Program-made: the position numbers and the translations under genes
Virus record (IMG/VR): IMGVR_UViG_3300031552_000001
Coordinates: 128,138 to 192,137 of that record
Direction: 5' to 3' (one strand)
Source of the DNA: a virus
Length of the DNA: 64,000 bases
Part shown: in pieces, positions 1-64,000 of the stretch
Numbering within the stretch: position 1 is the first letter of the stretch
Layout: every line of letters starts with the position of its first letter
Notes under the pieces: model-generated
What the model saw: the letters and a program-made list of their open reading frames with translations, nothing else
Told to the model about the DNA's origin: nothing
Database searches by the model: none

Positions 1-1
1 T

Positions 2-406
2 GTATTCCCATAAGAATTGAGCTTCGGGAATGATGTTCTCTCCACAGGGTACTCGGGATAATTGAATGTTTACGGTAGCTGTAATAGGGAGGCTATCCAA
101 CTCCCCGTCGTTAACCACAAGCTCCACTACATAGTAGCCGGTCTTATCTGGTATAAAGGACACCGCTGAGGAATTCGGGCGTATGTCTTTAAGGCTAGAG
201 TCGACTATCTCACTGCCAATAGGAACTTGGACAAATCTCCAATGAAAACTTATAGGCTGCCCTTCAGGATCGTAACTCTTCCTACCATCAAGCTGAATAA
301 TCGCGCCTATAACTGTGTCTATTTTTGCGTGGGCCAATAAGGCGACAGGTTTCTGATTATCAGAACCTGTAGTGGTAGTTGTAAATCTCCTGGATGGAGT
401 GGCCAT
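2..406 (-). CDS. PKD/REJ-like Ig-domain virion protein, runs off the window start (not in ORF track)
   Basis: Manual translation MATPSRR...LDGRKSYDPEGQPISFHW...FIPDKTGYYVVELVVNDGELDS matches the PKD/K319-type LDG-S-DP-G...W...PD-G-Y-L-V-DG-DS pattern; its ATG overlaps the upstream stop (TAATG). Confidence 0.75.
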   Translation of the reverse strand, partial: MATPSRRFTTTTTGSDNQKPVALLAHAKIDTVIGAIIQLDGRKSYDPEGQPISFHWRFVQVPIGSEIVDSSLKDIRPNSSAVSFIPDKTGYYVVELVVNDGELDSLPITATVNIQLSRVPCGENIIPEAQFLWEY

Positions 407-2928
407 TACACGTCCTCTACCTCAACCAAAACATCCGTACCGTGGTTGAATCGTGTCAGCAATTCTTGCTCTGATAGTACAGGCGCCGAAGATACGTCGT
501 ATCCGTCAGATATGCAAAAGGACAGATTTTGTATATCGCTAATAGTAGCAATACCACTCTCCGCATGCCCAATCTCTACTCTGGGATTACCTCCCCCTAA
601 GTGTGCGGGGTAGTCAAACAACCGCTCTTCAAAATCTATAACAGGCAACGGGCTTTCATCTACGAATAGCCGAAGACTTCCCCCTACGTTTTTCTCTAGC
701 CGGTAAAGATGGAACATTGTCCAATCTATTGCATAATACGAACCCTCTAACGCCCTACCAGAGCGAATGGCAAAAAGATTTTCCCAGGCGTTATCGAAGG
801 TCGCAAGCATCACAATTTTTCCGATATCTGGGCCGGCATCTGCGAATATCAGAGCAGTACGATTTACTCCATCTAGTACTTGGGCCATAAGTCCAGTACT
901 GACTCTCACTGGATTTAGCCCAGATACTCCGTAATCCGAAAGCGTCTCATCGTGGGTATAAGAGAACACTCTGGCTCTGAATTCTAAGGTCCATCCGCTA
1001 TTCGACTGTAGAGTAGTGGCATACTCTCTTTTCAAATACGTATTGTCGGAAGCGCTATCATCGGATATTCTAACGAAGCTAGGGTCAATAATCTCATTCC
1101 ACCGAATGGCAGGGTTTCCTGAGTCTGCCCCAGAAGCAGCAGGGTTATCGATAATAACCGAAGTAGGGTCTATGAATGCGGTAATGAGGTAAATGCCGGG
1201 GTTATCACCATTAAAAATTTCCAGGTAGTTCCCTGGAGCATCTGTGCTTATCCCAGTCAAGCCGCTTACGGTAACAACCGTACCAGACTTTACTATGCTG
1301 GCTAAAGAGCCTGAGTTGACCTCTGAGGACAAAGTGGACGGGGCTACTTCGCCCGACCCCATTTTAGTCCACATGGGGGAAGACGAAATGAAATCCTTCC
1401 AGTCTACCGCCTCGATGTTCGTAGAATACCTAGCCTGGCGTACGGCCATTCTAGCGATAGCCCTCCCAGAATTTGCGTTATGTAAAAAACCCAAACCGGG
1501 GCCCGGCATTCCTGACACGGGCAAAGAGGCGTAGTTCACTTCGATTATCGAAAGTATTTCGACCCCTTCTTCTGTTTCCGAAAGTACGAAAAGTTCAGCG
1601 CTTATTCCCGGTGTAAGCACCAACCTGTATGTTCTTTCTATAGAGAACCCCACTACCTCTGATTCGTAGGACGAGATTAACGAAGGGTTTCCTGCGCCAA
1701 TTAGAATTCCAACACCCTGCTCGCCAGAAGAGTCTTGAAGAAAGGCGAGCCTAGCTTGTCTAGTTCCGTCATCAATGTATACCTCAATTCCCGTAGTCTC
1801 CACTAAAACATCCTGGAACAGCACTTCACCAGAGATCTTGATATCGAATAGAGTTTTTTCTGTAACTTTCGGTTCTGCTCGATAATACCCTATGCTTTCG
1901 ACTAAAGAGCTTCTTTCTAGAACAAGACCTCTAGTACTTATGCTGCTACCCCCGCCTATAGTGCCAAAAGAGGAGGGTAGTGATTGCCACGCGCTTAGGG
2001 AATTTTCAGGAGGGTCCGTGCCTTCATAGTACGTTTGATTATTTGTAATGATAGAAGTTATGTGCTCTCCCCTGACTATGCCGTTCAATATGGGGTTAGT
2101 AACTATATTGAATAGATATATATCCTTCCACTCACTAATGCTCACTTGCGTAGCGTAGTTTCCGTGACCAAAAAACAGCCAAGGTTGTTGGTCTCTCTGT
2201 TCCTGAGAAGGTAACGTGGAGAAATCCGACACCGCTCCGGTAATTAGTAACTGGTCCGTATCCGAAGAAGCATCTTTCACATACAGTTTTACCAAATCCT
2301 GTTCTGGACACCAAAGTAGCTTGTACGTATTTGAGCCGTCCGCATTTAATGCCACTGCCTCATCCCAATCGAAACTAGAGACGTAAGAGCCGCTAGGGGG
2401 CGTAGTAGCTGTCAACGCGGCCGAATGGATTTCAATTCTTTGAGTCCCTGCATTCGTAAAAAACTTAACTGTCAGCCCTGAGTTGTTAATGAGAATGCCG
2501 ACAAGAACTCCGCAAAAATCCGTACCGTCTACGGTAACCTCAGTTCTGTTTAAGCGCAGAGTGAATTCTGCCATTAGAGAATCTAAAGGTTCAGCAGGGG
2601 CTTCTAACCCTCCCATGAAGTAAACAGCCTCTTGGTTTTGGCTAGGAGTGTTCTTGTCAATTCTTAGAAAATCGTCCGGCAAAATGGACCTATCTGCCGG
2701 AACTCCAGGAGACCCTGACAAGGCTTGAAAGCTTATAGTAGGAGGAGGATCTATTTCCTCGGGGAGTTCCCCTCCTCGATAAAATACCGGACCTGTGCCC
2801 AAAAAAAGCTGTAAAGTAGAGCGATCTATCCCCGTAACCGCGTCTCTCAAACTGAACCTAGTTGATGCCCCTATCGGAGCGATAGAGCCGTCTAATGGGG
2901 CCATATTGGTGATAATAGGAGTTGTCAA
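406..2928 (-). CDS. beta-rich virion/baseplate-associated structural protein, 840 aa
   Basis: Long ORF in the structural operon; contains one PGNYLEIFNGDNPGIYLI repeat shared with neighbouring baseplate proteins. Confidence 0.6.
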   Translation of the reverse strand: MTTPIITNMAPLDGSIAPIGASTRFSLRDAVTGIDRSTLQLFLGTGPVFYRGGELPEEIDPPPTISFQALSGSPGVPADRSILPDDFLRIDKNTPSQNQEAVYFMGGLEAPAEPLDSLMAEFTLRLNRTEVTVDGTDFCGVLVGILINNSGLTVKFFTNAGTQRIEIHSAALTATTPPSGSYVSSFDWDEAVALNADGSNTYKLLWCPEQDLVKLYVKDASSDTDQLLITGAVSDFSTLPSQEQRDQQPWLFFGHGNYATQVSISEWKDIYLFNIVTNPILNGIVRGEHITSIITNNQTYYEGTDPPENSLSAWQSLPSSFGTIGGGSSISTRGLVLERSSLVESIGYYRAEPKVTEKTLFDIKISGEVLFQDVLVETTGIEVYIDDGTRQARLAFLQDSSGEQGVGILIGAGNPSLISSYESEVVGFSIERTYRLVLTPGISAELFVLSETEEGVEILSIIEVNYASLPVSGMPGPGLGFLHNANSGRAIARMAVRQARYSTNIEAVDWKDFISSSPMWTKMGSGEVAPSTLSSEVNSGSLASIVKSGTVVTVSGLTGISTDAPGNYLEIFNGDNPGIYLITAFIDPTSVIIDNPAASGADSGNPAIRWNEIIDPSFVRISDDSASDNTYLKREYATTLQSNSGWTLEFRARVFSYTHDETLSDYGVSGLNPVRVSTGLMAQVLDGVNRTALIFADAGPDIGKIVMLATFDNAWENLFAIRSGRALEGSYYAIDWTMFHLYRLEKNVGGSLRLFVDESPLPVIDFEERLFDYPAHLGGGNPRVEIGHAESGIATISDIQNLSFCISDGYDVSSAPVLSEQELLTRFNHGTDVLVEVEDV

Positions 2929-2957
2929 AGAAATGACTCCCGCGTTATAGTAGACGA

Positions 2958-3338
2958 ATGCTCCGCACTATGGACCCGAGTATTGTACGTAAACTCCTCG
3001 AAGAGCAACCCGATACTCTCTCTGAAGAGGTCAAAAAAGAAGAGGAGCTTTTCCAAAGGCTGTCTTGCCCCATGTGCAAGGAGCGAGGGGGATGTGAAAA
3101 AAGACTTACGCCGCCAAAAGTTGTAGTAGATGAAACGGGGGCTGTGACGCTCCTGTCTTCCCCGTTCTCCTCCGAATATGCTCTTCCCCAAGGATACGCT
3201 CATTGTGCTCATTGCGGCACCGATTTCGACCCTCATTCAGGCGTCATTTCAAGAACGGAGACTACGGGAATCGCCCCAGTCGACTCCGACCCGGCTTCTA
3301 AGATTCTCGTTCCACCTTTAGGCTCTCACCAAGAGTAG
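2958..3338 (+). CDS. small zinc-finger protein
   Basis: CPMC...C and CAHC motifs; fills the gap between two minus-strand genes. Confidence 0.55.
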   Translation: MLRTMDPSIVRKLLEEQPDTLSEEVKKEEELFQRLSCPMCKERGGCEKRLTPPKVVVDETGAVTLLSSPFSSEYALPQGYAHCAHCGTDFDPHSGVISRTETTGIAPVDSDPASKILVPPLGSHQE

Positions 3339-6300
3339 TAAAAAAGCACGAGATTCTTCCAGTGCCGTTATACGGCACATCCATGCTTCCTCCTAGACGA
3401 TTCTCTGTTCGATTTACAACCAGCTTTCGATCCAAGTCATGAGTTAAGGTGGCTAAAATAATAGGGTGGTCTACAGAAGACGCCCCTCTTCTAGTAGCAA
3501 AAGCTTCAATATCCGACACCTCTAATTCATCTAACGCCCCTAAATTATTGATATACTCCTCTATGACAGCCCCTATATCTGCAGCCGAAGAACCTCCACG
3601 GTACGTGATTTGAGTAAACACATATGAAGGTAAAAAATGCCTTCCTAGAGGATTTGCGTTTATGGGCCTCTCCGAGTCGGAACGCATAAGGTCATGAACC
3701 AATTTGGCGGTAGTGGAAGTCTCATAGGTAACTTTTAAATTACGACCGCTAACCTCAGTCATATTCTCCGGGCTGTCACTATTACCTACAGGTAAAAACC
3801 TTCTGTCAAACGTTAATGAGACTTGCTCAAACGGTGAAAAAGTAAGATTGTTGTTCTCCACTACATAAGTGTACCCGTCCGCCGTCATACCAGATTGAAC
3901 CACTAACCTGTCGTTCCTGTTCAGGTTAAACTCATCCCCAGAACCTGACGACTCCACAGGGACATCGACGTAGTAGAAAGAGCCGTCGGTGCTTTCACTC
4001 ATCTCAGTTGCACCTACTCGAAAGACTCCAGGCCTCACTAGTCTAAACGGCACCAGTTCTCCTGGCGCAAGCTGACCGTCGTCACTTTCATACTTGCCGA
4101 CGGTTAGCATCTTTACAGAGCCGTAAAGCCCACCCCAAATCCTATAAGGATAGTTGGTCCCTGTAACCAAAAACAGCTTGGACGGGTTGCCTACAATCTC
4201 CAAAGCGGTTTCTGACCCAACTGAAGCAATAGGGTATACTCCTGCATTTTGCCCAGTAAGAATCTCCAGTCTATCCCCCGCAACTACTCCCGAGCTCACG
4301 AAGGTGGCCGAGGCGTCTACAAAATCCACGGTAGTGGTCACATTTCCTCTACCGCTCAAGCTTATGTCTTGCCTCTTTGTGGCAACCTGAAGTACCTCAG
4401 CCTGAGTAGGGACGGATTTGTAAATTCGAAAGGCGTGACTTACGTTTACGCTGCCCGCCGTATTTACCCAAGAGAACAGTCCTGTAGCGAAGGGTATAAT
4501 ATCACCAGAAACGTAATCCACTTGTGGGTAGGTACCGGGGTCCATATCAAGCTCAGCTTGACTCACTCCCGGAATGGAGATCACTTCAAACGTGCCGTCT
4601 ATATCGCCTCGAGTAGACTCGAAGATAGTGACAAAATTACCTATTTGCGTTCCTGGGCTATCGGTTAAGTCCTCCATTGTTATTGTAGATACGCCTGGGG
4701 TAAGAGTAGCGTCTCTGGACGACCCCGGGGCTTCTTGCAGTGCTATACTCTCGGTCGAGGTAGTCATTACCGTATTCAAACGAAGAACCTTATCGCTGAC
4801 CACCTCCTCTATGACGTACTCTCCTGCGTCAGGGCCCTCATCGATATACAAAGCTTGGCCGACTAGCGGATACGCTGAATTCATAGCGGTAAAGTCGATA
4901 AGAGAATTTGACGGCACAGACACTCTGTTAGAGCCGGCAATGGTCCTTAGCCCCGCGGGCTTTCCGAAAATGCCCAGCTCTTGAAAAGTTTCTCCGCCTG
5001 AATTACGGAACGGTATTTGTTCATTGACTTCTAATACGTCTCCTACTTCAATCTCTAGACCGAATACTTGTGTTACTGATGGATCGGTCAACTCTAAGAT
5101 AGATTCGAACTCATTAGGTGTACTTGTCTCATAGTTCCTAACGACTCTTAGGTATCTAGACTTTTCATCACCAGAACCCTCAGCCGGTAGAAGTCTATAC
5201 CCATCAACCTCTGAGAAAAAATACTCCTTGGGCGTCCCATCGTTATCGTAATTTAATCTGCCTCCGGGCAACCCCGTTACGATCTCTACAGAAGTGGGTT
5301 CATGAAAATAAATGCGGGCTATGCCAGCAGAAGCTACCCCTACCGTGTAATGAATCCCTGTTATTAGCTGAGACCATTCCACCCCACCGTCTGCAGCAGC
5401 TACAACTTCTATGTAATTGTCGGAAGGAAGCCCGTCCCCCGTACCCACACGCGCAACGGTATATTTACCCTCATTGTCCGTGTTGAATATGTTAAGCCTA
5501 TACCCAGGTACTACGCCTTCCGCTACGAAATCTACCTCTGCGTCATAGAGCCGAATGTTGACCGTTCCAGTGCCTACTTGAGATTCTCCGGTAAAGCTCT
5601 CCTGCTGCACCCCCTCGGCCCTGTTGGAAAAGACCCCTAACGCTCTAACGTCTATCGCTTCCCCATAAGGAATCGTTATTCCTGTAGGTTGAGAGCTAGA
5701 GTCTAGCAGCTCCACCTCCTTAACTCGCACTAAGGGCCTCTCTATGCCAGTAAAAGATCGATAAACGAGAAAGTCTAGGGGAGACCCCGAAGAAGGGAGC
5801 ACGGAGTCTAATAAAGCCGTAGTGCCTGTTACCGAAATTATAGAGTAAGTCCCCTTACTCTGCCCCTCAAGTATTTCCAACACGTCCCCTTCTTCCACTC
5901 CAGCAAGAAGGAAATTAGTAGTCCCCGACACTCCAACTTGAGCACTACCCGCGGTAGCGACCAAATCGTCGCCTAAAAACACGCTTCCAAGAGGTATCTT
6001 CGTTATCCGGGGATCAACGAGGCTCACATTGAGCTCGTCAGCTATTCTGTAGCGTATTCCACTGCCGTCTCCCGTACCTAACGGCGTTACTGTCTTGGTC
6101 AGATCCCTATCCAGAAGAATAGTATCCCCCGTATCTAACCAATCGAATATTTCTCGAATAGTGTATATTCCTGCATCGTCCCCGTTCTCTATTACAACGG
6201 AATCTCCCACTTCCGCTCCAATAACTTCCAAGTCTGAACCAGAAGGCACATCAGGGCTAGCATAGACCAACCGCGTGCCGTCTCTATCTCGTACCCTGTT

Positions 6301-8076
6301 TTTGATACTCACCTTCTCTACCACTCTAAAGTCGGTATCAAACGCCGCATCATTTGAACCAAGGGTATAAGGGGTAGAGGGGTCTTCTTCGTTAGTAAGA
6401 CTTACCTGTATACGCACCACCCTTACGGGCGGAGAGATAGTCCCTCCGTTGCTGTAGTACTCCTCGTCCAAGACATCTAGTATTTCCAGTAGAGCTTGAC
6501 CTCCGCCGTCGAGTATTTGGATATATCGCCCTACATCCTCCTCAGTTGGCTTCCACGGAACGTACGGGTCTGAAGGGTCGGTGACGTCGTCGTACTGGCA
6601 AATAAGTATGTGGTCTGTTACGCCGTTTCCGAATCTATCTATGCTAGGTCTAAGGGCCTGGTCTTCTATTCTAGGCGTTACGTGAACGAACTCGTCCTCC
6701 CGCTCGCCGAAAGTCTCTAGGTCCACGCCAAAGTGCAAAGGGCTGCCATCTAACACACCCTCAAACGCTACTTCTCTTTGAATAGGAGCTCCTGCCCTTA
6801 CAAACACATCTACCATACCGCCAATGTGTATTTCACCTGAATTTATTTGTATCTCCCCAGCAGGGGTAGTCGGCTGAAGTATTCCTCCAGGTATCCCAGA
6901 AAGAGTTATCGACGCCCTGGCTCTGGAAACAGAGAAGCTTCCTCCAGTGATACCGCCAGCTATGGAAGGAGAGACCTGTATAGTTTGAAGGGATACAGCC
7001 GTGACGGTGTGCTCAGATACGACACCCGTAGAAACGTCCATGTACACAACATGGTCGCCTACCAACAACTCAGCCTCGAAGAAAGTATCCTCTAGTGTTC
7101 CGTCATGGGCGAGAATGGAGTTAGTGGGGTTAGTTAATGTAATAGTAGGCCCACCAGCCCCCGTGTCCCCCAAGAAATAAACAAAAGGTAAAGGCCTAGC
7201 CGACTCTCCTGTTACAATGTCGCGGTTCATTTCAGGGTCGCCGTAGCCTATAGCCTGCACTAGCCTTATGTTTTCAAACACTTCTAGAAGGCGGGCATTG
7301 ATTCCCCTGAAAGTCACTAAAGACTTCTCTGTAAGAGAATTACTGACTCGAGTTATATAAGCAGCGGTGTTTTCCTTATCGGCGCCCTCTTCAAACTTGT
7401 ACCTATTCTTCACTTTTACTACAGAGGGCAGCTCTTCTATTCCAGTAAGAGAGTTGGGCTCTATATTGTAGTCCAGCCCCTCTTGCTCTGCTCTCACTAT
7501 GATATCGAAATAGAACAAGTTATCTTCTGAATTGAAAAGCATATTACTGGAAGAGATAGCTTGATTCTCTACCGGAAAAAATCTGTGCCCTGAGCCGTCG
7601 TAAACTGCGTTATTGGGAGTTACCGTAGCTCCTTGAGGCGCTGTAAAGTAAAGCCTAGCAATTCCGACAGAAGTACCGCCTGCTCTTCTCTTCCCAAAAT
7701 AATTTGCGCAAAGGTTATCTGCCTCCCTCTCATTAAGATTGCCTGGATCCGCTAAAGACTGATTAACAGACACCTGTTGGATTTGTCTTCTAAACGGTTC
7801 TAAGAGAATTTGGAGAGGCTTTACTAATAAGTCATCTAAGGGCTCTCCGTCTTGAAGAACCATATCGGGAAAGGCGGTAGCTAATCTATTCAGGATAAAA
7901 GTTCGTATAGGCGTATTGTAAGGGTCTGGGCCCAGTCTAGTTAAAAGAGGCAGGATTACCGTAGTGTAGAAAGAAGAGCCGGAGCTTGTGTCGATAGCCG
8001 AATCGTATTCTTGAATCCTCTCTTGAATGTACAGAGTGAGTTCTTCAAGGTCAGTAATCACGTTTATGTCAGACAT
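3298..8076 (-). CDS. very large baseplate wedge protein (baseplate J / T4 gp6-like termini with repeated internal beta domains), 1592 aa
   Basis: N-terminal ARLYFTAP...VRAEQEGLDYNI...GADKENTAAYITRV resembles Baseplate_J; at least six G-D-x-L-x-I-x-x-G-x-x-A-G-x-Y-x-I repeats. Confidence 0.75.
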   Translation of the reverse strand: MSDINVITDLEELTLYIQERIQEYDSAIDTSSGSSFYTTVILPLLTRLGPDPYNTPIRTFILNRLATAFPDMVLQDGEPLDDLLVKPLQILLEPFRRQIQQVSVNQSLADPGNLNEREADNLCANYFGKRRAGGTSVGIARLYFTAPQGATVTPNNAVYDGSGHRFFPVENQAISSSNMLFNSEDNLFYFDIIVRAEQEGLDYNIEPNSLTGIEELPSVVKVKNRYKFEEGADKENTAAYITRVSNSLTEKSLVTFRGINARLLEVFENIRLVQAIGYGDPEMNRDIVTGESARPLPFVYFLGDTGAGGPTITLTNPTNSILAHDGTLEDTFFEAELLVGDHVVYMDVSTGVVSEHTVTAVSLQTIQVSPSIAGGITGGSFSVSRARASITLSGIPGGILQPTTPAGEIQINSGEIHIGGMVDVFVRAGAPIQREVAFEGVLDGSPLHFGVDLETFGEREDEFVHVTPRIEDQALRPSIDRFGNGVTDHILICQYDDVTDPSDPYVPWKPTEEDVGRYIQILDGGGQALLEILDVLDEEYYSNGGTISPPVRVVRIQVSLTNEEDPSTPYTLGSNDAAFDTDFRVVEKVSIKNRVRDRDGTRLVYASPDVPSGSDLEVIGAEVGDSVVIENGDDAGIYTIREIFDWLDTGDTILLDRDLTKTVTPLGTGDGSGIRYRIADELNVSLVDPRITKIPLGSVFLGDDLVATAGSAQVGVSGTTNFLLAGVEEGDVLEILEGQSKGTYSIISVTGTTALLDSVLPSSGSPLDFLVYRSFTGIERPLVRVKEVELLDSSSQPTGITIPYGEAIDVRALGVFSNRAEGVQQESFTGESQVGTGTVNIRLYDAEVDFVAEGVVPGYRLNIFNTDNEGKYTVARVGTGDGLPSDNYIEVVAAADGGVEWSQLITGIHYTVGVASAGIARIYFHEPTSVEIVTGLPGGRLNYDNDGTPKEYFFSEVDGYRLLPAEGSGDEKSRYLRVVRNYETSTPNEFESILELTDPSVTQVFGLEIEVGDVLEVNEQIPFRNSGGETFQELGIFGKPAGLRTIAGSNRVSVPSNSLIDFTAMNSAYPLVGQALYIDEGPDAGEYVIEEVVSDKVLRLNTVMTTSTESIALQEAPGSSRDATLTPGVSTITMEDLTDSPGTQIGNFVTIFESTRGDIDGTFEVISIPGVSQAELDMDPGTYPQVDYVSGDIIPFATGLFSWVNTAGSVNVSHAFRIYKSVPTQAEVLQVATKRQDISLSGRGNVTTTVDFVDASATFVSSGVVAGDRLEILTGQNAGVYPIASVGSETALEIVGNPSKLFLVTGTNYPYRIWGGLYGSVKMLTVGKYESDDGQLAPGELVPFRLVRPGVFRVGATEMSESTDGSFYYVDVPVESSGSGDEFNLNRNDRLVVQSGMTADGYTYVVENNNLTFSPFEQVSLTFDRRFLPVGNSDSPENMTEVSGRNLKVTYETSTTAKLVHDLMRSDSERPINANPLGRHFLPSYVFTQITYRGGSSAADIGAVIEEYINNLGALDELEVSDIEAFATRRGASSVDHPIILATLTHDLDRKLVVNRTENRLGGSMDVPYNGTGRISCFFTTLGESLKVERES

Positions 8077-8084
8077 AACTCACC

Positions 8085-8741
8085 TCACAGCACAAGGGCA
8101 CTAACTGCATCAGTACCGCCCGCGCTTTCTATGAATACTCTAGCTCTGGCTTGCATGTGCTCTTCATAAACCTTTAAGTCTACAAGGTTCGCACTTAACA
8201 ATCTTTCGCTTAAAGGAAGTGTCGGTACCGCAATTTGAGCCGCTCTGATTTGAGAAACCGTCGTGCTTACAGCCCTAGTAATGGACGCCAGTACAGGCTG
8301 CATATCTCTGCTAGTAGAAACCTTGCCCACTATCTGCTGTAACCCTCCTCCTCTAGAAGGGTTGAACAAATCAGAGCCCGGAGACTGAAGAATCCATTTA
8401 GTGAATAACTGTATCAGCTTCAGTATCCCATCTATTTTCTGGGTCTTATTCCCTATTTCAAATTCGATCTTTGAAGACTCCACCTCTCTAGAAAAAGAAC
8501 TGCTCAGTACCTCAATTGAGGAAATAGGGCCGGTATTATCGGGTAGCTGCGCGTAAATCGTTTTCTTATTTACTATCATAAACTCTGGGACTTCTACCTC
8601 ATTTACTGTCACCTTCATAGCTGTAGAGAAGTTACGGCCTTTAAGTTCTATCGTCAAAGGGGTGAGGCCTTCAACAAACCCCGGTATAGCCAGCACGGGA
8701 AGAATGTCTCTAAATTTAATCACTTCCAGTTGATAGGCCAC
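8085..8741 (-). CDS. baseplate wedge protein, gp25/GPW-like, with N-terminal IPT/TIG-like domain
   Basis: GILKLIQLFTKWILQSPGSDLFNPSRGGGL is typical of the gp25 family; lies directly upstream of the baseplate J-like gene. Confidence 0.7.
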   Translation of the reverse strand: MAYQLEVIKFRDILPVLAIPGFVEGLTPLTIELKGRNFSTAMKVTVNEVEVPEFMIVNKKTIYAQLPDNTGPISSIEVLSSSFSREVESSKIEFEIGNKTQKIDGILKLIQLFTKWILQSPGSDLFNPSRGGGLQQIVGKVSTSRDMQPVLASITRAVSTTVSQIRAAQIAVPTLPLSERLLSANLVDLKVYEEHMQARARVFIESAGGTDAVSALVL

Positions 8742-8744
8742 GAG

Positions 8745-9185
8745 CTATTCCTCTGGTGCCGCAACATCCGCCACGTCAGTGTATTCCTCCGGCGACGCCA
8801 CTTCAATGGGCTCTTGGTCCTTAACCTCTTCCACGACCTGGTCCAACTCATTCACAATTGCAAGGAGTCTGTCCAGTTTTGTAGGTCGGTTAGTGTCGCT
8901 GCCTCCAAGAAAATTTGCTCGAGCAACTTCACTCTTTCCCGCTTCTTCTATGGCATCGGGGTTGTAGGAGTAAGGGTCATATTGAGCCGCGTTAGACCTT
9001 TCGGATTCTCCATTTCGCTGAATCTGGTCTCCCATCAACTGCTCAATGGTAACCGTGGCAAAGGCACTGTTTGCTTCTGCGCTGCGGATAAAAGAAAAGG
9101 CATCTGCTATAGCGTCTCGAAGTCGCTTTCCCGTACTAGGGTCTAAATTAGCATCTACAAACGCAGCAAGAGAATCTTCACTCAT
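8745..9185 (-). CDS. hypothetical acidic protein
   Basis: ORF coupled to both neighbours. Confidence 0.5.
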   Translation of the reverse strand: MSEDSLAAFVDANLDPSTGKRLRDAIADAFSFIRSAEANSAFATVTIEQLMGDQIQRNGESERSNAAQYDPYSYNPDAIEEAGKSEVARANFLGGSDTNRPTKLDRLLAIVNELDQVVEEVKDQEPIEVASPEEYTDVADVAAPEE

Positions 9186-12100
9186 AGATCCAACTCCCCT
9201 AAGTCATTTTCAGTGTCACTGAAATCCTCATCTGCGTCCGTCGAAGTTTGAACAGCCTTCGCTAAGTCCCTTTGATTTAAAAAGTCAAACCTAGTCCTAG
9301 ACACCCTAGGCAAATCTTTTACAGCGGCCCTAGATGCACTCATTACTGCACCACTAAACGACCCCGTTTCATCGTCTGTCTCGTACAGTAAAGTAAATCT
9401 TCCCCTTCTAAGCAAGTCCGCGGCCCTATCGTACTTGCGATCTACAAAAGCGTCTATGAGATTATCTACGGCTGTCACTGACACGGCTTCGTAAGAAGCC
9501 AAAACAGCACTCAGATTGTTTGGGTTGTTAACTATCTCAGACGTGTACTCGTCTTCTCTGTGAAGGTCGTCGCTAAGAATAGAGAGCAGCTCAGCCACTA
9601 TCCTCTTAGCTTGATTTCTAGAAGAAGTGAAGTTCTGACCCGGCAAAATAGCGGTAGTACACGCGTTATCTAGCAGCTCTACGCCTTCATCGAACCTATT
9701 CTTTTTCAACAAATTCGACGAGGATGAAAAAGACTTAAGCTTAGCTATAAGTTCCGAAAACGCTTTTGCTGACGCACTACGTATTTCGAAGCCTGCCCTT
9801 TCGACGGTAGAAGGTAAGCCCCTCTCTAATAGCAGCGTCGTGCCGCCAGACACTCCCGATACAGCAACTTCTGACTGCCCTACAACCTTCAATAGGTCTC
9901 CGGGTACCACAGTAGAAAACTTCCACCGATTTTCTAGCTTATCAACTGCCTCAAAAGAAGAGAGCAGACTGTAAACGGTAGAGGCGCTCAAGCCCAATTC
10001 AGCGGGCGAAGAGGTAGTCGTAAGATACGTATTAGGGCCAGAGTCAGTAAGATAAATACGGACTTGCTCTCTGAAAATCCTATACGGCAACCCTGACTCC
10101 TTAACGTCAAAAGCAGAGCGATCTAGGTCTAACGAAGAGGTACTGGGAATAGACGAGATCCTATAAGTTCCTGCACTACTTTCTCCCCGTATCTCTACCT
10201 GGTCGTTTGCTTGTACGCCAATAGCAGAAAAGTTCTCCCCGCCAAGGCCCGTAACTCTAGAGAGAGTAGGAACTGTCTCCAGTAACCCTTCTGCTAATTC
10301 AACAGTAACGACTTCTGCGCTCAATCCTGACTGCGCCCCCACTAGGTCTGCTAATTCAGAGGGAGACAGCAAGTTTGTTGTATCGCTTTCACCTTCCCTA
10401 TAGCCAAGAATCAAGTGGGCAGATTCCTCTTCAGTTACCGCGGCACCTACAGGATTCCGTATTCTCAAGAACCTGCCGGAAATTTGTATAAAAGGGTTCA
10501 TTTTACTGCGTATTCTTAGGCATACTCGAGTAGGGTCTCCTGACACTAATTCAGCCTTCACATGCCAATTAAGCTTTGCACCGTCATGGCCTGTATCGAA
10601 CACCCCACTCTCCGACTCTATGTCCGACACTATCTGCGCGGCCGTCCTAGACCCAGCCGTAAGCTGCGCCGTTTTAATAGAAGGCCCCACCCTTACTGCG
10701 TCACTTGCCGAAGGGGACGTAGTCAGCGCAGGTAAGAAATTGAAGTTTGTAGTTCCTGAACCGGCAGAGAACTGCCCGCGGAGTTCTAGACCACTAGAGA
10801 AGTCGGGGGTTTTTCCTCTAACATCTATTACGCACTGCGTAGCACTTATCACTTGAATGACTTCAAAGCGCTCCCCTGCGCTATCTTTGATATAGGCTCC
10901 GACATGCCCAGACTGGAACCCTATAGCCCCTTCATCGCCAGCAGAGAATGTAGATACTGTTAGAGTTGGGTCTGAAAAAAGGATATCTCCAAAGGCCGCT
11001 GTCTGCAAAATCCTCAGATCTTCTATAAACCGCAAATGAAGATCAGTTAAACTTCCTCCTCCGGAACTTCCGCCATTGATTACCATAGTAATTACATCGG
11101 GGGTGCCGGGGCTATTAGTAAGTGCCCACTCGAACTTCAGGTCTCCGTTTGCTGGAGTAGTGCCAGGATAAACGTCGTGATTAGCAGAAGCGTCCGCACC
11201 GTTTCTGACCAACACCCCGTTAACGAAAATATCTACGTCCTGAACAAAATCACCTGAACTATAGTCTCCCAACTGCGCGTCTAAATTAGGACTTCCTCCT
11301 GCTCCAGTAACATTGGTATCTGCTGCGATGTTTGACGTAACCACCGCCACGGTCTTATCCCTAGTTACAGACCCTCCAGTAGAGGTAAAATCCGGAAAAG
11401 CTACGGCGGCACCTAAGTGCTTAAAGCCTAAAGGCATAAATCCTGTCAAAGTGACTGCTGTAGTAGTAGCAGTCGATACCGAACCCTCCTGAACTTCCGG
11501 GTCGACGATAACATGTAAGTTACGAGCATCAGACGGTATAACGTAGGCTTGACTATTTCTGGCATTCAGCACCGCACCTACAACGTCGTCCAGCCCTATA
11601 CTGATAGGAGAACCGCCGCTGCACGATAATACCAACGGGGCAGATATTGGTAGCTCCCAGGGTCCTGCGCTAGTTAACACAGAAGCCGGTTCACCGTCCC
11701 CTATTACCCTTCCGTAATGCCGAAGGTTGGGCGGTATCGGTCGAGGCGGACTTCTGTACTTTAAAAGCGTGGGGTCAGAAAAAGCAGTTAGAGCCTTTAC
11801 ACTGATTTTGTTAGCTAAGGCCTCCAAAAACATCTTTCGATTTAGGGCTAGATTGTCGACATCGGTAGAACCAGCCACAGATTCATAGGTAGCGGCGAGT
11901 CTGCTACTAACCGCCGAAAGGACTGAAGTAGACACCCTAGCTGGCAAGTCCAACGCTAAAAAAGAGTCGAGCAGCCCTAACAAAGACGCTAACTGATCTA
12001 AAAGGCGCTCATGTAATAACTCTAAGGACGCTAGATTCTCTAGTATTAACCCCCTAGCCTCCTCCCTTGGGCGCACAAAAGCTCCTCCTCTTTCCGAGGA

Positions 12101-12520
12101 AACTAGATTCTTACGAAGCTCTTCGGCAAATGAATCCATCTGTTTAATGAAGCGATCGGTCTCCGGTCGGTCCGTCACAGATTGGGCGGCATCCAAAGAA
12201 AGGACTGCCGTTCTTGCGTTTGATAAAGTGGCCGTGTCCCTAACAGGCGCGCCTATTTGTCCTAAATCATCCAAGGATACGAGTATGTCTTCTAATACTG
12301 CCACCTCTTGCACTAGCGTAGCGTTAAGCTGATTTGCAGCAAGCCGCGCTATGTAAAACACTGAGTCTGGATTCAGGAGAAAAGTAACAGCTGCCATTTC
12401 CAATAGCTGTCGGTATTCAGTAGTGGTGTTGAGCGTTCCTCCACTACTGCCGGGAGAGAGCCCTGCCCTAAAAATCTTCGACACTTCAGTCAGAAGCTCT
12501 GCTCGTGTAAAATCAGTCAT
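9182..12520 (-). CDS. large virion structural protein (helical N- and C-terminal parts, beta-rich middle), 1112 aa
   Basis: Long ORF in the structural operon; shares the GVQANDQVEIRGESSAGTYRI repeat. Confidence 0.6.
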   Translation of the reverse strand: MTDFTRAELLTEVSKIFRAGLSPGSSGGTLNTTTEYRQLLEMAAVTFLLNPDSVFYIARLAANQLNATLVQEVAVLEDILVSLDDLGQIGAPVRDTATLSNARTAVLSLDAAQSVTDRPETDRFIKQMDSFAEELRKNLVSSERGGAFVRPREEARGLILENLASLELLHERLLDQLASLLGLLDSFLALDLPARVSTSVLSAVSSRLAATYESVAGSTDVDNLALNRKMFLEALANKISVKALTAFSDPTLLKYRSPPRPIPPNLRHYGRVIGDGEPASVLTSAGPWELPISAPLVLSCSGGSPISIGLDDVVGAVLNARNSQAYVIPSDARNLHVIVDPEVQEGSVSTATTTAVTLTGFMPLGFKHLGAAVAFPDFTSTGGSVTRDKTVAVVTSNIAADTNVTGAGGSPNLDAQLGDYSSGDFVQDVDIFVNGVLVRNGADASANHDVYPGTTPANGDLKFEWALTNSPGTPDVITMVINGGSSGGGSLTDLHLRFIEDLRILQTAAFGDILFSDPTLTVSTFSAGDEGAIGFQSGHVGAYIKDSAGERFEVIQVISATQCVIDVRGKTPDFSSGLELRGQFSAGSGTTNFNFLPALTTSPSASDAVRVGPSIKTAQLTAGSRTAAQIVSDIESESGVFDTGHDGAKLNWHVKAELVSGDPTRVCLRIRSKMNPFIQISGRFLRIRNPVGAAVTEEESAHLILGYREGESDTTNLLSPSELADLVGAQSGLSAEVVTVELAEGLLETVPTLSRVTGLGGENFSAIGVQANDQVEIRGESSAGTYRISSIPSTSSLDLDRSAFDVKESGLPYRIFREQVRIYLTDSGPNTYLTTTSSPAELGLSASTVYSLLSSFEAVDKLENRWKFSTVVPGDLLKVVGQSEVAVSGVSGGTTLLLERGLPSTVERAGFEIRSASAKAFSELIAKLKSFSSSSNLLKKNRFDEGVELLDNACTTAILPGQNFTSSRNQAKRIVAELLSILSDDLHREDEYTSEIVNNPNNLSAVLASYEAVSVTAVDNLIDAFVDRKYDRAADLLRRGRFTLLYETDDETGSFSGAVMSASRAAVKDLPRVSRTRFDFLNQRDLAKAVQTSTDADEDFSDTENDLGELDL

Positions 12521-13003
12521 CTACATAGATGCTTGCCAGCGAACCATGGGTGTTGTCGAGCGAAAAAACGTCTCCCGCTTAATAGTTTTGGGTTGAAACC
12601 TTTTTCGATACTCAGCGCTATATCGATAGAGCGGCAAAAAAGGAGCGGCAAAGTTTGAAGTTTTCCACTTCTCTGTCTGGGAAACCACTACTTCTACCTC
12701 ATCAAACATGAAGTCTTCGCGAAGCTGAGTCACCTCCATCTTTTTTATATCGCTGCGCGTAAGTTTTGCTGTAAGCCTTTGAAGGTACTCTGCATCCCAC
12801 CCAAACAAGTCGCATACTTCATGAAAACTGAGCCCCTCATCTCTTTTATGCCCTTCTACAAATATATACTGGAAGGCCCTTTTCCACTCTAAGGAGTGCT
12901 GCCTAGAGCCTTTGTACAAGACATAGTCGAATACTGCCCTCCTCAATACGGAAGCCCATAACATTTTCCCGCCGTGAACTAACTTTTCGTTTTTGGTCAT
13001 CAA
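12521..13003 (-). CDS. conserved phage hypothetical helical protein
   Basis: LWASVLRRAVFDY...SFHEVCDLFGWD pattern recalled from phage hypothetical proteins. Confidence 0.5.
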   Translation of the reverse strand: MMTKNEKLVHGGKMLWASVLRRAVFDYVLYKGSRQHSLEWKRAFQYIFVEGHKRDEGLSFHEVCDLFGWDAEYLQRLTAKLTRSDIKKMEVTQLREDFMFDEVEVVVSQTEKWKTSNFAAPFLPLYRYSAEYRKRFQPKTIKRETFFRSTTPMVRWQASM

Positions 13004-14649
13004 GTCACCGTAATCGTAGGAGTAGACGGAAGTAGGGCTAAATCAGGAACATCTGGCCGCCTTGGAGCAAAAGACCCTACCACTCGAGAAGCCTGTATTG
13101 TAGCCGAGCCGGCAGCAATTCCGGTAACAAGAAGAGTGCCTTCAGAGGTGACAGTCACGGTAACTTTTGTCTCGTCGCTAGAAGAAAAGTCTAAAAGGGC
13201 GTTGAGTGCTTCACTCCCTGCTATAGGCTGCAAGTTCGAAGAAGCTAGTGTAAGGTCAATCTCCACAGACTCCCCGACAGCTAAGGACAACGCCGTCGTT
13301 GAGTACGTAATTGAGGTCAAGTACGGGAACAAAATCTCTTGGATGTCTATTCCCGCCGCATCCGGTATGTAGATTGACGCCTGTAGCGTATGATCTCCCG
13401 CCCCCAGTCCTTGTACAAATACGTCAAATACACTTTCTCTGGGTAAGTCTATTTCTACTCGCCCATTCTTGTCTGTGGTGACATGCAACTCCGAAGCTAT
13501 AATGTTATTCCTGACCATGGTGGGCTCAGCACTGAACGGCATGCCAGCAATAACCTTAATCGGGTACCCTTCTCTCGGGTGAAACAGCAGAGTTACGTTC
13601 TTCAACGGGTGAAGACTCGGGTCTGTAAAACACCCAGAAACCCTGCACATATCCGAGTCCGTGCTTACCGGAACTTCGGACGGGGGATACACTACAAAAT
13701 CAAATACATTGGTTTCCGACGGACCCAATGGGTCTATAACCGCTATTGTCCGAGTAGGCCCACCGTAATACCCCGAAGGGGGGCTCAATCGAATAATATA
13801 CTCCTTTCCGCTCGGCCCAGCAGCCCCTTCCAATATCAAGGAGGCTTCTCCAGCGGCATCAGTATCCAATTCCGTAATAAACGTGTCATCTGGTGAACTG
13901 AAAATGCGAACTCTTACGTCTTCTACTGGATTAGGGGTAGGAGTTTCGGTATCCACCACAGCAAAAGTAACCATCACCCCACTCATACCTGTAGCGCCTT
14001 CAAACTCAAAAATATTAAAATCAGGACTCGTAGGGGGGTATTTGGCTACAAACGTCTTCAAAGCTTCAGGAAGGAAAGAAACTCCTTCCTTATACAAAAG
14101 GGCCTTGTATGTTGTTCCTCCCGCAGTGGCGGGCACTGAAAAATGCGCTTCCCCACTTCCAGGTACAGCCCCTCCTGTGTATCCATACGCTATAAATGTG
14201 TCCGAATTGTCAAGTATTGTAACTCGTACGCCGTCTATAGGAGACGACCCCTCGTCTACGGTTCTTATAGTTACGTTACCTGACCCCAAAGGAAACAGAG
14301 GGAACTGCCTACAAACATGAAGCTCATACTCATTCAAAATTAAGCCCACGGAGTCGATGTTTATTCGTACTAAGTACCTCTCCTCTACAAGAGAAGTGTT
14401 TCCTGAAAAAACATATCTATACAGGCCAGGTAGATTAGTGCCGTCTACCTCAAATGGAACAAGCACTGTAGGAGATGGCCCCCATGAGGAGCCACTCCAC
14501 CATTGTTCATCGGATACCCTCTGAATGGTGACTTCTATATCTGACGCTATTCCTACAACCCCGAGTCCTGTATCGGAATCTATTGCCGCAATATCAATTG
14601 GAAAGTCATCCCCTAAATTCCATAATTTTTGATCACTCGGCATAAGCAA
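13000..14649 (-). CDS. multi-Ig-like virion protein (carboxypeptidase-regulatory-like domains, C-terminal Big_2-like domain)
   Basis: Repeated P-I/V-x-G/D-V-R-V-x-I...TD-x-x-G motifs; C-terminal FSSSDETKVTVTVTSEGTLLVTGIAAGSATIQA. Confidence 0.6.
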   Translation of the reverse strand: MLMPSDQKLWNLGDDFPIDIAAIDSDTGLGVVGIASDIEVTIQRVSDEQWWSGSSWGPSPTVLVPFEVDGTNLPGLYRYVFSGNTSLVEERYLVRINIDSVGLILNEYELHVCRQFPLFPLGSGNVTIRTVDEGSSPIDGVRVTILDNSDTFIAYGYTGGAVPGSGEAHFSVPATAGGTTYKALLYKEGVSFLPEALKTFVAKYPPTSPDFNIFEFEGATGMSGVMVTFAVVDTETPTPNPVEDVRVRIFSSPDDTFITELDTDAAGEASLILEGAAGPSGKEYIIRLSPPSGYYGGPTRTIAVIDPLGPSETNVFDFVVYPPSEVPVSTDSDMCRVSGCFTDPSLHPLKNVTLLFHPREGYPIKVIAGMPFSAEPTMVRNNIIASELHVTTDKNGRVEIDLPRESVFDVFVQGLGAGDHTLQASIYIPDAAGIDIQEILFPYLTSITYSTTALSLAVGESVEIDLTLASSNLQPIAGSEALNALLDFSSSDETKVTVTVTSEGTLLVTGIAAGSATIQASRVVGSFAPRRPDVPDLALLPSTPTITVT

Positions 14650-14655
14650 CTCCGT

Positions 14656-15597
14656 CTACAAAGTTCTACGTGGTGCGGCAGGAAATTGGGGTTCTGCTAT
14701 CTCAAACGGGTCAGAGGCGGCAGCCATTATAGTTAAGAGGTCGAAAGTCTCTTCATCTGGGACCACAAACTCCCGAACAAAAGACGTGCCGTTAAACACA
14801 GCTCTCCACTTACTGCCTCGAACTAATGATACCTCCGCGTGACCTACCGTGTTCGTAGTTATTGTAATCGGGGCCCTTGTAAGAGCTATCTGGTAGTCAC
14901 CTACAGAAAAAGCTTCGTCTACGCCATAGAGGCTTATTTCTTGCCCCTCTAGAGGCATACCTCTGCCGTCAATAAGGTCTACTGTAGCCGTAGAGCGGTC
15001 TTCCAAAGGCACAACAGAAGTGGCTTCACTTTGAAACGGGTCGGACTCATCACTTGTAAAATCGTTGTCTGTATTCAGGTATTGTACTTTGTAATACCCG
15101 CCGCTTTCCCCGTCATGGTCAGTGAACCAATAGAGGTTTTGGCCTTCGACAAGTTGGACGTGCGCCTCTTCTCCTATATCTTCATCCCCCGCTGACCAGC
15201 CAAAATCTGCAATGGAACTCCCGCCTACGATTTCCAACTTAGAGGCAGTTCCTACCTCCTGTGACGTCAGTACCAGTTCTCCTCCTACTTCACTGGCAAT
15301 CGTTTCGCCCAATGCAGCGTTAATTTGAGGTGCTAGCTGCGCAGCGCTTAGAGGGTTTGTCCCTGTAAACGCGATATTCACTTGTGGCCCCGAGTCCACT
15401 TTTACCTGAAGCACCTCTCCAGTGACGTTGTACGGGCTGCCTATAGGGGGCTGTAACGTTGCGGGTTGCGGAGTCGTATCCGTCAAGTCAACATACGTCC
15501 CCGATATGCCTGTTGTGGACCGTTTGAGCTTAATGACATTGTAAAGTGCCAGGGTGGACTCAATATCAGATACGTGTATGGTTAAAGAGACAGCCAT
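14656..15597 (-). CDS. virion structural protein
   Basis: Beta-rich ORF in the structural operon. Confidence 0.55.
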   Translation of the reverse strand: MAVSLTIHVSDIESTLALYNVIKLKRSTTGISGTYVDLTDTTPQPATLQPPIGSPYNVTGEVLQVKVDSGPQVNIAFTGTNPLSAAQLAPQINAALGETIASEVGGELVLTSQEVGTASKLEIVGGSSIADFGWSAGDEDIGEEAHVQLVEGQNLYWFTDHDGESGGYYKVQYLNTDNDFTSDESDPFQSEATSVVPLEDRSTATVDLIDGRGMPLEGQEISLYGVDEAFSVGDYQIALTRAPITITTNTVGHAEVSLVRGSKWRAVFNGTSFVREFVVPDEETFDLLTIMAAASDPFEIAEPQFPAAPRRTL

Positions 15598-15602
15598 GGC
15601 GC

Positions 15603-15734
15603 TTACCCTTCAGACCTTAGTTTGAGGAAGACAATAAACGGAGCGGGAACACCCACTCCGGATGGAACAGGGACCTGGTTTTGTATTGTCTTGGCCGCCA
15701 AAATCTTAGGACGTCCAGCAGGCTTAATTTCCAT
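15603..15734 (-). CDS. 43-aa small protein MEIKPAGRPKILAAK... (below ORF-track cutoff)
   Basis: Fills the intergenic gap exactly; AGGAT/GAGG upstream of the ATG. Confidence 0.5.
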   Translation of the reverse strand: MEIKPAGRPKILAAKTIQNQVPVPSGVGVPAPFIVFLKLRSEG

Positions 15735-15748
15735 GCCTCGATCCTACC

Positions 15749-16399
15749 CTAAAAGACAATTAAGTCCACGGTTTGCTCGTATGATACCCGAAGAATAATG
15801 TTCGTATTAGGAGCCGGGTTAAACGTCGGGCTCTCTCGAACGCCGTCATCAACCAAAGATATGTGAAGCTCCGAATTAGCTGACTGCGTTCCCGGATTGG
15901 GCCCTCCGGCACAAGCCCCGTGAAACGCCCATACCTTTACAGTCTCCCCTTGTGTAAGTCTCTGCCGCATATTGTGAAACGGGTTTTTAATTGAAGAGGT
16001 CCACGCGTTTATCCAAGTGTGCCAGTAGTATTTCCCGCACACACTCCCCTCGTAACCCGAAGTGGAATACCCGTACTGAAGCATATTTACCCAAGAAACT
16101 ACCCCTTGGATAAAGTAATCGCCGTCTACTGGCGCGGTAAAACGATGCGTTGTCGTATTGAAGTTACTCCCCAAGTCCCATGTAATGGTGTCTAAATTTA
16201 TGTCCACTTCCCCAATAGCGCACGATTGAGCAGACGCTAGTTTAACGTTCAAATCGCACACGGTAGAGGTAGGGCGAGTTAGAATAAAGCCAGAGTAGGT
16301 TTTACCGAGACCATGGGGCACTGTATTGTCTACCCACGGCTGTAGGGTGACTCCAGTAAGAAGAGCAGTACCTGGAAACCTATATGGAGTTCTCGGCAT
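15749..16399 (-). CDS. C1q-like domain virion protein (possible receptor-binding or decoration protein)
   Basis: TITWDLGSNFNTTTHRFTAPVDGDYFIQG matches the C1q N-G-x-x-F...F-T-A-P-x-x-G-x-Y-x-F signature. Confidence 0.65.
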   Translation of the reverse strand: MPRTPYRFPGTALLTGVTLQPWVDNTVPHGLGKTYSGFILTRPTSTVCDLNVKLASAQSCAIGEVDINLDTITWDLGSNFNTTTHRFTAPVDGDYFIQGVVSWVNMLQYGYSTSGYEGSVCGKYYWHTWINAWTSSIKNPFHNMRQRLTQGETVKVWAFHGACAGGPNPGTQSANSELHISLVDDGVRESPTFNPAPNTNIILRVSYEQTVDLIVF

Positions 16400-16416
16400 A
16401 CGCCTGCCTTGTCTTA

Positions 16417-16665
16417 CTACGTTCTGTTTTCGTCGCCACCTGAAGCTATAAAGTCTTCTATTTCAAGACTCAATATTTCCTGAAGCGTATCCAAGTTTTG
16501 AGTTCCAGCTTTCTCAGAACCCGTTCTGCCTTTCAAGACAGCTCTCATAAACTTCACTTCATTCTCTAAACGAGCCTTCTCTTTATCCCCCCATTCTTTA
16601 ACAGCAGTCTTCAAAGCATCGAGGTTTGCGTCTCGTTCTCTTTTTGTAGGGGGCCTCTTAGCCAT
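16417..16665 (-). CDS. hypothetical protein
   Basis: ORF in operon. Confidence 0.55.
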   Translation of the reverse strand: MAKRPPTKRERDANLDALKTAVKEWGDKEKARLENEVKFMRAVLKGRTGSEKAGTQNLDTLQEILSLEIEDFIASGGDENRT

Positions 16666-16672
16666 AAAACCC

Positions 16673-17467
16673 TCAATAATACTTTTTGATCTTCTCTGCG
16701 ATAGAATTTCGCAAACGAGATACCTTTGACGGGCTCATATTGAGCTTGTTAGCTATCTCGCCGGGTCGAAGTTGCGGCTTTCCGCCATCGCCAGTAGTAT
16801 GCTCCCATACTAACATTTCTTCCGGCGAAAGCTCTGGTTTGATAAACCTAGCTATTTCAGTAGCTCTAGAAGGCATATGAGTAGCCGGGTCTAAGCCGTA
16901 CGGAGCAGAAGAAGAATATACCGCTTTTCTTCCTTCAGACAGAGCTCGCTCAACTTCAGGTAACGACCATTCGAGATATTCCGAAAGCTCTTGTGATGTA
17001 GGTTCTCGACCTAACTGGTCGTCCAGAGTGGCCATCGCGCTGTCGAACACTCCTCGACGGGCTCCGGTACGAGTTTCAACGATACGGGCAGGGTTTTGGT
17101 ATGTGGTAAGGAATCTTTGTGGGGCCTTTTTTAGGTAACTACCCACCCACGTGCCCAGTTTGCCTTTATCTGGGTCATAGGTTCGAAGCGCGCGAAGAAA
17201 CTGGCTATTATGCTCCGCGTGGATTACCGCGGGGGGCATATCTATTCCGGCCCACCTGTTCGCGCTTTGCCGAATCATCCCTCTAAATTGGGTCAGCAAC
17301 GGTCTTAGTTTATCGGGGTCTTCGTTGCTGTCTTTCCACTCTTTCCAGAGCGCGTAATCTTCGTGCGTCTGTCTTTTAGACGCATCCTTTTCCAGCCACT
17401 CTTCGAATTCTGTGTCGGTTATCGGACCAGAAGCATTTAGAGCTTCGATAGAAGAAGGAATAGACAA
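16673..17467 (-). CDS. sigma-70 family RNA polymerase sigma factor (group 3, FliA/WhiG/SigF-like; regions 2, 3, 4)
   Basis: RALRTYDPDKGKLGTWVGSYL (region 2), LGREPTSQELSEYLEWSLPEV (region 3), EIANKLNMSPSKVSRLRNSI (region 4 HTH). Confidence 0.88.
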   Translation of the reverse strand: MSIPSSIEALNASGPITDTEFEEWLEKDASKRQTHEDYALWKEWKDSNEDPDKLRPLLTQFRGMIRQSANRWAGIDMPPAVIHAEHNSQFLRALRTYDPDKGKLGTWVGSYLKKAPQRFLTTYQNPARIVETRTGARRGVFDSAMATLDDQLGREPTSQELSEYLEWSLPEVERALSEGRKAVYSSSAPYGLDPATHMPSRATEIARFIKPELSPEEMLVWEHTTGDGGKPQLRPGEIANKLNMSPSKVSRLRNSIAEKIKKYY

Positions 17468-17480
17468 GAGGATCCTCTAC

Positions 17481-18407
17481 TTATAGCGCCAGCACCCGGT
17501 CTACTACTCCCTTATCAGAGCCTGTAAGGGGCTTTTCCTTATCTAGAAATTTCCGCCTTTGTCCTTTTTTTCCGTCGAACAAGGGGCTCAGAGAAAGCTT
17601 AGCGTCTGAGGCCCCCCTGTCTTTCATCTCTTTAGTCGGACAAGGGCATCTGCTGGCGAGCTCCGTACCTAGATCGGGGTTTACAGGAAGGTTTTCTTCG
17701 TTGTCTTTCAACGCCCCCTTTCCGTCCACCAACCCGGTAAGAGGAGGGGTGTACGCCTCTTCTGCCGTTTTTCTTAAGTAGCAAATCAGGGGATCACTAG
17801 AGATGGGGTCTAACGAGCTCATATCGCCTCCTACCGACGACCATTTTTGCTTAGGTTTTGGAGCAGGCACATAGTCGTCAAGTTTCGCTCCACCCGGAGA
17901 GATGCCCGCCATCGGGCCCACCTCTGCCATAGACTTATGAAGTTTGTTTTGAGCCGAAGAGGTACTATCCGCAGTGGGGAATTTAGTGCCTCCTGTTATA
18001 GGCAATCTAAGGTCTTGACCCGCTGTTGACGCCTTTTTAATTGCCGGTGTTGGTACGGCAGCTAATGATCGTCTTTCTGCTTTTCTTTCAGCAAGCCTTC
18101 TAGCACGAGCAGCTCGATTATTTGCCTCCTGTTGTATATTTCTCTCCAAACTATGACGTATAACAGGAACCGCTCCACTAATAATAGCGCCCGTAGCCAT
18201 AGTACCCGCCAACCAACGAGGCACGGACTTTACCCCACTCGGCAGTATTTTCCCTCGTTGCACAAGATTGCTCGCCGCCCCAATAACAGGTCCGCTCAAC
18301 GCCCCTAATGCCCCAAACTGTAAGGCTTGACGTTGCCTCTCAGACTTATTCAAAAAGGCTGATACCTTTGTAAGTTCATCTAGGAAGAAAGGTACCCAAT
18401 TTTGCAT
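17481..18407 (-). CDS. FxDELxKI-motif protein with hydrophobic Gly-rich segment (start likely MQNW at 18407)
   Basis: N-terminal PFFLDELTKVSA; TGATG coupling to the upstream small ORF. Confidence 0.6.
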   Translation of the reverse strand: MQNWVPFFLDELTKVSAFLNKSERQRQALQFGALGALSGPVIGAASNLVQRGKILPSGVKSVPRWLAGTMATGAIISGAVPVIRHSLERNIQQEANNRAARARRLAERKAERRSLAAVPTPAIKKASTAGQDLRLPITGGTKFPTADSTSSAQNKLHKSMAEVGPMAGISPGGAKLDDYVPAPKPKQKWSSVGGDMSSLDPISSDPLICYLRKTAEEAYTPPLTGLVDGKGALKDNEENLPVNPDLGTELASRCPCPTKEMKDRGASDAKLSLSPLFDGKKGQRRKFLDKEKPLTGSDKGVVDRVLAL

Positions 18408-18565
18408 CACTTCACTAATCCTGCCCTTTTCAGTCGTTCGCATTTCTCTACCGTCATTTTCTTTTTGTACTGGGCTTCTGCTTTCCTGGCATGCGCCTTC
18501 TGAGAAATAGACGGCGATGCTTGGGTTTTCTTTAACAACTTAGTGCCTTTTCCGATTGCGATCAT
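18407..18565 (-). CDS. 52-aa Lys-rich basic protein MIAIGKGTKLLKKTQ... (below ORF-track cutoff)
   Basis: GGAG Shine-Dalgarno; stop overlaps the next ATG. Confidence 0.6.
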   Translation of the reverse strand: MIAIGKGTKLLKKTQASPSISQKAHARKAEAQYKKKMTVEKCERLKRAGLVK

Positions 18566-18574
18566 GACCAGCTC

Positions 18575-18796
18575 CTATATACCACCACGGGTTACGATTT
18601 CAGGCTCCTGCCAGTATACTTGATTCGGAATATAGTCAGAATTGGGTTCTTCATCTTGTGTAAGAAGCGACGAATACGGCCTATCGTTTCTCATATCCAT
18701 TCCGTCCTCTTTCTCCGATTGTTGGCTCTCGAGTATCTTACTCAACTCATCGAAAAAAGCAGAGGTAGTATTAGCAAAAGCGTTTTCGGCCATCAT
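18575..18796 (-). CDS. FxDELxKI-motif small acidic protein
   Basis: SAFFDELSKILES; AAGGGG upstream of ATG 18796. Confidence 0.6.
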   Translation of the reverse strand: MMAENAFANTTSAFFDELSKILESQQSEKEDGMDMRNDRPYSSLLTQDEEPNSDYIPNQVYWQEPEIVTRGGI

Positions 18797-18803
18797 TACC
18801 CCT

Positions 18804-19253
18804 TTACGAGACGAGGCTCTTATACTCTTTGATGTGTTTACACTCATACCCGGGATTCACGCTGCCCCTAAATTTCCAATCGTTACACTGACACCCTAAA
18901 CCCCCTCCTGACAGTTCACGCACCTCGTAAGTCTTTCCCGGTAAAGATTTGCTTTTTATCTTACTCACGGGTTTTCCTTTAGCCAACGAGTGCATGGACT
19001 GCACATGCATTCTGAGCTTATCGTCTGCGAGGGGGTTGCGCACAAAAGCGTCTACGAATGTTGGATCCTTCACTTGGGTTAGAAGTTTTGTCCATTTATC
19101 CGCTCCTGCTCTAGGGGAGAAAAAATAGTCTACCTTTCTTTGTACGCGCTCTTCTTTAGGGCGAAAGAAGTCGGTAACTCTTCGCCAAAGCTCTCGCAGC
19201 CCTGCGATCTTAGTTATCTCGTCTTCGAAAGCAGCAAGGCCTATAGGATCCAT
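18804..19253 (-). CDS. FxDELxKI-motif protein with C-terminal SWIM zinc finger
   Basis: AAFEDEITKIAG at the N-terminus; CQCNDWKFRG...CKH is the SWIM CxC...CxH pattern. Confidence 0.7.
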   Translation of the reverse strand: MDPIGLAAFEDEITKIAGLRELWRRVTDFFRPKEERVQRKVDYFFSPRAGADKWTKLLTQVKDPTFVDAFVRNPLADDKLRMHVQSMHSLAKGKPVSKIKSKSLPGKTYEVRELSGGGLGCQCNDWKFRGSVNPGYECKHIKEYKSLVS

Positions 19254-19256
19254 ACC

Positions 19257-19475
19257 CTAACCTTGCGCTTGCATCTGCTCGTAAACTCTGCGACCTAAAA
19301 GATACTTATCGAGCTCCTTCTTCCCTAAGTGATAGCCGGTAGCCCCAATTCCAATAAGCCCCAACGGCTTCCCATACTGTTTCAGAAAAGGCATCAGTTT
19401 CTGGGAATGCTCCAAAGCGGCGCCCGCCGCTGATATCTTTGTCAACTCGTCCAAAAACGCTCTCATGCTAAACAC
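19257..19475 (-). CDS. FxDELxKI-motif small protein with Gly-rich hydrophobic segment
   Basis: RAFLDELTKISAAG; PLGLIGIGATGYHLG. Confidence 0.6.
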   Translation of the reverse strand: MFSMRAFLDELTKISAAGAALEHSQKLMPFLKQYGKPLGLIGIGATGYHLGKKELDKYLLGRRVYEQMQAQG

Positions 19476-19483
19476 GGTAACTC

Positions 19484-22400
19484 CTATGAGCTCAACAAGC
19501 CTCTGCTAATTTGTAGCTCTTCCACATAAGCGCGAATTCTACCTCTGGCTCTACCCCTTGGGTCTAATTCTGGCCTAATCCCAGACGCGGCCTCGTCTCT
19601 GCCAACGATGCCCGGACGCTGCACACTACCAGGATTTGCTACTCCTTCCATAAGTGCGTGTAGAGCTCTCGTGCCGGGAGAAGTAGAAGCTCCTTCCTTT
19701 TCAGGCAACTGCACGTCTGTATTGTAGTCCCCAAAAGCCCTACTATGGAAGCCCTCTATCATAGCGTCAGGGTCTGTGACTTTTCCGTCATCGCCAAATT
19801 CTAGATTTTGAGTGCCTAGAATATCCACCATGTTAGCAATAGGGCGCCTAGTAAAGTCTCGGATGAACTCATGAACGTTACCCCCTCTCTCCTTGATAAG
19901 GCTGTACACCAAGGATAAGCCATCAATAGACTCTTCTACACTACCCGGTACTACGGAGTATTTGAATTTTTTATCCGAGGTGGTTTCTACATCTACAGTC
20001 CCAGGTTCTCCATCAGGAGGGTCAGTTCTACGAGCTTGATCCGTTTTCCATCTTTTCAACAACTTATCCTGCTGTTCTTGCCCCAGACTCACATCATCCG
20101 TAATAGCCATAGTGCCCAGTAGGGGCGAGTACACAGTCTCCGTTATCTTGTCATTCTTCCATATATCCTTAGAAAACCAACCGGGGCGAATCGCGTCCTC
20201 AAGGGCAAGCCCGGACCTTTCTACCCTACCGGAACCGGGTATTTGTGTGTACACCAACGTTATCTTTTCTGGTACGTCGATCACATCCCCCGAACCAGAC
20301 GATTTTTTGTTCTCCAAGAAGTAAGAAGTGGGAATGCCAAGAATGTCTGATTGACTCTGTGTCAGTGACGAAGTTCCGGCTTCTGTGACTTTTTTTACTT
20401 TACCTAAAGAGGGTACTATTATTCCCGTCTTTAGTTTGCTGCTTGCCCACATTCTAACGACGGTTTTACGTATGGTCGTAGTAGAAGAAGTTCTGCTAAG
20501 TTGCTTAACTCTAACCTCCGACTCTTCTCCGCGCTGCTCGGACATGCTAGCGGGGTCGAGGCCCTCCGCTAGTTTCAGCGCGTTCACTACTAAAGTTTGC
20601 TCTTTGCCATTTTCAGAAATTTCCGTTCCAAGCACCCCTAAAAACTCATCATCTAACCCTCTATGTGTTCTGGCATACACGTAACGAATCGAGGTCGACC
20701 CTCCCTGTTGGCCTATGGCATGTGTGTAAGAGTAAACCTTTCCTAGAAACTGAGTAGGCAACATTCGTCTGCCAAGCGTCTTCTCGAGTTGTTCCACTAC
20801 ATAAGGGGAAGGAGACGCGCGATCTATAATTACACCAGGAAGGCCTGCAACAACATTGGCGTTAAAAACACCAGAAATAGTGAGTTGTCGGGCAGACCAT
20901 CTGTGTAGAAAGAACTGAAAGTTGGCTAGTCTTTGCAAATAGTGAATTTTTTGGGTCTTTTTTACGTTCCCGACGGAATCAGATGCATAGGCTGCTTTTA
21001 TCCCCCACCTGTGGCCGTCCGTAGCCCATTCGAACTTCGGCACGATCCCAGAATGTACCTCATGAGGGAGTAATACCCTGGCCCCTTGAGAGAATGAAGC
21101 CTTCAACAACTTGCCTCTAACATCCCTGATGTTAGGCGCCAGGTATTCACTCCCTAACAATTGAGCCCCTTGTCTGCCTCCCGCTAGCATTCCTAACCCA
21201 GCATGACAAGAAAGCCTCGTCACCTCTCTCATAAAGTTTCGACTATAGGTTAAATCGAAATATTGATCCGGAAACACCACGTTGCATCTAGGAGGAGACA
21301 CGAAAAATGCTTCAGGAAGAAATAGCTGATTATACAACATGCTAGCACCCGGCACTTTGAGCGCCTTAGTGCTTTTTTGCACAATTGCTTTATTCAAAAG
21401 CGAGTCCAGATTCTCCTGTGACAGCTTAACCAAGTTAAGTGCCTTGGACAGCTTATCTGATATGTTCCCTCCAGAATCTTCAGTAGGCAGCCTATCAATA
21501 GATGTCTGTATGTCTTCGCTTATGCTCTTAAGGTCCGACGACACACTTTGGGCATTGTCTGCTCCCGAAGTCTCTACTCGCGTTGCCCCCGCTACGACCT
21601 TATCGTAAATCCCCAACAAACTTGTTCTGGCTCTTGCAGCAGACGAGAAAGACGCCCCCTCCTTACCGATGGCAGTTTCCAACATATGAATAACTTCGAC
21701 CATTGAGGTAAGCACTCTTTTAAGATCTCCCTTTATTGCACTCCCTTCCGCTGCATCTAGAAAAGTAGTACTGCCTACCTTCACCGTTCTTTTAGTAGTA
21801 ACATCACCCCCAGGTACATATCGAGCACACGGGTTTGGGTAGATATTATGGAAGATGTACCTGTTAACGTGATTTAAGATATCTCTGAACGACACTAAGG
21901 ACCCTATTGAGGTCATGCCGTTTCGTATCCATTCCATAAAAGCCTTTGCGGCGTACAATCTGGCTGAGGTCTTATCGGCCGTAACCGCGCCTAACATACT
22001 CAGTAGCCCGTAGCGCAACTCTGCAATAGTAAAGAAGTCATTGACCCCGTTATATCCCTTAAAATCACTATTTCTGTATTTCAGACCGCCTACAGCTTCA
22101 AGAAGGTGAATAAGCCCACCGAGCAACCCACTGCAACTTTGATACTCAGGAGACTTCGGAGCGGTTGTAATGAGAGAGGAGATTACCCATTGATGGCCGC
22201 CAAGGTTATCAAAAATACCGTCTCCAGCCCCAACAAACTGATGTGTCTTGTCCGTAAGGCCGTTGCCGCTAGCAGAATAGTCAGAGAAGAACTGGTAGCA
22301 TGTATCCCAATATGATGAGAGGTCCATACATTGCAATACATGCTGTCTACTAGATGAGGCCTTCTTGTAATGGAACCCAATCACCTCTCCCGTAAACAAG

Positions 22401-22714
22401 AGTTTATACGCGAAGTCTGCCGTCTCATTTCGATCCATATCGTTCTGCTCTACCCTTACGGTAGTGCGAACTTTCGCAGTCTTGTCCGCAGTCTTCCTGG
22501 CTATTTCGACTTCGTCGTCCGTTAAATATGAATCCAAATAGAAGAGGTGGACCAACGTCCTAGGCAGGAAATGAAGACTCATATCTGTAGGTATAATTTG
22601 AATCGCTGCCGTAGCAGGCATGTCCGGTTGAACAGTTACATTTGCGGATATGACAGGCACCTCAATGCCTTCCATGAACAACCTAAGCCCTAATGGAGAA
22701 ACTTTAGTTGGCAT
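19484..22714 (-). CDS. probable baseplate hub protein (gp27/VgrG-like position), 1076 aa
   Basis: Size, position downstream of the tape measure gene, N-terminal LRLFMEGIEVPVISANVTV; assignment by synteny. Confidence 0.5.
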   Translation of the reverse strand: MPTKVSPLGLRLFMEGIEVPVISANVTVQPDMPATAAIQIIPTDMSLHFLPRTLVHLFYLDSYLTDDEVEIARKTADKTAKVRTTVRVEQNDMDRNETADFAYKLLFTGEVIGFHYKKASSSRQHVLQCMDLSSYWDTCYQFFSDYSASGNGLTDKTHQFVGAGDGIFDNLGGHQWVISSLITTAPKSPEYQSCSGLLGGLIHLLEAVGGLKYRNSDFKGYNGVNDFFTIAELRYGLLSMLGAVTADKTSARLYAAKAFMEWIRNGMTSIGSLVSFRDILNHVNRYIFHNIYPNPCARYVPGGDVTTKRTVKVGSTTFLDAAEGSAIKGDLKRVLTSMVEVIHMLETAIGKEGASFSSAARARTSLLGIYDKVVAGATRVETSGADNAQSVSSDLKSISEDIQTSIDRLPTEDSGGNISDKLSKALNLVKLSQENLDSLLNKAIVQKSTKALKVPGASMLYNQLFLPEAFFVSPPRCNVVFPDQYFDLTYSRNFMREVTRLSCHAGLGMLAGGRQGAQLLGSEYLAPNIRDVRGKLLKASFSQGARVLLPHEVHSGIVPKFEWATDGHRWGIKAAYASDSVGNVKKTQKIHYLQRLANFQFFLHRWSARQLTISGVFNANVVAGLPGVIIDRASPSPYVVEQLEKTLGRRMLPTQFLGKVYSYTHAIGQQGGSTSIRYVYARTHRGLDDEFLGVLGTEISENGKEQTLVVNALKLAEGLDPASMSEQRGEESEVRVKQLSRTSSTTTIRKTVVRMWASSKLKTGIIVPSLGKVKKVTEAGTSSLTQSQSDILGIPTSYFLENKKSSGSGDVIDVPEKITLVYTQIPGSGRVERSGLALEDAIRPGWFSKDIWKNDKITETVYSPLLGTMAITDDVSLGQEQQDKLLKRWKTDQARRTDPPDGEPGTVDVETTSDKKFKYSVVPGSVEESIDGLSLVYSLIKERGGNVHEFIRDFTRRPIANMVDILGTQNLEFGDDGKVTDPDAMIEGFHSRAFGDYNTDVQLPEKEGASTSPGTRALHALMEGVANPGSVQRPGIVGRDEAASGIRPELDPRGRARGRIRAYVEELQISRGLLSS

Positions 22715-22717
22715 AGT

Positions 22718-24703
22718 TTAAACAACCGGGTCTATGGGCGCCCCGTCAGCGTCCTCTGCGGTAATACCAGAAGTGTCCGTGTCACTTACAGGAACATTTC
22801 CATTGTAAGCCTCCTGCAAAAGCAGGGAGCGCCGTTCTGCACTTAACGCAGTAGATTGAATAGTGCCGTTCTGCCCGTATACGTACGCTAGCGAATCTGG
22901 ACTGTCCCCTTGTTCTGTGTTGTCTGAGCTGTCCGTATTTCCGTACACTTCATCGAGGGTTAATGCAATTTTATCCGCATTAGGCTCAGTTCTATCGATA
23001 TCATTCGGAAGGTCTGCTTCTGCTTCAGCGATACTTTCATCAATATTTTCTTGAGATTCAATTAGCCCAGAGTAATCGGCCCCTCCATACGCCAAGTCGT
23101 ACGAGGCGTCATTCGGTCGAGAAGCCGCATTGGGTGTGTATTCCACAGACTTGAACACGTCCCCTATTTTTGCGTCTCCTACTCTATCTAACCACCCCTC
23201 CCAGGTTCTACGAGCTGCGCCGCCTACGAACATGCTCACCCCGGGAATGAACGCTCCGTCTTTTAACCCATCTCCGATCATCTTTACGTTTTGTGGGGTT
23301 ATTCCTATAGCGGAGGTAACGACTCCCAAGGGGTTCTCGACAAAATTAGCAGCTGTAAGCAGCATCCCATATCCTTCTCTTACAGCGGACACTACAGAAG
23401 AAATAGTGCTGAGAAGATCTCCAGCCGCGGCCCTGATATTGAATAGGGCGAGTTGCTGCTGAAAAGCACGCATAAAGAAATTGCGCCCTTCTGCGTCAGA
23501 CATAACTTTCGCATACTGACTTTTAGTGAGCAAATCTTTCAGAGATGTGGGAAGGGTACGAGTAGGGTACTCGTCGTAGTTCTCATAAATCATACCTCTA
23601 GATGTGTTTGTTACCGCAGATACCCACGATGGTGCAAATTTGGCAGGGCCCATAATCGTCAGCTTATTTCCGGGAATCAGAACGCCGTTCACCTCTATGC
23701 TTCCGAATCGATCTCCCGTGGCTACGTCAAAACTCGAGGTGCCTACTGATACGATATTTGCGGAAGACGCAGCAATTTCTCCCTCAGCAGATAGGGTAAG
23801 AAAACTGGCTGCTCCAATCGGCATTCGTAACGTTCTTCCACCCAACAGTCGGTTGGCAATGTCTAGTTTATCACCGAGCCAAGTCGCCGCTGAATTCCAA
23901 GCCTGTACTCCACTCCTAAGCAAAGCTAGCGCACTGTTAGTTTGGGGCAACTGGGAAGATAGGCTTCCTGTCATATTTTCTCGACGCACTGCTAAAGTAG
24001 TAGAAACAAACTTTTTACGGCTTTCTTCCAAAGCCTGATTCAGTATCTCTAAGCTCTCTGCTCGTACGCCTGGGAATCGAGTTTCTCCAATAACAGAATA
24101 CTCGTGGTAGTCCGTCATCAGCATTGTCATGGAAAACGAGACTTGATAAGGGCTATCCGCGTCATCTACAGCAACGGCGCTTAACGGGTACCCTTCTATA
24201 ACAAGCGTGTCGTACGCAAGGTAGCATCTTGCATTGAGCTGTACGAGCTTAGATCCCCGAAGGTAGTTTTCGTAATTGTACCAAAATTGAGCTCTCCAGT
24301 TAAAGTCCTCCGTATTCATTAACTGGCCGCTGAATGTAACCATTCTAGGACGCTCTCCAAAGAAGTACACAAAAGTGTCTCCGAACGTCTCAATGATTTG
24401 CTGCCGCTCCATGCGCTGGTCTTGTACTTGTTGTAAAATAAAATCTGAGTATTCTGATACCCTCCCCATGCCTCCCGTAGTTTGTGCAGATTCCGGTACG
24501 GCCGAGCTAGAAGCTAGGGGTATGGGCTCTCCGGTCGGTCTTCTAACAGAGAGTACTGCATAAGTGTCGTCTTTTATTTGAATGCCGCGATAAGGTCTAC
24601 GTATAGCAGCATCCTCTTTTAGCACCTTTTGTGTTTCTAGTGCCTGTCCTCCAGACAATCGACTCTGAGACTCAAAGCTGTCTCTTTCCAAGAAGATGAA
24701 CAT
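22718..24703 (-). CDS. probable tail tube initiator / baseplate protein
   Basis: IIETFGDTFVYFFGERPRMVTFSGQL...YQVSFSMTM resembles tube-initiator-like domains found after tape measure genes. Confidence 0.5.
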   Translation of the reverse strand: MFIFLERDSFESQSRLSGGQALETQKVLKEDAAIRRPYRGIQIKDDTYAVLSVRRPTGEPIPLASSSAVPESAQTTGGMGRVSEYSDFILQQVQDQRMERQQIIETFGDTFVYFFGERPRMVTFSGQLMNTEDFNWRAQFWYNYENYLRGSKLVQLNARCYLAYDTLVIEGYPLSAVAVDDADSPYQVSFSMTMLMTDYHEYSVIGETRFPGVRAESLEILNQALEESRKKFVSTTLAVRRENMTGSLSSQLPQTNSALALLRSGVQAWNSAATWLGDKLDIANRLLGGRTLRMPIGAASFLTLSAEGEIAASSANIVSVGTSSFDVATGDRFGSIEVNGVLIPGNKLTIMGPAKFAPSWVSAVTNTSRGMIYENYDEYPTRTLPTSLKDLLTKSQYAKVMSDAEGRNFFMRAFQQQLALFNIRAAAGDLLSTISSVVSAVREGYGMLLTAANFVENPLGVVTSAIGITPQNVKMIGDGLKDGAFIPGVSMFVGGAARRTWEGWLDRVGDAKIGDVFKSVEYTPNAASRPNDASYDLAYGGADYSGLIESQENIDESIAEAEADLPNDIDRTEPNADKIALTLDEVYGNTDSSDNTEQGDSPDSLAYVYGQNGTIQSTALSAERRSLLLQEAYNGNVPVSDTDTSGITAEDADGAPIDPVV

Positions 24704-24933
24704 TAGCTTTGTCCTGCTGTATAGCGTTCTTTAAGAAGAAACTCTTTGAATAGAGGTTCTACTTCTGAACCGGGATCGGTGCCCACAGACAATCTGTATA
24801 TCTCCCTATTAACCAAATGAAGAAATACGTCGTCCACGTTAATCCTATCCACCAAGCGAATGGTAATTTTCCCCCTCTCCTGAGCCGTGAGGGTTAGTTT
24901 TTGGTCAAACCTGGAGCTCTCTTCATCCGCCAT
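24703..24933 (-). CDS. hypothetical protein
   Basis: Coupled ORF. Confidence 0.5.
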   Translation of the reverse strand: MADEESSRFDQKLTLTAQERGKITIRLVDRINVDDVFLHLVNREIYRLSVGTDPGSEVEPLFKEFLLKERYTAGQS

Positions 24934-24941
24934 TTAGTCAC

Positions 24942-27900
24942 CTATTGAGCTACCACAGGATTAGCTTCTTTGACGTCCTGTGCAGCCTTTCCTAAATCGT
25001 CTCCCAAAACCTTTCCTACAGCCGTGACAAATCGTTCATTGGCTGCGATATATTTCATTTGCGACTCTTCGGCAGCCGTGCGTTGTGCGCCTGCTCCTTG
25101 CCCCAATGCCCCCGGAGCCGCTTTAGCTAAAAGCTCTTTTAGTTCCTTAATTTCTCCCCCTGATATCTTACCGCCGCTTTTTAGCATCTCATCTACCCTA
25201 GCGGCGATTTCTGGGCTTTGAAATAAGTCCACTCCGCTGCTACCTACCAACCTATTCTTAAACTTCTCTAGGGCCCTCTCGTCCATTTCTCCCATGTTAC
25301 CTATTGCTGCTAATCTACCGAGTTGCTGCCCAACCATTCCGCCTCTTCCATACAGCAACAAATCTATTTCTTTTCTTCCCATTTTTTGGGAGCTTGCAAT
25401 TTCACCTAACGCCTGTTCACCGGCAGTAATATCCCCCGCAGCGAAGCTACGTCTTGCACCCTCCAACCTACTAGTGATCCCCGCTCTTACGCCACTTATT
25501 CCCTTAAGAGGGCCTTGAGACCCAGCAATAGACTGCATTCTAGAGCGGCGCTCGTCTTCGTACTGCTTCCGCTGAACTGCGGACACGTTACCCATGCTTT
25601 GGAGAAATTGCTTTTGCTCTTCTGGAGAGGAAGATTTAAGAAAGGCAGCTATCTTCTCCGCAGCAACATCGCCGCTACTCACAGCGGCGGCAAACGGGTT
25701 GTTAGGGTTGTCCGGAGCTTCCCCGTTAAGGATTTTTGCATACTCTTCGATGTCCTTTGCCAAAAACTTGTCCGAACTCATTGCCGCTTGAACATCAGAT
25801 TCATTTATTCCTCGAGACCCTAGATATCTGGCGGCCTCTCCCACCGCGCCGATTAGGGTCCCTGGAAGAGTGCCAATTCCTCCTGCCAATAGTCCAGAAC
25901 CACCTCCAGCAACGGCGCCCTTCCCTACCGCCTTTAAGAACCCACCAAACCCAAAGCCACCAGCGGCTTCAGTCATAGCTTCAATATTATCTTGCCGAAA
26001 TTCCTCTATCTCCTTCGGGGTGGTGGGGATTTGTATGTCCCTAGCCATCTTTCCGAAGTCCATAGCGTGTTTGGCATTTTCGTAACCGAGCTCCTTTTGT
26101 CCGGCGGCAATAACGTCTAGTTCCGCTTCCGCAGAGTCCACACCGCCAGGGGAAGCTTCCTCAAGAAGTCTCATGGCTTTAGCCGCTTCAGGGTCCTGCT
26201 TCAACAGCCTGGCTATGGCTTGCCGGTGCTTAACTGGGTCTTTTTTAAGCTTCTCCAGCATCGCCGAATTTCTGGGTGAGTTGTAAATAGCCCTCATTCT
26301 AGCGCTGACTGTATTTAGCGCAGCTCTCTTACCTTCCGTCTCACCGCCAAAAAGGTCCCCCAACGAGGCGTTGGTTGCTCTAGTATAGGATCGACGAGCC
26401 ACCCTTTCCGCATTCTCTAAATTAGCGACGAGCCCTCCTCCTACTGCTACATCACCTACTCCGGCTTCTCCTGTTCTAGTCTCCATGCCGGCAGCCATCA
26501 GCGCCCTAGTTTGGGGAGTCAAAGAACTTCCACCAAATGGGCCGACCCCCAACAAGGCGGATGCCCCTCCTATTACCGACCCGGCTACCATTCCGGGCAC
26601 CATTCCAAGTGAGCCCGCTGCGGTTCCTGCCGCCACTCCCCCCATAAACCTAGAGCCAAACCCCTCCTCCCCAATTCTACCTATAGCTCCGCTAAACATA
26701 TCCCCTTGCGCAAAAGACTGGCCTACGTTACGAATACCCATGGACTCCCAAGAGGCCGTACTGCCGCCCCCAGATCCCGCTATCATAAATCTCTGGTTCA
26801 TCGTCATTCTAGGGATAGCCTTTGTTCTACCCATTATATTGTTAACGGCTCTATCTGTAGCGTCGCTTAACTGTGCGGCTATGCCCTCTCCGAGCTCGGA
26901 TAAGGGACGAGTAATCCCTTCCCGATAGGCGTGCTTAACTGCATCTCCTAGCCCCGCCAAACTTCTGTTTCTTCTCTCGTCGAGACGCCTAAAGGAGTCA
27001 TCCAAAGCGGCAGCATTTGTTCTATCTTGTTCTGCCTGGATTCTAGGCAGGTCCTTAATCAGTTTCTGAACCATATCAGCCTGGCGCTGATTGGACCCAG
27101 TAATGAGCTGAATGAACCTATTCTGAACGGGATCAGAAGCCCCGGCATAACCGGCTTTAACCATAGCCTGCTGTATTCCCTGGGCCATACCAGCAATGCC
27201 GCCTTGCTGAGCCATAGACTGGCCTAATTGGTCTGCGCGATTAAAGAAGGAAACAGCTAGGGATTTGTTGCCTTGGATTCTTCCTTTTCCTCTTCTCTGC
27301 AACTCCTCAACACCAATTTCACCCCTTTGGAATCGAGCTAAAAGCTCCTCATCCATTTGGCCGGTGAATTCACCCCCTTTAATTTCCCCCAGTCCGGCCA
27401 TCATTAAACGGCCCATGCCCGTTTGGCCAAAGCCAGACATTACCTGCTGAAGCCCCCCCGCAAGCATTCGTTGCCCCTCAGCGCCCCCTACACCTCCTGT
27501 GAAGTTACGTATATCCTCTTGAGAAAACACCCCAGCTCTAGTTGCCGCAGATACTTGCCCAAAAAGTTCTTGCCCAAGCCGCGCGCCAGAGGCTAACCGC
27601 CCTCCCATCTGATACGACATCTGAGCGCCTTGCTGCATTGCGCCCACCATAGCTCTAGCCCCTCCAGGCCCAGCCGCTTTTGTCGCGGCAGCAGTCCCTA
27701 AAACATCCTGCGCCGTCCACATCCCCATTTGTTGAAGCTGATTAACTAAAGGAAGGGCTTCTTCAAGAGTGGTGCCTAAAACCTCTGCCATAGTTCTTGT
27801 TTGACGAACTATATTCTTGAATCGAGTCTTGAATTGATTAGCATCCCCTACCCCCTGCAACATTCCCATAGACCCGGCTCGGTCCATAAGAGTGCGCATC

Positions 27901-28622
27901 TCTTTCATGCTAGTCATAACGTCTTCTGACGCTAATTCATGCATAAAAGAGGTTATGTTCTTGACCATACCCGCGGCGGGTTTGCCACCTAAACCAGCTC
28001 CTGGTTGTCCAAACTGGGGCTCGAAATACTGAGAAGACATACGACGAACATCCTGAAAATTCTGCACGCCTTCATATATATTCTCCCCAACTTGCCCTAT
28101 TGCCTTACCTGCTAGATAATAGGGAACAGCTGCCGTTGCGGCACCGGCTATGCCGCCCCCAAGAGCTCCCAAACCTGCTCTAAGGCCGCCACTAGAAAAC
28201 GCCCCAGCAATATTGCCAGCCGCGTACCTCAAACCCATCCCCTCGGCGCCCCCCATAACGCCCGCTCTCATGCCCAAAGTCCCCCCTGTGCCCGCACCAA
28301 AAGCCCTACTCACTCCCGTAAAAGGGTCGAGTAATCCTAGAGGGTTTCGGTACCCTAGAAGGCTCGCTGCCATGGTACCGCCAGCCGCGATACCCGGAAT
28401 GGCCATTGCAGCCCCTCCAGCTAAACTGGTCCCCAAATCTGGAGCAGAGGGGTCCATATGCATACCGTAAGAAGGAGCCGGAACAGGATAGGGATTAGAC
28501 ATCGAGGAAGACGCGCCGCCTCCTCCCAGCACTCCTACTTGATGGGCAAATGAAATCTGGTTGGAGAACATTACTTGCTGTCCTCCAACTAGTCCTGAAA
28601 TCTGAGTACTTGATAACGCCAT
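24942..28622 (-). CDS. tape measure protein, 1226 aa
   Basis: Gly/Ala/Met-rich, helical, with hydrophobic Gly-rich stretches; upstream of hub and baseplate genes. Confidence 0.78.
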   Translation of the reverse strand: MALSSTQISGLVGGQQVMFSNQISFAHQVGVLGGGGASSSMSNPYPVPAPSYGMHMDPSAPDLGTSLAGGAAMAIPGIAAGGTMAASLLGYRNPLGLLDPFTGVSRAFGAGTGGTLGMRAGVMGGAEGMGLRYAAGNIAGAFSSGGLRAGLGALGGGIAGAATAAVPYYLAGKAIGQVGENIYEGVQNFQDVRRMSSQYFEPQFGQPGAGLGGKPAAGMVKNITSFMHELASEDVMTSMKEMRTLMDRAGSMGMLQGVGDANQFKTRFKNIVRQTRTMAEVLGTTLEEALPLVNQLQQMGMWTAQDVLGTAAATKAAGPGGARAMVGAMQQGAQMSYQMGGRLASGARLGQELFGQVSAATRAGVFSQEDIRNFTGGVGGAEGQRMLAGGLQQVMSGFGQTGMGRLMMAGLGEIKGGEFTGQMDEELLARFQRGEIGVEELQRRGKGRIQGNKSLAVSFFNRADQLGQSMAQQGGIAGMAQGIQQAMVKAGYAGASDPVQNRFIQLITGSNQRQADMVQKLIKDLPRIQAEQDRTNAAALDDSFRRLDERRNRSLAGLGDAVKHAYREGITRPLSELGEGIAAQLSDATDRAVNNIMGRTKAIPRMTMNQRFMIAGSGGGSTASWESMGIRNVGQSFAQGDMFSGAIGRIGEEGFGSRFMGGVAAGTAAGSLGMVPGMVAGSVIGGASALLGVGPFGGSSLTPQTRALMAAGMETRTGEAGVGDVAVGGGLVANLENAERVARRSYTRATNASLGDLFGGETEGKRAALNTVSARMRAIYNSPRNSAMLEKLKKDPVKHRQAIARLLKQDPEAAKAMRLLEEASPGGVDSAEAELDVIAAGQKELGYENAKHAMDFGKMARDIQIPTTPKEIEEFRQDNIEAMTEAAGGFGFGGFLKAVGKGAVAGGGSGLLAGGIGTLPGTLIGAVGEAARYLGSRGINESDVQAAMSSDKFLAKDIEEYAKILNGEAPDNPNNPFAAAVSSGDVAAEKIAAFLKSSSPEEQKQFLQSMGNVSAVQRKQYEDERRSRMQSIAGSQGPLKGISGVRAGITSRLEGARRSFAAGDITAGEQALGEIASSQKMGRKEIDLLLYGRGGMVGQQLGRLAAIGNMGEMDERALEKFKNRLVGSSGVDLFQSPEIAARVDEMLKSGGKISGGEIKELKELLAKAAPGALGQGAGAQRTAAEESQMKYIAANERFVTAVGKVLGDDLGKAAQDVKEANPVVAQ

Positions 28623-28684
28623 TTGGGGTTAAGCTACCACTGATAGACACCCAAGAACACACCTTAGATGTCTGTTTCTAACCT

Positions 28685-28713
28685 AAAAATTGCACACCCA
28701 TACTGGAATAAGA
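28685..28713 (+). promoter_or_regulatory. phage promoter motif AAAA-N15-TGGAATAAGA
   Basis: Matches the recurring motif; followed by an AGAAGG/CCTTCT hairpin, GGAG SD and the ATG at 28766. Confidence 0.6.
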
Positions 28714-28765
28714 AATATGAACAGAAGGCAATTATTGTCCTTCTACAACCTACCTGGAGTTTAAA

Positions 28766-29602
28766 ATGTCAGTCCGCAACCTTGAGATCCTTGCAAGCAA
28801 TTACGCCTTTTCATTTCCAACAAAAATGCTCACAGCTATCAAAGAAAACGCAGTGTCGGGCCAAACAATAAACTATCGCACAACATTAGGCGGCAGAGCT
28901 GACATAGAGCAGAAGCGCCTAAGCTCTGTTCTAAATATGCGCCCGGTACCTGGAGTCATAGGTATTTCTGTCCGGCCAGACCCAGAGTTTGTTGAAATGT
29001 ACCGGCAAGCAGGAATATCTCTTGTCATCATCGACGAAGAGGCAGAAGGGGCGTCCACTATCGCAGTCGATAACTACAAGGGCGGGGTATTGGCCGCAAG
29101 AAGATTTCTTGAATCTGGAAAGAAAATCCCAGGCATCGTTTGCGGAAGAACAGAAGTCAAAGGTGGGATCAACGCAGTACAAAGACTACAAGGGTTCCAA
29201 GACACTCTGGAAAGCGCTGGAAGAGAGAAAGTTCTTTCTCAAAACATCAAACAAGTCCTAGATTACTCTTACCAGGATGGGATCGATTCCATGCAGGAAT
29301 TCTTCCGTCAACAAAACCCACCTGACTTCATATTCTCCGCAGCAGGCGACGATTGCGCCGTCGGAATATTGAGAGCCTCTGTGAATTTTGGACTTAGTGT
29401 TCCAAAGGACCTCTCGGTCATGGGCTTCGATGATCTGGAAATGGCAAAAATGACTACTCCCACATTAACGACGATACGGCAGCCTATAAAAGAAATTGCT
29501 GCAAGAGCGTATGGCATAGCGTCTACTATGGGGAATAGGTACATAGACAGCCCAGAACAGATAGTACTGGAACCAACTCTTGTAGAAAGAGACTCGGCGT
29601 AA
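28766..29602 (+). CDS. LacI/GalR-family effector-binding domain protein lacking the N-terminal HTH
   Basis: SLVIID...TIAVDNYKGGVLAARRF...RLQGF...PDFIFSAAGDDCAVGIL...VPKDLSVMGFDD...PTLTTIRQP; 278 aa, no HTH upstream in any frame inspected. Confidence 0.88.
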   Translation: MSVRNLEILASNYAFSFPTKMLTAIKENAVSGQTINYRTTLGGRADIEQKRLSSVLNMRPVPGVIGISVRPDPEFVEMYRQAGISLVIIDEEAEGASTIAVDNYKGGVLAARRFLESGKKIPGIVCGRTEVKGGINAVQRLQGFQDTLESAGREKVLSQNIKQVLDYSYQDGIDSMQEFFRQQNPPDFIFSAAGDDCAVGILRASVNFGLSVPKDLSVMGFDDLEMAKMTTPTLTTIRQPIKEIAARAYGIASTMGNRYIDSPEQIVLEPTLVERDSA

Positions 29603-29613
29603 CCCAAAACAAC

Positions 29614-29644
29614 AAAGGCCTCCTAACGGGAGGCCTTTTTAGCT
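29614..29644 (+). terminator. intrinsic terminator
   Basis: AAAGGCCTCC-TAAC-GGGAGGCCTTT followed by TTAGCT. Confidence 0.8.
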
Positions 29645-29645
29645 G

Positions 29646-29674
29646 TAAAAATAAGCCAGCATATGGGTATAAGA
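29646..29674 (+). promoter_or_regulatory. phage promoter motif TAAA-N15-GGGTATAAGA
   Basis: Exact motif geometry, intergenic. Confidence 0.6.
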
Positions 29675-29781
29675 CGAATGTTGGAACTACGAACGTGGAG
29701 CGCGACCTTGATGGTACGCAGCAAGACCGTCGTAGTGTCTGGTGGCGACATAAAGAGGCCTCAGCTACCGGACTCCAACAA

Positions 29782-30123
29782 TTACCCTCGCCCCAAGAAT
29801 CCGTGCTTCTTTTTTATCTCCTCTTGCTGCTGTTGATTTGCGTCAGCTCCTTCTGTAACAGCTTCGACTTCTGTCTTATCTTCAGTCTTACAAAGTATGC
29901 GAGCGTAGTACCCCCTGACCGCATTCCTACATCGTCTACACAGATCTCCAAACGACGTCTTCTCGTTTGAGAATGTAGCCTCAAATTCTGGGCCTGCGGG
30001 AGAAGGCAACTCAGATACGTTTTGGTTCTCTTTTCTCCCGCACCTATCGCACACTACTTCAACTACATCTCTTCTGGCCATTTTAGCTCCTCTTATATAA
30101 GTTACAGACCTTTTGGTTCTCAT
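29782..30123 (-). CDS. small zinc-binding protein
   Basis: CDRC and CRRC motifs. Confidence 0.55.
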   Translation of the reverse strand: MRTKRSVTYIRGAKMARRDVVEVVCDRCGRKENQNVSELPSPAGPEFEATFSNEKTSFGDLCRRCRNAVRGYYARILCKTEDKTEVEAVTEGADANQQQQEEIKKKHGFLGRG

Positions 30124-30131
30124 GCCTCTGA

Positions 30132-30374
30132 TTATGTATTTTGTGGGTATGTGATGTGGCCGCGCAATTTCTGATATATGTATCCTTCCACAGCCAGCCT
30201 TTCAATCTTCACCAAACCATCCGAGTAGTCAGGATGAAGAACCATACTAGCCTCGAAAGCTTCTACCTCTTTTCGGCATAAGACTCGCAGAGGAAGAGCA
30301 TTACCCCTATCAGACTCTTTCTTAGCTTCAGTCAGCTCTGACTCTGAAAAAGGAAATTCTAGTTCAAGCTTCAT
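30132..30374 (-). CDS. hypothetical protein
   Basis: AAAGGAG SD. Confidence 0.6.
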   Translation of the reverse strand: MKLELEFPFSESELTEAKKESDRGNALPLRVLCRKEVEAFEASMVLHPDYSDGLVKIERLAVEGYIYQKLRGHITYPQNT

Positions 30375-30453
30375 ACGGGCTCCTTTTAGCTAGTTTCCAT
30401 AAGATCGCTAGCCTATACATATTTTCTATGTTGGACATATTCAAGGAGGAATT

Positions 30454-30786
30454 ATGGGTTACCCAATAGCTCATCTGCCTTATCAGCGTACAGAAAAAGC
30501 AAAAAATGTTGTTTCAATTACAGTACCAAGAACCTGTTGGAAGCCGTGCGGGCCCGATGACGACATTACAGCATGCTTGACGTGCTGCCTCACGATAAAC
30601 GGTACAAACTACCATTTAACGGCGTATGCCGTAATGACTAATTCAGAGCTAGGACAAACTGCTGTTCACGCTCAATTTAACGACGAAGTAGACAAAATAT
30701 ACGAGTTAGGAAGACCAGTCGGGCCCTTCTGCACAACAGAAATTGACGGGCGAGACTACCTCCTAACTATAATCCCATACTGCTAA
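30454..30786 (+). CDS. hypothetical protein
   Basis: AGGGAGG SD. Confidence 0.6.
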   Translation: MGYPIAHLPYQRTEKAKNVVSITVPRTCWKPCGPDDDITACLTCCLTINGTNYHLTAYAVMTNSELGQTAVHAQFNDEVDKIYELGRPVGPFCTTEIDGRDYLLTIIPYC

Positions 30787-30791
30787 GGAGC

Positions 30792-31160
30792 GTGTTTATG
30801 GTATGCCAACGATGCGGGTATTGTTGCATTATGTGTTTTGTACCTATCGTAGTAGACGGAAGGGTAAAGAAAAAACCCCTCGGAGTTAAGTGCCCTCACC
30901 TTACAATAGAGCCTGACGGTACCGCAAGCTGCGCTGTTCATAACGAACCTTGGTATAAAGAAACCCCTTGCTTCTCCCACGGTAACCCGGACCTAGACCC
31001 GGATTTTGCTGCAAACCCCTCCAAGCCGTGCGCAATAGGAGTAATTCGCCGGAGTCACAAGCTGAATGTTTTACACGACGTTGTTGCTGATGTAGAGCTG
31101 GAAGACTTAGGCCCTTACCCAGTAGAAGAAGAAGACGACGTAAAAGAAAACCTTTCATAG
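30792..31160 (+). CDS. YkgJ-like CxxCxxCC cysteine-cluster protein
   Basis: CQRCGYCC...CPHL...CAVH...PC. Confidence 0.65.
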   Translation: MFMVCQRCGYCCIMCFVPIVVDGRVKKKPLGVKCPHLTIEPDGTASCAVHNEPWYKETPCFSHGNPDLDPDFAANPSKPCAIGVIRRSHKLNVLHDVVADVELEDLGPYPVEEEDDVKENLS

Positions 31161-31194
31161 CAAAGCGCGTGCTCTGCTCTAACCAGGGACAGTT

Positions 31195-32607
31195 ATGAGA
31201 AGATTCTTACAGCATCAAGGAAGAACAAGTGCACCTCAGTTATGGGAAATAGAAGTATTCGGCAACGCCGTAACACTAACATGGGGCCAACTTGGCGGCG
31301 CTATGCAACACACCACTCAAACCTTCAGTGGCGTAAATATAGGTAAAGCCAATGAAAAGACTCCTATACAGGTAGCACAAGAGTGGGCCGATAGACAAAT
31401 ACTTCTACGTACCAGAAAAGGGTACGTAGAAGTCGACCTTGAGACAAATAACCCAATAGAGGAGGCAGCCTCCTCTGAAATAGACTGGGAGAAGGAGCTG
31501 CCTCAGAATCTTCGGTTCTTCAAACCACAAAATAGTCTTAATGCCTACTGCACGAAACTTCTACAAGAAAAGAAAGCTACACTCCTGCGAAAAAGAGACG
31601 GGATGATGCACATCCTCTTAGTAAAAGAGGACGGAGATGTGGCCGTATACTCATCTACGCTTCAGGCGTGCCATAAAGACGAGCCTGAAATTCCGTGGGC
31701 CAGAAGATACCCTCATCTAGTAAAAGAGGTACGAGATTTAAATTTACCGGGCGGGACTGTGTTGTTGGGGGAGTTATGTACTGCCGCATGTCACGGGCAC
31801 AAGGACACATTCGGCATGCCCGTAGACGATTACAATTACGTAAGCACCATCACGAAATCCCTGACAAAATTAGCGCTAGAGAAGCAGAAAGAAAAAGGGT
31901 TCCTAGGTTTTTGTATTTGGGACATTGGGTTTTGGGCAAAAGAATGCGTCCTACAATCATGGACAGCTGATCAGCGATTCCTAAAAATAGGACAAATCCT
32001 GAACAACTCCAGTCGTCTTTACTTGACCTTTCCAGAAAGCGTGTACCTGCAAAGCTCTTATGCTGTCGTCCAGTCTTGGGATTCTAACGACCTAGAAATG
32101 GACTATGAATCCGATGATATGAGGAATGAGGTGTTGGAGCTCGCTAAAACCTTACAGTGGGAAGGTTGGGTAGTTATAGACGGGAAAGTTCCTTACGACA
32201 GCAGGTCTCATAGCTTTCACGGTAAAGCCGAACGGCCGAAGTTTATATGTAAACTAAAGCCTAAACTAGAAGCAGACTTTATAGCTAGATGGGACCCAGA
32301 CAACGGCATAGGTAGTTGGGGTAAGGGTAAGAAGTCTGCTGGAGTAGGTTCTGTAAATCTGTACCTATGGGATCCTGAAAAGAAAGAAGAGGTTTTCATC
32401 TGCGAAGCCGGAGGCGGTCTCACTGACGCAGATGTAAAATACTTCGCCAATCCTAGACTTTACCCACTTGTATGGGTTGTCGAATTTGACTCTTGGACCC
32501 CAAAGGGGGCTTTACGATTCCCTGTGTTTTTAAGAGAACGAAGCGACAAAAAGCCAGAAGAATGCACAACAGACCAGAGACCTTCACCAAAAGGAGAAGA
32601 GGAATGA
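31195..32607 (+). CDS. lig: ATP-dependent DNA ligase with N-terminal WGR-like domain
   Basis: KRDG (KxDG), EGWVVID, KLKP and LRFPVFLRERSDK motifs; N-terminal WEIEV...TWGQLGG. Confidence 0.85.
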   Translation: MRRFLQHQGRTSAPQLWEIEVFGNAVTLTWGQLGGAMQHTTQTFSGVNIGKANEKTPIQVAQEWADRQILLRTRKGYVEVDLETNNPIEEAASSEIDWEKELPQNLRFFKPQNSLNAYCTKLLQEKKATLLRKRDGMMHILLVKEDGDVAVYSSTLQACHKDEPEIPWARRYPHLVKEVRDLNLPGGTVLLGELCTAACHGHKDTFGMPVDDYNYVSTITKSLTKLALEKQKEKGFLGFCIWDIGFWAKECVLQSWTADQRFLKIGQILNNSSRLYLTFPESVYLQSSYAVVQSWDSNDLEMDYESDDMRNEVLELAKTLQWEGWVVIDGKVPYDSRSHSFHGKAERPKFICKLKPKLEADFIARWDPDNGIGSWGKGKKSAGVGSVNLYLWDPEKKEEVFICEAGGGLTDADVKYFANPRLYPLVWVVEFDSWTPKGALRFPVFLRERSDKKPEECTTDQRPSPKGEEE

Positions 32608-32825
32608 GGCGACACCCTAGAGAAATAATAGTTAGTGAAGCCGAAACAAAGCTAGCGTCTACCGTTGTAGAAACAATGTCACACTATAAGCTCACAGGAG
32701 GAGAATACTTATCTGTACTAACAGAAGTGTTTAGTCGCCTATTTCTTAACTTCTTGAAATACGAGATACGCAGAGAACGTCACGGAAACACAGACACCCC
32801 CGGAGGATTATTAGATGAGTCCTGA
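32604..32825 (+). CDS. hypothetical protein (start at ATG 32604)
   Basis: ATGA coupling to the ligase stop. Confidence 0.55.
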   Translation: MRRHPREIIVSEAETKLASTVVETMSHYKLTGGEYLSVLTEVFSRLFLNFLKYEIRRERHGNTDTPGGLLDES

Positions 32826-33279
32826 CAAATGCAACACAGGTATCCTTGTTATACTTAGAGGGCTTCCCGGAAGCGGAAAAAGCACCTTAGCTAAGAAAAT
32901 AGAGGAGACAGTAATGCTGCAAGACACGGTGATTTGCAGTGCAGATCGATTCTTTGAAGGCCCTAACGGGTACGAGTATAAAAAGGACCTTCAAGGAATA
33001 GCCCACACAGTCTGCCAAATTAGGGTTGAATACTTTATGCAGAAAGGGAGGCCTGTAATCATACTTGATAATACGAATATCAAAAACAAGGCTATGGTTC
33101 CCTATATAGATTTAGCCGAAAAGTTTAATTACTCGGTCTACTACATATTAGTTGGAGGTCTTACTCCTCAAGACATTGAGTGCTACGCCCAAAGACAGCA
33201 GCATGGTGTTCCTCTAGAACATATTGAGAGGATGGCATCCGAGTTTGAACATCTTATGGAGAGTGCAAGTGCATCCTAA
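32815..33279 (+). CDS. P-loop kinase, AAA_33 / polynucleotide-kinase-like
   Basis: RGLPGSGKSTLA Walker A; IICSAD; IILDNTN. Confidence 0.85.
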   Translation: MSPDKCNTGILVILRGLPGSGKSTLAKKIEETVMLQDTVICSADRFFEGPNGYEYKKDLQGIAHTVCQIRVEYFMQKGRPVIILDNTNIKNKAMVPYIDLAEKFNYSVYYILVGGLTPQDIECYAQRQQHGVPLEHIERMASEFEHLMESASAS

Positions 33280-33640
33280 CAAAACACAAGAACAAGAATA
33301 TGGGAGAGTGAAACAGACGTTTGTTCCGCCTTACAAACCCATAACTGTGACCGACGCAGAGCTGGCCTTCCCAGCTAAAGTAGTCGGAACTCTACTACCA
33401 AAATGGGAAGAAATACCCGAAGAGTTTAGGCGCATGCAAGGGTCGTGGGTCAGTATCGTTAATACGTGGTTTTGCCGCGGCATAGAAGACACTTTTTCTG
33501 TAAAGAAAGAGCATGACGCTAACAAGGTGTGGAGACACCTTGCAGCCTGTATGCACTCCTTTGAGCCCGATCACGCGCACAAAATTGCAGGAGTAGCTTA
33601 CTTAATGTCCCTTTGGGTTGAGCCTCCATCAGCGCTATAG
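33224..33640 (+). CDS. conserved phage hypothetical protein (true start probably downstream)
   Basis: AFPA...EIPEEF...WRHL...SFEPDHAHKIAGVAYLMSLW pattern recalled from phage proteins. Confidence 0.6.
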   Translation: MRGWHPSLNILWRVQVHPNKTQEQEYGRVKQTFVPPYKPITVTDAELAFPAKVVGTLLPKWEEIPEEFRRMQGSWVSIVNTWFCRGIEDTFSVKKEHDANKVWRHLAACMHSFEPDHAHKIAGVAYLMSLWVEPPSAL

Positions 33641-33679
33641 TGGTTTGCAACTAAACCCCCCGCTAAAGGAAGGCACGTC

Positions 33680-34429
33680 ATGTGGTCAAAAAGAGTAGAC
33701 AAGTCAAAAATCCATCCCGGACTTGTTGAAGTCGTAAGGCGCACATTGGAGACATTAAGGAAGGAAGTACAGCCTTTCATGGTGTATTCCGGGCTTAGAA
33801 CTTTCGAAGAGCAAAACAGGCTATACGCTATAGGAAGAACAAAGCCGGGAAAAGGCATCGTGACAAAAGCCAGAGGAGGCCAAAGCATGCATAACTACGG
33901 TCTTGCAGCAGATTTGGCCCCGTTCAACCTTTTGACTAAAGACCCAGACGATATTTGGTGGCCCGACCCGGAAGAGAGGGCTGGTAGTGTATGGCAGCCA
34001 TTAGGGGAGATACTAGAAATGACTGCCCGACAAGAGGAGGAAGAGTTACCTGACGACATAGATATAGAATATGAGTGGGGCGGCAGGTGGAGGTTTAGGG
34101 ATGTTCCTCATTGCCAGGTAAGAACTACCGTAAAAGAGCTTAATGCGGGCCATTACCCTTGGTGTGACGACGTCGAGTGGCTTGTAAATGCGCACACGAC
34201 TTTTCTATTTGGGACAGACTGGATGATTAGAAGAGTCCAGCGTTTACTTACAGACCAAGGCTACAATTTAGGCCCCGTGGATGGAGTTAGCGGAGCAAGA
34301 ACTGTCTCGGCAATTATGCAATTTAGAATCAACAATAAAATCGGAAGAGAATACAGTCCGCTAAGCAAACTATTTATAGAGGCTCTGGTTAGAAAAGACC
34401 ACGAGGATAGGAGCCGAAAGAGAACGTAG
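33680..34429 (+). CDS. endolysin: M15-family (L-Ala-D-Glu-type) peptidase plus C-terminal peptidoglycan-binding domain
   Basis: SGLRTFEEQNRLYAIGRT...GGQSMHNYGLAAD...WGGRW...DVPHCQ; VQRLLTDQGYNLGPVDGVSGARTVSAI. Confidence 0.88.
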   Translation: MWSKRVDKSKIHPGLVEVVRRTLETLRKEVQPFMVYSGLRTFEEQNRLYAIGRTKPGKGIVTKARGGQSMHNYGLAADLAPFNLLTKDPDDIWWPDPEERAGSVWQPLGEILEMTARQEEEELPDDIDIEYEWGGRWRFRDVPHCQVRTTVKELNAGHYPWCDDVEWLVNAHTTFLFGTDWMIRRVQRLLTDQGYNLGPVDGVSGARTVSAIMQFRINNKIGREYSPLSKLFIEALVRKDHEDRSRKRT

Positions 34430-34432
34430 AAA

Positions 34433-34696
34433 ATGAACCAACAAAAAGACCAGAAAGAAGCAATAGGGTACGCCATGACAGTAGAGGAGATAGGAGAAAA
34501 GCTAGGACTGTCAAAATCTGTTGTAGACAGGATATTGAATAAGGCTTTGGCCAAGTTAAGAAAAATTCCGCATAGAGGCCTTTTGGAGTGCGAAGCGGAC
34601 AGGGAGTCTTTTCACCCTACGACCCAAAAAAGAAGGTTAGAGCCTACTCACTTTCGTAGCGTGGATGACTATTGGCCGGAATTTCTGTTGAAGTAA
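34433..34696 (+). CDS. sigma-70 region-4-like HTH protein
   Basis: MTVEEIGEKLGLSKSVVDRILNKALAKLRK. Confidence 0.7.
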   Translation: MNQQKDQKEAIGYAMTVEEIGEKLGLSKSVVDRILNKALAKLRKIPHRGLLECEADRESFHPTTQKRRLEPTHFRSVDDYWPEFLLK

Positions 34697-34767
34697 GCCC
34701 AAACATCAAACTTGTCAGCCCTCTGTAGTAGGTTCACGCAAAGAGGACATACACAAAGGAGTCTAAA

Positions 34768-35778
34768 GTGGAACCCAAGAAGCTAATCAATCATTTCGTT
34801 ATTTGCCTAGACCGCAGTGGCTCAATGCAGCCTATACGCAAAAACGCCGTAGATACGTATAACCAAAACGCTAGATCTATCCGAGATGGGGCTAAAAACA
34901 GCGGGCAGGAGGCTACAATCTCCCTTACAACATTTGGAGGGAGTGTATTAACCCATCACTTTTGCGATCCGGTAGATAGCTTAAGTAGCGAGTACTCTGA
35001 CTACCGCCCTATGGGGACCACTCCGCTATTCGACGCAGTAGCTAATATGATCTATAAGTTGAAGGACCGTAAAGACTCTGAAGACGACAATGTGAGCTAC
35101 ATGTTCATAATCATCACGGATGGCGAAGAGAATGCTTCTAGCATCCAAGCCGATGAATTCAATCGATTAGTGGCTAGTGTTCAAAAGACAGACCGTTGGA
35201 GCTTCGCCTTTCTAGTGCCCCCAAACGCCGCCCGTAACTTCTGCCTCAAATTCAATATCCCAGAAGGGAATGTGAAAGAGTGGGAGGCAACTGCACGGGG
35301 GATGCAAGAAGCTGCTCGGCAGGTAGACGCAGGAATTAGCAGCTATTATGCAACTCGTTCGTTGGGGATGAAGAGTACGACTGGCTTCTTTCAAACAGAT
35401 ATGGCCAAAATCTCGGTACATGAAGTAAAAAACCGACTGGTTGATATCAGGGACAAGGTAAAGCTTATTGACGTGAACCGCACTTCGGCTATTCGAGAGT
35501 TTGTAGAGCGCGAATTAGGGCAAAGCTACCAAACTGGGCGCGCTTTCTACCAGCTCATAAAAGACGAGAAGATACAGTACCACAAGAAGGTCATGCTCAA
35601 GGACCGAGGAGATAACGCGGTATATGCCGGCACGGAGGCTCGTCATCTGCTTGGACTACCTGATGGGGTGGATGTTCGTGTTCGCCCTGGAGATCATGCT
35701 AACTGGGATATTTTTGTACAAAGCACCAGCGTCAACCGAAAACTTCTACCAGGCACTAAACTCCTGTACCTACTCTAG
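34768..35778 (+). CDS. vWA-domain protein with phage-type C-terminal domain
   Basis: CLDRSGSM MIDAS, GTTPLFDA, IITDGEENAS. Confidence 0.85.
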   Translation: MEPKKLINHFVICLDRSGSMQPIRKNAVDTYNQNARSIRDGAKNSGQEATISLTTFGGSVLTHHFCDPVDSLSSEYSDYRPMGTTPLFDAVANMIYKLKDRKDSEDDNVSYMFIIITDGEENASSIQADEFNRLVASVQKTDRWSFAFLVPPNAARNFCLKFNIPEGNVKEWEATARGMQEAARQVDAGISSYYATRSLGMKSTTGFFQTDMAKISVHEVKNRLVDIRDKVKLIDVNRTSAIREFVERELGQSYQTGRAFYQLIKDEKIQYHKKVMLKDRGDNAVYAGTEARHLLGLPDGVDVRVRPGDHANWDIFVQSTSVNRKLLPGTKLLYLL

Positions 35779-35817
35779 CACCTACGAAGAAGCTGCTTTT
35801 ATCTAGGAGGCTACACA

Positions 35818-36252
35818 ATGTACGGCGACACCCGTCCTTCCTTCAAAGAAATTTACATGCAGCTTGCATGTAATCTAGCAAAACGGTCTACATGCAAAAG
35901 ACTGAAAGTGGGCGCAGTAATTACCTCTATGGACTACAGAAAAGTTCTATCCGTAGGGTACAACGGCAATGCTACCGGCCTTCCAAATTGCTGTGACAGC
36001 GAAGAAGTAGGTAACTGTGGTTGTATACATGCGGAAATGAACGCCATTATAAACTGTGATTCACCAAGACACACAGAGAAGATTGTATTTGTTACTGTGT
36101 CCCCTTGTATGGCCTGCGCCAAAGGACTGATAAATTTGGGAAACGTAAAGGGGGTATATTACCTCGAGGAGTATAGAAAAAGGGACTCTATAGAGTTATT
36201 GCGAAGCGTAGGGATACCGACCGTGCCGCTTCAACCAAAAAGAGAACTGTAG
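35818..36252 (+). CDS. dCMP deaminase
   Basis: RSTCKRLKVGAVI, VGYNG, IHAEMNAI, SPCMACAK. Confidence 0.9.
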   Translation: MYGDTRPSFKEIYMQLACNLAKRSTCKRLKVGAVITSMDYRKVLSVGYNGNATGLPNCCDSEEVGNCGCIHAEMNAIINCDSPRHTEKIVFVTVSPCMACAKGLINLGNVKGVYYLEEYRKRDSIELLRSVGIPTVPLQPKREL

Positions 36253-36313
36253 TCTTGTGAGTAAACGTGGGCGTAAGCCATTTCGCCTTTCAAGTACAGG
36301 AGGAGTGATTTAG

Positions 36314-36661
36314 ATGGAATACGAATCAAAGCCTTTAATCTGCAATGCTTGCAGAAAGAAACCCGCGATCGGTGTCTGCTGTAGTTGTATGGGGGCAATC
36401 AGTCATGCATATTGTGAAGACTGTCTGTCCAACGGCATAGAAGTGTGGACAACCCTGGTAGGCGGATTGATGGGTTTGACTCCAGATACAGTAGGAGACG
36501 GGGTAAAGCCTATTATCCAAGCAACCTGTAAGTTCAACAACAAATCGGAAAAAGATTTGTGGAAAGAAGTTGAAGAGGCGAGCAACAGCTACGATGAGTA
36601 CCTAAAACGAGAATATGAGGCCAAAAGGTCACGTAGAAGTGCTCTCAAAGGAAAGAAATAA
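36314..36661 (+). CDS. Cys-rich hypothetical protein
   Basis: CNAC, CCSC and CEDC motifs. Confidence 0.55.
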   Translation: MEYESKPLICNACRKKPAIGVCCSCMGAISHAYCEDCLSNGIEVWTTLVGGLMGLTPDTVGDGVKPIIQATCKFNNKSEKDLWKEVEEASNSYDEYLKREYEAKRSRRSALKGKK

Positions 36662-36936
36662 TGCTAAGAAAACTTCCTTCGATACGGCACCCTACGATGG
36701 AAAAGGGTACGCCTATAAGAGTTGACCCCCGGCCTGTAGACCCGTTTCTTGACACCGTGACAGATATAACTGACCTTCAAGGCAATGTAATATTTACTGG
36801 AACGCGCAGGCAGTGGCAGAAATGGGCTAGAGAAAAGGAAGACAAAATCCGGCTGTCTTACGGACTCACTCCTAGAGGGGGTTCGACTGGTAAGTTGCGC
36901 CGCAAACTGGACACCGCTGACCAACTGCTCCGTTAG
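36661..36936 (+). CDS. hypothetical protein
   Basis: Coupled ORF. Confidence 0.45.
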   Translation: MLRKLPSIRHPTMEKGTPIRVDPRPVDPFLDTVTDITDLQGNVIFTGTRRQWQKWAREKEDKIRLSYGLTPRGGSTGKLRRKLDTADQLLR

Positions 36937-37054
36937 GGGCTCTCGACGGTACAGTCTTCCTCTTGCACTTGGGGCACATTATCCTCTTGGCCAGGGCTGC
37001 TGTTTTGGCTTTCCCTTTCAGCAGCCCTCTCGTTCCCATCACTACTTTGGACAT
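36872..37054 (-). CDS. small basic zinc-ribbon protein (start MSKVV)
   Basis: AAAGGAG SD; CPKC and CPVC motifs. Confidence 0.6.
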   Translation of the reverse strand: MSKVVMGTRGLLKGKAKTAALAKRIMCPKCKRKTVPSRAPNGAVGQRCPVCGATYQSNPL

Positions 37055-37481
37055 TAGGTTCTCCTTTGGGTTCTGGCTCTGCTGGCAAGGAGTCAATATC
37101 TACCCCCATAAACCATTCCAGCATGAAATCTCGATAGTTTCTTCTCAACTGAAATTTATGCCAATCTTTAAAAAGGGCCTCAATGTCCAGAGGAGTTATC
37201 TTGTTCTCTACCCCCAAACGATCGAGTATATCGTTAACAGCCATAATCGTCATGCGTGTAGAGACAGCAAACTGCTCATCCAAAAGAGTCTCAGACTTCG
37301 CCAGTTCCCTTTGGTTGTCCCAAATGGTTTTAATGGTCAGAGATAGTTTACCCAAGCGCTGTGTAATAACGTCCAATTCGGAAAAAACTTTAGCCTCTAG
37401 CTGCTGGAGAGATAATTCTAACTCTTTTCGTGTTTTTCGACGCTGTTGAGGGCTTTTGAACGGTCTTTTTATTGCTTTCAT
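36933..37481 (-). CDS. coiled-coil hypothetical protein
   Basis: ORF in operon. Confidence 0.55.
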   Translation of the reverse strand: MKAIKRPFKSPQQRRKTRKELELSLQQLEAKVFSELDVITQRLGKLSLTIKTIWDNQRELAKSETLLDEQFAVSTRMTIMAVNDILDRLGVENKITPLDIEALFKDWHKFQLRRNYRDFMLEWFMGVDIDSLPAEPEPKGEPNVQSSDGNERAAERESQNSSPGQEDNVPQVQEEDCTVESP

Positions 37482-37797
37482 CTGGCGCTTTCTCGGAGGC
37501 GCTGCTAGCCTCCACCACTACTGAGTTCTCCAATGAGGATACCTCTTTGGTAATTGGGTCTATACGGTCTTCTTCTATTCCTTTGATTATAGATTCAATA
37601 ACTTCTTGTGGTACGACTTCTCTTCCGCGAACGCGGTTCTCAGGCCTAACGCATCCGGGAGCTGGAATGCCCTCTTGGGTCTCTAGAGCTTCGGTATCCA
37701 AAAACTTGGAAAGGTGATTTGTGACACTGTTCCACACAGCTAGTTGTTGCTTCAAGCCTTCGATTTTGTAAAGGGTATCAAACAGAGATTGTGCCAT
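37390..37797 (-). CDS. hypothetical protein
   Basis: AGGAG SD. Confidence 0.6.
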   Translation of the reverse strand: MAQSLFDTLYKIEGLKQQLAVWNSVTNHLSKFLDTEALETQEGIPAPGCVRPENRVRGREVVPQEVIESIIKGIEEDRIDPITKEVSSLENSVVVEASSASEKAPDESNKKTVQKPSTASKNTKRVRIISPAARG

Positions 37798-37799
37798 GT

Positions 37800-37828
37800 G
37801 AAATTTCTCCTATAAGAGGGGCATAAGA
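37800..37828 (+). promoter_or_regulatory. phage promoter motif GAAA-N15-GGGCATAAGA
   Basis: Exact geometry; points against the surrounding minus-strand operon. Confidence 0.5.
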
Positions 37829-37956
37829 ATCATGCTGGACCTCAGCGTTGAGGGGTGGCTCCCTCAACAGGGTTGGCCCGGAGCGAAACCGGCCAGGACG
37901 ATAGCGGTGCCGAGGATCGGTCGAGTGATTCGTCCTGTTTTTTAGCCGTTCGCTTA

Positions 37957-38670
37957 TCAAGCTAATATCCACGACAAAAACCTCTTCTTCAAATCAGAGC
38001 CGGCAGCGATGTCCTTTCGTATAGACTTTAGGGTATAAATGCCGGGCTTCCTAGAAATTCTTGCCATCTCCAAGTTATCTATGTCCCTTGTTGTTTCATG
38101 TACCGCATCATACCTTATTTTACGCGCTGTGTGTTTAAAGTAAACATCGGCTTTACCTTCAAGCTGATACCACAGTTTAACCAAAAGGTCTGCAATCTTA
38201 GAAGGGGGTAGGTTACAAAATCGCTCTCCTACAACAATCGGGATCTTCTCAATACCGTCAGATTGTCTACCTTCTCTATTCAGGGAGCGTATATGAGCTC
38301 CTTTGGATGGAGGGTCAAGAAACAGCTCACGGTTACACGAGGGGCAAACCGTGTGCATGTAGGCGAAGTTTGCGGTCTTTATGGGCTTTCCACAATCTTC
38401 GTAACCGCACCAATACATCTTGTCATCTCCCCCTCCGTGAAGTCTTTTCCCAGACTCCCATATAGTCACCATGAAGGGCACCAGCTTATGCAGACGAGCC
38501 GATCTTCTGCTATCAAAAACCAGCTCTATCTTATAATCCGCCTTGTCCTTTTTATCATCCTCTGCCTTTTTTATGTCTTCAGGGGTAAGTGGGCGACGGG
38601 GTCTGCCTACAGATATTCTCTGAGAAGCGGGGATTAGTGCTACGGGGCTGTCTGGGAGGTCGTACGCCAT
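37957..38670 (-). CDS. zinc-binding hypothetical protein
   Basis: CGYEDC and CPSC motifs. Confidence 0.6.
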   Translation of the reverse strand: MAYDLPDSPVALIPASQRISVGRPRRPLTPEDIKKAEDDKKDKADYKIELVFDSRRSARLHKLVPFMVTIWESGKRLHGGGDDKMYWCGYEDCGKPIKTANFAYMHTVCPSCNRELFLDPPSKGAHIRSLNREGRQSDGIEKIPIVVGERFCNLPPSKIADLLVKLWYQLEGKADVYFKHTARKIRYDAVHETTRDIDNLEMARISRKPGIYTLKSIRKDIAAGSDLKKRFLSWILA

Positions 38671-38677
38671 CTGTAAC

Positions 38678-39184
38678 TCAGCCCCTTACAGGGGCCGCCC
38701 CCTTTCTTCCACCTAAAGGCCCTCCTCCGGATGGAGTAGACGGACCAACAAGCGGGGATTCGGTGACTTCCCTCTTTGGTATAGCGGAAACAAAAGACTC
38801 ACATATCAAGTGGGCTGCCGCGCGAATGTCTTTGGATGCAAACGAAATGGTCCACGCATACTTCGTCTTGCCGTTCTTTCTGATAAACTGCTTACAGATA
38901 TGGGCGTCGCAATCTGAACTGGTCTCTACCGCCTTCAAAACAGGATCAACAATCTTTAGGAGGAACTCTTTCTCGTTATCCTGCTTTACCCTTCCCAGCA
39001 TATGCGCCTGACCTATTCCGGCCCTTACTTCTATGATCTCAAACAGCTGGGTAGCTTGCAGAGCGGAAGCGGTTTGATTAGCAGTATGCTCTGCGTAATC
39101 CTCTTCGCTTAAATCCGGGGCGTCGTACTCGCTAACACCACTTTGGTGTTGGTTGTCGTCAAAAAAAGGAGTCTGGTCTTCCAT
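38678..39184 (-). CDS. hypothetical protein
   Basis: ORF in operon. Confidence 0.6.
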   Translation of the reverse strand: MEDQTPFFDDNQHQSGVSEYDAPDLSEEDYAEHTANQTASALQATQLFEIIEVRAGIGQAHMLGRVKQDNEKEFLLKIVDPVLKAVETSSDCDAHICKQFIRKNGKTKYAWTISFASKDIRAAAHLICESFVSAIPKREVTESPLVGPSTPSGGGPLGGRKGAAPVRG

Positions 39185-39454
39185 TTAAGGCCTTCTTTCC
39201 ATTTGGATTACGTTATCGGGAGACCCCGTGTCTAACAGAGCCCTATAGTCCTCAACCAATCCCTCACATCGAACGATTGCCATAATAAGGCCGTTCTCTA
39301 CAACCTTAAACGCAGGCCAATCTTGCATGAGAGCTTGTCTAGCCGCACTGTCCATCTCTCGTACTCTGGAATGAATACAGTCCCTTGCCCGCTTAAATGC
39401 GAAAAGGTCTTTTTCGACCTCCCTGAGCTCCGTTATTATCTCGTCACGCTTCAC
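39185..39454 (-). CDS. hypothetical helical protein
   Basis: ORF in operon. Confidence 0.55.
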   Translation of the reverse strand: MKRDEIITELREVEKDLFAFKRARDCIHSRVREMDSAARQALMQDWPAFKVVENGLIMAIVRCEGLVEDYRALLDTGSPDNVIQMERRP

Positions 39455-39466
39455 GAATTCCGCCTA

Positions 39467-39652
39467 TCAGTTATCCGCTCGAGTGCCGCTAAACTCCCTC
39501 GTGCGAATCCCGTAACGAAGTATACACTTACTCAACTTCATCTCTTCTTGGGCACGAAGCACTTTTTGCCTAACAACCTCTCTCCACGTAAGGGCCAATT
39601 GAATCGCGTCAGGGGTTACACCAAACAATAAACGGTCAATCCACTTTAGCAT
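39467..39652 (-). CDS. hypothetical protein
   Basis: AAGGAG SD; fills the gap. Confidence 0.5.
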   Translation of the reverse strand: MLKWIDRLLFGVTPDAIQLALTWREVVRQKVLRAQEEMKLSKCILRYGIRTREFSGTRADN

Positions 39653-40130
39653 TCTGTACTCCTTTCGCTTCCAAATAAACTACTTGGGAAGATGGAACCC
39701 TCCCCTCGTACCTAACCTCTCGCCTGACCACCCTTCTAGGCTCATTGCCGTCCTCTTCGAACCTGACTATCTCAAGTAAGCTCCAAGGCTCCCCGTACGG
39801 AGTAATAACCCGGCCCATGCGATCAACAAACAAATCACAGGCGCTACTGTCCCACGCATGGTCCTTGAATTCCGCGTGAGCTTTCTTGAATACTCCAGCT
39901 CGTTCTAAATCAGTTTCTCTAATCTCCGCCATGTCTTTGGAGATTGCTTCGCCTAAACTCTTTATAAAATCCCCTACCTCTTTTTCATTTGAGGTATCTA
40001 GTCTAACTGGGTGGCTTCCATGGGACTCTGCGTAGTCCTCCGGCAGTAAGCACCAATTGACCAGTTGTTGAACCGTGTTCTTTGGGATTACTCCGGCCTC
40101 TACCAGCATCTTTGAAGCTACGTGTTTCAT
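39636..40130 (-). CDS. hypothetical protein
   Basis: ORF in operon. Confidence 0.55.
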   Translation of the reverse strand: MKHVASKMLVEAGVIPKNTVQQLVNWCLLPEDYAESHGSHPVRLDTSNEKEVGDFIKSLGEAISKDMAEIRETDLERAGVFKKAHAEFKDHAWDSSACDLFVDRMGRVITPYGEPWSLLEIVRFEEDGNEPRRVVRREVRYEGRVPSSQVVYLEAKGVQNAKVD

Positions 40131-40662
40131 CTTCTTTCTCGAGTTCCATAGAGGTTTTTATCGCCATGACTATATCTTCGGGGTCTTCACTTCTATATTT
40201 GGAGCAGCAAAGGATCAAAGTGTCTTCTGGCAGAGACTTCAGTCTTTTTACGCGCACACCCAGAAGGGAGTCTATTCTGCTCACAGGGAGTTTACGCCCA
40301 TCTACATCAAACCACTTTCTTAATAAGTCTTCTCCATCAACACCTATCGCCCAACCAATGCCATACATGTTTTCCTGCTGAGCTAGCAGCATCATATCTA
40401 CTACTATTTGAAACGGCTCAGCTCCGTCGCTATAGTATTCTTGCAATACGGGAACGTTGCTTAGTGCCCCGTCCCAAGAAACCGAATCTTCTTCTAATTC
40501 TAAATTCTCAGACCATCTGCGAGCGCGCGCAAAAGAATCGTCGTTGTCCAACTCTAGACTTTTTACGTGGCCTCCAGAAAGTATCTCACGAACCAAAGAG
40601 CAAATACCGTCTATGGTGTCGGGCAGCGCGTATTTTTCTGTACGGATAAACAACTTTCCCAT
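40003..40662 (-). CDS. hypothetical protein
   Basis: ORF in operon. Confidence 0.6.
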   Translation of the reverse strand: MGKLFIRTEKYALPDTIDGICSLVREILSGGHVKSLELDNDDSFARARRWSENLELEEDSVSWDGALSNVPVLQEYYSDGAEPFQIVVDMMLLAQQENMYGIGWAIGVDGEDLLRKWFDVDGRKLPVSRIDSLLGVRVKRLKSLPEDTLILCCSKYRSEDPEDIVMAIKTSMELEKEDETRSFKDAGRGRSNPKEHGSTTGQLVLTAGGLRRVPWKPPS

Positions 40663-40669
40663 TTGCCCC

Positions 40670-40879
40670 TCAAATCTGTTCTACGTCAGGCATCTTTTCT
40701 TTTTCTAGCAAAGACACAAAATGCTCCATCACTATAGCGGAGATAGATTTGTGTTTACGTTTCGCGTACCCGCAAAGTTCCCGCTTCAGGCCCGGCTCAA
40801 TCATTAAGTTAAGTCTGGCCGTCCTTAGCGGCCCTCTACCTGCTTTAGCCTTACGAGATTTTCTGCCTACTTTACCCAT
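40670..40879 (-). CDS. ribbon-helix-helix DNA-binding protein
   Basis: RTARLNLMIEPGLKRELCGYAKRKHKSISAIV has the strand-helix-helix RHH pattern. Confidence 0.7.
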   Translation of the reverse strand: MGKVGRKSRKAKAGRGPLRTARLNLMIEPGLKRELCGYAKRKHKSISAIVMEHFVSLLEKEKMPDVEQI

Positions 40880-40880
40880 T

Positions 40881-41192
40881 TCACTTTTCCGAAAAAGTAC
40901 GATTCGCTCCCATTTCCTGCTCAGGGTCTAAACATGCGTAAGAGTGCAGTAACCCTTCCAGTCCTGGTATTGGGTAGCGCTCCAGTATCAAACTAATGAC
41001 GGTACTGTTCATTTTACACACAAGATTCTCTAACTCTGGTTCCTCTTCAACTATCTCGCCCTTAAATTTCTCCGTCATTTTCTGGTCCACGTATTTATGT
41101 AAATCTAAGTCAGCGGCCAAAAAGTGAGGAAGCCACATCCAAGCTACTTCCCACTTACCTTCTTTGTGTTTTTTTTGATGGACTAAATACAT
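40881..41192 (-). CDS. hypothetical protein
   Basis: ORF in operon. Confidence 0.55.
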   Translation of the reverse strand: MYLVHQKKHKEGKWEVAWMWLPHFLAADLDLHKYVDQKMTEKFKGEIVEEEPELENLVCKMNSTVISLILERYPIPGLEGLLHSYACLDPEQEMGANRTFSEK

Positions 41193-41209
41193 GTAACCCT
41201 AAACCTCTC

Positions 41210-41581
41210 CTAGTTGTCATAGGGCAGCGCAAACTCCAGCTCTACACCATCCGCCATTACGCCCAACAAATCTCGAACGTGCATAAAGCAATGTCTGGCA
41301 CTCAACTTGTTAGCGTCCTTCATATGGCCCCTAAAAAGAACTCGGTCACCGGGGTTCAATTCGGTGACGATAAAGGGCTGTTTAGTCTTACCAGGAAGCG
41401 TTTCTTTATAGCCCTTGCCCGCAGACAAGACTTTACCTATGGCGTACCCAATTCTTTCATATAGGTTACCTTCTGGCAGGTAGAGGCCGCCGTCTGTTTT
41501 TCTGTTAGGGTCCTCTACCTCCACGAGTACCCAAGGCCCGTGAGCCTTAACTTTAGTTACGTCGATACGCTCTGTGCTCAT
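41210..41581 (-). CDS. groES: co-chaperonin GroES (Cpn10) homologue
   Basis: WVLVEVE...KTDGGLYLPE...GKVLSAGKG...LNPGDRVLF...DLLGV. Confidence 0.85.
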   Translation of the reverse strand: MSTERIDVTKVKAHGPWVLVEVEDPNRKTDGGLYLPEGNLYERIGYAIGKVLSAGKGYKETLPGKTKQPFIVTELNPGDRVLFRGHMKDANKLSARHCFMHVRDLLGVMADGVELEFALPYDN

Positions 41582-41880
41582 TAAACAGACTCCAACCCAG
41601 AACCTTCTTTATCTTGCAGCTCAGTCAACTTATCGTTGAAGGCCTTTTTAAACCAAGAGGTACCTTGCGTAGCTACAAACGAGCCGTTAATTTGATCTTT
41701 GAGAATGTGGACCCCTTCAGTTCCAGGAACCTTAAATACAATACGGACGCACGTTTTGCTTGCTCCGTCCGTATACTGAGTAAGAAAGGCCTCCAAAGGA
41801 AGAATACCCGTAATCTTATTGGGGCCTGCTTCTTTAGAATCTGCAAAAACAAATCCGCTGTTTTTTGACTCTTCGCTCAT
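41581..41880 (-). CDS. hypothetical protein
   Basis: Coupled ORF. Confidence 0.5.
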   Translation of the reverse strand: MSEESKNSGFVFADSKEAGPNKITGILPLEAFLTQYTDGASKTCVRIVFKVPGTEGVHILKDQINGSFVATQGTSWFKKAFNDKLTELQDKEGSGLESV

Positions 41881-42161
41881 AATTCTTCTCCTTTAACAGG
41901 TAAATTAGAAACAGTAGGGGTACAGCCGCACACTCGTATAATCACCTGCTGGTCCGGAGCGTCCGGAAACACTACAGGGTAATACTCCACCTTCTTTTGA
42001 CACAAAGGGCACGCTCCTTGTGTCGGGTAATTTAACGGTTCTAGCTTAGCTAGCCCTCCCTTTGACGTCTGGCAGTCTTTCAGTATTAGTTTCAGAAGCT
42101 CGTCCATCTTCTTCTCTATTCGAATGGACGCCTGAAGTAGCTGGCGAAGTATTAAGCTCAT
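41877..42161 (-). CDS. small zinc-binding protein
   Basis: CPLC and CGC motifs. Confidence 0.5.
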   Translation of the reverse strand: MSLILRQLLQASIRIEKKMDELLKLILKDCQTSKGGLAKLEPLNYPTQGACPLCQKKVEYYPVVFPDAPDQQVIIRVCGCTPTVSNLPVKGEEL

Positions 42162-42621
42162 TATCTACGATCTCCAAGCAGGAAGGGACGGCCTCCTCGA
42201 TGTAGTAAACACACGCGCCTTTAGCTGATGTCTCAAAATGTATTCTTGTTCCGTCTTCTAGCACCAACTCCCTCAAGATTACCCGTGTAGGTAACCCTAT
42301 TTCTTCTCCGTTAAGACTTACTACCTTCCGACTTAAAAGAAGGTCTTTCAGACGTTTTAATGAAGCAGGGTTCGTACTGTCCGGCCCGGGACCAAATCCG
42401 TTTGTGGCACGGTAGAAAGACCTAATAGGCATATCTTTAAGTCTGTACTCTTTAAGAGTAACGAACCCTTTCATTGAAGGCGCTAGTTGCATTCGCCCTC
42501 GGCACAGAGGAGTAACGCAAGAAAATGAGGATTCGTCCCCCAGTAGATAGGAGATCTCCTTAGAGTCTCCCCCTAACTGGATAATACTCTTACAGGTATG
42601 ACAAATTACGTACCTCATCAA
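42046..42621 (-). CDS. zinc-binding hypothetical protein
   Basis: CHTC and CVTPLC motifs. Confidence 0.55.
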   Translation of the reverse strand: MMRYVICHTCKSIIQLGGDSKEISYLLGDESSFSCVTPLCRGRMQLAPSMKGFVTLKEYRLKDMPIRSFYRATNGFGPGPDSTNPASLKRLKDLLLSRKVVSLNGEEIGLPTRVILRELVLEDGTRIHFETSAKGACVYYIEEAVPSCLEIVDNELNTSPATSGVHSNREEDGRASETNTERLPDVKGRAS

Positions 42622-43001
42622 AGGGAACCTGCTCCTGTAAGAGGGTCGTTATACTCCGCACCCGGCCCGTCCTGTTCAATATCGGGGTTCTTCTCAGAGG
42701 TATTTTCTTCCCCCTCAAGAAAGGCACCTTCCGCAGGTAAGGGAGCAAGTTCGAACCCCGTTTCTGGGTTTACTTCAACATCAGGTGCTTTAGTCTCCCT
42801 CATACGACTAAGAAGCTCGGCTTCCTTCATTAAGGCAATCACTGCTACGGCCGTATCGTCTTCTATGTGAATAGACAGCTCCCTGATGCCATTTGACAAC
42901 ACCAAGGCTTTCGGCGTGCTTTTCTTCGTTTCCAAATCAAAGATTTCACCGGCAATTCTAACAACTCGTATCATCGTGCCTCCTGAGTTGTTCAAACTCA
43001 A
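42618..43001 (-). CDS. hypothetical acidic protein
   Basis: Coupled ORF. Confidence 0.55.
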   Translation of the reverse strand: MSLNNSGGTMIRVVRIAGEIFDLETKKSTPKALVLSNGIRELSIHIEDDTAVAVIALMKEAELLSRMRETKAPDVEVNPETGFELAPLPAEGAFLEGEENTSEKNPDIEQDGPGAEYNDPLTGAGSL

Positions 43002-43402
43002 ATCCTTACATGGTTGCTTTTTTTTCTAAGTGCTTCTGCTTGCTGATTCCTTTCAGCAACCTTACGTAAACGAGAGCGAAGTTTCTTTGCCCCTCCAGCG
43101 TGTGCCGTCCATAACGGCCTCACACGGAATCCTTGGTGGGATGTCCATTGCTTGAGCGCCTCTTTTTCCATATCGGATTTTTTTACTCGCTCTGCTTCCA
43201 AGAACGGGAACATGGTGTCTTTGTAAGACTTCAAGGCTTCTTCCACAGGCTCGTAGCTCCCAGCGGCGGCTCCCAGAATAGCTGTCACTAGCGCTTGAGT
43301 TTGAAACAACTCCGATTCTCTTCTCCGAATAGAGACAAGCAAGAATACGGACTCCAGCAAACTTCTTGGCGCCGGGGGAGTTTTCGCCAAGTCGTATAGC
43401 AT
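42998..43402 (-). CDS. probable tail assembly chaperone T-part (likely reached by -1 frameshift from the upstream gene)
   Basis: Frame is open upstream of the ATG (KKWLETPAGWARAH) to the slippery site at 43438-43444. Confidence 0.55.
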   Translation of the reverse strand: MLYDLAKTPPAPRSLLESVFLLVSIRRRESELFQTQALVTAILGAAAGSYEPVEEALKSYKDTMFPFLEAERVKKSDMEKEALKQWTSHQGFRVRPLWTAHAGGAKKLRSRLRKVAERNQQAEALRKKSNHVRI

Positions 43403-43431
43403 GTGGGCTCTGGCCCATCCGGCTGGAGTCT

Positions 43432-44559
43432 CTAGCCATTTTTTAGTTCGTCTAACGTCAAAAGTTTATTCACGCGGTCCTGAAACCACATTAGTTGTAC
43501 AGAGAAATCCGCTACTAATTGAACGGGCCTAGAAGCTATGTAGCTAAACTTCTTCTCGAAATCTTTTTTGGACACTTGCTCTGTAGGAGTTCCTACGTCC
43601 TTTCGATGGTCTGGTAGTAGAGCATCGTTTACTGACACAATGCTACACACTAAACGGCAGGTATTTATAAGCTCTTGAACGTATAGGGCAGAACCCGGAA
43701 AGTCATACACGTACTTTAAAATCCACAGACTTTCCGCTTGAGAAAACGTCCTAAGAGTAATGTTCAGCTTTCCTGGCACTATTGAAATCGTCTGAGACAG
43801 CTCCCCCTTCATAATCATGTCAGTAATGTCCAGTTTGTCTAATCTTCCCTCGATGCTGTCCCTTCTCTTTTGACTCATCAGAGTAGACCGAATGTCGTCA
43901 ATCGCGGCAAAGTCTATCTGAGGCATTTCAGGCTCGAACTCTTTTTCAGCGTCATCTAGCTCGGTCCTGGTCTCTTCAGCTATAGAGGGCGAATTTTTCA
44001 CTCTTCGGGGGTCGTGTTCCCCTTCTCTTTGAGCTTCAGCGGCCATTTCTAGGGCTTGTACACTTTCTGGAGATAATTTGTGCTGTTGGGCAGCCATTTC
44101 GTTACCTTCTCTTAAAGAAACCGGCCCTTTTACTTTCCCTGATGCTAAGGCCTGATTTACAGGATAAGCGGCTCCAACCCCTCTAACTGGGGTAGGATCT
44201 TTAGCTTCTGGTTTGGGTACTGGTTTAAACGGGGGGCTCTCTGGCTGAGGTGTAGACTGTAAATCAGCCAAGGCTTTCATCTTATCTGAAGGGGGAGGAG
44301 GTACGTGCCCTAAAGGCGGAGCGTGCCCCTTAAGTATAGTGGACTTCTTCCTAGCGTCGGCTCGTTCTCTGACTCTTTTTGCATAAGATCTAGTGGTAAA
44401 GCTGGACACTGGCGGGCCATTTACTTCTTCGTTATACCCCATAGGGTCCGCCTTCATACCCGCAACGCGCGCTGCGTCTGGTGTTACACAAAACTCCCTT
44501 ATCTCTTTGTCGCCAAGAGTAGGGTTAGAAGGATTGCCTGTTTTAGGGCTGTTCATCAA
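43432..44559 (-). CDS. probable tail assembly chaperone G-part (Pro-rich disordered N-terminus, folded C-terminal domain ending ELKNG)
   Basis: Ends CTA AAA AAT GGC TAG, containing an A-AAA-AAT slippery heptamer. Confidence 0.55.
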   Translation of the reverse strand: MMNSPKTGNPSNPTLGDKEIREFCVTPDAARVAGMKADPMGYNEEVNGPPVSSFTTRSYAKRVRERADARKKSTILKGHAPPLGHVPPPPSDKMKALADLQSTPQPESPPFKPVPKPEAKDPTPVRGVGAAYPVNQALASGKVKGPVSLREGNEMAAQQHKLSPESVQALEMAAEAQREGEHDPRRVKNSPSIAEETRTELDDAEKEFEPEMPQIDFAAIDDIRSTLMSQKRRDSIEGRLDKLDITDMIMKGELSQTISIVPGKLNITLRTFSQAESLWILKYVYDFPGSALYVQELINTCRLVCSIVSVNDALLPDHRKDVGTPTEQVSKKDFEKKFSYIASRPVQLVADFSVQLMWFQDRVNKLLTLDELKNG

Positions 44560-44903
44560 GAATCCCCCTCAAACGCTTTATTCCAATCAGGCTCCACAGA
44601 GGTCTGCTTTGAAATACCTCTTGGTAAAGAGGTGGGAATCTCGGGCCTCAAAGCGGAGTTAGTAATAGGCCAATGCCTCTTGCACGTCTGGCAGTGAACG
44701 TTTACTCCTAGGTAGTTAGAGACAACCCTCCCCTCTTTTTTGCATTGAGGACAAAATCTGGATTTATCTATGTTGGATGTCAGGTCTGCTTCTTCCTGAG
44801 AATCCGGAGACGGCTTTCCGACAGGTAAGCCAGACAAAGCTTCCTTACTTTTTGTCTTAGACAAAGTACCACCTCTGCTTAAGGGAAAAAGATACCAACC
44901 CAT
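44556..44903 (-). CDS. small zinc-ribbon protein
   Basis: CPQC and CQTC motifs. Confidence 0.55.
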   Translation of the reverse strand: MGWYLFPLSRGGTLSKTKSKEALSGLPVGKPSPDSQEEADLTSNIDKSRFCPQCKKEGRVVSNYLGVNVHCQTCKRHWPITNSALRPEIPTSLPRGISKQTSVEPDWNKAFEGDS

Positions 44904-45321
44904 CGCTCACTACAGTGATCTTAGTGCTCAAGGCCCCCACCAAATGGATAGTTTTTTCAGGACTCCTAATAGATATAGTGGCCCCCAACCTGTCAACTAA
45001 AAGCTCTAGCTCCTCTGCTGTTACAGAATCCGAAGGCATTGTAACAGAGACACTTGCAACCCAAACCGGCCCGTTTATAACATCTCCATCGGGAAGGACA
45101 TACTTAGCTGGGGTCCTAATTAACGCTCTGAACTTCTTCTTAGCGCACCGGGCAAACGCTACTGCCGCCGCCTCAACCAGCATAGGGTTGTCTAAGCTTG
45201 TATGCTTTAAAGCTCCCACTACTTGTTCGAAAAGAAACCTAGGTTCCGCCTCCTCTGACAATTTTTGCTCAGGGGCCGTGCTCTCAAAAGTGGTAACAAT
45301 TTGCATACGATTTCTATACAT
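44857..45321 (-). CDS. hypothetical protein
   Basis: ORF in operon. Confidence 0.5.
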   Translation of the reverse strand: MYRNRMQIVTTFESTAPEQKLSEEAEPRFLFEQVVGALKHTSLDNPMLVEAAAVAFARCAKKKFRALIRTPAKYVLPDGDVINGPVWVASVSVTMPSDSVTAEELELLVDRLGATISIRSPEKTIHLVGALSTKITVVSDGLVSFSLKQRWYFV

Positions 45322-45351
45322 AGAAAATGCACGTAGAGCAAGAAGGCAAAT

Positions 45352-45627
45352 TCATAGCATTCTTCTTTTGGTGGCTTTTTTAATGGCCTTCTTGATTACA
45401 GGCGGCTTTGGCTTCTCTATAGGAGGTCCTCTATTCACACGCCCATCATTTTCAAAAACAGATTCACAGCTTAAGCAAGACAGGTCGCCGCCCGCTAATC
45501 GGGACAATAACTCCGGCTCTTCATTTCCACATATCGGACACCTTACGCGACCTCCTGTATGTCGACACCAATAGCACCCAGAACCCCCACAACTAGGACA
45601 AACCTGATATCCGTCTTTAAGTTTCAT
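45352..45627 (-). CDS. Cys-rich zinc-finger protein with basic tail
   Basis: CPSCGGSGC, CPIC and CLSC motifs. Confidence 0.6.
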   Translation of the reverse strand: MKLKDGYQVCPSCGGSGCYWCRHTGGRVRCPICGNEEPELLSRLAGGDLSCLSCESVFENDGRVNRGPPIEKPKPPVIKKAIKKATKRRML

Positions 45628-45640
45628 GGCCTCTACCGAT

Positions 45641-45668
45641 AGCTAAAAGAAGAGCAGTAGCTCTTCTT
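45641..45668 (-). terminator. intrinsic terminator after recA
   Basis: AAGAAGAGC-TACT-GCTCTTCTT then TTAGCT on the minus strand. Confidence 0.65.
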
Positions 45669-45674
45669 AAAGGT

Positions 45675-46616
45675 TCAAACCAGCTTCTTCGAAATGATGT
45701 AGCGTAACATAGCTTCCTTCTGGCCTATCTGTTCTACCGCTTTATCTAACCCAGGGCCTAATCTAGTATCTCCTAGAGTAAACCACGACCCCTCCTTCGA
45801 TATCAGTCCGACATCCAGACTTAAACGGAATAAGTCGAGAAGTTTATTTATACCCCCACGCTTTCCAAGCGGCAGTCTAATCATCCTTGCGGGCCGAGCT
45901 AGCGTATTCGCTACTATGTCCACAACTATATCTTTCTCGCCTCCTTTAGTGCTGCCCTTAGCCAAAAACATCCTAGTGCTAAACTGGCTCACGAGTTTTT
46001 TTGCAGCCGTATCCACCTCTGCTTTCACAAAAAAGTTGCGGGGGTCTACGCTATACTTGCCCCTTACCTGATTGGTCATAACAATGCTGGAAGATGGATT
46101 AAGAATCGGTAGGGCCTTCTCCAAAAAATAGCCAATCATTGATGGCCAACACTCAGAGCTGCCGTACGTAGGCCGTAGACTCGTAACAGTGTCAAAAGAG
46201 AGAAGTAGTCTTTCCTCCCTATGACGCCGCAAAAACGTCATTGCTTCGTGTAACACGTACTCGCCATGGCCCGTAACAGTAACCAGCGAGGCTAAATCGA
46301 CGCCTACCTCCTTCATGTAAGGGACGTCTAAATATTCCGTAGGGCATAGGGCTACAATAAAACCATTATTTTGGGCTTGCCTCAGTATCTCATAGAGAAT
46401 AGTGGTTTTACCGCAAGAATACTCTCCATAAAGTTCGACGGCCCCCGAAGGCAATCCCCCGCCAAGAGCTATATCTAAACTAAGTATGCCCGTATCTGTA
46501 GACCTACCTGCACTCACTTTTGAACTTTTCGATAGGCCTCCTAAAACGTCACACAGCTCAGAGTGCTTAGTACGAACAGAATTCTTCATGTCCTCTATAG
46601 ACTTTGTAAACAGCAT
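45675..46616 (-). CDS. recA: RecA/UvsX-like recombinase (divergent)
   Basis: STDTGILSLDIALGGGLPSGAVELYGEYSCGKTT (Walker A), IVMTNQVR, GLISKEGSWF. Confidence 0.88.
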   Translation of the reverse strand: MLFTKSIEDMKNSVRTKHSELCDVLGGLSKSSKVSAGRSTDTGILSLDIALGGGLPSGAVELYGEYSCGKTTILYEILRQAQNNGFIVALCPTEYLDVPYMKEVGVDLASLVTVTGHGEYVLHEAMTFLRRHREERLLLSFDTVTSLRPTYGSSECWPSMIGYFLEKALPILNPSSSIVMTNQVRGKYSVDPRNFFVKAEVDTAAKKLVSQFSTRMFLAKGSTKGGEKDIVVDIVANTLARPARMIRLPLGKRGGINKLLDLFRLSLDVGLISKEGSWFTLGDTRLGPGLDKAVEQIGQKEAMLRYIISKKLV

Positions 46617-46660
46617 AAATGTCTCCTGTTACTGAACTAGGCGTAAGTAGTACACGCACT

Positions 46661-46689
46661 TCTTATCCCGAATAGAACTGAAACCTTGC
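46661..46689 (-). promoter_or_regulatory. phage promoter motif GCAA-N15-CGGGATAAGA upstream of recA
   Basis: Motif match 45 nt upstream of the ATG. Confidence 0.5.
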
Positions 46690-46725
46690 GCCGGAAAACA
46701 GACGACTCGTTTTGTCATAAGTAAA

Positions 46726-47772
46726 GTGGAGAAGTTCTTACTCCTCACTCACCCCAGGGGAAACGGAGACTACCCTATGATTGAGCCAGAAGAAGTTCGC
46801 GCTTTAGTAGTTTGCTCGCCTGAACGTCTAGGCCTCCTAGCCGAGAGTATGGGAATACCTTTTCAGGAAGCGCAAGACATTAGAAGCCAAGCTACTAACT
46901 TGGTACTGGGAAAGTGTTCTTTATGCGGGGCTCCTGCACCGTCAGGCATATGCGAAGAATGCCAAGCTTCCAATTCTTCTATGTTTAACTGCTCAGGAGC
47001 AGAGTTCTTACAGAAGCTGAAGCCCGCAACCGTAGTTCTAAAAAGAACCTGTACAGAATGTAACGCTCCTGTAGCTCTAAGCGCCTCGTACCTGCTTTGG
47101 AAGATTATCAGGAGGCCCGCCGCTAAGCCGAAAGGACTGTGTAAAGCTTGTCTGAAAAACAGAAAAAGCAAAAAAAGAGCGGAGTCTAGCTCTAACGCGG
47201 CAACACGGAGCAGCAACTTCATGTTCCGCCCGTTTGACGGGCATAAGGCCCTCGAGGCTATGAAGGAAACACTACGGAAAACTACCGATAGAAGCGCTAT
47301 AAGCAAAAAAGGCTCAAATACTGAAAAACACAGGGTTTTTCAGGTAAAAGAAGAGTGGACGAGCAAAACGCCCGTCTATAACTCATTTGCACCAGACCTT
47401 CTGGTGTATCCGGAGGAACACATGTCAGAGCAACAAGCAGCTTCGCCTCAAAAAGAAAAACACACAAAAAATCCATTCACAACTGACCCCGGCAAAGTGG
47501 CCAACCTTCTCGGTCAGCTCAGCAGTGCCCCCTCTGCTAAAGAAGCAGAGAAGATTCTCATTGAGAATCGAAAAACTCTCACTGGCGCCTTTCATGACAT
47601 TCGCCGAGCCGAGCGAGTGGGAATGCCTCTGTACGAGAGGTTCTTGAATCGAGCCGCAGAAAACCGTGTTTGGGACAAAATTCGGCTTGCTCGTGACGGC
47701 GTCCTAACGGGCGTAGCATGCGTCTTCGGTTGGAAGGGCCTCAAGTGGGTGATCGGTTACATCCGCTCGTAG
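46726..47772 (+). CDS. multi-zinc-ribbon protein with C-terminal hydrophobic helix (may be two fused units)
   Basis: CSLC, CEEC, CTEC and CKAC motifs. Confidence 0.5.
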   Translation: MEKFLLLTHPRGNGDYPMIEPEEVRALVVCSPERLGLLAESMGIPFQEAQDIRSQATNLVLGKCSLCGAPAPSGICEECQASNSSMFNCSGAEFLQKLKPATVVLKRTCTECNAPVALSASYLLWKIIRRPAAKPKGLCKACLKNRKSKKRAESSSNAATRSSNFMFRPFDGHKALEAMKETLRKTTDRSAISKKGSNTEKHRVFQVKEEWTSKTPVYNSFAPDLLVYPEEHMSEQQAASPQKEKHTKNPFTTDPGKVANLLGQLSSAPSAKEAEKILIENRKTLTGAFHDIRRAERVGMPLYERFLNRAAENRVWDKIRLARDGVLTGVACVFGWKGLKWVIGYIRS

Positions 47773-47785
47773 GCATCAAGCCTGC

Positions 47786-47817
47786 AGCTAGGGTAGAGCG
47801 AAAGCTCTACCCTAGCT
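47786..47817 (+). terminator. 14-bp perfect hairpin with GAAA loop
   Basis: AGCTAGGGTAGAGC-GAAA-GCTCTACCCTAGCT directly after the stop codon. Confidence 0.65.
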
Positions 47818-47845
47818 TCCACTCAACAAGCAACACTTAGCCCGT

Positions 47846-47872
47846 GAAAGCGTCGATGTTTTCGGTATAAGA
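47846..47872 (+). promoter_or_regulatory. phage promoter motif GAAA-N13-CGGTATAAGA
   Basis: Motif match upstream of the structured leader and histone gene. Confidence 0.55.
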
Positions 47873-47960
47873 AAATTGGAACCCAATAGTGGCTCTTACA
47901 TTACCAACAAGAACATTTCCTTAAAACAGTATGAGCCCACTGTTGAGTTGCCTAGTCTCC

Positions 47961-48038
47961 GCGGTGCGGGTTCGGGCTTTCCTAAATTTGTTCCTCCAAT
48001 AAGTGTAGTTCTCCGGGGAAAGTCCGAACCTGCGCCGT
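47961..48038 (+). ncRNA. candidate structured RNA or leader: 23-bp stem with five G-U pairs
   Basis: 47961-47983 pairs with 48016-48038; every non-Watson-Crick position is G-U on the plus strand. Confidence 0.45.
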
Positions 48039-48078
48039 AATTATTGTTTTTTACAACCCACTCCTCTAAGATGCGCTC

Positions 48079-48342
48079 ATGGCCAACAACGACGAAACAA
48101 CAAGCGAAGTACCTCTCCTCGTAAAAATGAGCAAACTCATGGACGTATACAAGAGTATGCAAGAAGAGAACGAGGAAGGAAATATCGTACCTCTAAGAAT
48201 GCATGTGTCTAAGGAGTTCAAAGAAGAGCTCAATGTGTTTATTCATAACACACTCTTTGACTGTGCCGAGCATGCTATTGAAAAAGGAAGAAAGAAGCTA
48301 CTGCCAGAAGACGTGCCTTCGTCTTTACAGTGGGACGAGTAG
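48079..48342 (+). CDS. bacterial-type histone-fold protein (Bd0055-like)
   Basis: PLLVKMSKL...MHVSKEFKEELNVFIHNTLFDCAEHAIEKGRKKLLPEDV matches the alpha1 / alpha2 / A-x-x-x-G-R-K-x-(V/L)-x-x-x-D histone-fold pattern. Confidence 0.72.
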   Translation: MANNDETTSEVPLLVKMSKLMDVYKSMQEENEEGNIVPLRMHVSKEFKEELNVFIHNTLFDCAEHAIEKGRKKLLPEDVPSSLQWDE

Positions 48343-48455
48343 CTTTCAACGCCCAATATAAGAAGTTGGTTGGTTGAGACTTCACCTAAACTCGACGCTT
48401 TAAACGCTCGAGCTTAATGAGCTCCTCCGGAACCTCCGAAGTCTCTACCTTCCAG

Positions 48456-48490
48456 GGGGTGAGCTGTCTCCAGGCGGCTCACCCCTATTT
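48456..48490. terminator. hairpin between convergent genes
   Basis: GGGGTGAGCTG/CGGCTCACCCC followed by TATTTT. Confidence 0.6.
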
Positions 48491-49063
48491 TCTTTTAACC
48501 AGTCCATATACACTTCTGAGAAAAATCACGTCTCTGTCCGTGACTGTATACACCCCGTTAAGCTCCCCGCCATACATGGCGCTTCCATGAATCTTATCAT
48601 GAGTTAATCCAAGGCAATGACCTAACGCGTGGACAAAATCTCGCTCTAATTCTCCGACAGTTTTATGTTTCCATATAGGCTTTACAAATATAGTAGCTTT
48701 GGACAAAGTGCCTCGTTCATCTACCCAATATCTAGTGTACATGGTAGAAAAACTTTTGTCTTCTTTCCTAGATGCCGCCACTACAGAAATTACGTTCGAG
48801 CTTACTCCAACCTCGCCAGGGGTAATAAACAGGGGCAGCCCTACCTTCTTGTTCCAATATGCGGATGCGGAAATCAGGGCCTTTAGCAATTTTCCGTCAT
48901 TTCTCTTGAGTTCTGTACTCACCGCTAAAAGAAGTGGCGGCCACTTTCGATCAAACGACTTTATATCTGGGGGCAGGTACGATAGTTTTCGTCTATAGGG
49001 CCACACCAGCAGTGCCACCATCCCCAGAAGGGTAAGGACCCCTATCGTTCCTAGAAAAAGCAT
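48485..49063 (-). CDS. membrane-anchored matrixin/M10-like metalloprotease homologue with catalytic Glu replaced by Ala
   Basis: N-terminal TM helix; HALGHCLGLTH...SAMY in place of HExxHxxGxxH plus Met-turn. Confidence 0.7.
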   Translation of the reverse strand: MLFLGTIGVLTLLGMVALLVWPYRRKLSYLPPDIKSFDRKWPPLLLAVSTELKRNDGKLLKALISASAYWNKKVGLPLFITPGEVGVSSNVISVVAASRKEDKSFSTMYTRYWVDERGTLSKATIFVKPIWKHKTVGELERDFVHALGHCLGLTHDKIHGSAMYGGELNGVYTVTDRDVIFLRSVYGLVKRK

Positions 49064-49276
49064 TTTCGAATCTCTCCGTGTTCAGTAAGACACTGCCCCG
49101 GAGCGTATCATTACAATGAGAAAGGGCCAATATTTCTATGAAAAGAGAACTCATTTCTAATAAGGGAGACACTAAGGCGCCTCCTTTAAAGTCCGCAGTC
49201 GCTATTGGAGTTGTCTCTTTCCTGGCGGCTTTTCTCTTAATGACGTGTTGAGTGTGCAATAAAGTACACGAAATTT

Positions 49277-49510
49277 TTGAGGATAGGTGAGATGAAGCAC
49301 AAACTTGGAGCCACTGGGGATTTTCCTGAAGGAAAGCTAAACGAGCAAGATAAAGGAGGCCTTAAGCTTGCAGTAGGCGTCAAAAATGGCAAAGTGATAG
49401 TACACTTCGGTAACGAGCCCGTCCTTTGGATAGGCATGAATCCAGAAGACGCTAGGCAACTAGCTGCATTCTTAATATATAAAGCTAACCTCGCCGACCC
49501 ACAATCGTGA
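49277..49510 (+). CDS. conserved phage hypothetical protein
   Basis: LGATGDFPEGKLNEQDKGGL...WIGMNPEDARQLA pattern. Confidence 0.6.
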   Translation: MRIGEMKHKLGATGDFPEGKLNEQDKGGLKLAVGVKNGKVIVHFGNEPVLWIGMNPEDARQLAAFLIYKANLADPQS

Positions 49511-49531
49511 AGAGACTGCTTTTCTATTCCC

Positions 49532-49894
49532 TTAATATCTTACAAGGCGCCGAACCCGTAAGGCGGGGCGCCTCCAGTTTTTGCTCCCAGTTGCAGTTCT
49601 TCTCTTAGTGGGAAATTGTCTAGTCATGTACAAGGCCGGCTTACGCGCTTTCGCGGGCTTAGCAACTCGGACTACATTCACTATCGGGTACTTAACCTTC
49701 TCAACGATCGTGGGAGGACCAGGCTGTACGTACTCTGCGGTAGAATCACTCCAGTGCGTGATGGTCGTTACAGTTACGGAACCGAAACTCGCAGCGGTAG
49801 AATCACTCCAGTATGTGCTGGTCGTTCTTGTATAACAACACGGTTCTGTATAACTATACAAAGAGGCCATTGGGCCAAATACCCGTTTCTGCAA
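49532..49894 (-). CDS. hypothetical low-complexity protein with internal WSDSTA duplication
   Basis: 19-nt direct repeat at 49737 and 49794, 57 nt apart, in frame. Confidence 0.35.
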   Translation of the reverse strand: MQKRVFGPMASLYSYTEPCCYTRTTSTYWSDSTAASFGSVTVTTITHWSDSTAEYVQPGPPTIVEKVKYPIVNVVRVAKPAKARKPALYMTRQFPTKRRTATGSKNWRRPALRVRRLVRY

Positions 49895-49914
49895 AGAAAA
49901 CGCAACAACATAGT

Positions 49915-49973
49915 GATGTAGTCAAATGTAGTCAAACTTCACTGAGTGAGGAATGACTACATTTGACTACATC
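49915..49973. repeat. perfect 20-bp inverted repeat, each arm built from two TGACTACAT boxes
   Basis: GATGTAGTCAAATGTAGTCA (49915-49934) and TGACTACATTTGACTACATC (49954-49973). Confidence 0.95.
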
Positions 49974-50157
49974 CCACAGCAAGCAGGAGTAGGAGTGTCA
50001 ATCTCATACGGAGTGCCCGTTTATACTTATTGTATTAGAGGTCTTCCAGGGTGTAACTGTGGGCTCAATAAGCATCGAGGCTCAGGATGCCCAGGAGCTC
50101 CTGTTTCCAATCGTGAATATCCCACACCAAAAGTAAACACAGACAAAGGAGACGCGG

Positions 50158-51012
50158 ATGAAAGACCCGTTAAATACTATGAGGAAATTGATCGAAGAGG
50201 GGTTAATAAAAGAGACCTTCGTACATCACAAAATCATAGAAGACTACGGGGTACCTGCGCGTCTTCTTGAGCCAGCTCGTGAAGCTGCCTTCTCATTGTT
50301 ACGCACTATGAACGCTACTTGGCGCGCCCCATGCCCTTATTGTGGTAAGGAAATTTTTATAGGGGACGGTATCTCTGGGAATTACGGAGTTAAATGGGGT
50401 CACCCAAAATGTGTTACTGCCTCGTTCGAAACCGGCACCTTACTAGCGTCTAAAGCCAACGCCGACAGAAGGCCGAAAGCTCTTACGAAAAGACTTAGAA
50501 AGTCTAAACAGCCAGAGCGCACGCAGTCTCTTTTGGTAGCTAAAGAAAGAGATCATTTGGCAGAGATTCCCGATTACGGAGATAAGACAAAAGAAATGGA
50601 TATAAACACCTGTAAGTTTCCAAAAGAAACGGTTAAGATTCTAGTAGAAGTCTGCCGAGCATGGCCGAGCCAGCTAGTCGACCCATGCCCATACTTTGCG
50701 CCTATTCACATAACAACTTTACACCTACCGAGAGATCTTCGCTTAAATATTAAGATGCTTCTTATGGATATGAAAAACGAATCCCTAAAATCTAAGACAG
50801 AAAAAATACAAAGAATGTGGGACGTGACGTGGGAAAAATATATTAAACAGTGGTTCGAGCGCTACAAACGGACAATGGTACAAGCTCCCTTCTGTCCGAT
50901 ACACCAACTATCCCATGACCCAAAAGATCATGTTCAATTACACGTACAGACTCTCGACGGCATCGTGCACCGTAAAGAACTATTGTGGTACTGCCCTGTC
51001 AGCGAAAAATAA
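50158..51012 (+). CDS. hypothetical protein with Cys-Pro zinc knuckles
   Basis: AAAGGAG SD; CPYC and CPIH motifs. Confidence 0.6.
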   Translation: MKDPLNTMRKLIEEGLIKETFVHHKIIEDYGVPARLLEPAREAAFSLLRTMNATWRAPCPYCGKEIFIGDGISGNYGVKWGHPKCVTASFETGTLLASKANADRRPKALTKRLRKSKQPERTQSLLVAKERDHLAEIPDYGDKTKEMDINTCKFPKETVKILVEVCRAWPSQLVDPCPYFAPIHITTLHLPRDLRLNIKMLLMDMKNESLKSKTEKIQRMWDVTWEKYIKQWFERYKRTMVQAPFCPIHQLSHDPKDHVQLHVQTLDGIVHRKELLWYCPVSEK

Positions 51013-51032
51013 AATAAGGTAGCGGTATAAGA
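51004..51032 (+). promoter_or_regulatory. phage promoter motif GAAA-N15-CGGTATAAGA
   Basis: Exact geometry; heads the unit containing the receiver gene. Confidence 0.6.
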
Positions 51033-51115
51033 GTAAAGAACAGGATAGAGACCTTCGCAAAAGGCCTCGCAGCCAAAGGCGGACGTTTATCTATCTAACG
51101 GAAGAAACAATCTTC

Positions 51116-51481
51116 TTGCCTCTTACTCTAACCAAAGGAAAAGACATGAATACCGATAACCTTGATGTGGTTGTGTGGAACACTGTCACGAATGAATTCA
51201 CAACAGAGGTCTACGAGGTCAACGAGGATAGGGTGCCTCTACAGGGGGCCCAGCCGATGAGTCGTGCAGAGGGCGCCTCATCACTTCTTGAATACAAAGA
51301 CCTGGAGTGGTTCGTGTCTTCACGGCAGCACGTCTACATCGGCATCCCAAAATTGTTGACCGGCGCGATATCCACTTTTGATTTGGCTTGTGCGGCTGTT
51401 GACGCCATGTTTGGCAGCCCGGAGTCGTTGGAGAAAATCAAAGCGGAACTAGGTCAAGTTTCCGCATTGACCTTTCACTGA
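51116..51481 (+). CDS. hypothetical protein
   Basis: ORF; start probably ATG near 51146. Confidence 0.5.
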   Translation: MPLTLTKGKDMNTDNLDVVVWNTVTNEFTTEVYEVNEDRVPLQGAQPMSRAEGASSLLEYKDLEWFVSSRQHVYIGIPKLLTGAISTFDLACAAVDAMFGSPESLEKIKAELGQVSALTFH

Positions 51482-51494
51482 GCCGGAGGAAATC

Positions 51495-51848
51495 ATGGAT
51501 CAAGTCAAGAAGACTGTACTGATCGTGGACGACGAGCAAAACATCGCAAAGTCGATCTACAGGATGTTCAAAGGGGCGAAGTGGAATCCTCTCATAGCGT
51601 CTTCTGTGTTTGAGGCTCTTCCACTAATCCCCAAGGCTGACGTTATCCTCTCGGATTACGACCTTGGTCCTGGAGGTTGCGGAAAAGACATCATCAAAGC
51701 CGCGGGAAAAATCCCCGTAGTGTTATTCACAGCAACAACAAAAGAAATTGACCATCCTTTCGTAGTGAAAAAACCCTCACCGTTTGAAGACATCTTGGAG
51801 GCAGTATCCAACACCCTTCGTCCGTCTTCCGACATCTTTGAAAAGTAA
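51495..51848 (+). CDS. stand-alone response regulator receiver (CheY-like)
   Basis: VLIVDDE, ILSDYDL (phospho-Asp), VVLFTA, VKKP; CCGGAGG SD. Confidence 0.88.
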   Translation: MDQVKKTVLIVDDEQNIAKSIYRMFKGAKWNPLIASSVFEALPLIPKADVILSDYDLGPGGCGKDIIKAAGKIPVVLFTATTKEIDHPFVVKKPSPFEDILEAVSNTLRPSSDIFEK

Positions 51849-51868
51849 ACGCCTTCTCCGGTATAAGA
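51840..51868 (+). promoter_or_regulatory. phage promoter motif GAAA-N15-CGGTATAAGA
   Basis: Exact geometry. Confidence 0.6.
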
Positions 51869-51915
51869 CAGGTGATAGGCCAGGTATTTCTGCCTGCCGA
51901 CAACCGGAGGAACTC

Positions 51916-52080
51916 ATGGCGAATTTCGTAGTAGTGAAATTGAAATGTCGAAAATGCGGCCGCACGGTTAATCGCGCAAAGAACTCATGCGCATGTGATA
52001 AGCCCGATGTGGAGAAGGTAGAGATACCTGTCTTTACCAAACCAGGTAAGCGGGGTGCTAGAGCGTCGTCCTCTCCATAG
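51916..52080 (+). CDS. 54-aa zinc-ribbon protein MANFVVVKLKCRKC...
   Basis: AACCGGAGG SD; CRKC and CAC motifs. Confidence 0.6.
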   Translation: MANFVVVKLKCRKCGRTVNRAKNSCACDKPDVEKVEIPVFTKPGKRGARASSSP

Positions 52081-52088
52081 CGCCCCGT

Positions 52089-52130
52089 GGGGATTCAGGT
52101 TTAATCGCCTGAATCCCCTATTACTTAGCT
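52089..52130 (+). terminator. hairpin terminator
   Basis: GGGGATTCAGG/CCTGAATCCCC then TATTACTTAGCT. Confidence 0.6.
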
Positions 52131-52137
52131 ATGAGAA

Positions 52138-52165
52138 GCGGGTTCAAATCCCGCTCCCTGTACCA
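52138..52165 (+). pseudogene. isolated tRNA 3-prime fragment (T-arm, acceptor strand, CCA)
   Basis: GCGGG-TTCAAAT-CCCGC-TCCCTGT-A-CCA with no matching 5-prime half found nearby. Confidence 0.6.
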
Positions 52166-52183
52166 AATTTAGCATACCATTTT

Positions 52184-52260
52184 GTCCCCGTAGCTCAGAT
52201 GGATAGAGTTCCTGCCCTCTAAGCAGAGAGTCGAAGGTTCGAGTCCTTCCGGGGACGCCA
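52184..52260 (+). tRNA. tRNA-Arg (TCT), encoded CCA, C at position 33
   Basis: GTCCCCG/CGGGGAC acceptor stem, D-arm, CCTGC-CCTCTAA-GCAGA, TTCGAGT T-loop. Confidence 0.9.
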
Positions 52261-52287
52261 AAATGGAGCAGCTTTCGAACGATAAGA
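52259..52287 (+). promoter_or_regulatory. phage promoter-like motif CAAA-N15-AACGATAAGA upstream of tRNA-Ile2
   Basis: Motif geometry; ends 8 nt before the tRNA. Confidence 0.45.
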
Positions 52288-52295
52288 CTTTACAC

Positions 52296-52372
52296 GGACC
52301 TGTAGCTCAGACGGTTAGAGCAAGCGGCTCATAACCGCACGGTCGGGGGTTCGACTCCCTCCGGGTCCACCA
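52296..52372 (+). tRNA. tRNA with CAT anticodon, most likely tRNA-Ile2 (lysidine) rather than Met
   Basis: GGACCTG/CGGGTCC acceptor stem, A73, GCGG-CTCATAA-CCGC; resembles bacterial Ile2 (GGACC...GGCTCATAACC...GGTCCACCA); lacks initiator features. Confidence 0.8.
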
Positions 52373-52379
52373 AAACGCG

Positions 52380-52456
52380 GGTTGTGTAGCTCAGTAGGTC
52401 AGAGCGCCGGTCTCCAAAACCGGAGGTCGTGGGTTCGACTCCCGCCCTTCCCGCCA
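52380..52456 (+). tRNA. tRNA-Trp (CCA) with poorly paired acceptor stem (possible pseudo-tRNA)
   Basis: Canonical CCGGT-CTCCAAA-ACCGG arm and T-arm; acceptor GGTTGTG versus CCTTCCC has three mismatches. Confidence 0.7.
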
Positions 52457-52479
52457 CTTCTACAAATTGGGGGCTAAAC

Positions 52480-52619
52480 GGATAGGCCCTTTCTTGGCCA
52501 ACTATTTGTCGAATAAAGTCGGACTTGTCCGAGCTTACCGCATACGCCCTCGGCTTCATGTCACCGAAAGAAACGGTGCGTAAGTACATAATAGTTGGCC
52601 AAGAAAAGGTCTCATATCC
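52480..52619. ncRNA. candidate 140-nt multi-stem RNA directly after the tRNA cluster
   Basis: 17-bp perfect stem 52490-52506/52590-52606 with extensions, enclosing TCGGA/TCCGA and CACCG/CGGTG hairpins. Confidence 0.5.
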
Positions 52620-52671
52620 TATTTTCTAGAAATGGGGGGCCGGCAACAAACAACACAGAAAGGTATTTGTT

Positions 52672-52908
52672 ATGATTGTTGAAGTGAAGTCACAAGAAGT
52701 GGATTACCAAAGAGCCGAGGAACTGCACATCGACGGCGAGCGTCGTTTAAGCGCACGCGATTTAGCCGAAGACGCCCCCGAAGACGCTACACTTTCGCGA
52801 AGTATGATCAGCTGTACAGAGGTGGCAGAATACATAAAGCTCGGTTTTGATGCTGCAAAGCGCGGAGAGACGTTAGAGATAAGGTACTCAAAGGTTGACG
52901 ACCTGTAA
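52672..52908 (+). CDS. conserved phage hypothetical protein
   Basis: APEDATLSRS...GFDAAKRGE pattern. Confidence 0.6.
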   Translation: MIVEVKSQEVDYQRAEELHIDGERRLSARDLAEDAPEDATLSRSMISCTEVAEYIKLGFDAAKRGETLEIRYSKVDDL

Positions 52909-52941
52909 GCCCGCCAAGAGCTTTTACTTCTATCAAATCAA

Positions 52942-53385
52942 ATGCAAACATTTCTCCCATACGCAAACTTTGAAGCTTCTGCCTCCGTACTAGATTATCG
53001 AAGGCTCGGAAAGCAAAGAGTAGAAGCCTTTCAGATACTGCAAACACTACAAGGCCGACCTAGTAGATGGGCTAACCACCCTGCTGTAATACAATGGAAG
53101 GGTTATGAGGACTCCCTCTCCTATTACGGAAGGGTAGTATGCCTTGAGTGGAGGGCTCGAGGATACAAAGACAGCATGCTAGAAAAGTTCAAGGTAGCTT
53201 GTGTGCACACAAAGCCTCCATGGCTCGGCTTTGAGCCTTTTCACTCCTCACATCGATCAAACTTGCTGCGAAAGGACAAAGACTATTACTCTCAATTCGG
53301 CTGGAAAGAACCGGTGGACCTTCCATACGTGTGGCCGTCTAAGTTAAAAGCTGTACAGCAACTCGAGAGGCTGAAATGGCTCTAA
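52942..53385 (+). CDS. pyrimidine-dimer DNA glycosylase-family protein (MSMEG_6728-like)
   Basis: MQTFLPY...LDYRRLGKQRVEA...NHPAVIQW...HSSHRSNLLRKD...LPYVWP. Confidence 0.85.
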   Translation: MQTFLPYANFEASASVLDYRRLGKQRVEAFQILQTLQGRPSRWANHPAVIQWKGYEDSLSYYGRVVCLEWRARGYKDSMLEKFKVACVHTKPPWLGFEPFHSSHRSNLLRKDKDYYSQFGWKEPVDLPYVWPSKLKAVQQLERLKWL

Positions 53386-53831
53386 GACTGCATCAAGAAA
53401 AAGGCGTGAACCCAAGAATAACGGTCTGTAAGCAGTGCGGCAAAGATGTTGGCGTAGCGCTTCTTGGGTCTAACGAGTCCGTTTACGAATGTAACAATTG
53501 TGGTGTAAACCACATAGGAGGAAGACCAAAAGAATGCCCCTGCGGGGAGCGGTACCAATTTACTAAAAAAAGAAACATAGGTGATACAGAGAAGCTGCCA
53601 GTAGAGTTATGCGACTCCTGTAAAGAGGAAGCAGAACTACACAATAAACTGGTCGAGGAGGGCGGAATCTATTGGAGATGCGCCAAGTGCCGCAGTCATG
53701 GCGTTGTTAAAAAAGAGTCTGAACTATCAAAGAAAGTCAGAGCCGAATTGACGTGCGAGCCTCCAGCCCTTTGTGAAGTAGAATTCGACGGCGACTGCCC
53801 TGCCTGTCAAAATAAGGAACACGATAAATAA
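53376..53831 (+). CDS. Cys-rich conserved phage hypothetical protein
   Basis: GVNPRITVCKQCG and several CxxC motifs. Confidence 0.6.
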   Translation: MALRLHQEKGVNPRITVCKQCGKDVGVALLGSNESVYECNNCGVNHIGGRPKECPCGERYQFTKKRNIGDTEKLPVELCDSCKEEAELHNKLVEEGGIYWRCAKCRSHGVVKKESELSKKVRAELTCEPPALCEVEFDGDCPACQNKEHDK

Positions 53832-53923
53832 CCTCCGTGACTGTACTCGGCTTTTTAAACACCGTGTCTATCTTCCATATTAGCGAGTCATATGCTCTTT
53901 ATTTAGAGCTGCATAGTGCAGCC

Positions 53924-54001
53924 TAGCTAAAGGCCGGTCAGGTTGTGATTGAGAGGGTTAAACGTGCTATCTTTTCTCATTCATAGGCCGGCCTTTAGCT
54001 A
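53924..54001. repeat. 14-bp perfect inverted repeat enclosing 50 nt
   Basis: TAGCTAAAGGCCGG / CCGGCCTTTAGCTA. Confidence 0.85.
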
Positions 54002-54039
54002 CGTTTAATCAACCCACAATCCTAAACAGGTACTGCAAT

Positions 54040-54288
54040 TTGATCCCCCAGCATACTTGCGTTTGCGGACTAAAATACAAAGACTTCCGAACGGGGTATA
54101 CATACGAAACCGTTTACGAAATGCTGTGGTCGAGTAACGACGACCCTAGCACCTGGAAATACAAAAGACGACACACTGTTTTAGGCTTATGGCGCATGCT
54201 AAAGCAGCAGATGTGGGAACATCATTTGGAGTGTTGCGTAGCCGCGCGCGAATACGAAAAGTCTCTACGCGATAAAGTTCCTTTTTGA
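54040..54288 (+). CDS. hypothetical protein
   Basis: TTG-start ORF. Confidence 0.5.
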   Translation: MIPQHTCVCGLKYKDFRTGYTYETVYEMLWSSNDDPSTWKYKRRHTVLGLWRMLKQQMWEHHLECCVAAREYEKSLRDKVPF

Positions 54289-54302
54289 TTTGGAGTCTAT
54301 AG

Positions 54303-54662
54303 ATGAATTCCTCGATGAGTGAGCGCGAAAAACTTCTCGATAAGATACGCAAGACGCTGAGTAAGTATGGCGTACAAGTGGTTGTTGATAAACAGCGCAA
54401 TGGTTTTCCACAAGTAATTCAAGCCGCTATTAAAGGCGCTGACGGGAGGATACACACTCTTCCAAGACCTGCACGTCATTCTGATGTGATAAAGAAGATG
54501 CGAAACGAAGGAATCGACGACCGGCCTAACGAAGTACAAGGATTTCTCATTGATAACGGGTCTTTTTTCGATCGTAGAGCAGCAGCGGAGTTGGCCTTGT
54601 TCAATACGCAATGCAAAAAGCTAATTGCGCCACCTAATTTGTGCAGCGAGGACTTATGGTGA
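54303..54662 (+). CDS. conserved phage hypothetical protein
   Basis: RPARHSDVI...QGFL...FDRRAAA...LCSEDLW pattern. Confidence 0.65.
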   Translation: MNSSMSEREKLLDKIRKTLSKYGVQVVVDKQRNGFPQVIQAAIKGADGRIHTLPRPARHSDVIKKMRNEGIDDRPNEVQGFLIDNGSFFDRRAAAELALFNTQCKKLIAPPNLCSEDLW

Positions 54663-54713
54663 GTAAGGTTTCGAAAAACAGAATTCGTTTGTACCTATTT
54701 ATATGGAGGTATT

Positions 54714-55250
54714 TTGATGGAGTTGAGAGTTGTTCGCGATCAAGATCCTATGTCTCCACGAGATTGGGACAATCTCGGCACCATGGCCTGTTGGCACCGC
54801 CGGTACAAACTGGGAGACGAACAGCCGACTTGTTCGCCAGATGTTTATATGAGCGAATTAAAAGAGACCGAAGAACTGGCTCTTGTGCTGCCGTTGTATC
54901 TATACGACCACAGCGGAATTACGATGAGTGTGAAGCCGTTCTCGTGCCCATGGGATAGTGGCCAGGTGGGTTTCGTCTACGTGACGAAGACAAAACTGCT
55001 CAAAGAATTTGGCGCCGGATCGCTGACCGACGACGTGTTGGAGAAGGGCAGAAGGGTGCTCGAAGCAGAGGTTGTGGCGTACGATCAGTTTTTATGTGGA
55101 GATGTGTGGGGGTACGTTTTGGAAGGCGAAGAGTGCGACTCGTGTTTTGGATTTTTCGGTGACGATCTTGACGGGATGAAGGCGAACTTGAACGAGAAAT
55201 ACCACGAGTTGTTGAAGGAGGCGTGGGATAAGAGGTTAGAGTATGTGTAA
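54714..55250 (+). CDS. conserved phage/mobile-element hypothetical protein
   Basis: PMSPRDWDNLGTMACWHRRY...LPLYLYDHSGIT...WDSGQVG pattern. Confidence 0.7.
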   Translation: MMELRVVRDQDPMSPRDWDNLGTMACWHRRYKLGDEQPTCSPDVYMSELKETEELALVLPLYLYDHSGITMSVKPFSCPWDSGQVGFVYVTKTKLLKEFGAGSLTDDVLEKGRRVLEAEVVAYDQFLCGDVWGYVLEGEECDSCFGFFGDDLDGMKANLNEKYHELLKEAWDKRLEYV

Positions 55251-55572
55251 ACGTGGAAGGGCTGTAGTAATAAGTGTACCACCAAATTTAGATATTCGAT
55301 ACAACAATCCTGGAAGGGCTAGGCGAGACAGGATAGCCGTTGACCAATGCTTAGCACCTGAAATCAAGAAACTTTGGCGTTTAGGCATAGCAACAACAGG
55401 CTGCTGCTGCGGTCACGGAAACCGCTCTGTTGCGTACATAGGTGTAGAAGAGCCAGACATAAAGAAAATGGAAGCGTTAGGTTATGAACATCACATACAT
55501 AGCCTAGACCCCACCAGAGAAGACAACTTTACTCCACAGACCATCAGCCTGCCGCGCGCACGACGCTCTTAA
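55243..55572 (+). CDS. conserved phage hypothetical protein
   Basis: VDQCLAPEIKKLW...TTGCCCGHG pattern. Confidence 0.65.
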   Translation: MCKRGRAVVISVPPNLDIRYNNPGRARRDRIAVDQCLAPEIKKLWRLGIATTGCCCGHGNRSVAYIGVEEPDIKKMEALGYEHHIHSLDPTREDNFTPQTISLPRARRS

Positions 55573-55690
55573 CAGTTGATGCATAAATTAAGGAAGTCCG
55601 CATTCAAAATTGTTGAAGTCTAGTAAGAGAGTAATTGACACCGTACTTGAGAGATTATGGCTGTACTAACGAGTTAGCGAGGAGGACATC

Positions 55691-56041
55691 ATGCCTATTA
55701 CTAACAATGAAGTTTGGGAAAAGACGGTGAAAGCAAACACAGACGGTTACGGTGGAACGTGTATCAAGGTGGCCAGAGAAGCTATGAGGCTACTTGATAC
55801 GGAAGAATTTCTTTCACCTCTCGATAAAGATTCCGTACACAAGCTGATTACGCTGGCCGATAAATCTTCAGGAGCGGGAGGGATAACTGGATTCATGGCG
55901 GGGTGTGTTGCGGCCATCATAAGTAAGTGCCATTCTCGCGGTGAGGAGTTCATTAAAGCGTGGAACGACCAGTACAGAAAATACATGCGGGACCCGGAAG
56001 ACGACTCCGGTGTCGTAAATCCTGCTTTGTGGTCGGCGTAA
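55691..56041 (+). CDS. hypothetical protein, paralog of 57174-57623
   Basis: GGAGG SD; shared MPITNN...VAREAMRLLDTE...CHSRGEEF. Confidence 0.7.
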   Translation: MPITNNEVWEKTVKANTDGYGGTCIKVAREAMRLLDTEEFLSPLDKDSVHKLITLADKSSGAGGITGFMAGCVAAIISKCHSRGEEFIKAWNDQYRKYMRDPEDDSGVVNPALWSA

Positions 56042-56071
56042 ATCGGGAAGAGTTCGAGAAGGAGAAGTGAC

Positions 56072-56410
56072 ATGAACGAACTAAACTGGAATCCCCACCG
56101 ATTCCTTTATATTTACGGGATTACCGCTGAACAGTGGGCGGCCCGCTACGGGATCATTCCCTTCACTGACAAGTGTGAATGTGGAAGAGATCTCACAACG
56201 TCGATACCGTGGGCTCAAGGTTCGCTAAGGGGGTTGAGGGCGCCACCATGTGAATGCGGTAACGAGAATCGGCCATACTGCGTGGTGAGGGATTCACGGT
56301 ACGGCGATTTGTTCACGGGTGTTGAAGCTCAAATTTCCAAGCGGCGAGCTTCGCGTCGAGGTCCATACCGTTTTAGTGAAAAACGAAATAATCGAGGAGA
56401 AGAGTCGTGA
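56072..56410 (+). CDS. zinc-binding hypothetical protein
   Basis: CECG motif twice. Confidence 0.55.
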   Translation: MNELNWNPHRFLYIYGITAEQWAARYGIIPFTDKCECGRDLTTSIPWAQGSLRGLRAPPCECGNENRPYCVVRDSRYGDLFTGVEAQISKRRASRRGPYRFSEKRNNRGEES

Positions 56411-57003
56411 GTGACGAAAGCAAAACAACGGAACCAGAGGAGTTGAAAGTCATATACGTGGGCGAGATCGGTGATGAGTTCGAATACGTGTTGGCCGAAA
56501 ACGAGCAGGAAGCTGTGGACATTGTCCTCACTACTTGGGGCGGTGACGCAGATGATTTCTGTTTGACTGTTGAAGATTTGGGCTTGGCACCTCGCGGCCT
56601 AGCTGAGTCGGACATTATGAATGGCTGTACGGTAAAGCCAAATCTATTGATTTCGTGGTTAATAGAGCGACTACATGAGGCTGAGGCATCACAGGACGCT
56701 GAGGCGAAAAAAGTAGAAGCACTTCATGCCCAGGCTATCGAGCACGGTGTTGATGTTGTGGCGTACCGTCATGACCTAGAGGTGGCGGAGTATGAGCGTG
56801 ACCAAGCTCGTAAGGAGCTAGAAGAAAAGGCAAAAACCGCGAGTAAAAAAGCGATTGTCAATCACACGTGCCCAGAGTGCGCAGACACGACCGACACCGA
56901 GACCGAGGTCGTTTGTCCGTCATGCAGTTATGGATTTTGCAAAAGATGCTGCAAGCCTGGTGAATTATGCGACGAGTGCCAGGCAGAAGAAGGCCGTGAG
57001 TAA
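56407..57003 (+). CDS. acidic/coiled-coil protein with C-terminal Cys cluster
   Basis: ORF; CPEC, CPSC and CDEC motifs. Confidence 0.55.
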   Translation: MSDESKTTEPEELKVIYVGEIGDEFEYVLAENEQEAVDIVLTTWGGDADDFCLTVEDLGLAPRGLAESDIMNGCTVKPNLLISWLIERLHEAEASQDAEAKKVEALHAQAIEHGVDVVAYRHDLEVAEYERDQARKELEEKAKTASKKAIVNHTCPECADTTDTETEVVCPSCSYGFCKRCCKPGELCDECQAEEGRE

Positions 57004-57004
57004 T

Positions 57005-57190
57005 ATGAGCGAAGAAAACAAAAACGCCAAGATCCCTTGTACAAAGTATAACTACAATTGCGAGTGCGAAAACTGCGTCTTAGAGCGCAAACAGACTGGG
57101 GAATGGTGGCTAACAGAGGAAGGGATGATGGCGCTTACCGCAGCGGTCATTGTCGCGGCAAAAGGAAAAAGACATGCCTATTACGAATAA
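57005..57190 (+). CDS. small Cys-containing protein MSEENKNAK...
   Basis: ATG 2 nt after the previous stop. Confidence 0.5.
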   Translation: MSEENKNAKIPCTKYNYNCECENCVLERKQTGEWWLTEEGMMALTAAVIVAAKGKRHAYYE

Positions 57191-57623
57191 TAAGGCTTGG
57201 GAAAAGCTGATGAAACAGAGCGCAGACCTTTACGGAAAGGCAATGATCAGAGTAGCTAGAGAAGCTATGCGGCTACTCGATACGGAAGTATTTCCTCCGC
57301 CTCTCGACAAAGGTTCTGCGCACAAATTGATTACGTTAGCCGCAGGAGAAAGAGGGATGCCTAGATTTATGGCGAAGGATGTTGCGACTATTGTAGGTCA
57401 TTGCCATTCTCGCGGTGAAGAGTTCACCAAAGCGTGGCACGCGAGGCGCTTGAATACTTGCTTGGTAGAGCGGAAGGCAACCGCCCGCGACCCACGGAAC
57501 GAAGCCGATGAATTACGCAAAGAAGTCGCTCGACTAAAAAAATGCCTAGATGCCATCAGGTGGACATGTCAAGGCCGTGCTGTAAGGATGGCTGATGCTG
57601 CCCTATCACACACCGGAGAGTAG
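57174..57623 (+). CDS. hypothetical protein, paralog of 55691-56041 with extended C-terminus
   Basis: AAAGGA SD; start MPITNN. Confidence 0.65.
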   Translation: MPITNNKAWEKLMKQSADLYGKAMIRVAREAMRLLDTEVFPPPLDKGSAHKLITLAAGERGMPRFMAKDVATIVGHCHSRGEEFTKAWHARRLNTCLVERKATARDPRNEADELRKEVARLKKCLDAIRWTCQGRAVRMADAALSHTGE

Positions 57624-57693
57624 ACTACGCATTATGTTAGAGCGTAGCGGTAAGGCTATCGAATCCGAGTAGGTTCCTAGTAGTCATGAAGAG

Positions 57694-57996
57694 GTGAAGG
57701 AGTATTTTTTGAAAAAGGAATACGAGATGAGTACCACGTGTGAAGACTGTAGGTTTTACATTCCTTTATGCTACGGCCACGATAAAGGTAATTGCCGCGC
57801 AGAAATTCCCATGTCGTGTACAGGGGAAAAGAAAGTGATGTCGTACAATACAGTAGCCGATAACTGTAAAGCGTTTTCCCCGCACACTTGTAGCGTATGT
57901 AACGAAAAAGATACGGAGTTTATTTCAGTGTACGGGGAGGCGTTTTATAGCAGTTGTTTGGACGTAGATGATGAGTGTTCAGATTTCGAAGAGTAA
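57694..57996 (+). CDS. Cys-rich hypothetical protein
   Basis: CEDC and CSVC motifs. Confidence 0.5.
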   Translation: MKEYFLKKEYEMSTTCEDCRFYIPLCYGHDKGNCRAEIPMSCTGEKKVMSYNTVADNCKAFSPHTCSVCNEKDTEFISVYGEAFYSSCLDVDDECSDFEE

Positions 57997-58174
57997 GTTC
58001 AGATTATAATGTGGCAACGGGGAAGGTGGACGCGGACGATAACGCGTACGGGGACGAAAGAGAAGGTGCAAACGTGGGTATGGACGAGGACGGGAATGAA
58101 GATACGGACGAACTGAGTAACACAATTGTGAGTTTTGTTGTTTATCCTGAGGCGGGTGAAAGAAGAGATAGAAG

Positions 58175-58393
58175 TTGCGTACGACAAAATTAAGATTTCA
58201 AACCCTCCTGTGTGCGCTCAGAATTACCTTGGCGTGTATCATCGTGACTGTTATCGCTTCATGGGTGGTAATGAATGTATGGAATTTTGTTTCCAGGGAG
58301 ATTGGCGCAGTTCAGATCGACTACATAGAGGCGTGCATTCCTGTGGGTATTATTACGTTTGCCGTTGCTCGGTTTAAGTTGGCGCTCCGATGA
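58175..58393 (+). CDS. small two-TM membrane protein
   Basis: Two hydrophobic stretches. Confidence 0.45.
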   Translation: MRTTKLRFQTLLCALRITLACIIVTVIASWVVMNVWNFVSREIGAVQIDYIEACIPVGIITFAVARFKLALR

Positions 58394-58428
58394 TGGCGCT
58401 TACCGCATAGCTAGAGAAGCTATGCGGC
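58389..58428 (+). repeat. 40-nt composite of 57124-57142 and 57253-57273 forming a 10-bp hairpin
   Basis: Exact 19-nt and 21-nt matches; CCGCATAGCT-AGAGA-AGCTATGCGG. Confidence 0.9.
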
Positions 58429-58443
58429 ATAAATAGATCGAAG

Positions 58444-58472
58444 AAAAAACAGGGGTCTCTTCTGGGATAAGA
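58444..58472 (+). promoter_or_regulatory. phage promoter motif AAAA-N15-TGGGATAAGA followed by a 12-bp leader hairpin
   Basis: Exact geometry; TTATGAGAAAAG/CTTTTCTCATAA at 58474-58502 just before the CCGGAGG SD. Confidence 0.6.
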
Positions 58473-58514
58473 ATTATGAGAAAAGGGTTACTTTTCTCAT
58501 AACCGGAGGACCCC

Positions 58515-58991
58515 ATGCAACCAGCTAAAACAACTCAAGAGATATACGAAGACTTTGCTGCTGCTCGAAAAAAAGCAGGGCTGCCGCCTCTTCCAATGCC
58601 GTCGAAAAATTTCAGTGTCGACCTTGTTAAGCGAGACGCAGAAGAGATTCAAACTAAGCTAGACAAAAAAAGTGAGGTCATGCAGAAGTTGGATAGAATC
58701 CGCGCTATGTGCAACAAGAGCAAAGCGGGGGCTGTAGGGGCTGTAGAGACTGTAGTAGAACCTCGTTCCAATTACTTCATGAATGACCTGATCAAGTTGT
58801 TGGCCAGTACCTTAAAGACTCTAACCGCCGATATAGAAGCTCAAACTGTTAAGTGCAGAGAGGCCTCTTCCCTGACCGCGGTCAGTGAGCTCCAAAATGC
58901 ACTGAAGGACTCAGCCTATCGCAACGAGGAGATAGAGGTAATAGTAAGTGAGTTGATTTTCACACTAACTGATGCTCAAAAAAGAGGCTGA
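58515..58991 (+). CDS. coiled-coil hypothetical protein
   Basis: CCGGAGG SD. Confidence 0.6.
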   Translation: MQPAKTTQEIYEDFAAARKKAGLPPLPMPSKNFSVDLVKRDAEEIQTKLDKKSEVMQKLDRIRAMCNKSKAGAVGAVETVVEPRSNYFMNDLIKLLASTLKTLTADIEAQTVKCREASSLTAVSELQNALKDSAYRNEEIEVIVSELIFTLTDAQKRG

Positions 58992-59029
58992 TTCCGTATT
59001 AAACTCTTGCTACCAATTAGAACTCTGGC

Positions 59030-59072
59030 AGAGTCGCACGATGCAATCACATCTCGTGCGACTCTTTTAGCC
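59030..59072 (+). terminator. intrinsic terminator
   Basis: AGAGTCGCACGA/TCGTGCGACTCT then TTTAGCC. Confidence 0.7.
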
Positions 59073-59097
59073 AGTCCCTTAGAGGGGGGTTAGTTAA

Positions 59098-59349
59098 ATG
59101 AAAAATACAGAAGAAGTTTCCTTTCCTACTCTAACCCTAACTCACGAAAGGTTAACTCAGCTCTTTATAGACTCTATCGCTCCACCCTTAATAAAGGCTC
59201 TTTGCGGTAATGGAGCACTGGGAATGATTTCAGGAGCTGTCTCTATCCATAGAGTAATCGACGAGGGGTTGGCTAGGTTCAAAGAAGGCCTGAAGGTTAT
59301 GCCGGAGCCGCAAGGGGCAGAACCGCTCGAATCTAAGCCAGAAGAATAA
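59098..59349 (+). CDS. hypothetical protein
   Basis: GAGGGGG SD. Confidence 0.5.
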   Translation: MKNTEEVSFPTLTLTHERLTQLFIDSIAPPLIKALCGNGALGMISGAVSIHRVIDEGLARFKEGLKVMPEPQGAEPLESKPEE

Positions 59350-59414
59350 ACTTTGTCAGCAGATGGTAAGCAAGACCGTGAAAGAGTTAGACCACCACGA
59401 GCCGAGATGTAACC

Positions 59415-59668
59415 ATGAAGTTTGAAACTGGACGTATTTACGTCGTAGCAGGTCGAGGACCCATGCTTCTCGTAAAGTTACCAGACCCCTGCGCACAACC
59501 ACTTTAATGATGTACACTCATGGGGGTAACCATTATTGGACTTCTGCTGAGGAGCTAGTGCGCGAAGCTGACTGTGACCTAGTACGAGTATTTGAGCATG
59601 AGAAAAAGCTACGAGGGCTGGAATGTCGAGACGAAGATTGCTGGTGTCGTAAGGTACTAAGAAAATGA
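59415..59668 (+). pseudogene. small gene interrupted by a -1 frame change at GTA AAG TTA
   Basis: MKFETGRIYVVAGRGPMLLVK continues in the -1 frame as VTRPLRTTTLMMYTHGG...RKVLRK*. Confidence 0.45.
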
Positions 59669-59669
59669 A

Positions 59670-59900
59670 ATGCTTGAAATACGCATATACGTAAACCTGA
59701 AGAATATAGGCTCTATCGTTATTCTTCGTGACAGAACAGACCTTGGAAGGGTGTGCAACTACACTGTGAAGAACCATAACAACCATCAGATTGGGCGCAT
59801 CAAAGACTTCGATACTAAGAGAGGCGCCTGGCAGCTTCTCCTAGAAGCTCTGAAAGTCGTAGACCCGGATTTACTCACCACCACGAAAGAAGATAGCTAG
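59670..59900 (+). CDS. hypothetical protein
   Basis: ORF; DLGRVCNYTV...RGAWQLLLEAL. Confidence 0.55.
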   Translation: MLEIRIYVNLKNIGSIVILRDRTDLGRVCNYTVKNHNNHQIGRIKDFDTKRGAWQLLLEALKVVDPDLLTTTKEDS

Positions 59901-59947
59901 CGTTGGGCCAATCAGGAGCTATCGTAGCGGCAGAAATTGATAGGCTA

Positions 59948-60409
59948 CTAAAGAACAATAAACTTTGTCAGAGTTTCAATCTTTTCGTTCTCTGTATTAG
60001 GTTTCAGTTTCCCGTCAGGGTCGGTAAATACAGGCGGTTCTTCTAAGTCGTAAGCTGCGGCTACGTACCCCATGCCCTTATCGTTGAGGCCGATAATTCC
60101 GTTAAGAATTCCTAATACCCCTACCCCCGAATCTTGGTCTACCAGTATGGATTCATCATCACACAACGCATCATTGGCAAATATCTTCTTGTTAAACAAG
60201 GCTCTAACCGCCAACGGGTCTTTCTCTATGGCCCGGTTCAAGACAACAACGGCGTTATGAGCAACCCTCTTCTTCTCCTCGTCAGTTAGGCCTCCTTCTA
60301 AAGAGGGGTCATTACAGTTAGATTCAACGTTAAGTTCTTCTGTCATCTTAACTCTCCTGGAAATTTTTGAAGTTACTACTCTACGCGGTAGTAAAAAAAT
60401 CGGAGCCAC
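59948..60409 (-). CDS. hypothetical protein (start probably MTEE)
   Basis: CCAGGAG SD before MTEE. Confidence 0.55.
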   Translation of the reverse strand: MAPIFLLPRRVVTSKISRRVKMTEELNVESNCNDPSLEGGLTDEEKKRVAHNAVVVLNRAIEKDPLAVRALFNKKIFANDALCDDESILVDQDSGVGVLGILNGIIGLNDKGMGYVAAAYDLEEPPVFTDPDGKLKPNTENEKIETLTKFIVL

Positions 60410-60732
60410 TCATGCCCGTACACAACGAAATAGGTGCCATAACCAATAGAATTATTCAACCCTACCTCCTCTTATATATCTACCCTTCTATGGACTTGCA
60501 CAACGCCTCAGTAGTCAGTATCAGCGCACATAAGGGCGCTAAGGTGCTATCTGTAGGCTTGGACGGAAATGAACTCGTCGCTTGGCTAGAAGTGCCTATT
60601 GGTACGCCAGCGGAATCGTATATCTTCTACCTCATACCGACTTACTCCTACGTCCCTGACGAAAAGATAAAATACTTGGGCCCTGTAGTGCTTGAGAATT
60701 TATTAACCCTTCACGTTTATTTGCAGCTATGA
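60367..60732 (+). CDS. conserved phage hypothetical protein
   Basis: AKVLSVGLDGNELVAWLEV...YLG...LHVY pattern; start uncertain. Confidence 0.55.
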   Translation: MKLLLYAVVKKSEPLMPVHNEIGAITNRIIQPYLLLYIYPSMDLHNASVVSISAHKGAKVLSVGLDGNELVAWLEVPIGTPAESYIFYLIPTYSYVPDEKIKYLGPVVLENLLTLHVYLQL

Positions 60733-60741
60733 GGTTTTTCT

Positions 60742-60918
60742 ATGGCCGCTAATAGCTGCGATCTGTGTGGTCGTATTGATGAGCTGTTCTTCTGCTCATA
60801 CTGCATGAGGTGTGTCTGCGATAACTGCATGGTGCTATCTAACCAATGTTGGGACTGCTGGGACAGGGCCGTCGAAGAGAAAGCATCCGACCCCTCATTT
60901 ATCGGTGATGAAGGTTAA
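60742..60918 (+). CDS. 58-aa Cys-rich protein MAANSCDLCG... (below cutoff)
   Basis: Four CxxC motifs; GAGG upstream. Confidence 0.55.
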   Translation: MAANSCDLCGRIDELFFCSYCMRCVCDNCMVLSNQCWDCWDRAVEEKASDPSFIGDEG

Positions 60919-60945
60919 AAAGTTTCTTACTTTCAAGGTATAAGA
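60917..60945 (+). promoter_or_regulatory. phage promoter motif AAAA-N15-AGGTATAAGA
   Basis: Exact geometry. Confidence 0.6.
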
Positions 60946-60984
60946 ATTATGAAGAAACAAGAACTTTTTTCCTTGGAGGAACTC

Positions 60985-61128
60985 ATGGAACAGATCATTG
61001 CACGCTATGCAGTCCGGGCTGTTATGGCTACGGTAGGAACCGTTCTCGTACTTAAACTTGTTGACAAGATTAAAGCGAAACGTTTGGCCAACAAACATAT
61101 TCGAGAAGCCAATCAGCCGGCTCACTAA
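60985..61128 (+). CDS. 47-aa membrane-associated peptide MEQIIARYAVRAVMATVGTVLVLKLVDK... (below cutoff)
   Basis: Own promoter motif, GGAGG SD, downstream terminator. Confidence 0.6.
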   Translation: MEQIIARYAVRAVMATVGTVLVLKLVDKIKAKRLANKHIREANQPAH

Positions 61129-61136
61129 TCGCACAG

Positions 61137-61176
61137 AGAAAAGCACTCAGGTATACCCTAAGCGCTTTTCTTAGCT
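61137..61176 (+). terminator. hairpin terminator
   Basis: AGAAAAGC/GCTTTTCT then TAGCT. Confidence 0.5.
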
Positions 61177-61209
61177 CCTCGAACTGTGCACTTTCTTTAG
61201 CCCAAAGCT

Positions 61210-61416
61210 TTAGTCTAGATAATCATCCCAGTGGTTCACCGTATATATAACTGATACAACGAACGCTAACATTGCGATAAGGTAAAGAGGGTGCAATCCA
61301 ATAAGTAACAGCGTCCAAAAGGTGACGATAGCTAGCATTGTCATTCTCAAAAGGCCCGGCTTCAGACCCTTTGGCTTCTTTGGTTCACCCGGTTTCTGCT
61401 CTTGCTGTGAGGTCAT
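61210..61416 (-). CDS. small two-TM membrane protein
   Basis: AAGGGAG SD; two hydrophobic helices. Confidence 0.6.
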   Translation of the reverse strand: MTSQQEQKPGEPKKPKGLKPGLLRMTMLAIVTFWTLLLIGLHPLYLIAMLAFVVSVIYTVNHWDDYLD

Positions 61417-61448
61417 TGCTGTGCTTCTCCCTTCTAGGCCTGTGTCTG

Positions 61449-62771
61449 CTACTTGGCGTATTTGACTAATAAGTAGTTAAGGTGTTTTCGCAGTAGCCCT
61501 CCGAAGTTCTCGTTTAGCGTCCATGTAGAGTGCTCCCAAGAGGTTGGTTTGGTATTCTTATCCCTTATCGGCGATACCATTCCCAAGGCCTTTGCCTTAT
61601 TTGAAATTTCGCTAAACGTGTCATCTAAACCCTCAATGCCTATTCCTAGCAGCTTGCACAGCTCTTTAGTGGCTGCTTCTTGCTTAGACCCCGCTAACAT
61701 GTACAGTACGCTTCTTGCGCCATATGACATGCTTTGATACAGCTTTTCTACTAAATCCTTATCCCAATTCTCGCTTGACGATGTACTTGACCCATCTGGT
61801 AATGTCGCTTCTCCTTTCTCCTCAGATGTATCCTTGCGTGAATCATCTTCCGAATCCGTCGAACTTATATCCTTTACGGCTCTCCACCTATTTAAGCTCG
61901 TCAGGACTAACGTTCCCGGCCGAATCTCTTCAATAGGTACGTCTCCTTTAATCGTTCTAACTAAAGTACCCGCTGGAAAGCAACCGTAGTATTCAGGCGG
62001 CGTTAACGTATCTAGCTTGCCCGTAAGCCCCTCTATACGGGTTAAAAACGATAACAACGCCGCTTTGAAGGTCTTGTGTAATGCCCATATTGGCCACTTC
62101 CAAGCTGAGTCCGGGTCCGGCCTGCTCCGTCTTATCGGGGTTTCCATTCCCAATTCTTTAGCCTTATTAGAAATATCTAAAAACACCCCGTCTAATGCCC
62201 TAACATTTATTTGGTCGACGCTTATTCCACACTCGTTCCGCGCTAACTGATTCAATACGCTCCTCGCCTCATCCGATACGCCTTGATACAATCTCCCCGC
62301 TGAATCCCTATCCCAGTTAGCGCCCAATGGCTCACTTACTTCCTCTGACTCTTGCTCTAGTTCAGGACAGCTGCACTCTCTAAAACAAGTAAACGAACGC
62401 ATCATTTCGCTAAAGCGTTTCTGCATGTCTCTAGCGATAGAGTGATACTCTGCTTCTGAGAGGTTACACCTCTTCAAAGTGTTTTCCCTCTCCATGAACT
62501 CTTTCAAGGGTAGACAAGTAGAGGCAACAAACGCCCTCTCCAAATCCCTGAAGGAAATCTTCTTCCCCTCCGTAGTCACCATTACTTTTTTCTTACAGCA
62601 CTCGTGATTAGACTTCTTAACTAGCCCATCTGCGTATTTGCCTACGGGAAATGGAATGTCTCGGTCTTCAATTGAGGTCACTACCCTCATACCTAAGTTG
62701 CTAAACGCCTCCTTAATCTCCTCTGGCGTGTTTTCTGAAACCTCAATCCCTTCAATCTCTATACGAGCCAT
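61449..62771 (-). CDS. protein with two homologous helical (possibly winged-helix) repeats separated by a truncated Hint/intein N-terminal segment
   Basis: NWD...LYQ...ARSVL...ISNKAK.LGM..PIR twice; CFPAGTLVRTIKGDVPIEEIRPGTLVLT between them. Confidence 0.65.
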   Translation of the reverse strand: MARIEIEGIEVSENTPEEIKEAFSNLGMRVVTSIEDRDIPFPVGKYADGLVKKSNHECCKKKVMVTTEGKKISFRDLERAFVASTCLPLKEFMERENTLKRCNLSEAEYHSIARDMQKRFSEMMRSFTCFRECSCPELEQESEEVSEPLGANWDRDSAGRLYQGVSDEARSVLNQLARNECGISVDQINVRALDGVFLDISNKAKELGMETPIRRSRPDPDSAWKWPIWALHKTFKAALLSFLTRIEGLTGKLDTLTPPEYYGCFPAGTLVRTIKGDVPIEEIRPGTLVLTSLNRWRAVKDISSTDSEDDSRKDTSEEKGEATLPDGSSTSSSENWDKDLVEKLYQSMSYGARSVLYMLAGSKQEAATKELCKLLGIGIEGLDDTFSEISNKAKALGMVSPIRDKNTKPTSWEHSTWTLNENFGGLLRKHLNYLLVKYAK

Positions 62772-62793
62772 GACTAACCCTTCCTATGACTTT

Positions 62794-63033
62794 TTAGGTA
62801 CCTAACCCAGCAGCCTTTTTCGCCTCTTCAAAAGACGTAGGCTGCGCCTCAAGTACTGCCCTCAACTTATCCATGTCAGATGCCGCAAGCCGACAGCCCG
62901 CCTTTGTCTTGCCGTATGAAACCGTATACGTAACCTCGCAGTCATCACTCACCGCAATAAGCAAAACGCGAGATAACCCATACCTCTGTGCAACATCCCT
63001 AGCGGCCGCAATCGGTAACCTCTTCTTAGCCAT
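62794..63033 (-). CDS. hypothetical protein
   Basis: AGGAGG SD. Confidence 0.6.
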   Translation of the reverse strand: MAKKRLPIAAARDVAQRYGLSRVLLIAVSDDCEVTYTVSYGKTKAGCRLAASDMDKLRAVLEAQPTSFEEAKKAAGLGT

Positions 63034-63059
63034 GCTCCAATCCTCCTATGCATTTTTAA

Positions 63060-63742
63060 GTACCTAAATTTGGGTACCTGTATTTTTATACCTGTCTAGG
63101 TACTCATTTTTTACTACCTAAAATTTACCCATACCAAAATTCCACAACCCACTCCCTTTTCCCTATTTTAACTCGACCCTAAAAAATCCATTTAACGATA
63201 TTCTTATCTTACGCACCTCACTGAGTTTGTAGAAGTAAAATTTACCCCAGCGAGATTGGGTCCTCTGTCCATGAGCTACGCCCCCTCCATACTCGATTTA
63301 TGTCCATAGTTGCATATCAGAGCTGTATCCTGTGCGCGCCTAATGGCCTGCTGAACTTCTCCATAAACGCCCTCATCCTAAATGGCCTAAAAATGAGTGT
63401 TGAACAATTTCAATGACTTACAGCAAAAAGTAAGCGAGAGTTGCCTAGTAATACTTTTGACTGGGTATGCTGGTAGATATTGGGGGTGTAGGTGCTCAAA
63501 TTTGGGTACTTAGGGTTAGGTAGGGGGCGTAATAAAGGGCCAACCCCTAAGCGCGCACAGAGATATGCCATCCTTGACCTCCCAGGTACCCAAATTTGAG
63601 CATGTATGAGAAGGGGCGGGGGTGGATAGGTAGGGTTTAACACGGTGCCGACGATATTCTAGCTCTAAGAAGGTAGGCTACAGGGGGTCTTTTTTAGCAC
63701 CTACTCTTCTACGTCCTTTTAGGTACCTAAATTTGGGTACCT
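63060..63742. repeat. four copies of a ~20-bp palindrome centred on AAATTT
   Basis: 63060-63078, 63491-63510, 63584-63603, 63721-63742; consensus GGTRCYYAAATTTRRGYACC. Confidence 0.9.
63202..63229 (-). promoter_or_regulatory. possible leftward copy of the promoter motif (CAAA-N14-TAAGATAAGA)
   Basis: Partial motif match upstream of the leftward operon. Confidence 0.35.
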
Positions 63743-63921
63743 ACTGGCATACCTGGTCCTTGGTGGCATGTACTGTTGTTGTTGTTGGTACTAATACAGT
63801 TTGTAGTTCAGGGCTAACTTAATGCGCGCTTTTGGGGTTAGTTTTGATTGGGGAAATAGCAGTTTTCTTTAATGGCGCGGTTGGGGGGTTAAAGGGGGGA
63901 TGGGTAGTATGGTGATTTGTG

Positions 63922-63950
63922 CAAACTGCGCGGGTTGGTAGGGTATAAGA
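63922..63950 (+). promoter_or_regulatory. phage promoter motif CAAA-N15-GGGTATAAGA
   Basis: Exact geometry; SD TAGGAGG and an ATG follow at the window end. Confidence 0.6.
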
Positions 63951-64000
63951 GAGGTGGACAAATTACTCTATTTTAGGAGGCGCATATGGGGCGCGAGGTT

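Follow-up and report, generated by a model that had tools for sequence, protein, structure and literature searches.

One promoter type probably drives about 13 short early or moron-like units in the phage genome analysed here, a transcription class that includes three proteins with regulatory folds: a LacI-type sensor core, a stand-alone receiver, and an acidic histone-fold protein. The window, a stretch of 64 kb, is the last part of a single contig of 192,137 bp whose ends overlap by approximately 138 bp; the phage genome of ~192 kb is complete, and the window is its accessory arm. Motif statistics, motif conservation, domain identities, folds, and the distribution among relatives were computed here. 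Related phages carry L numbers; the nearest relative is represented by L007, L008, and L016, which stem from two runs whose accession numbers are adjacent.

Table 1. Features of the promoter class and of the units that it heads (positions are those of the window).
Feature	Position	Strand	Details
Motif sites in 28685-52460	28705 (one-mismatch variant), 29666, 47864, 51024, 51860; 46669	+; -	46669 is the site on the minus strand
Promoter-like site, one-mismatch variant	28685-28718	+	TAAAA ... GGAATAAGA at 28705-28713; predicted start ~28719
LacI-type (PBP type I) sensor, 278 aa, without helix-turn-helix head	28766-29602	+	Peripla_BP_3/1/4, E 1e-19
Terminator hairpin closing the sensor cassette	29614-29638	.	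kept in L016 via compensatory changes
Promoter motif	29646-29674	+	TGTAAA ... GGTATAAGA at 29666-29674; L016 form GTTATAAGA
Structured RNA without CDS, three-way junction	29680-29779	+	followed by T-run near 29810-29825
RecA-like gene	45675-46669	-	RecA / RecA_C domains; motif GGGATAAGA at 46661-46669 upstream
Promoter motif of histone-like unit	47864-47872	+	predicted start 47878
Structured leader of histone-like gene	47878-48060	+	5' hairpin, long stem 47961-47983 / 48016-48038, then U-run
Acidic histone-fold protein (predicted), alpha3-truncated type, 87 aa, pI 4.8	48079-48342	+	profile, fold, and dimer evidence
Strong intrinsic terminator of histone-like unit	48455-48486	+	14-bp stem, then ATTTTCTTTT
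Promoter motif (51024-51032) and 62-nt leader element (51038-51098)	51024-51098	+	z -2.1
Unknown ORF, 111 aa, first gene of receiver unit	51146-51481	+	no Pfam, PHROG, or Atlas lead
Single-domain receiver (CheY-like), 117 aa	51495-51848	+	D12, D13, D54, T79, K93
Promoter motif (51860-51868), 54-aa Zn-ribbon ORF (51916-52080), closing hairpin (52089-52118)	51860-52118	+	
tRNA-Arg(TCT), CAT tRNA, tRNA-Trp(CCA)	52184-52456	+	
Structured stretch 3' of the tRNAs, without CDS	52457-52630	+	z -4.9; 17-bp closing stem

The promoter motif and the units that it heads

The consensus of the promoter motif is GAAA-N16-(c)GG(T/G)ATAAGA-N5-G (also written GAAA-N16-GGTATAAGA). Its core, GG[TG]ATAAGA, occurs at 16 sites in the 192-kb genome, compared with an expected mean of 3.15 and a maximum of 9 sites in 60 first-order Markov simulations (Poisson p = 2e-7). 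Nine of the sites are intergenic, with intergenic regions accounting for 9.3% of the genome (p = 3e-6); these counts are approximate because genes were called with a crude, home-made program. An A-rich GAAA block (-20 to -15) lies 16–17 nt upstream of the motif, and 12 of the 16 sites have a G exactly 5 nt past it (+14), a position left unfixed in the search (p = 1.6e-5). This G is the likely start of transcription, and the predicted start precedes the start codon by 30–42 nt in six units. The motif recurs at matching positions in L007, L009, L010/L095, L096, L102, L103, and L016. The original observation that a shared motif heads these units holds. The variant site upstream of the sensor gene, GGAATAAGA in the window, reads GGGATAAGA in L016, where a short leader hairpin next to it is kept by compensatory changes.

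The content of the approximately 13 credible units is mixed. Besides the regulator-like genes, the motif heads a RecA-like gene, a lipoprotein-like cassette (encoding a Recep_L_domain protein; genome position 117567), a Zn-ribbon ORF, and several unknown ORFs. The site of the RecA-like gene has counterparts in L007 (8583), L010 (9239), and L102 (8463), and its presence means that the motif also heads genes other than regulators. Because unrelated genes share it, the motif defines a transcription class and not a regulon; of the host-reprogramming regulon that had been proposed, what stands is that three regulator-like genes without output domains share a promoter type. The units end in hairpins, some of them covarying, and since most consist of a single gene or RNA closed by such a terminator, they look like early genes or morons; the class is probably of one of these types.

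The geometry of the motif would fit the sigma-70 family, with some likeness to the sigma-28 layout as well. In place of T, the -10-like element has a final G, which is atypical for sigma-70 and causes a standard sigma-70 scan to miss the motif. We infer the timing, the polymerase that reads the motif, and every target: the units would be transcribed early, with the host holoenzyme as the most likely enzyme, and their products would act on the host. A possible, though not a likely, alternative is that the phage's own RNA polymerase, which may be delivered with the virion, uses the motif as its promoter, and that the class represents host-independent transcription. The genome encodes a fused beta-beta' polymerase in one open frame of 2674 aa (with both Rpb2_6 and Rpb1_2) and has no match to Sigma70_r2; the motif, including the flanking c/GG and GA bases, shows much stricter conservation in the clade than typical host promoters do, and the atypical final G points in the same direction. 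By contrast, the A-rich block, the 16–17-nt spacer, the TATAA core, and the start 6–7 nt downstream constitute the layout of a sigma-dependent holoenzyme, and the cassettes within late operons (the sensor and lipoprotein units) are moron-like, morons normally using the host polymerase; these points speak against the phage polymerase.

The histone-fold family

The histone-like family is the most interesting part of the stretch. The protein in the window has no match in Pfam (including its histone families) or PHROG, but a profile comparison with PDB sequences identified 9f2c_A as the best match (E = 1.6e-4), followed by HBb, HPhA, NF-YC, H4, and HMfB. In a Foldseek search with an alignment-based AlphaFold2 model (pLDDT 82), HBb, HTkC, and HLp ranked at the top (probability 1.0, E = 0.02–0.08). 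VIA-align superimposed the model on HTkC (Z 6.6, 1.2 A, 58 of 58 residues) and HBb (Z 6.4, 1.5 A, 58 of 58), with histone folds in all 50 of the 50 matches listed. The predicted models, at weak E-values, indicate that the protein has a histone fold.

Homodimer prediction yielded a score of 0.85, compared with 0.00 for the best of three controls; among proteins with solved structures, 20 of 30 that are pairs of one chain and one of 23 that are single chains reach this mark. At least 98% of the contacts are common to the three runs (partner pLDDT at least 85); in them, L1 meets L2 and residue 55 of alpha2 meets residue 55 of the other copy. Going by these models, the protein probably forms a handshake homodimer, although the pass may reflect likeness to known structures because histone dimers are among those solved.

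It is very improbable that the protein is a SUMO- or ubiquitin-like beta-grasp domain. HMMER matched residues 31–86 to the repeats of giant Rad60-SLD-repeat proteins (E = 1e-11 to 3e-8), but these matches are not independent because the E-values sum six to eight near-identical repeats. Profile comparison gives this assignment a probability of 7%, no member of the family has a Pfam ubiquitin match at E ≤ 1, the C-terminal Gly-Gly is missing, and both structure predictors produce a long alpha2 helix and a handshake dimer; the fold matches listed are all histones.

All 11 members of the family are acidic (pI 4.1–4.8; 16–24 acidic vs 7–14 basic residues). Such strong acidity makes it more likely that the protein binds a basic partner than that it wraps DNA, which suggests that it mimics histones rather than packs DNA; the partner would be a histone of the host or a different nucleoid protein. 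It is unlikely to be a true chromatin protein, one that binds and compacts phage or host DNA as do HBb, HLp, and the described phage histones. Fold and dimer geometry are those of the DNA-binding HBb, HLp, and HTkC, the R71-D78 clamp does not vary, and five of the 11 members have the L2 Thr; however, the protein of the window and its four nearest relatives have another residue in place of this Thr, L1 carries an inserted acidic loop, and not a single member is basic.

The promoter motif upstream of the gene is conserved in L007, L009, L010, L096, L102, and L103. The leader (47878–48078) folds with a z of -5.5, shows compensatory changes in both stems relative to L007, and retains its layout of hairpin and T-run in four lineages; it is of the terminator or attenuator type. 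The anticipated histone gene with a structured leader is supported.

Sensor, receiver, and RNA units

As originally predicted, the LacI-type sensor lacks a helix-turn-helix head, since its alignment to the phrog_11145 profile spans only positions 68–333 of 343; the gap to the divergent upstream gene is only 143 nt. Relatives of 270–280 aa without PF00356 share 35–67% identity with it, compared with at most 32% for full-length LacI proteins, and sit in bacterial chromosomal contexts. Among the 78 bacterial loci found, the best belong to Myxococcota (43%) and Bdellovibrionales (40%). For at least 20 of the 28 relatives checked, the open frame extends upstream by fewer than 35 codons, which leaves no room for a head. 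The headless family of ~276 aa, on which a literature search found no paper, is present in Myxococcota, Bdellovibrionales, Spirochaetia, Ignavibacteriota, Bacteroidota, and other groups, often in several copies per genome. Judging by these comparisons, the sensor was acquired from a bacterial family that was already headless; the notion that the phage had stripped it down does not hold, because this form is common and multi-copy in bacterial chromosomes.

The receiver scores below the Pfam cut-off for Response_reg (22 vs 30.2 bits) and aligns to the receivers of MtrA, RegX3, and Spo0F with all catalytic residues in place, which are also kept in the orthologue of L007 (59% identity). This agrees with the stand-alone receiver that had been proposed, and the predicted phospho-acceptor site is intact. 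The 62-nt leader element is very highly conserved (98% identity over 59 nt in L007); the 111-aa ORF is absent from L007. The whole Zn-ribbon unit is conserved in L007, and its closing hairpin covaries.

The tRNAs expected to be motif-headed, Ile2 and Trp, correspond to a CAT tRNA, called Met by ARAGORN and plausibly Ile2, and to Trp(CCA), joined by a previously unlisted Arg(TCT); the heading, however, is only indirect because a hairpin separates all three from the unit at 51860. Structured RNAs without CDS were recovered as foreseen. The RNA at 29680–29779 folds at -42.7 kcal/mol (z -3.5; none of 200 shuffles folds as well), has no Rfam match, and is nearly identical in L016 over its first ~42 nt. 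The stretch at 52085–52183 reaches a z of -4.5, and no relative was found for the stretch 3' of the tRNAs.

The nearest relative has sensor, receiver, and histone-like gene, each with its promoter. Three more distant lineages (L010/L095, L102, and L009) keep the histone-like gene and the motif; receiver and sensor were not found in the syntenic 10–20 kb searched beside it. Co-occurrence, which had been proposed as a check, thus extends to the nearest relative, whereas receiver and sensor are sporadic in the 10–20 kb beside the histone-like gene, the outcome named as speaking against a coordinated set. They are lineage-specific accessories, and the histone-like gene is conserved throughout the clade.

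This distribution weighs against a dedicated, co-evolving decoy set in which the sensor and the receiver would serve as sinks for ligand and phosphate, the histone-like protein would be a dominant-negative nucleoid protein, and shared regulation would help to rewire a signalling-rich host. Such a set would account for the missing output domains, the shared promoter type, the joint recurrence in the nearest relative, and an acidity expected of a mimic that does not bind DNA. It would also match the guess of a myxobacterium- or Bdellovibrio-like host. That guess is in line with the best named homologues found for the sensor and with the nearest histone folds; alpha3 histones occur in Bdellovibrionota and Myxococcota_A (PMC11390915). 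We nevertheless regard it as improbable: the motif heads ~10 other units of unrelated content, the headless form of the sensor is older than the phage, and each of the three genes has a unit of its own, at distances of up to 23 kb. The preferred reading remains a transcription class within which three proteins built from host regulatory folds would be produced.

Comparison with known systems

The motif shares with phage early and sigma-28 (FliA) promoters the two-block geometry and a start 6–7 nt past the -10-like block. The sigma-28 consensus is TAAA-N15-GCCGATAA; spacing and ATAA core of such sites resemble the phage motif, but its consensus matches neither sigma-70 nor sigma-28 closely. Moron cassettes, like the motif units, are self-contained arrangements of promoter, gene, and terminator, some of them within late operons. 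LacI/GalR repressors have the type I periplasmic-binding-protein-like effector core (PF13377, PF00532, and PF13407) in common with the sensor, which has neither a helix-turn-helix (PF00356) nor space for one and belongs to a separate ~276-aa family.

Stand-alone receivers with an acidic pair, a phospho-acceptor Asp, Thr, and Lys include CheY, Spo0F, and the divergent cREC of jumbo phages (Iyer et al. 2021, PMC7824862). The receiver of the window differs in that it adjoins no kinase, Hpt protein, chemotaxis gene, or NAD/ADP-ribose enzyme; its neighbors are the 111-aa and Zn-ribbon ORFs. PIT4 of Pseudomonas phage LSL4, an early protein reported to interfere with host two-component systems (PMC10714779), offers a precedent by its role.

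The alpha3-truncated histones nearest to the histone-like protein are HBb/Bd0055 (8FVX, 8CMP, and 9EZZ), HLp (9QT0), and HTkC (9F2C). The fold of the model is alike over their whole solved chains (rmsd 1.2–1.5 A over 56–58 residues), and common features are the short alpha3 helix, the handshake dimer (predicted here), a GRK-x-L...ED motif, and the invariant Arg and Asp (here R71 and D78). Whereas these histones are basic, the family is acidic, phage-encoded, without a conserved L2 Thr, and too divergent for Pfam; the protein is ~20 residues longer owing to an acidic N-terminus and a beta-hairpin insert in L1.

The view that nothing of the kind had been described needs to be narrowed, because phage histone-fold proteins have already been published (PMC11390915, PMC13681535). 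The survey of Caudoviricetes histone-fold proteins (2025) took HMM matches at E < 1e-5 (PMC13681535); the family has no such match here and was therefore probably missed. The "phage histones" of Schwab et al. (2024) have a C-terminal tetramerisation helix and no RxT...D motif (PMC11390915). Both the phage histones and the bacterial-like proteins of Caudoviricetes possess an alpha3-type fold and come from metagenomic tailed phages, as does the family described here, which, unlike the phage histones, ends just past alpha3 and keeps both Arg and Asp.

The predicted promoter element and its units

The motif GG[TG]ATAAGA, a predicted promoter element, occurs 16 times on both strands of the genome, against 3.15 on average and at most 9 copies in 60 first-order Markov simulations (Poisson p 2e-7). 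Nine of the sites are intergenic, although our ORF calls leave only 9.3% of the genome between them (p 3e-6), and 12 sites carry a G exactly 5 nt 3' of the motif (p 1.6e-5), a position that was left free in the search. In an alignment of 31 sites from the phage and its relatives, positions -20 to -15 are A-rich (GAAAA), and a run rich in T that ends in C directly precedes the GG. Read as a promoter, with GAAA, a spacer of 16–17 nt, TATAAG, and a start 6–7 nt downstream, the element would fit the geometry of the sigma-70 family (two conserved blocks, a spacer of 16–18 nt, and a start 6–8 nt downstream). A scan with the generic sigma-70 consensus did not call the motif sites, because the hexamer ends in G. 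The predicted start lies 30–42 nt ahead of the start codon in six units.

The window forms the final 64 kb of one virus record of 192,137 bp. The genome is probably complete, because the ends of the record, which is classed as linear, share an overlap of ~138 bp (genome 1-138 and 192000-192137). This terminal repeat holds one copy of the motif, so that window site 63942 and genome site 80 represent a single site. The Rpb2_6 (beta) and Rpb1_2 (beta') domains of a multisubunit RNA polymerase are united in one open frame of 2674 aa; sigma region 2 (Sigma70_r2) was not found in the genome. No cultured phage appears to be close: megablast of the region against cultured phages matched only tRNA-Trp, tblastn with the histone-like protein gave no match, and RecA-like matches among them reached at most 33% identity.

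Nine of the 16 strict sites fall within 28–64 kb of the window. If one-mismatch variants backed by their context or by a matching site in a relative are included (28705, and 63092 on the minus strand), about 13 units are considered credible. The GGTATAAGA sites at 955 (+) and 61564 (-) were taken as chance occurrences because they lie within ORFs and lack the downstream G.

Units headed by the promoter motif, and an associated element (window positions unless stated otherwise)
Feature	Motif	Other coordinates	Remarks
Sensor cassette	28705	gene 28766-29602; terminator 29614-29638
RNA without coding sequence	29666	RNA 29680-29779
RecA-like gene	46669		minus strand
Histone-like unit	47864	gene 48079-48342
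111-aa ORF and receiver	51024
Zn-ribbon ORF, then hairpin, then tRNAs	51860
Other units	55225, 58464, 60937, 63092 (-), 63942		function not assigned
373-aa ORF	genome position 24371		unassigned; outside the window
Lipoprotein-like Recep_L_domain protein	genome position 117512		outside the window
TTTTAGC(C/T)		29640-29650, 47805-47815	also in the upstream regions of L009, L010, and L096

The original prediction had interpreted these units as a regulon of host regulatory parts. This is not supported, because the motif also heads RecA-like, lipoprotein-like, Zn-ribbon, and unassigned ORFs, and regulator-like genes are present in only three of the ~13 units; with such mixed contents, the promoter class is broad. 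The 111-aa ORF ahead of the receiver gave no usable lead from the Atlas. The observations agree with a conserved class of promoters for short units of accessory or early type, bounded by terminators, which is the usual phage layout for host-takeover genes and morons. It is common for phages to keep numerous unrelated genes, early or accessory, under a single type of promoter, and the "regulon" itself is ordinary. Three products in the class are host regulatory folds without outputs.

Several other features accompany these units. The sequence TTTTAGC(C/T) recurs right after terminator hairpins and right before promoter motifs, both in the phage and in its relatives. At 60937-60951, the ATG of a 59-aa ORF coincides with the predicted transcript start, so that this mRNA may be leaderless, and the transcript at 58464-58502 would open with a perfect 10-bp hairpin (ATGAGAAAAG / CTTTTCTCAT). 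A perfect long palindrome occupies a divergent gene junction (49915-49973); its only Rfam matches were chance-level, microRNA-like hairpins on both strands. A pyrimidine-dimer DNA glycosylase (Pyr_excise, E 1e-21) is encoded downstream of the tRNAs (52942-53385) and is kept in L102, a more distant relative. A 440-aa protein with a Hint domain (PF13403, E 2e-7) is encoded at 61449-62771 (-) among otherwise small, accessory ORFs.

Leader RNAs and tRNAs

The leader of the histone-like gene (47878-48078) folds far better than shuffled sequences (z -5.5). Comparison with L007, a contig of the nearest relative, revealed compensatory changes in its 5' hairpin and in a 23-bp stem, and the U-run that follows the stem is kept too. 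Promoter, long leader, and hairpin/T-run are arranged in the same way in L009, L010, and L096, where sequence identity is low. The receiver unit opens with a 62-nt element (51038-51098) that matches L007 (17958-18016) at 98% identity over 59 nt, whereas the proteins of the two phages share only 55–67% identity; the element appears to be under constraint at the sequence level. It has no match in Rfam and no further copy in the genome, and the receiver leader was not recovered when viral contigs were scanned for its exact pattern. The RNA at 29680 adopts a predicted three-way junction (z -3.5), in agreement with the earlier claim that the motif also heads structured RNAs free of coding sequence; L016, another contig of the nearest relative, shares the first ~42 nt of this RNA almost unchanged. 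The promoter consensus and two very highly conserved leader RNAs provide concrete, testable elements in an uncultured jumbo-phage clade with its own fused RNA polymerase.

At gathering thresholds, Rfam detected only three tRNAs; at E 1 or better, it added chance-level hairpin matches. According to ARAGORN and Rfam, the three genes, which are the only tRNA genes of the whole genome and all lie in this stretch, encode tRNA-Arg(TCT), a tRNA with a CAT anticodon, and tRNA-Trp(CCA). The CAT tRNA is of the elongator and not the initiator type, because its first pair is G1-C72. Its C4-G69 and C5-G68 pairs (read from the sequence) were considered in light of the identity-pair rule for Ile2 (TilS) in E. 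coli. Together with the anticodon, the Ile or Met annotation of the nearest phage tRNAs, and the prevalence of ATA, the commonest Ile codon of the phage (40%), they make an Ile2 identity plausible. The predicted tRNA-Ile2/Trp pair is borne out for Trp; the CAT elongator may be Ile2, but its kin are also annotated as Met. AGA is the commonest Arg codon (33%). The tRNAs of L007 are instead Leu(TAA) and Trp. Between the Zn-ribbon hairpin and tRNA-Arg lies a tRNA-like 3' half (52119-52170; T arm GCGGGTTCAAATCCCGC, then TCCCTGTACCA), which was called by neither ARAGORN nor Rfam and is absent from L007; it may be a tRNA remnant.

The headless sensor and the receiver

The sensor (278 aa) possesses the type I PBP-like effector core characteristic of LacI/GalR proteins (PF13377, E 1e-19; PF00532, E 3e-13; PF13407, E 6e-12). 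Pfam detected no N-terminal helix-turn-helix (PF00356), and the protein aligns with positions 68-333 of a 343-position phage LacI-like profile. There are just 143 nt of free DNA upstream, and no domain was found in the ORF overlapping upstream of the gene.

The original prediction counted the sensor among stripped-down parts of host regulatory machinery; the headless form is already present in a bacterial family. A protein search yielded ~30 relatives of 270–280 aa with 35–67% identity, all without PF00356 and clearly set apart from full-length LacI proteins (≤32% identity). A scan of species-representative genomes recovered 78 loci, the best of them in MAGs of Myxococcota (43%) and Bdellovibrionales (40%) and in Spirochaetia. 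The family is expanded in bacterial genomes, with multiple copies in Anaeromyxobacter, Ignavibacteriota, and others, and its members reside in ordinary chromosomal contexts (beside glycoside hydrolases in an Anaeromyxobacter MAG and on a Bacteroidota-like contig). Copies of this ~276-aa family (L017-L094) number at least five in one Anaeromyxobacter MAG, several in Ignavibacteriota, and many in "Proteobacteria OH_CBB_164". The alternative of a split gene was rejected: at least 20 of the 28 loci checked have fewer than 35 open codons upstream, and the small upstream ORFs of bacterial homologues do not encode LacI heads (one product is zinc-ribbon-like, another without a match). The headless bacterial family, the lack of room upstream, and the absence of detached heads indicate that the phage acquired a sensor that was already headless. 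A single-protein scan of viral contigs with the sensor returned nothing. The family is widespread and multi-copy in several phyla; a literature search on headless LacI-family proteins gave nothing relevant, and no paper describing the family was found. The phage copy represents a compact system for asking what a head-free sensor core does.

The receiver scores 22 bits against PF00072, below the curated cut-off of 30.2; its orthologue in L007 (59% identical) carries PF00072 on record. Matches in PDB comprise the receivers of MtrA, RegX3, BaeR, and Spo0F (E 9e-5 to 3e-3), with alignment from end to end. The acidic pair (D12, D13), D54, and T79 align with their counterparts in MtrA, and the L007 orthologue retains these residues together with K93-P94. 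By alignment, the protein has the residues that mark a receiver: the two acidic ones, the phospho-acceptor Asp, the Thr/Ser, and the Lys. A single-protein scan of viral contigs yielded one match (L001), which is weak and unrelated. A divergent receiver of jumbo phages is located next to NAD-processing genes (PMC7824862); by contrast, no such genes adjoin the receiver described here.

Among the relatives, the receiver was found only in L007. The run behind L008 also gave a 1,148-bp contig that encodes a sensor of 67% identity, flanked by the same promoter, leader hairpin, and terminator and followed by the same RNA unit. Neither gene was found in the 10–20 kb beside the histone-like gene in L095, L102, and L009, which represent three more distant lineages. 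The trio therefore co-occurs in the nearest relative, whereas the histone-like gene alone is found throughout the clade. Only the shared type of promoter and a single close relative speak for a coordinated set as originally predicted; the set was not found in the stretches covered for the other three lineages.

An acidic histone-like protein

The position of the histone-like gene (87 aa) is shared by L007/L008 (56% identity; on a 199,555-bp contig), L102/L103 (50%), L010/L011/L095 (42%), and L009 (47%): it comes after a RecA-like gene of divergent orientation and is preceded by the motif and a long leader. More distant members occur in similar phage-like contexts. In three relatives, an AcrVA2-like gene is located a few kb downstream (L009, 3087-4286; L010, 13467-14750; P0130 contig).

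Annotation of the protein by Pfam (no match at E 1 or better) and PHROGs was blank, and the curated histone models PF00808 and PF00125 gave no significant match. Among 11 family members, Pfam detected only DUF1931, in three (best E 0.003), and Histone, in one (E 0.08). An exhaustive HMMER scan found ten small relatives (80–132 aa); a word-indexed protein search recovered only the protein's own record, called as 67 aa, and a single-protein scan of viral contigs recovered nothing. The 11-member alignment was too divergent for a locus scan, and a six-member alignment yielded three metagenome loci. HMMER also matched giant proteins with SUMO-like repeats, but a SUMO-like reading was rejected because those scores sum over near-identical repeats and the profile comparison gave a probability of 7%.

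Profiles and structure prediction point to a histone fold. The alignment has six invariant residues (Y24, G34, F47, N52, R71, D78), and against PDB sequences the family profile matched HTkC first (E 1.6e-4), followed by HBb, HPhA, NF-YC, H4, and HMfB. The matches are almost exclusively histone folds, and all fall on alpha2-L2-alpha3 and the GRK-x-L...ED motif. An AlphaFold2 model built with the alignment (pLDDT 82) comprises alpha1, an L1 with an inserted beta-hairpin, an alpha2 of 24 residues, and an alpha3 of three, consistent with the helix-strand-helix fold of histones (alpha1-L1-alpha2-L2-alpha3). Foldseek placed HBb, HTkC, and HLp at the top for this model (probability 1.0, E 0.02–0.08) and returned no match for a single-sequence model. 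VIA-align superimposed HTkC, HBb, and HLp over the full chain length (rmsd 1.2–1.5 A, Z 6.0–6.6), and all 50 rows of its listing were histone folds. The only helix after L2 in the model (residues 76–78) has the length expected of an alpha3-truncated histone, a group defined by an alpha3 helix of only 3–4 residues (PMC11390915). R71 and D78 are spaced as in the GRKTxxxxD of HBb. The Thr position of the Arg-x-Thr...Asp motif is occupied by Lys in the window protein and by Thr in 5 of the 11 members; this DNA-contacting L2 Thr is lost in the window protein and its four closest relatives.

A handshake homodimer is also predicted. The prediction score of 0.85 (best of three controls, 0.00), a mark reached by 20 of 30 proteins solved as same-chain pairs but by just 1 of 23 single-chain structures, may only mirror the likeness to known dimers, because histone dimers are solved structures. 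At least 98% of the contacts agree between runs (partner pLDDT ≥85), and the predicted L1-L2 and 55-55 contacts are those of the histone handshake.

The host can be approached only by pointers, all of them weak. The G+C content of the phage (47.5%) is nearer to that of Bdellovibrio (about 50%) than to that of Myxococcus (near 69%). The best named relatives of the sensor and the closest histone folds also hint at a Myxococcota- or Bdellovibrionota-like host. The alpha3 "bacterial dimer" histones are carried by taxa that include Bdellovibrionota and Myxococcota_A (PMC11390915).

The idea that these products act as sinks or dominant negatives is a reasonable hypothesis for each protein individually, and most of all for the acidic histone mimic. 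In an extended scenario, which we consider improbable, the acidic histone-fold dimer would be an anti-histone, expressed early from a riboregulated leader and conserved across a clade of jumbo phages of ~190–200 kb. In a host of the Bdellovibrionota or Myxococcota type, it would mimic the alpha3 (HBb-type) histones or pair with them, or else bind a different basic nucleoid protein, and the nucleoid would be dismantled as a result. In some lineages, a phosphate-draining receiver and a headless LacI-type protein would join in, the latter poisoning or titrating the sugar regulators of the host. If true, it would be the first candidate for a viral antagonist of bacterial chromatin, copying the histone fold with its charge reversed, and would offer a handle on the role of bacterial histones, which have been recognised only recently.

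What is unusual about the family is its predicted charge. HBb, HLp, and HTkC belong to a family of basic, DNA-binding proteins, whereas all 11 members of the phage family are acidic (pI 4.1–4.8). Phage-encoded proteins with a histone fold are already known (PMC11390915, PMC13681535). The "phage histones" of Schwab et al. 2024, however, have a C-terminal tetramerisation helix and no RxT...D motif (PMC11390915), whereas the family described here keeps R71 and D78, and the protein stops nine residues after D78.

Follow-up and report, generated by a model that had tools for sequence, protein, structure and literature searches.

An acidic phage protein family with a very probable alpha3-truncated histone fold

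The locus and its gene

We analysed a window of 64,000 nucleotides (positions 128,138 to 192,137 of the virus record IMGVR_UViG_3300031552_000001 in IMG/VR). The gene under study and the features around it are as follows.

45675..46616, minus strand: divergent gene for a RecA/UvsX-like recombinase, the syntenic anchor (PF00154, E 8.8e-14; phrog_97)
46726..47772, plus strand: gene for a basic, Cys-rich, zinc-ribbon-like protein (348 aa, pI 9.5), a conserved upstream neighbour (50% identical to L002 8689-9678)
47844..47872, plus strand: promoter-like site GTGAAA-N16-TATAAG within the recurring motif TTTCGGTATAAGA (6 copies in the window vs 1.8 expected)
47878..48052, plus strand: putative structured non-coding leader or sRNA (ViennaRNA folds)
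48079..48342, plus strand: gene for an acidic protein of 87 aa, very probably an alpha3-truncated histone fold (21 homologues, AF2 pLDDT 82, fold matches)
48455..48496, plus strand: intrinsic-terminator-like hairpin of 14 pairs with a T-rich tail, shared with the convergent gene at 48485-49063 (minus strand)

According to the ORF list and its translation, the reading frame at 48079..48342 (+) starts with ATG, includes its stop codon and encodes 87 aa. The segments quoted in the initial annotation were found in this protein: LVKMSKL corresponds to residues 14-20, MHVSKEFKEEL to residues 41-51 and AIEKGRKKLLPED to residues 66-78. The acidic insert (QEENEEG, residues 28-34) and the acidic termini that it described are likewise present, and the whole protein has a net charge of −8 and a pI of 4.8. 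Searches of protein libraries of 1.84 and 5.8 billion proteins yielded 21 homologues with 26-56% identity, and Y24, F47, N52, R71 and D78 are invariant in the alignment of the 22 members. A RecA_N gene lies in the same position in the contigs L002, L004/5 and L007 and in three further contigs. Conserved RecA synteny was counted in 7 contigs; all matches of the phage RecA itself are below 33% identity. Because of the homologues, the five invariant residues and the conserved RecA synteny, 48079..48342 is almost certainly a real gene and not a chance reading frame. Since residues 12-20 are conserved in all homologues, the start codon should be the one at 48079 or in any case lie before residue 12, and P0001, the public gene call (67 aa from M21), is truncated.

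The gene is present as a single copy in the 192-kb genome. Its relatives were seen solely on phage-like contigs of up to ~200 kb, and one of them has been named 'histone H3/H4' by JGI. The source metagenomes include the wetland samples JGI 3300033521 and 3300035675 and the runs SRR27370447/8. Searches with the window protein alone gave no Pfam match at E<=10, nothing significant against the PDB with phmmer and nothing significant with tblastn against 50,697 phage records. In PHROGs the sole match was phrog_18009 (E 0.012), which has no function assigned there. Patterns built from the six closest members gave 395 matches in IMG/VR, of which 0 were confirmed; the full alignment was too variable for pattern design.

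The promoter-like motif is kept in L002, L004 and L008, and CGGTATAAGA has 4 exact plus-strand copies genome-wide, often with GAAA 16-18 nt upstream. The putative leader consists of hairpin 1 (~47878-47952), the 23-bp hairpin 2 (47961-48038) and a U-tract (48047-48052) that ends 26 nt before the start codon. Compensatory changes were found in the leader between the window and L002, and a hairpin followed by a T-run stands 24-46 nt before the start codon in five of the six loci with DNA. Rfam recognised no family in the leader (best SorY, 18 bits, E 0.5, far under the gathering score). The histone-fold genes of the window and L002 are without a Shine-Dalgarno sequence, which 58% of the genome's long ORFs have. 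As judged from these sequence signals, the gene appears to be its own transcription unit, made up of the promoter-like motif, a leader of ~170 nt, the gene and a strong terminator. The layout of leader, gene and terminator suggests that expression would depend on terminator read-through.

No conserved downstream partner gene was found across the loci, where the small downstream genes differ. A Cys-rich downstream protein of 65-67 aa is common to L004 and L007 and absent from the window. The upstream zinc-ribbon-like protein belongs to no Pfam or PHROG family, and in L004 and L007 its two halves correspond to genes that stand apart.

Fold and predicted dimer

The AF2 model of the 87-aa protein (pLDDT 82) is a helix-loop-helix-loop-helix structure with a long alpha2, the helices covering residues 17-25, 45-68 and 76-78. 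The model of the most divergent member (26% identity) has helices at 15-23, 40-63 and 71-73. On the basis of the model and the family alignment, the protein can be divided as follows.

48079..48111, plus strand: residues 1-11, disordered acidic N-terminal tail, net −3 (pLDDT <50 at 1-8; family mean charge −2.0)
48112..48159, plus strand: residues 12-27, helix alpha1 (DSSP helix 17-25) with the invariant Y24 in the dimer core (AF2, dimer model, alignment)
48160..48192, plus strand: residues 28-38, acidic beta-hairpin in L1 (QEENEEGNIVP) with strands 28-30 and 36-38 (AF2 pLDDT 86-89)
48193..48282, plus strand: residues 39-68, L1 (K/R40, Q/H42, T/S44) and the 24-residue helix alpha2 (45-68) with the invariant F47 and N52 (AF2, family alignment, HMMER/hhalign to HBb/HTkC)
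48283..48318, plus strand: residues 69-80, L2 and a one-turn alpha3 with the RxTxxxxD motif (G-R71-K-K-L-L-P-E-D78-V-P) (AF2, family alignment)
48319..48339, plus strand: residues 81-87, short acidic C-terminal tail (family mean charge −3.0), ending in [EQ]EV in six family members

Alpha3-truncated histones have an alpha3 of 3-4 residues and an alpha2 shorter than that of nucleosomal histones (PMC11390915). Both AF2 models agree with this description, with alpha3 at residues 76-78 and an alpha2 of 24 residues. The Foldseek search proposed in the initial annotation returned histone-fold proteins for all of the best 50 matches, with HBb leading (probability 1.00, TM by target 0.78-0.84) and HTkC at a TM by target of 0.86-0.89. 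The same picture emerged when 48,161 chains were searched exhaustively with VIA: among the 50 matches listed all were histone-fold proteins, and the best three were the three solved alpha3 histones, namely HTkC (Z 6.6, rmsd 1.2 A, 58/58 residues), HBb (Z 6.4, rmsd 1.5 A, 58/58) and HLp (Z 6.0). With the model of the most divergent member, HBb was matched at Z 7.0 over 63/63 residues, and the 50 matches listed were again all histone-fold. These scores, all at Z 6-7 and with Foldseek E 0.02-0.1, are weak for a short helical protein, and the case for the fold is made by the uniformity of the match lists together with independent sequence evidence.

The sequence evidence came from several comparisons. 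The family profile found HTkC (E 2e-4) and HBb (E 0.035) among PDB sequences, followed mostly by HPhA, NF-YC, H3 and HMfB. HMMER reproduced the alignment to Bd0055 given in the initial annotation, in which MNTS...AKADGRKTVMARDI aligns to residues 41-79. When the family was compared with the HBb-family alignment by hhalign, the probability was 80.6% and E was 1.3e-5, over 40 columns that cover L1-alpha2-L2-alpha3 only. Weak Pfam matches in the family were enriched for DUF1931, Histone and TFIID-18kDa; below threshold, DUF1931 appeared in 6/22 members and Histone in 4/22 (best E 0.003), and no member scored above the Pfam gathering threshold for PF00808 or PF00125. BFVD held no viral structure at E<=0.001, its best two rows (probability 0.99) being unnamed proteins. 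Models, structural searches, profile and hhalign thus bear out the proposal of a phage-encoded histone fold of the Bd0055/HBb (alpha3-truncated) type. We are highly confident that the 87-aa protein has this fold, with HBb/Bd0055, HTkC and HLp as its closest relatives.

A truncated SUMO/ubiquitin-like domain (Rad60-SLD, PF11976) was considered and rejected. It was suggested by phmmer, which matched three giant poly-SUMO proteins (P0005, P0007 and P0009) with E 1e-8 to 1e-11; residues 31-86 align gap-free to every one of their repeats. But a single repeat reaches no more than 26-30 bits, with 22-27% identity, and the E-value is a sum over 6-9 near-identical repeats. With the family profile, no ubiquitin-like PDB chain came up at E<=10, no ubiquitin-like fold occurs in any structural match list, there is no Pfam match, and a 24-residue alpha2 with pLDDT 91-95 does not fit a beta-grasp. 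We give this reading practically no credence.

The prediction of an AlphaFold homodimer, also proposed initially, gave an ipSAE of 0.85 vs 0.00 for the best control, the ipSAE mark being reached by 20/30 proteins solved as one-chain pairs and by 1/23 solved as single chains. At least 98% of the contacts are common to the dimer runs, and the partner pLDDT is 86. Contacts join L1 (42-44, 47) with L2 (73-79), together with 55:55, which is the handshake pattern. A handshake homodimer of histone type is therefore predicted with good confidence, and the result may reflect likeness to solved histone complexes.

Many histone-fold proteins act as protein-protein modules, and TAF, CENP-S/X, NC2 and Dpb3/4 were among the VIA matches at Z 4-5.5. 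The phage protein could in the same way be of the TAF/NC2/NF-Y type and, with little DNA contact, serve a phage machinery for transcription or for replication and recombination as a subunit or cofactor; the neighbouring RecA, whose synteny is conserved, and an RNA polymerase encoded by the phage would be examples. But neither the family profile nor PF00808 found a second histone-fold gene in the genome that could serve as heterodimer partner, and in structure as well as in sequence the protein comes closest to alpha3 histones that bind DNA and not to TAFs. We consider such a module improbable.

Charge, contact positions and comparison with known histones

All 22 members are acidic, with pI 4.1-4.8 and a net charge of −5 to −13 per chain, whereas the HBb family (20 relatives) has a net charge of +1 to +2 and pI 7.9-8.9. 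The acidity is located outside the fold: across the 22 members the fold core has a mean charge of +1.8, and the appendages (hairpin and tails) have a mean of −10.7 per chain. A halophilic origin of the acidity is rejected on the evidence of the phage proteome, which has a median pI of 6.9 and only 18% of its long ORFs under pI 5. The hairpin 28-38 is an 11-residue, family-specific element with a charge of −3 to −8 in every member; positions 29-33 are acidic in 15-19 of 22 members and G34 is nearly invariant. It is skipped in the structural alignment to HBb/HTkC, in which 58 residues are aligned of 68-69 spanned.

In HBb, an RD clamp (R51/D58) and a KT motif have been described (PMC11317129). 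The clamp corresponds to R71 and D78, which are invariant (22/22), and the contact positions N22, S24, K52 and T53 of HBb correspond to Q42 (16/22), T/S44 (20/22; polar in 22/22), K/R72 (11/22) and T73 (15/22; K in the window copy). Further basic residues are conserved at K/R40 (21/22), K/R48 (20/22) and K/R50 (17/22). The alpha1 segment (residues 12-27) aligns structurally to HBb from residue 4 onward, and in this register, which is inferred from the structural alignment ranges, the DNA-contact lysines K10, K12 and K16 of HBb fall on positions 19, 21 and 25, where the family majority is A, Q and Q. The window copy retains K19 and K25; it has D22 and E50 where most members carry R and K.

We regard the family as a phage-specific, divergent member of the alpha3-truncated histone-fold group, which comprises HBb/Bd0055, HLp and face-to-face histones such as HTkC. 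With HBb (Bdellovibrio bacteriovorus; PDB 8FVX, 8CMP, 9EZZ) it shares the fold along the entire length of HBb (Z 6.4-7.0, rmsd 1.5-1.7 A, 58-63 of 58-63 residues), the one-turn alpha3, the RD clamp, a K-T type L2, polar L1 contacts (N22/S24 = Q/H42, T/S44), a predicted homodimer and a similar core net charge. It differs from HBb in its low identity (~25%), the acidic L1 hairpin and tails with the resulting pI, the mostly lost alpha1 lysines, the change of R57 to E77, and a phage-borne instead of a chromosomal gene; PF00808 misses the phage family. HBb-type 'bacterial dimer' histones bind and bend DNA. By their published features, the alpha1 lysines (K11, K13, K17 of the published logo), sequence clustering with HBb and a neutral-to-basic charge, the family falls outside that class.

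HTkC (Thermococcus kodakarensis, face-to-face, PDB 9F2C) is the best PDB match of the family in both sequence and structure, and MRVSPEF...AEGRKTLYAR of HTkC aligns to KMQATKEF...GRKTLWPE of the family. Face-to-face histones of the HTkC type have a dimer-dimer interface formed through the conserved R48/N52 of the published logo. HTkC and HLp (Leptospira perolatii, 9QT0) are reported to form tetramers that wrap or bridge DNA (PMC12701072; 10.64898/2025.12.06.692711). Unlike the phage family, both are without an acidic hairpin or acidic tails.

Histone-fold proteins of phages have been published before as a class (PMC11390915; 10.1101/2024.12.06.627149). The present family resembles the phage histones of Schwab et al. 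2024 and the types VTTH, VHHH, VFFH and BBVH in its alpha3-type fold, its tailed phages and its restriction to metagenomes. However, the former have no RxTxxxD and carry a C-terminal tetramerisation helix (PMC11390915), and VTTH also has such a helix, BBVH a C-terminal helix and VFFH a lysine-rich N-tail (10.1101/2024.12.06.627149). Unlike the Schwab phage histones and VTTH, our family keeps RxTxxxxD and ends 7 residues past alpha3 with no C-terminal helix, and its appendages are acidic, not basic. BBVH is a Bd0055-like dimer, found by a Bd0055 HMM at 1e-5, in which a helix replaces the flexible C-terminus (10.1101/2024.12.06.627149); neither AF2 model of our family has a C-terminal helix, and its profile similarity to HBb is weak (E 0.035). 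No acidic phage histone is described in PMC11390915 or 10.1101/2024.12.06.627149. On the features checked, the family matches no described phage histone type. The coiled-coil (CC) histones of archaea also combine a histone fold with highly negative, disordered tails, which have been proposed as intramolecular inhibitors of the DNA-binding face (PMC11390915); unlike the phage family, they have a long coiled coil and are archaeal, and the acidity of the phage family lies also in a structured L1 hairpin.

The initial annotation took the gene as a pointer to a histone-bearing host phylum. The nearest structural relatives of the family are spread over bacteria and archaea, and the gene is no evidence about the host phylum. 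A host-like LacI-type sensor gene has relatives that are just 26-33% identical, in Oscillospiraceae, Burkholderiales and Brevibacillus, and does not identify the host. The ligase and one structural protein of the phage had no tblastn match in GenBank phages, and the genome gave no match to the terminase models PF03237 and PF17289.

Possible functions and their significance

The initial annotation proposed that the protein may compact phage DNA or shield it from nucleases. An abundant canonical histone of this kind, coating phage or host DNA, would agree with the histone fold, the RD clamp, the KT-type loop and the gene's own promoter-to-terminator unit, and the relatives HBb and HLp are abundant chromatin proteins (PMC11390915, PMC11317129). 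But the chains are negative in 22/22 members vs slightly positive in the HBb family, the acidic hairpins adjoin the DNA-contact loops, and most alpha1 lysines are gone. We thus hold a canonical nucleoid protein to be very improbable. Bulk DNA compaction is also improbable, because the added hairpin and tails make every member acidic, and phage DNA shielding is unlikely for a dimer of net ~−16 in a wholly acidic family. Such a dimer, with five consecutive acidic residues beside L1, may bind no DNA, and the conserved lysines could be salt-bridged to the acidic hairpin instead.

In its other form, the initial proposal was that the acidic protein disarms a host histone. More broadly, the histone-fold dimer might be a scaffold whose acidic hairpins and tails mimic DNA or trap a basic DNA-binding protein, such as a host nucleoid protein, a host histone, a defence nuclease or a phage protein; in one variant it would heterodimerise with a host alpha3 histone and poison it. 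Acidic proteins with which phages block nucleoid proteins or restriction enzymes of the host are familiar, for example T4 Arn and T7 Ocr. The pI range of the family against the proteome median points in this direction, as do the acidic hairpin, which is the most family-specific conserved feature, and the position of the gene in a region of non-structural genes next to the conserved basic zinc-ribbon-like protein. However, the HBb-like loop residues and lysines 40, 48 and 50 are conserved, and a pure scaffold needs none of them; such residues have disappeared from histone-fold families regarded as non-binders of DNA (PMC11390915). The homodimer is confidently predicted, no host was identified and hence no target is known to exist, and the acidic residues cluster in flexible parts, whereas classic DNA mimics would array them on a rigid surface. 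A literature search found no histone-fold DNA mimic. We regard a decoy as the foremost competing reading, though a minority possibility, and we rate somewhat lower, as unlikely, its assignment to the phage counter-measures as an acidic 'anti-histone' or DNA-mimicking dimer that captures a basic host chromatin or defence protein or poisons a host alpha3 histone.

As the explanation of the whole, we lean towards a histone-fold handshake homodimer that acts as a gated, low-occupancy DNA bender or architectural factor. In the fold core the RD clamp is retained, as are polar or basic side chains where the paired loops (L1-L2) of HBb meet DNA. The family has gained the acidic L1 hairpin and acidic tails (~−11 per chain), while most alpha1 lysines have disappeared. 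Such a protein would bend DNA in a regulated manner and would not be a bulk DNA coater. In this view DNA and the acidic appendages would vie for the basic loops, and/or basic partners would dock on the appendages. This role is suggested by analogy with the acidic tails of HMGB1, SSB and T7 gp2.5: in HMGB1, E. coli SSB, T7 gp2.5 and T4 gp32, a DNA-binding core is joined to an acidic tail, which acts as a competitor of DNA and brings in partners. The folds of these proteins are unrelated, and the likeness is a hypothesis by analogy. That some DNA binding is retained we consider nearly an even question, and DNA binding, oligomeric state and expression of the 87-aa protein are all predictions.

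To our knowledge, histones of bacteria and phages came to light only in 2023-2025, and we know of no phage histone with a known function. The protein is small (87 aa) and apparently a soluble homodimer, so direct in vitro work is feasible. The conserved leader with its terminator-like hairpin is a second element of the locus, with possible read-through control of the gene. The family shows a remodelling of the histone fold, in which an HBb-like core and loops are kept and ~11 negative charges per chain are added. If the appendages act as a decoy, this would be a new kind of anti-host protein, and under the anti-histone reading, if true, the first histone-fold protein known as a decoy and not as a DNA organiser. 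Should the appendages gate DNA binding, histone autoinhibition would have a compact natural example in this family.

The gene and its family

The ORF at window 48079-48342 (+), proposed by the initial annotation as a phage-encoded histone, is present exactly as quoted there and encodes 87 aa with 18 acidic and 10 basic residues (pI 4.8). The source record is 192,137 bp long and rated 100% complete by CheckV, and the window is its final 64 kb. Exhaustive scanning of 1.84 billion representative proteins with phmmer returned 10 short homologues, and searching 5.8 billion proteins with a profile gave a family of 22 members with 80-97 aa and 26-56% identity. Y24, F47, N52, R71 and D78 are invariant in this family, and G34, A66 and P80 nearly so. 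On sequence evidence, the ORF is a real gene.

The public gene call (protein record P0001, window 48139-48342) starts at M21 and yields 67 aa, with half of alpha1 lost. This call is too short, because residues 12-20 (P-x-L-L-[KN]) are kept in all homologues. ESM Atlas models the shortened form poorly (pLDDT 0.48), perhaps a reason why the family went unnoticed. In the family alignment, the C-terminus of six members is [EQ]-E-V-COOH, preceded by D-V-P-x-[IV], and that of two members with long tails is EPEITLVE or EPEITIID; these acidic-tail endings are possible candidates for short docking motifs.

Histone fold and predicted dimer

Single-sequence searches of Pfam, PHROGs and the PDB with the 87-aa protein were blank or insignificant. 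We compared the family profile with all PDB sequences and found the alpha3-truncated histones HTkC of Thermococcus kodakarensis (9F2C, E 2e-4) and HBb/Bd0055 of Bdellovibrio bacteriovorus (8FVX, 8CMP; E 0.035), followed mostly by HPhA, NF-YC, H3 and HMfB, and by dozens of H4 chains at laxer cut-offs. An hhalign comparison with an alignment of 20 HBb relatives gave a probability of 80.6% (E 1.3e-5) over 40 columns from L1 to alpha3. JGI annotates one member as 'histone H3/H4', and the members' sub-threshold Pfam matches are mainly DUF1931, Histone and TFIID-18kDa, which are all histone folds.

A relationship to Rad60-SLD (SUMO-like) was also considered, from matches to three giant repeat proteins (E 1e-8 to 1e-11), and was judged a false positive. 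Each repeat gives an ungapped match of 26-30 bits at 22-27% identity, the significance sums 6-9 near-identical repeats, and no ubiquitin-like protein appears in the profile or structure lists.

In the AlphaFold2 model (pLDDT 82), alpha1 spans 17-25 and is followed by a beta-hairpin (28-30/36-38); alpha2 is 24 residues long (45-68) and alpha3 is a single turn (76-78). The best 50 Foldseek matches in the PDB are all histone-fold, with HBb at the top (probability 1.00, TM by target 0.78-0.84), then HTkC (TM by target 0.86-0.89) and HLp of Leptospira perolatii. Exhaustive structural alignment against 48,161 representative chains gave, among the matches listed, histone-fold entries only, and the Z values of 6-7 are modest in absolute terms by the tool's own warning.

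Leading matches in the exhaustive structural alignment
HTkC: Z 6.6, rmsd 1.2 A, 58/58 residues
HBb: Z 6.4, rmsd 1.5 A, 58/58 residues
HLp: Z 6.0, rmsd 1.3 A, 56/56 residues

The three solved alpha3-truncated histones thus rank first and are covered in full, and the sequence comparisons agree. For P0026, at 26% identity the most divergent member, the model repeats the helices and the leading matches (HBb Z 7.0, 63/63), and ESM-Atlas shape and feature searches led to the same prokaryotic histone clusters. The histone-fold assignment, drawn from sequence and model comparisons, is sound, and the Bd0055-type resemblance claimed initially is borne out by profile, hhalign, Foldseek and structural alignment.

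The homodimer that the initial annotation had suggested modelling was predicted with an ipSAE of 0.85, and the highest value among three controls was 0.00. In the tool's calibration, 20 of 30 proteins solved as same-chain pairs attain this mark, as does 1 of 23 whose solved structure is a single chain. Dimer runs shared at least 98% of contacts, with a partner pLDDT of 86. L1 residues 42-44 and F47 contact L2/alpha3 residues 73-79 of the partner chain, and the alpha2 helices cross at 55:55. This predicted pattern is the histone handshake. Because histone dimers are already among solved structures, the result indicates likeness rather than proof.

Genomic setting and probable expression unit

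All contigs on which the family was met are metagenomic and phage-like, the longest measuring 199.6 kb. The family is present in single copy in the 192,137-bp genome, where PF00808 has no match anywhere. By sequence comparison the phage is remote from all GenBank phages, and no further IMG/VR record with the family was recovered. The final 60 nt of the record (G000:C1:192078-192137; window 63941-64000) repeat its nt 79-138, and IMG/VR classes it as linear without end repeats; the two ends seem to overlap briefly, as would fit a complete genome assembled as a circle.

The upstream order is constant in all contigs of sufficient length: a RecA-like gene (-), one or two (+) genes, a non-coding gap and the histone-fold gene. 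The gap measures 190-338 nt in all 10 loci, short contigs included. In the related contigs the histone-fold gene is followed downstream by small genes, and these by ThyX or ThyA together with an AcrVA2-like gene.

Neighbouring genes in the window and in related phage contigs (L numbers)
46726-47772 (+): basic Cys-rich zinc-ribbon-like neighbour, one gene, 348 aa, pI 9.5
L002:8689-9678; L007:6762-7265 and 7369-7704; L004:9377-9694: its homologues
L004:13467-14750, L007:14959-16119, L008:3087-3817: AcrVA2-like gene (PF26125, weak to clear matches) with ThyX/ThyA, a few kb downstream of the histone-fold gene

A single gene encodes the zinc-ribbon-like neighbour in the window and L002; L007 and L004 have it in split or reduced form. 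Its products have a pI of 9.5-10.6, the motif G-K-C-x-L-C...C-x-x-C and a hydrophobic C-terminal segment, and match no Pfam or PHROG family. It is a possible basic partner for the acidic histone-fold protein.

Elements of the probable expression unit
47788-47815: hairpin 3' of the preceding gene
47844-47871 (+): promoter-like GTGAAA-N16-TATAAG, within motif TTTCGGTATAAGA
~47878-47952 and 47961-48038 (+): two long leader hairpins
48047-48052 (+): U-tract, ending 26 nt before the histone-fold start codon
48455-48486 (+): 14-bp terminator-like hairpin closing the unit

The window has six copies of the TTTCGGTATAAGA motif where 1.8 are expected. Its four exact 10-mer copies genome-wide often have GAAA 16-18 nt upstream. 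Both leader stems show compensatory changes between the window and L002, and a strong hairpin with a T-run lies 24-46 nt ahead of the start codon in five of the six loci with DNA. An Rfam search of the leader gave no match. Because the space between the U-tract and the start codon is too short for a promoter, the gene is probably expressed by read-through of the terminator-like structure, or else the leader is a separate sRNA. The region 47844-48052 is a candidate attenuator, leader or sRNA.

Several other features were observed in the window. A 192-aa gene at 48485-49063 (-), convergent with the histone-fold gene, weakly matches the zinc site of Matrixin/Peptidase_M10 (HxxGHxxGLxH; E 0.0024) and has equal-size homologous calls at L002 11121-11696 and L004 14991-15569. 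A copy of the CGGTATAAGA motif at 51859 is followed, about 320 nt further downstream, by a three-tRNA cluster (Arg-TCT, Met-CAT, Trp-CCA) at 52184-52456 (+). A DenV-like pyrimidine-dimer DNA glycosylase (PF03013, E 1e-21) is encoded at 52942-53385 (+). The 440-aa product of 61449-62771 (-) matches a Hint domain over residues 263-307.

Shine-Dalgarno cores precede 58% of long ORFs against a background of 13%. None of the genes searched had a relative informative about the host, so the histone-bearing host phylum proposed initially gains no support from them. The LacI-family periplasmic-binding-type sensor domain at 28766-29602 (+) (Peripla_BP_3, E 1e-19), which lacks the DNA-binding head, gives no host clue because its nearest genomic relatives are just 26-33% identical.

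Charge, DNA-contact positions and possible function

All 22 members have a pI of 4.1-4.8 and a net charge of -5 to -13, in a phage whose proteome is not acidic overall (median pI 6.9). The core (alpha1 plus L1 to alpha3) has a mean charge of +1.8, whereas the appendages average -10.7: -5.6 for the L1 hairpin (never weaker than -3), -2.0 for the N-tail and -3.0 for the C-tail. The acidic insert noted initially recurs in every member, and both tails are acidic on average. Net charges of +1 to +2 (pI 7.9-8.9) in the 20 HBb relatives show that the core is charged like a real bacterial histone, with the acidity added on top of it. Compared with HBb and HTkC, the hairpin inserts 11 residues (58 aligned of 68-69 spanned). 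At each of positions 29-33, between 15 and 19 of the 22 members have an acidic residue, and G34 hardly varies.

HBb has its RD clamp at R51-D58 and its KT motif at K52-T53, and molecular dynamics ranked its DNA contacts as N22, R57, S9, T53, T8, S24, K10, K12, K52 and K16 (PMC11317129). We mapped these positions from HMMER alignments, with the alpha1 register inferred from structural-alignment ranges.

HBb positions, with their counterparts in the window protein and the family (alpha1 marks the inferred register)
R51/D58 to R71/D78: kept; invariant (n = 22)
K52 to 72: K; K/R in 11/22
T53 to 73: K; T in 15/22
N22 to 42: H; Q in 16/22
S24 to 44: S; T/S in 20/22 (polar 22/22)
R57 to 77: E; acidic in 19/22
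S9 to 18 (alpha1): S; N/S/T in 20/22
K10 to 19 (alpha1): K; A in 12/22
K12 to 21 (alpha1): M; Q in 13/22
K16 to 25 (alpha1): K; Q in 18/22

HMfB is likewise acidic at the position matching HBb R57. Additional basic positions are kept in the otherwise acidic family, namely K/R40 (21/22), K/R48 (20/22) and K/R50 (17/22). From these and the mapped residues, the paired-loop site looks maintained and the alpha1 face largely de-charged. Histone-fold categories presumed not to bind DNA have lost such contact residues (PMC11390915); a pure scaffold is not favoured, because the loop residues look maintained here.

The best fit, we infer, is a dimer acting as a gated, low-occupancy DNA bender or architectural factor, whose acidic hairpins and tails would occupy the basic loops in competition with DNA and/or serve as docking sites for basic partners. 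Acidic tails of HMGB1, SSB and T7 gp2.5 compete with DNA and/or dock partners. The same role was proposed by Schwab et al. for the acidic tails of coiled-coil histones (PMC11390915). The main rival is an acidic decoy, which would trap a basic host or phage protein; this reading includes the initial suggestion that a host histone might be disarmed. A full-text literature search turned up no relevant paper on a phage DNA mimic built on a histone fold. The DNA compaction or shielding first suggested is unlikely: with a predicted net charge of about -16 per dimer, bulk coating is the least likely of the functional guesses.

Phage-encoded alpha3 histone folds are already known as 'phage histones' (PMC11390915), and the viral types VTTH, VHHH, VFFH and BBVH have been described (10.1101/2024.12.06.627149 = PMC13681535). 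Neither paper mentions acidic phage histones. By the stated features of the published types, the acidic family differs in that it keeps RxTxxxxD, has no C-terminal helix, carries acidic rather than basic tails and bears a hairpin in L1. It is a distinctive form of the phage histone fold. Phage histone folds have only recently been recognised as a class, and this family is a readily testable one.
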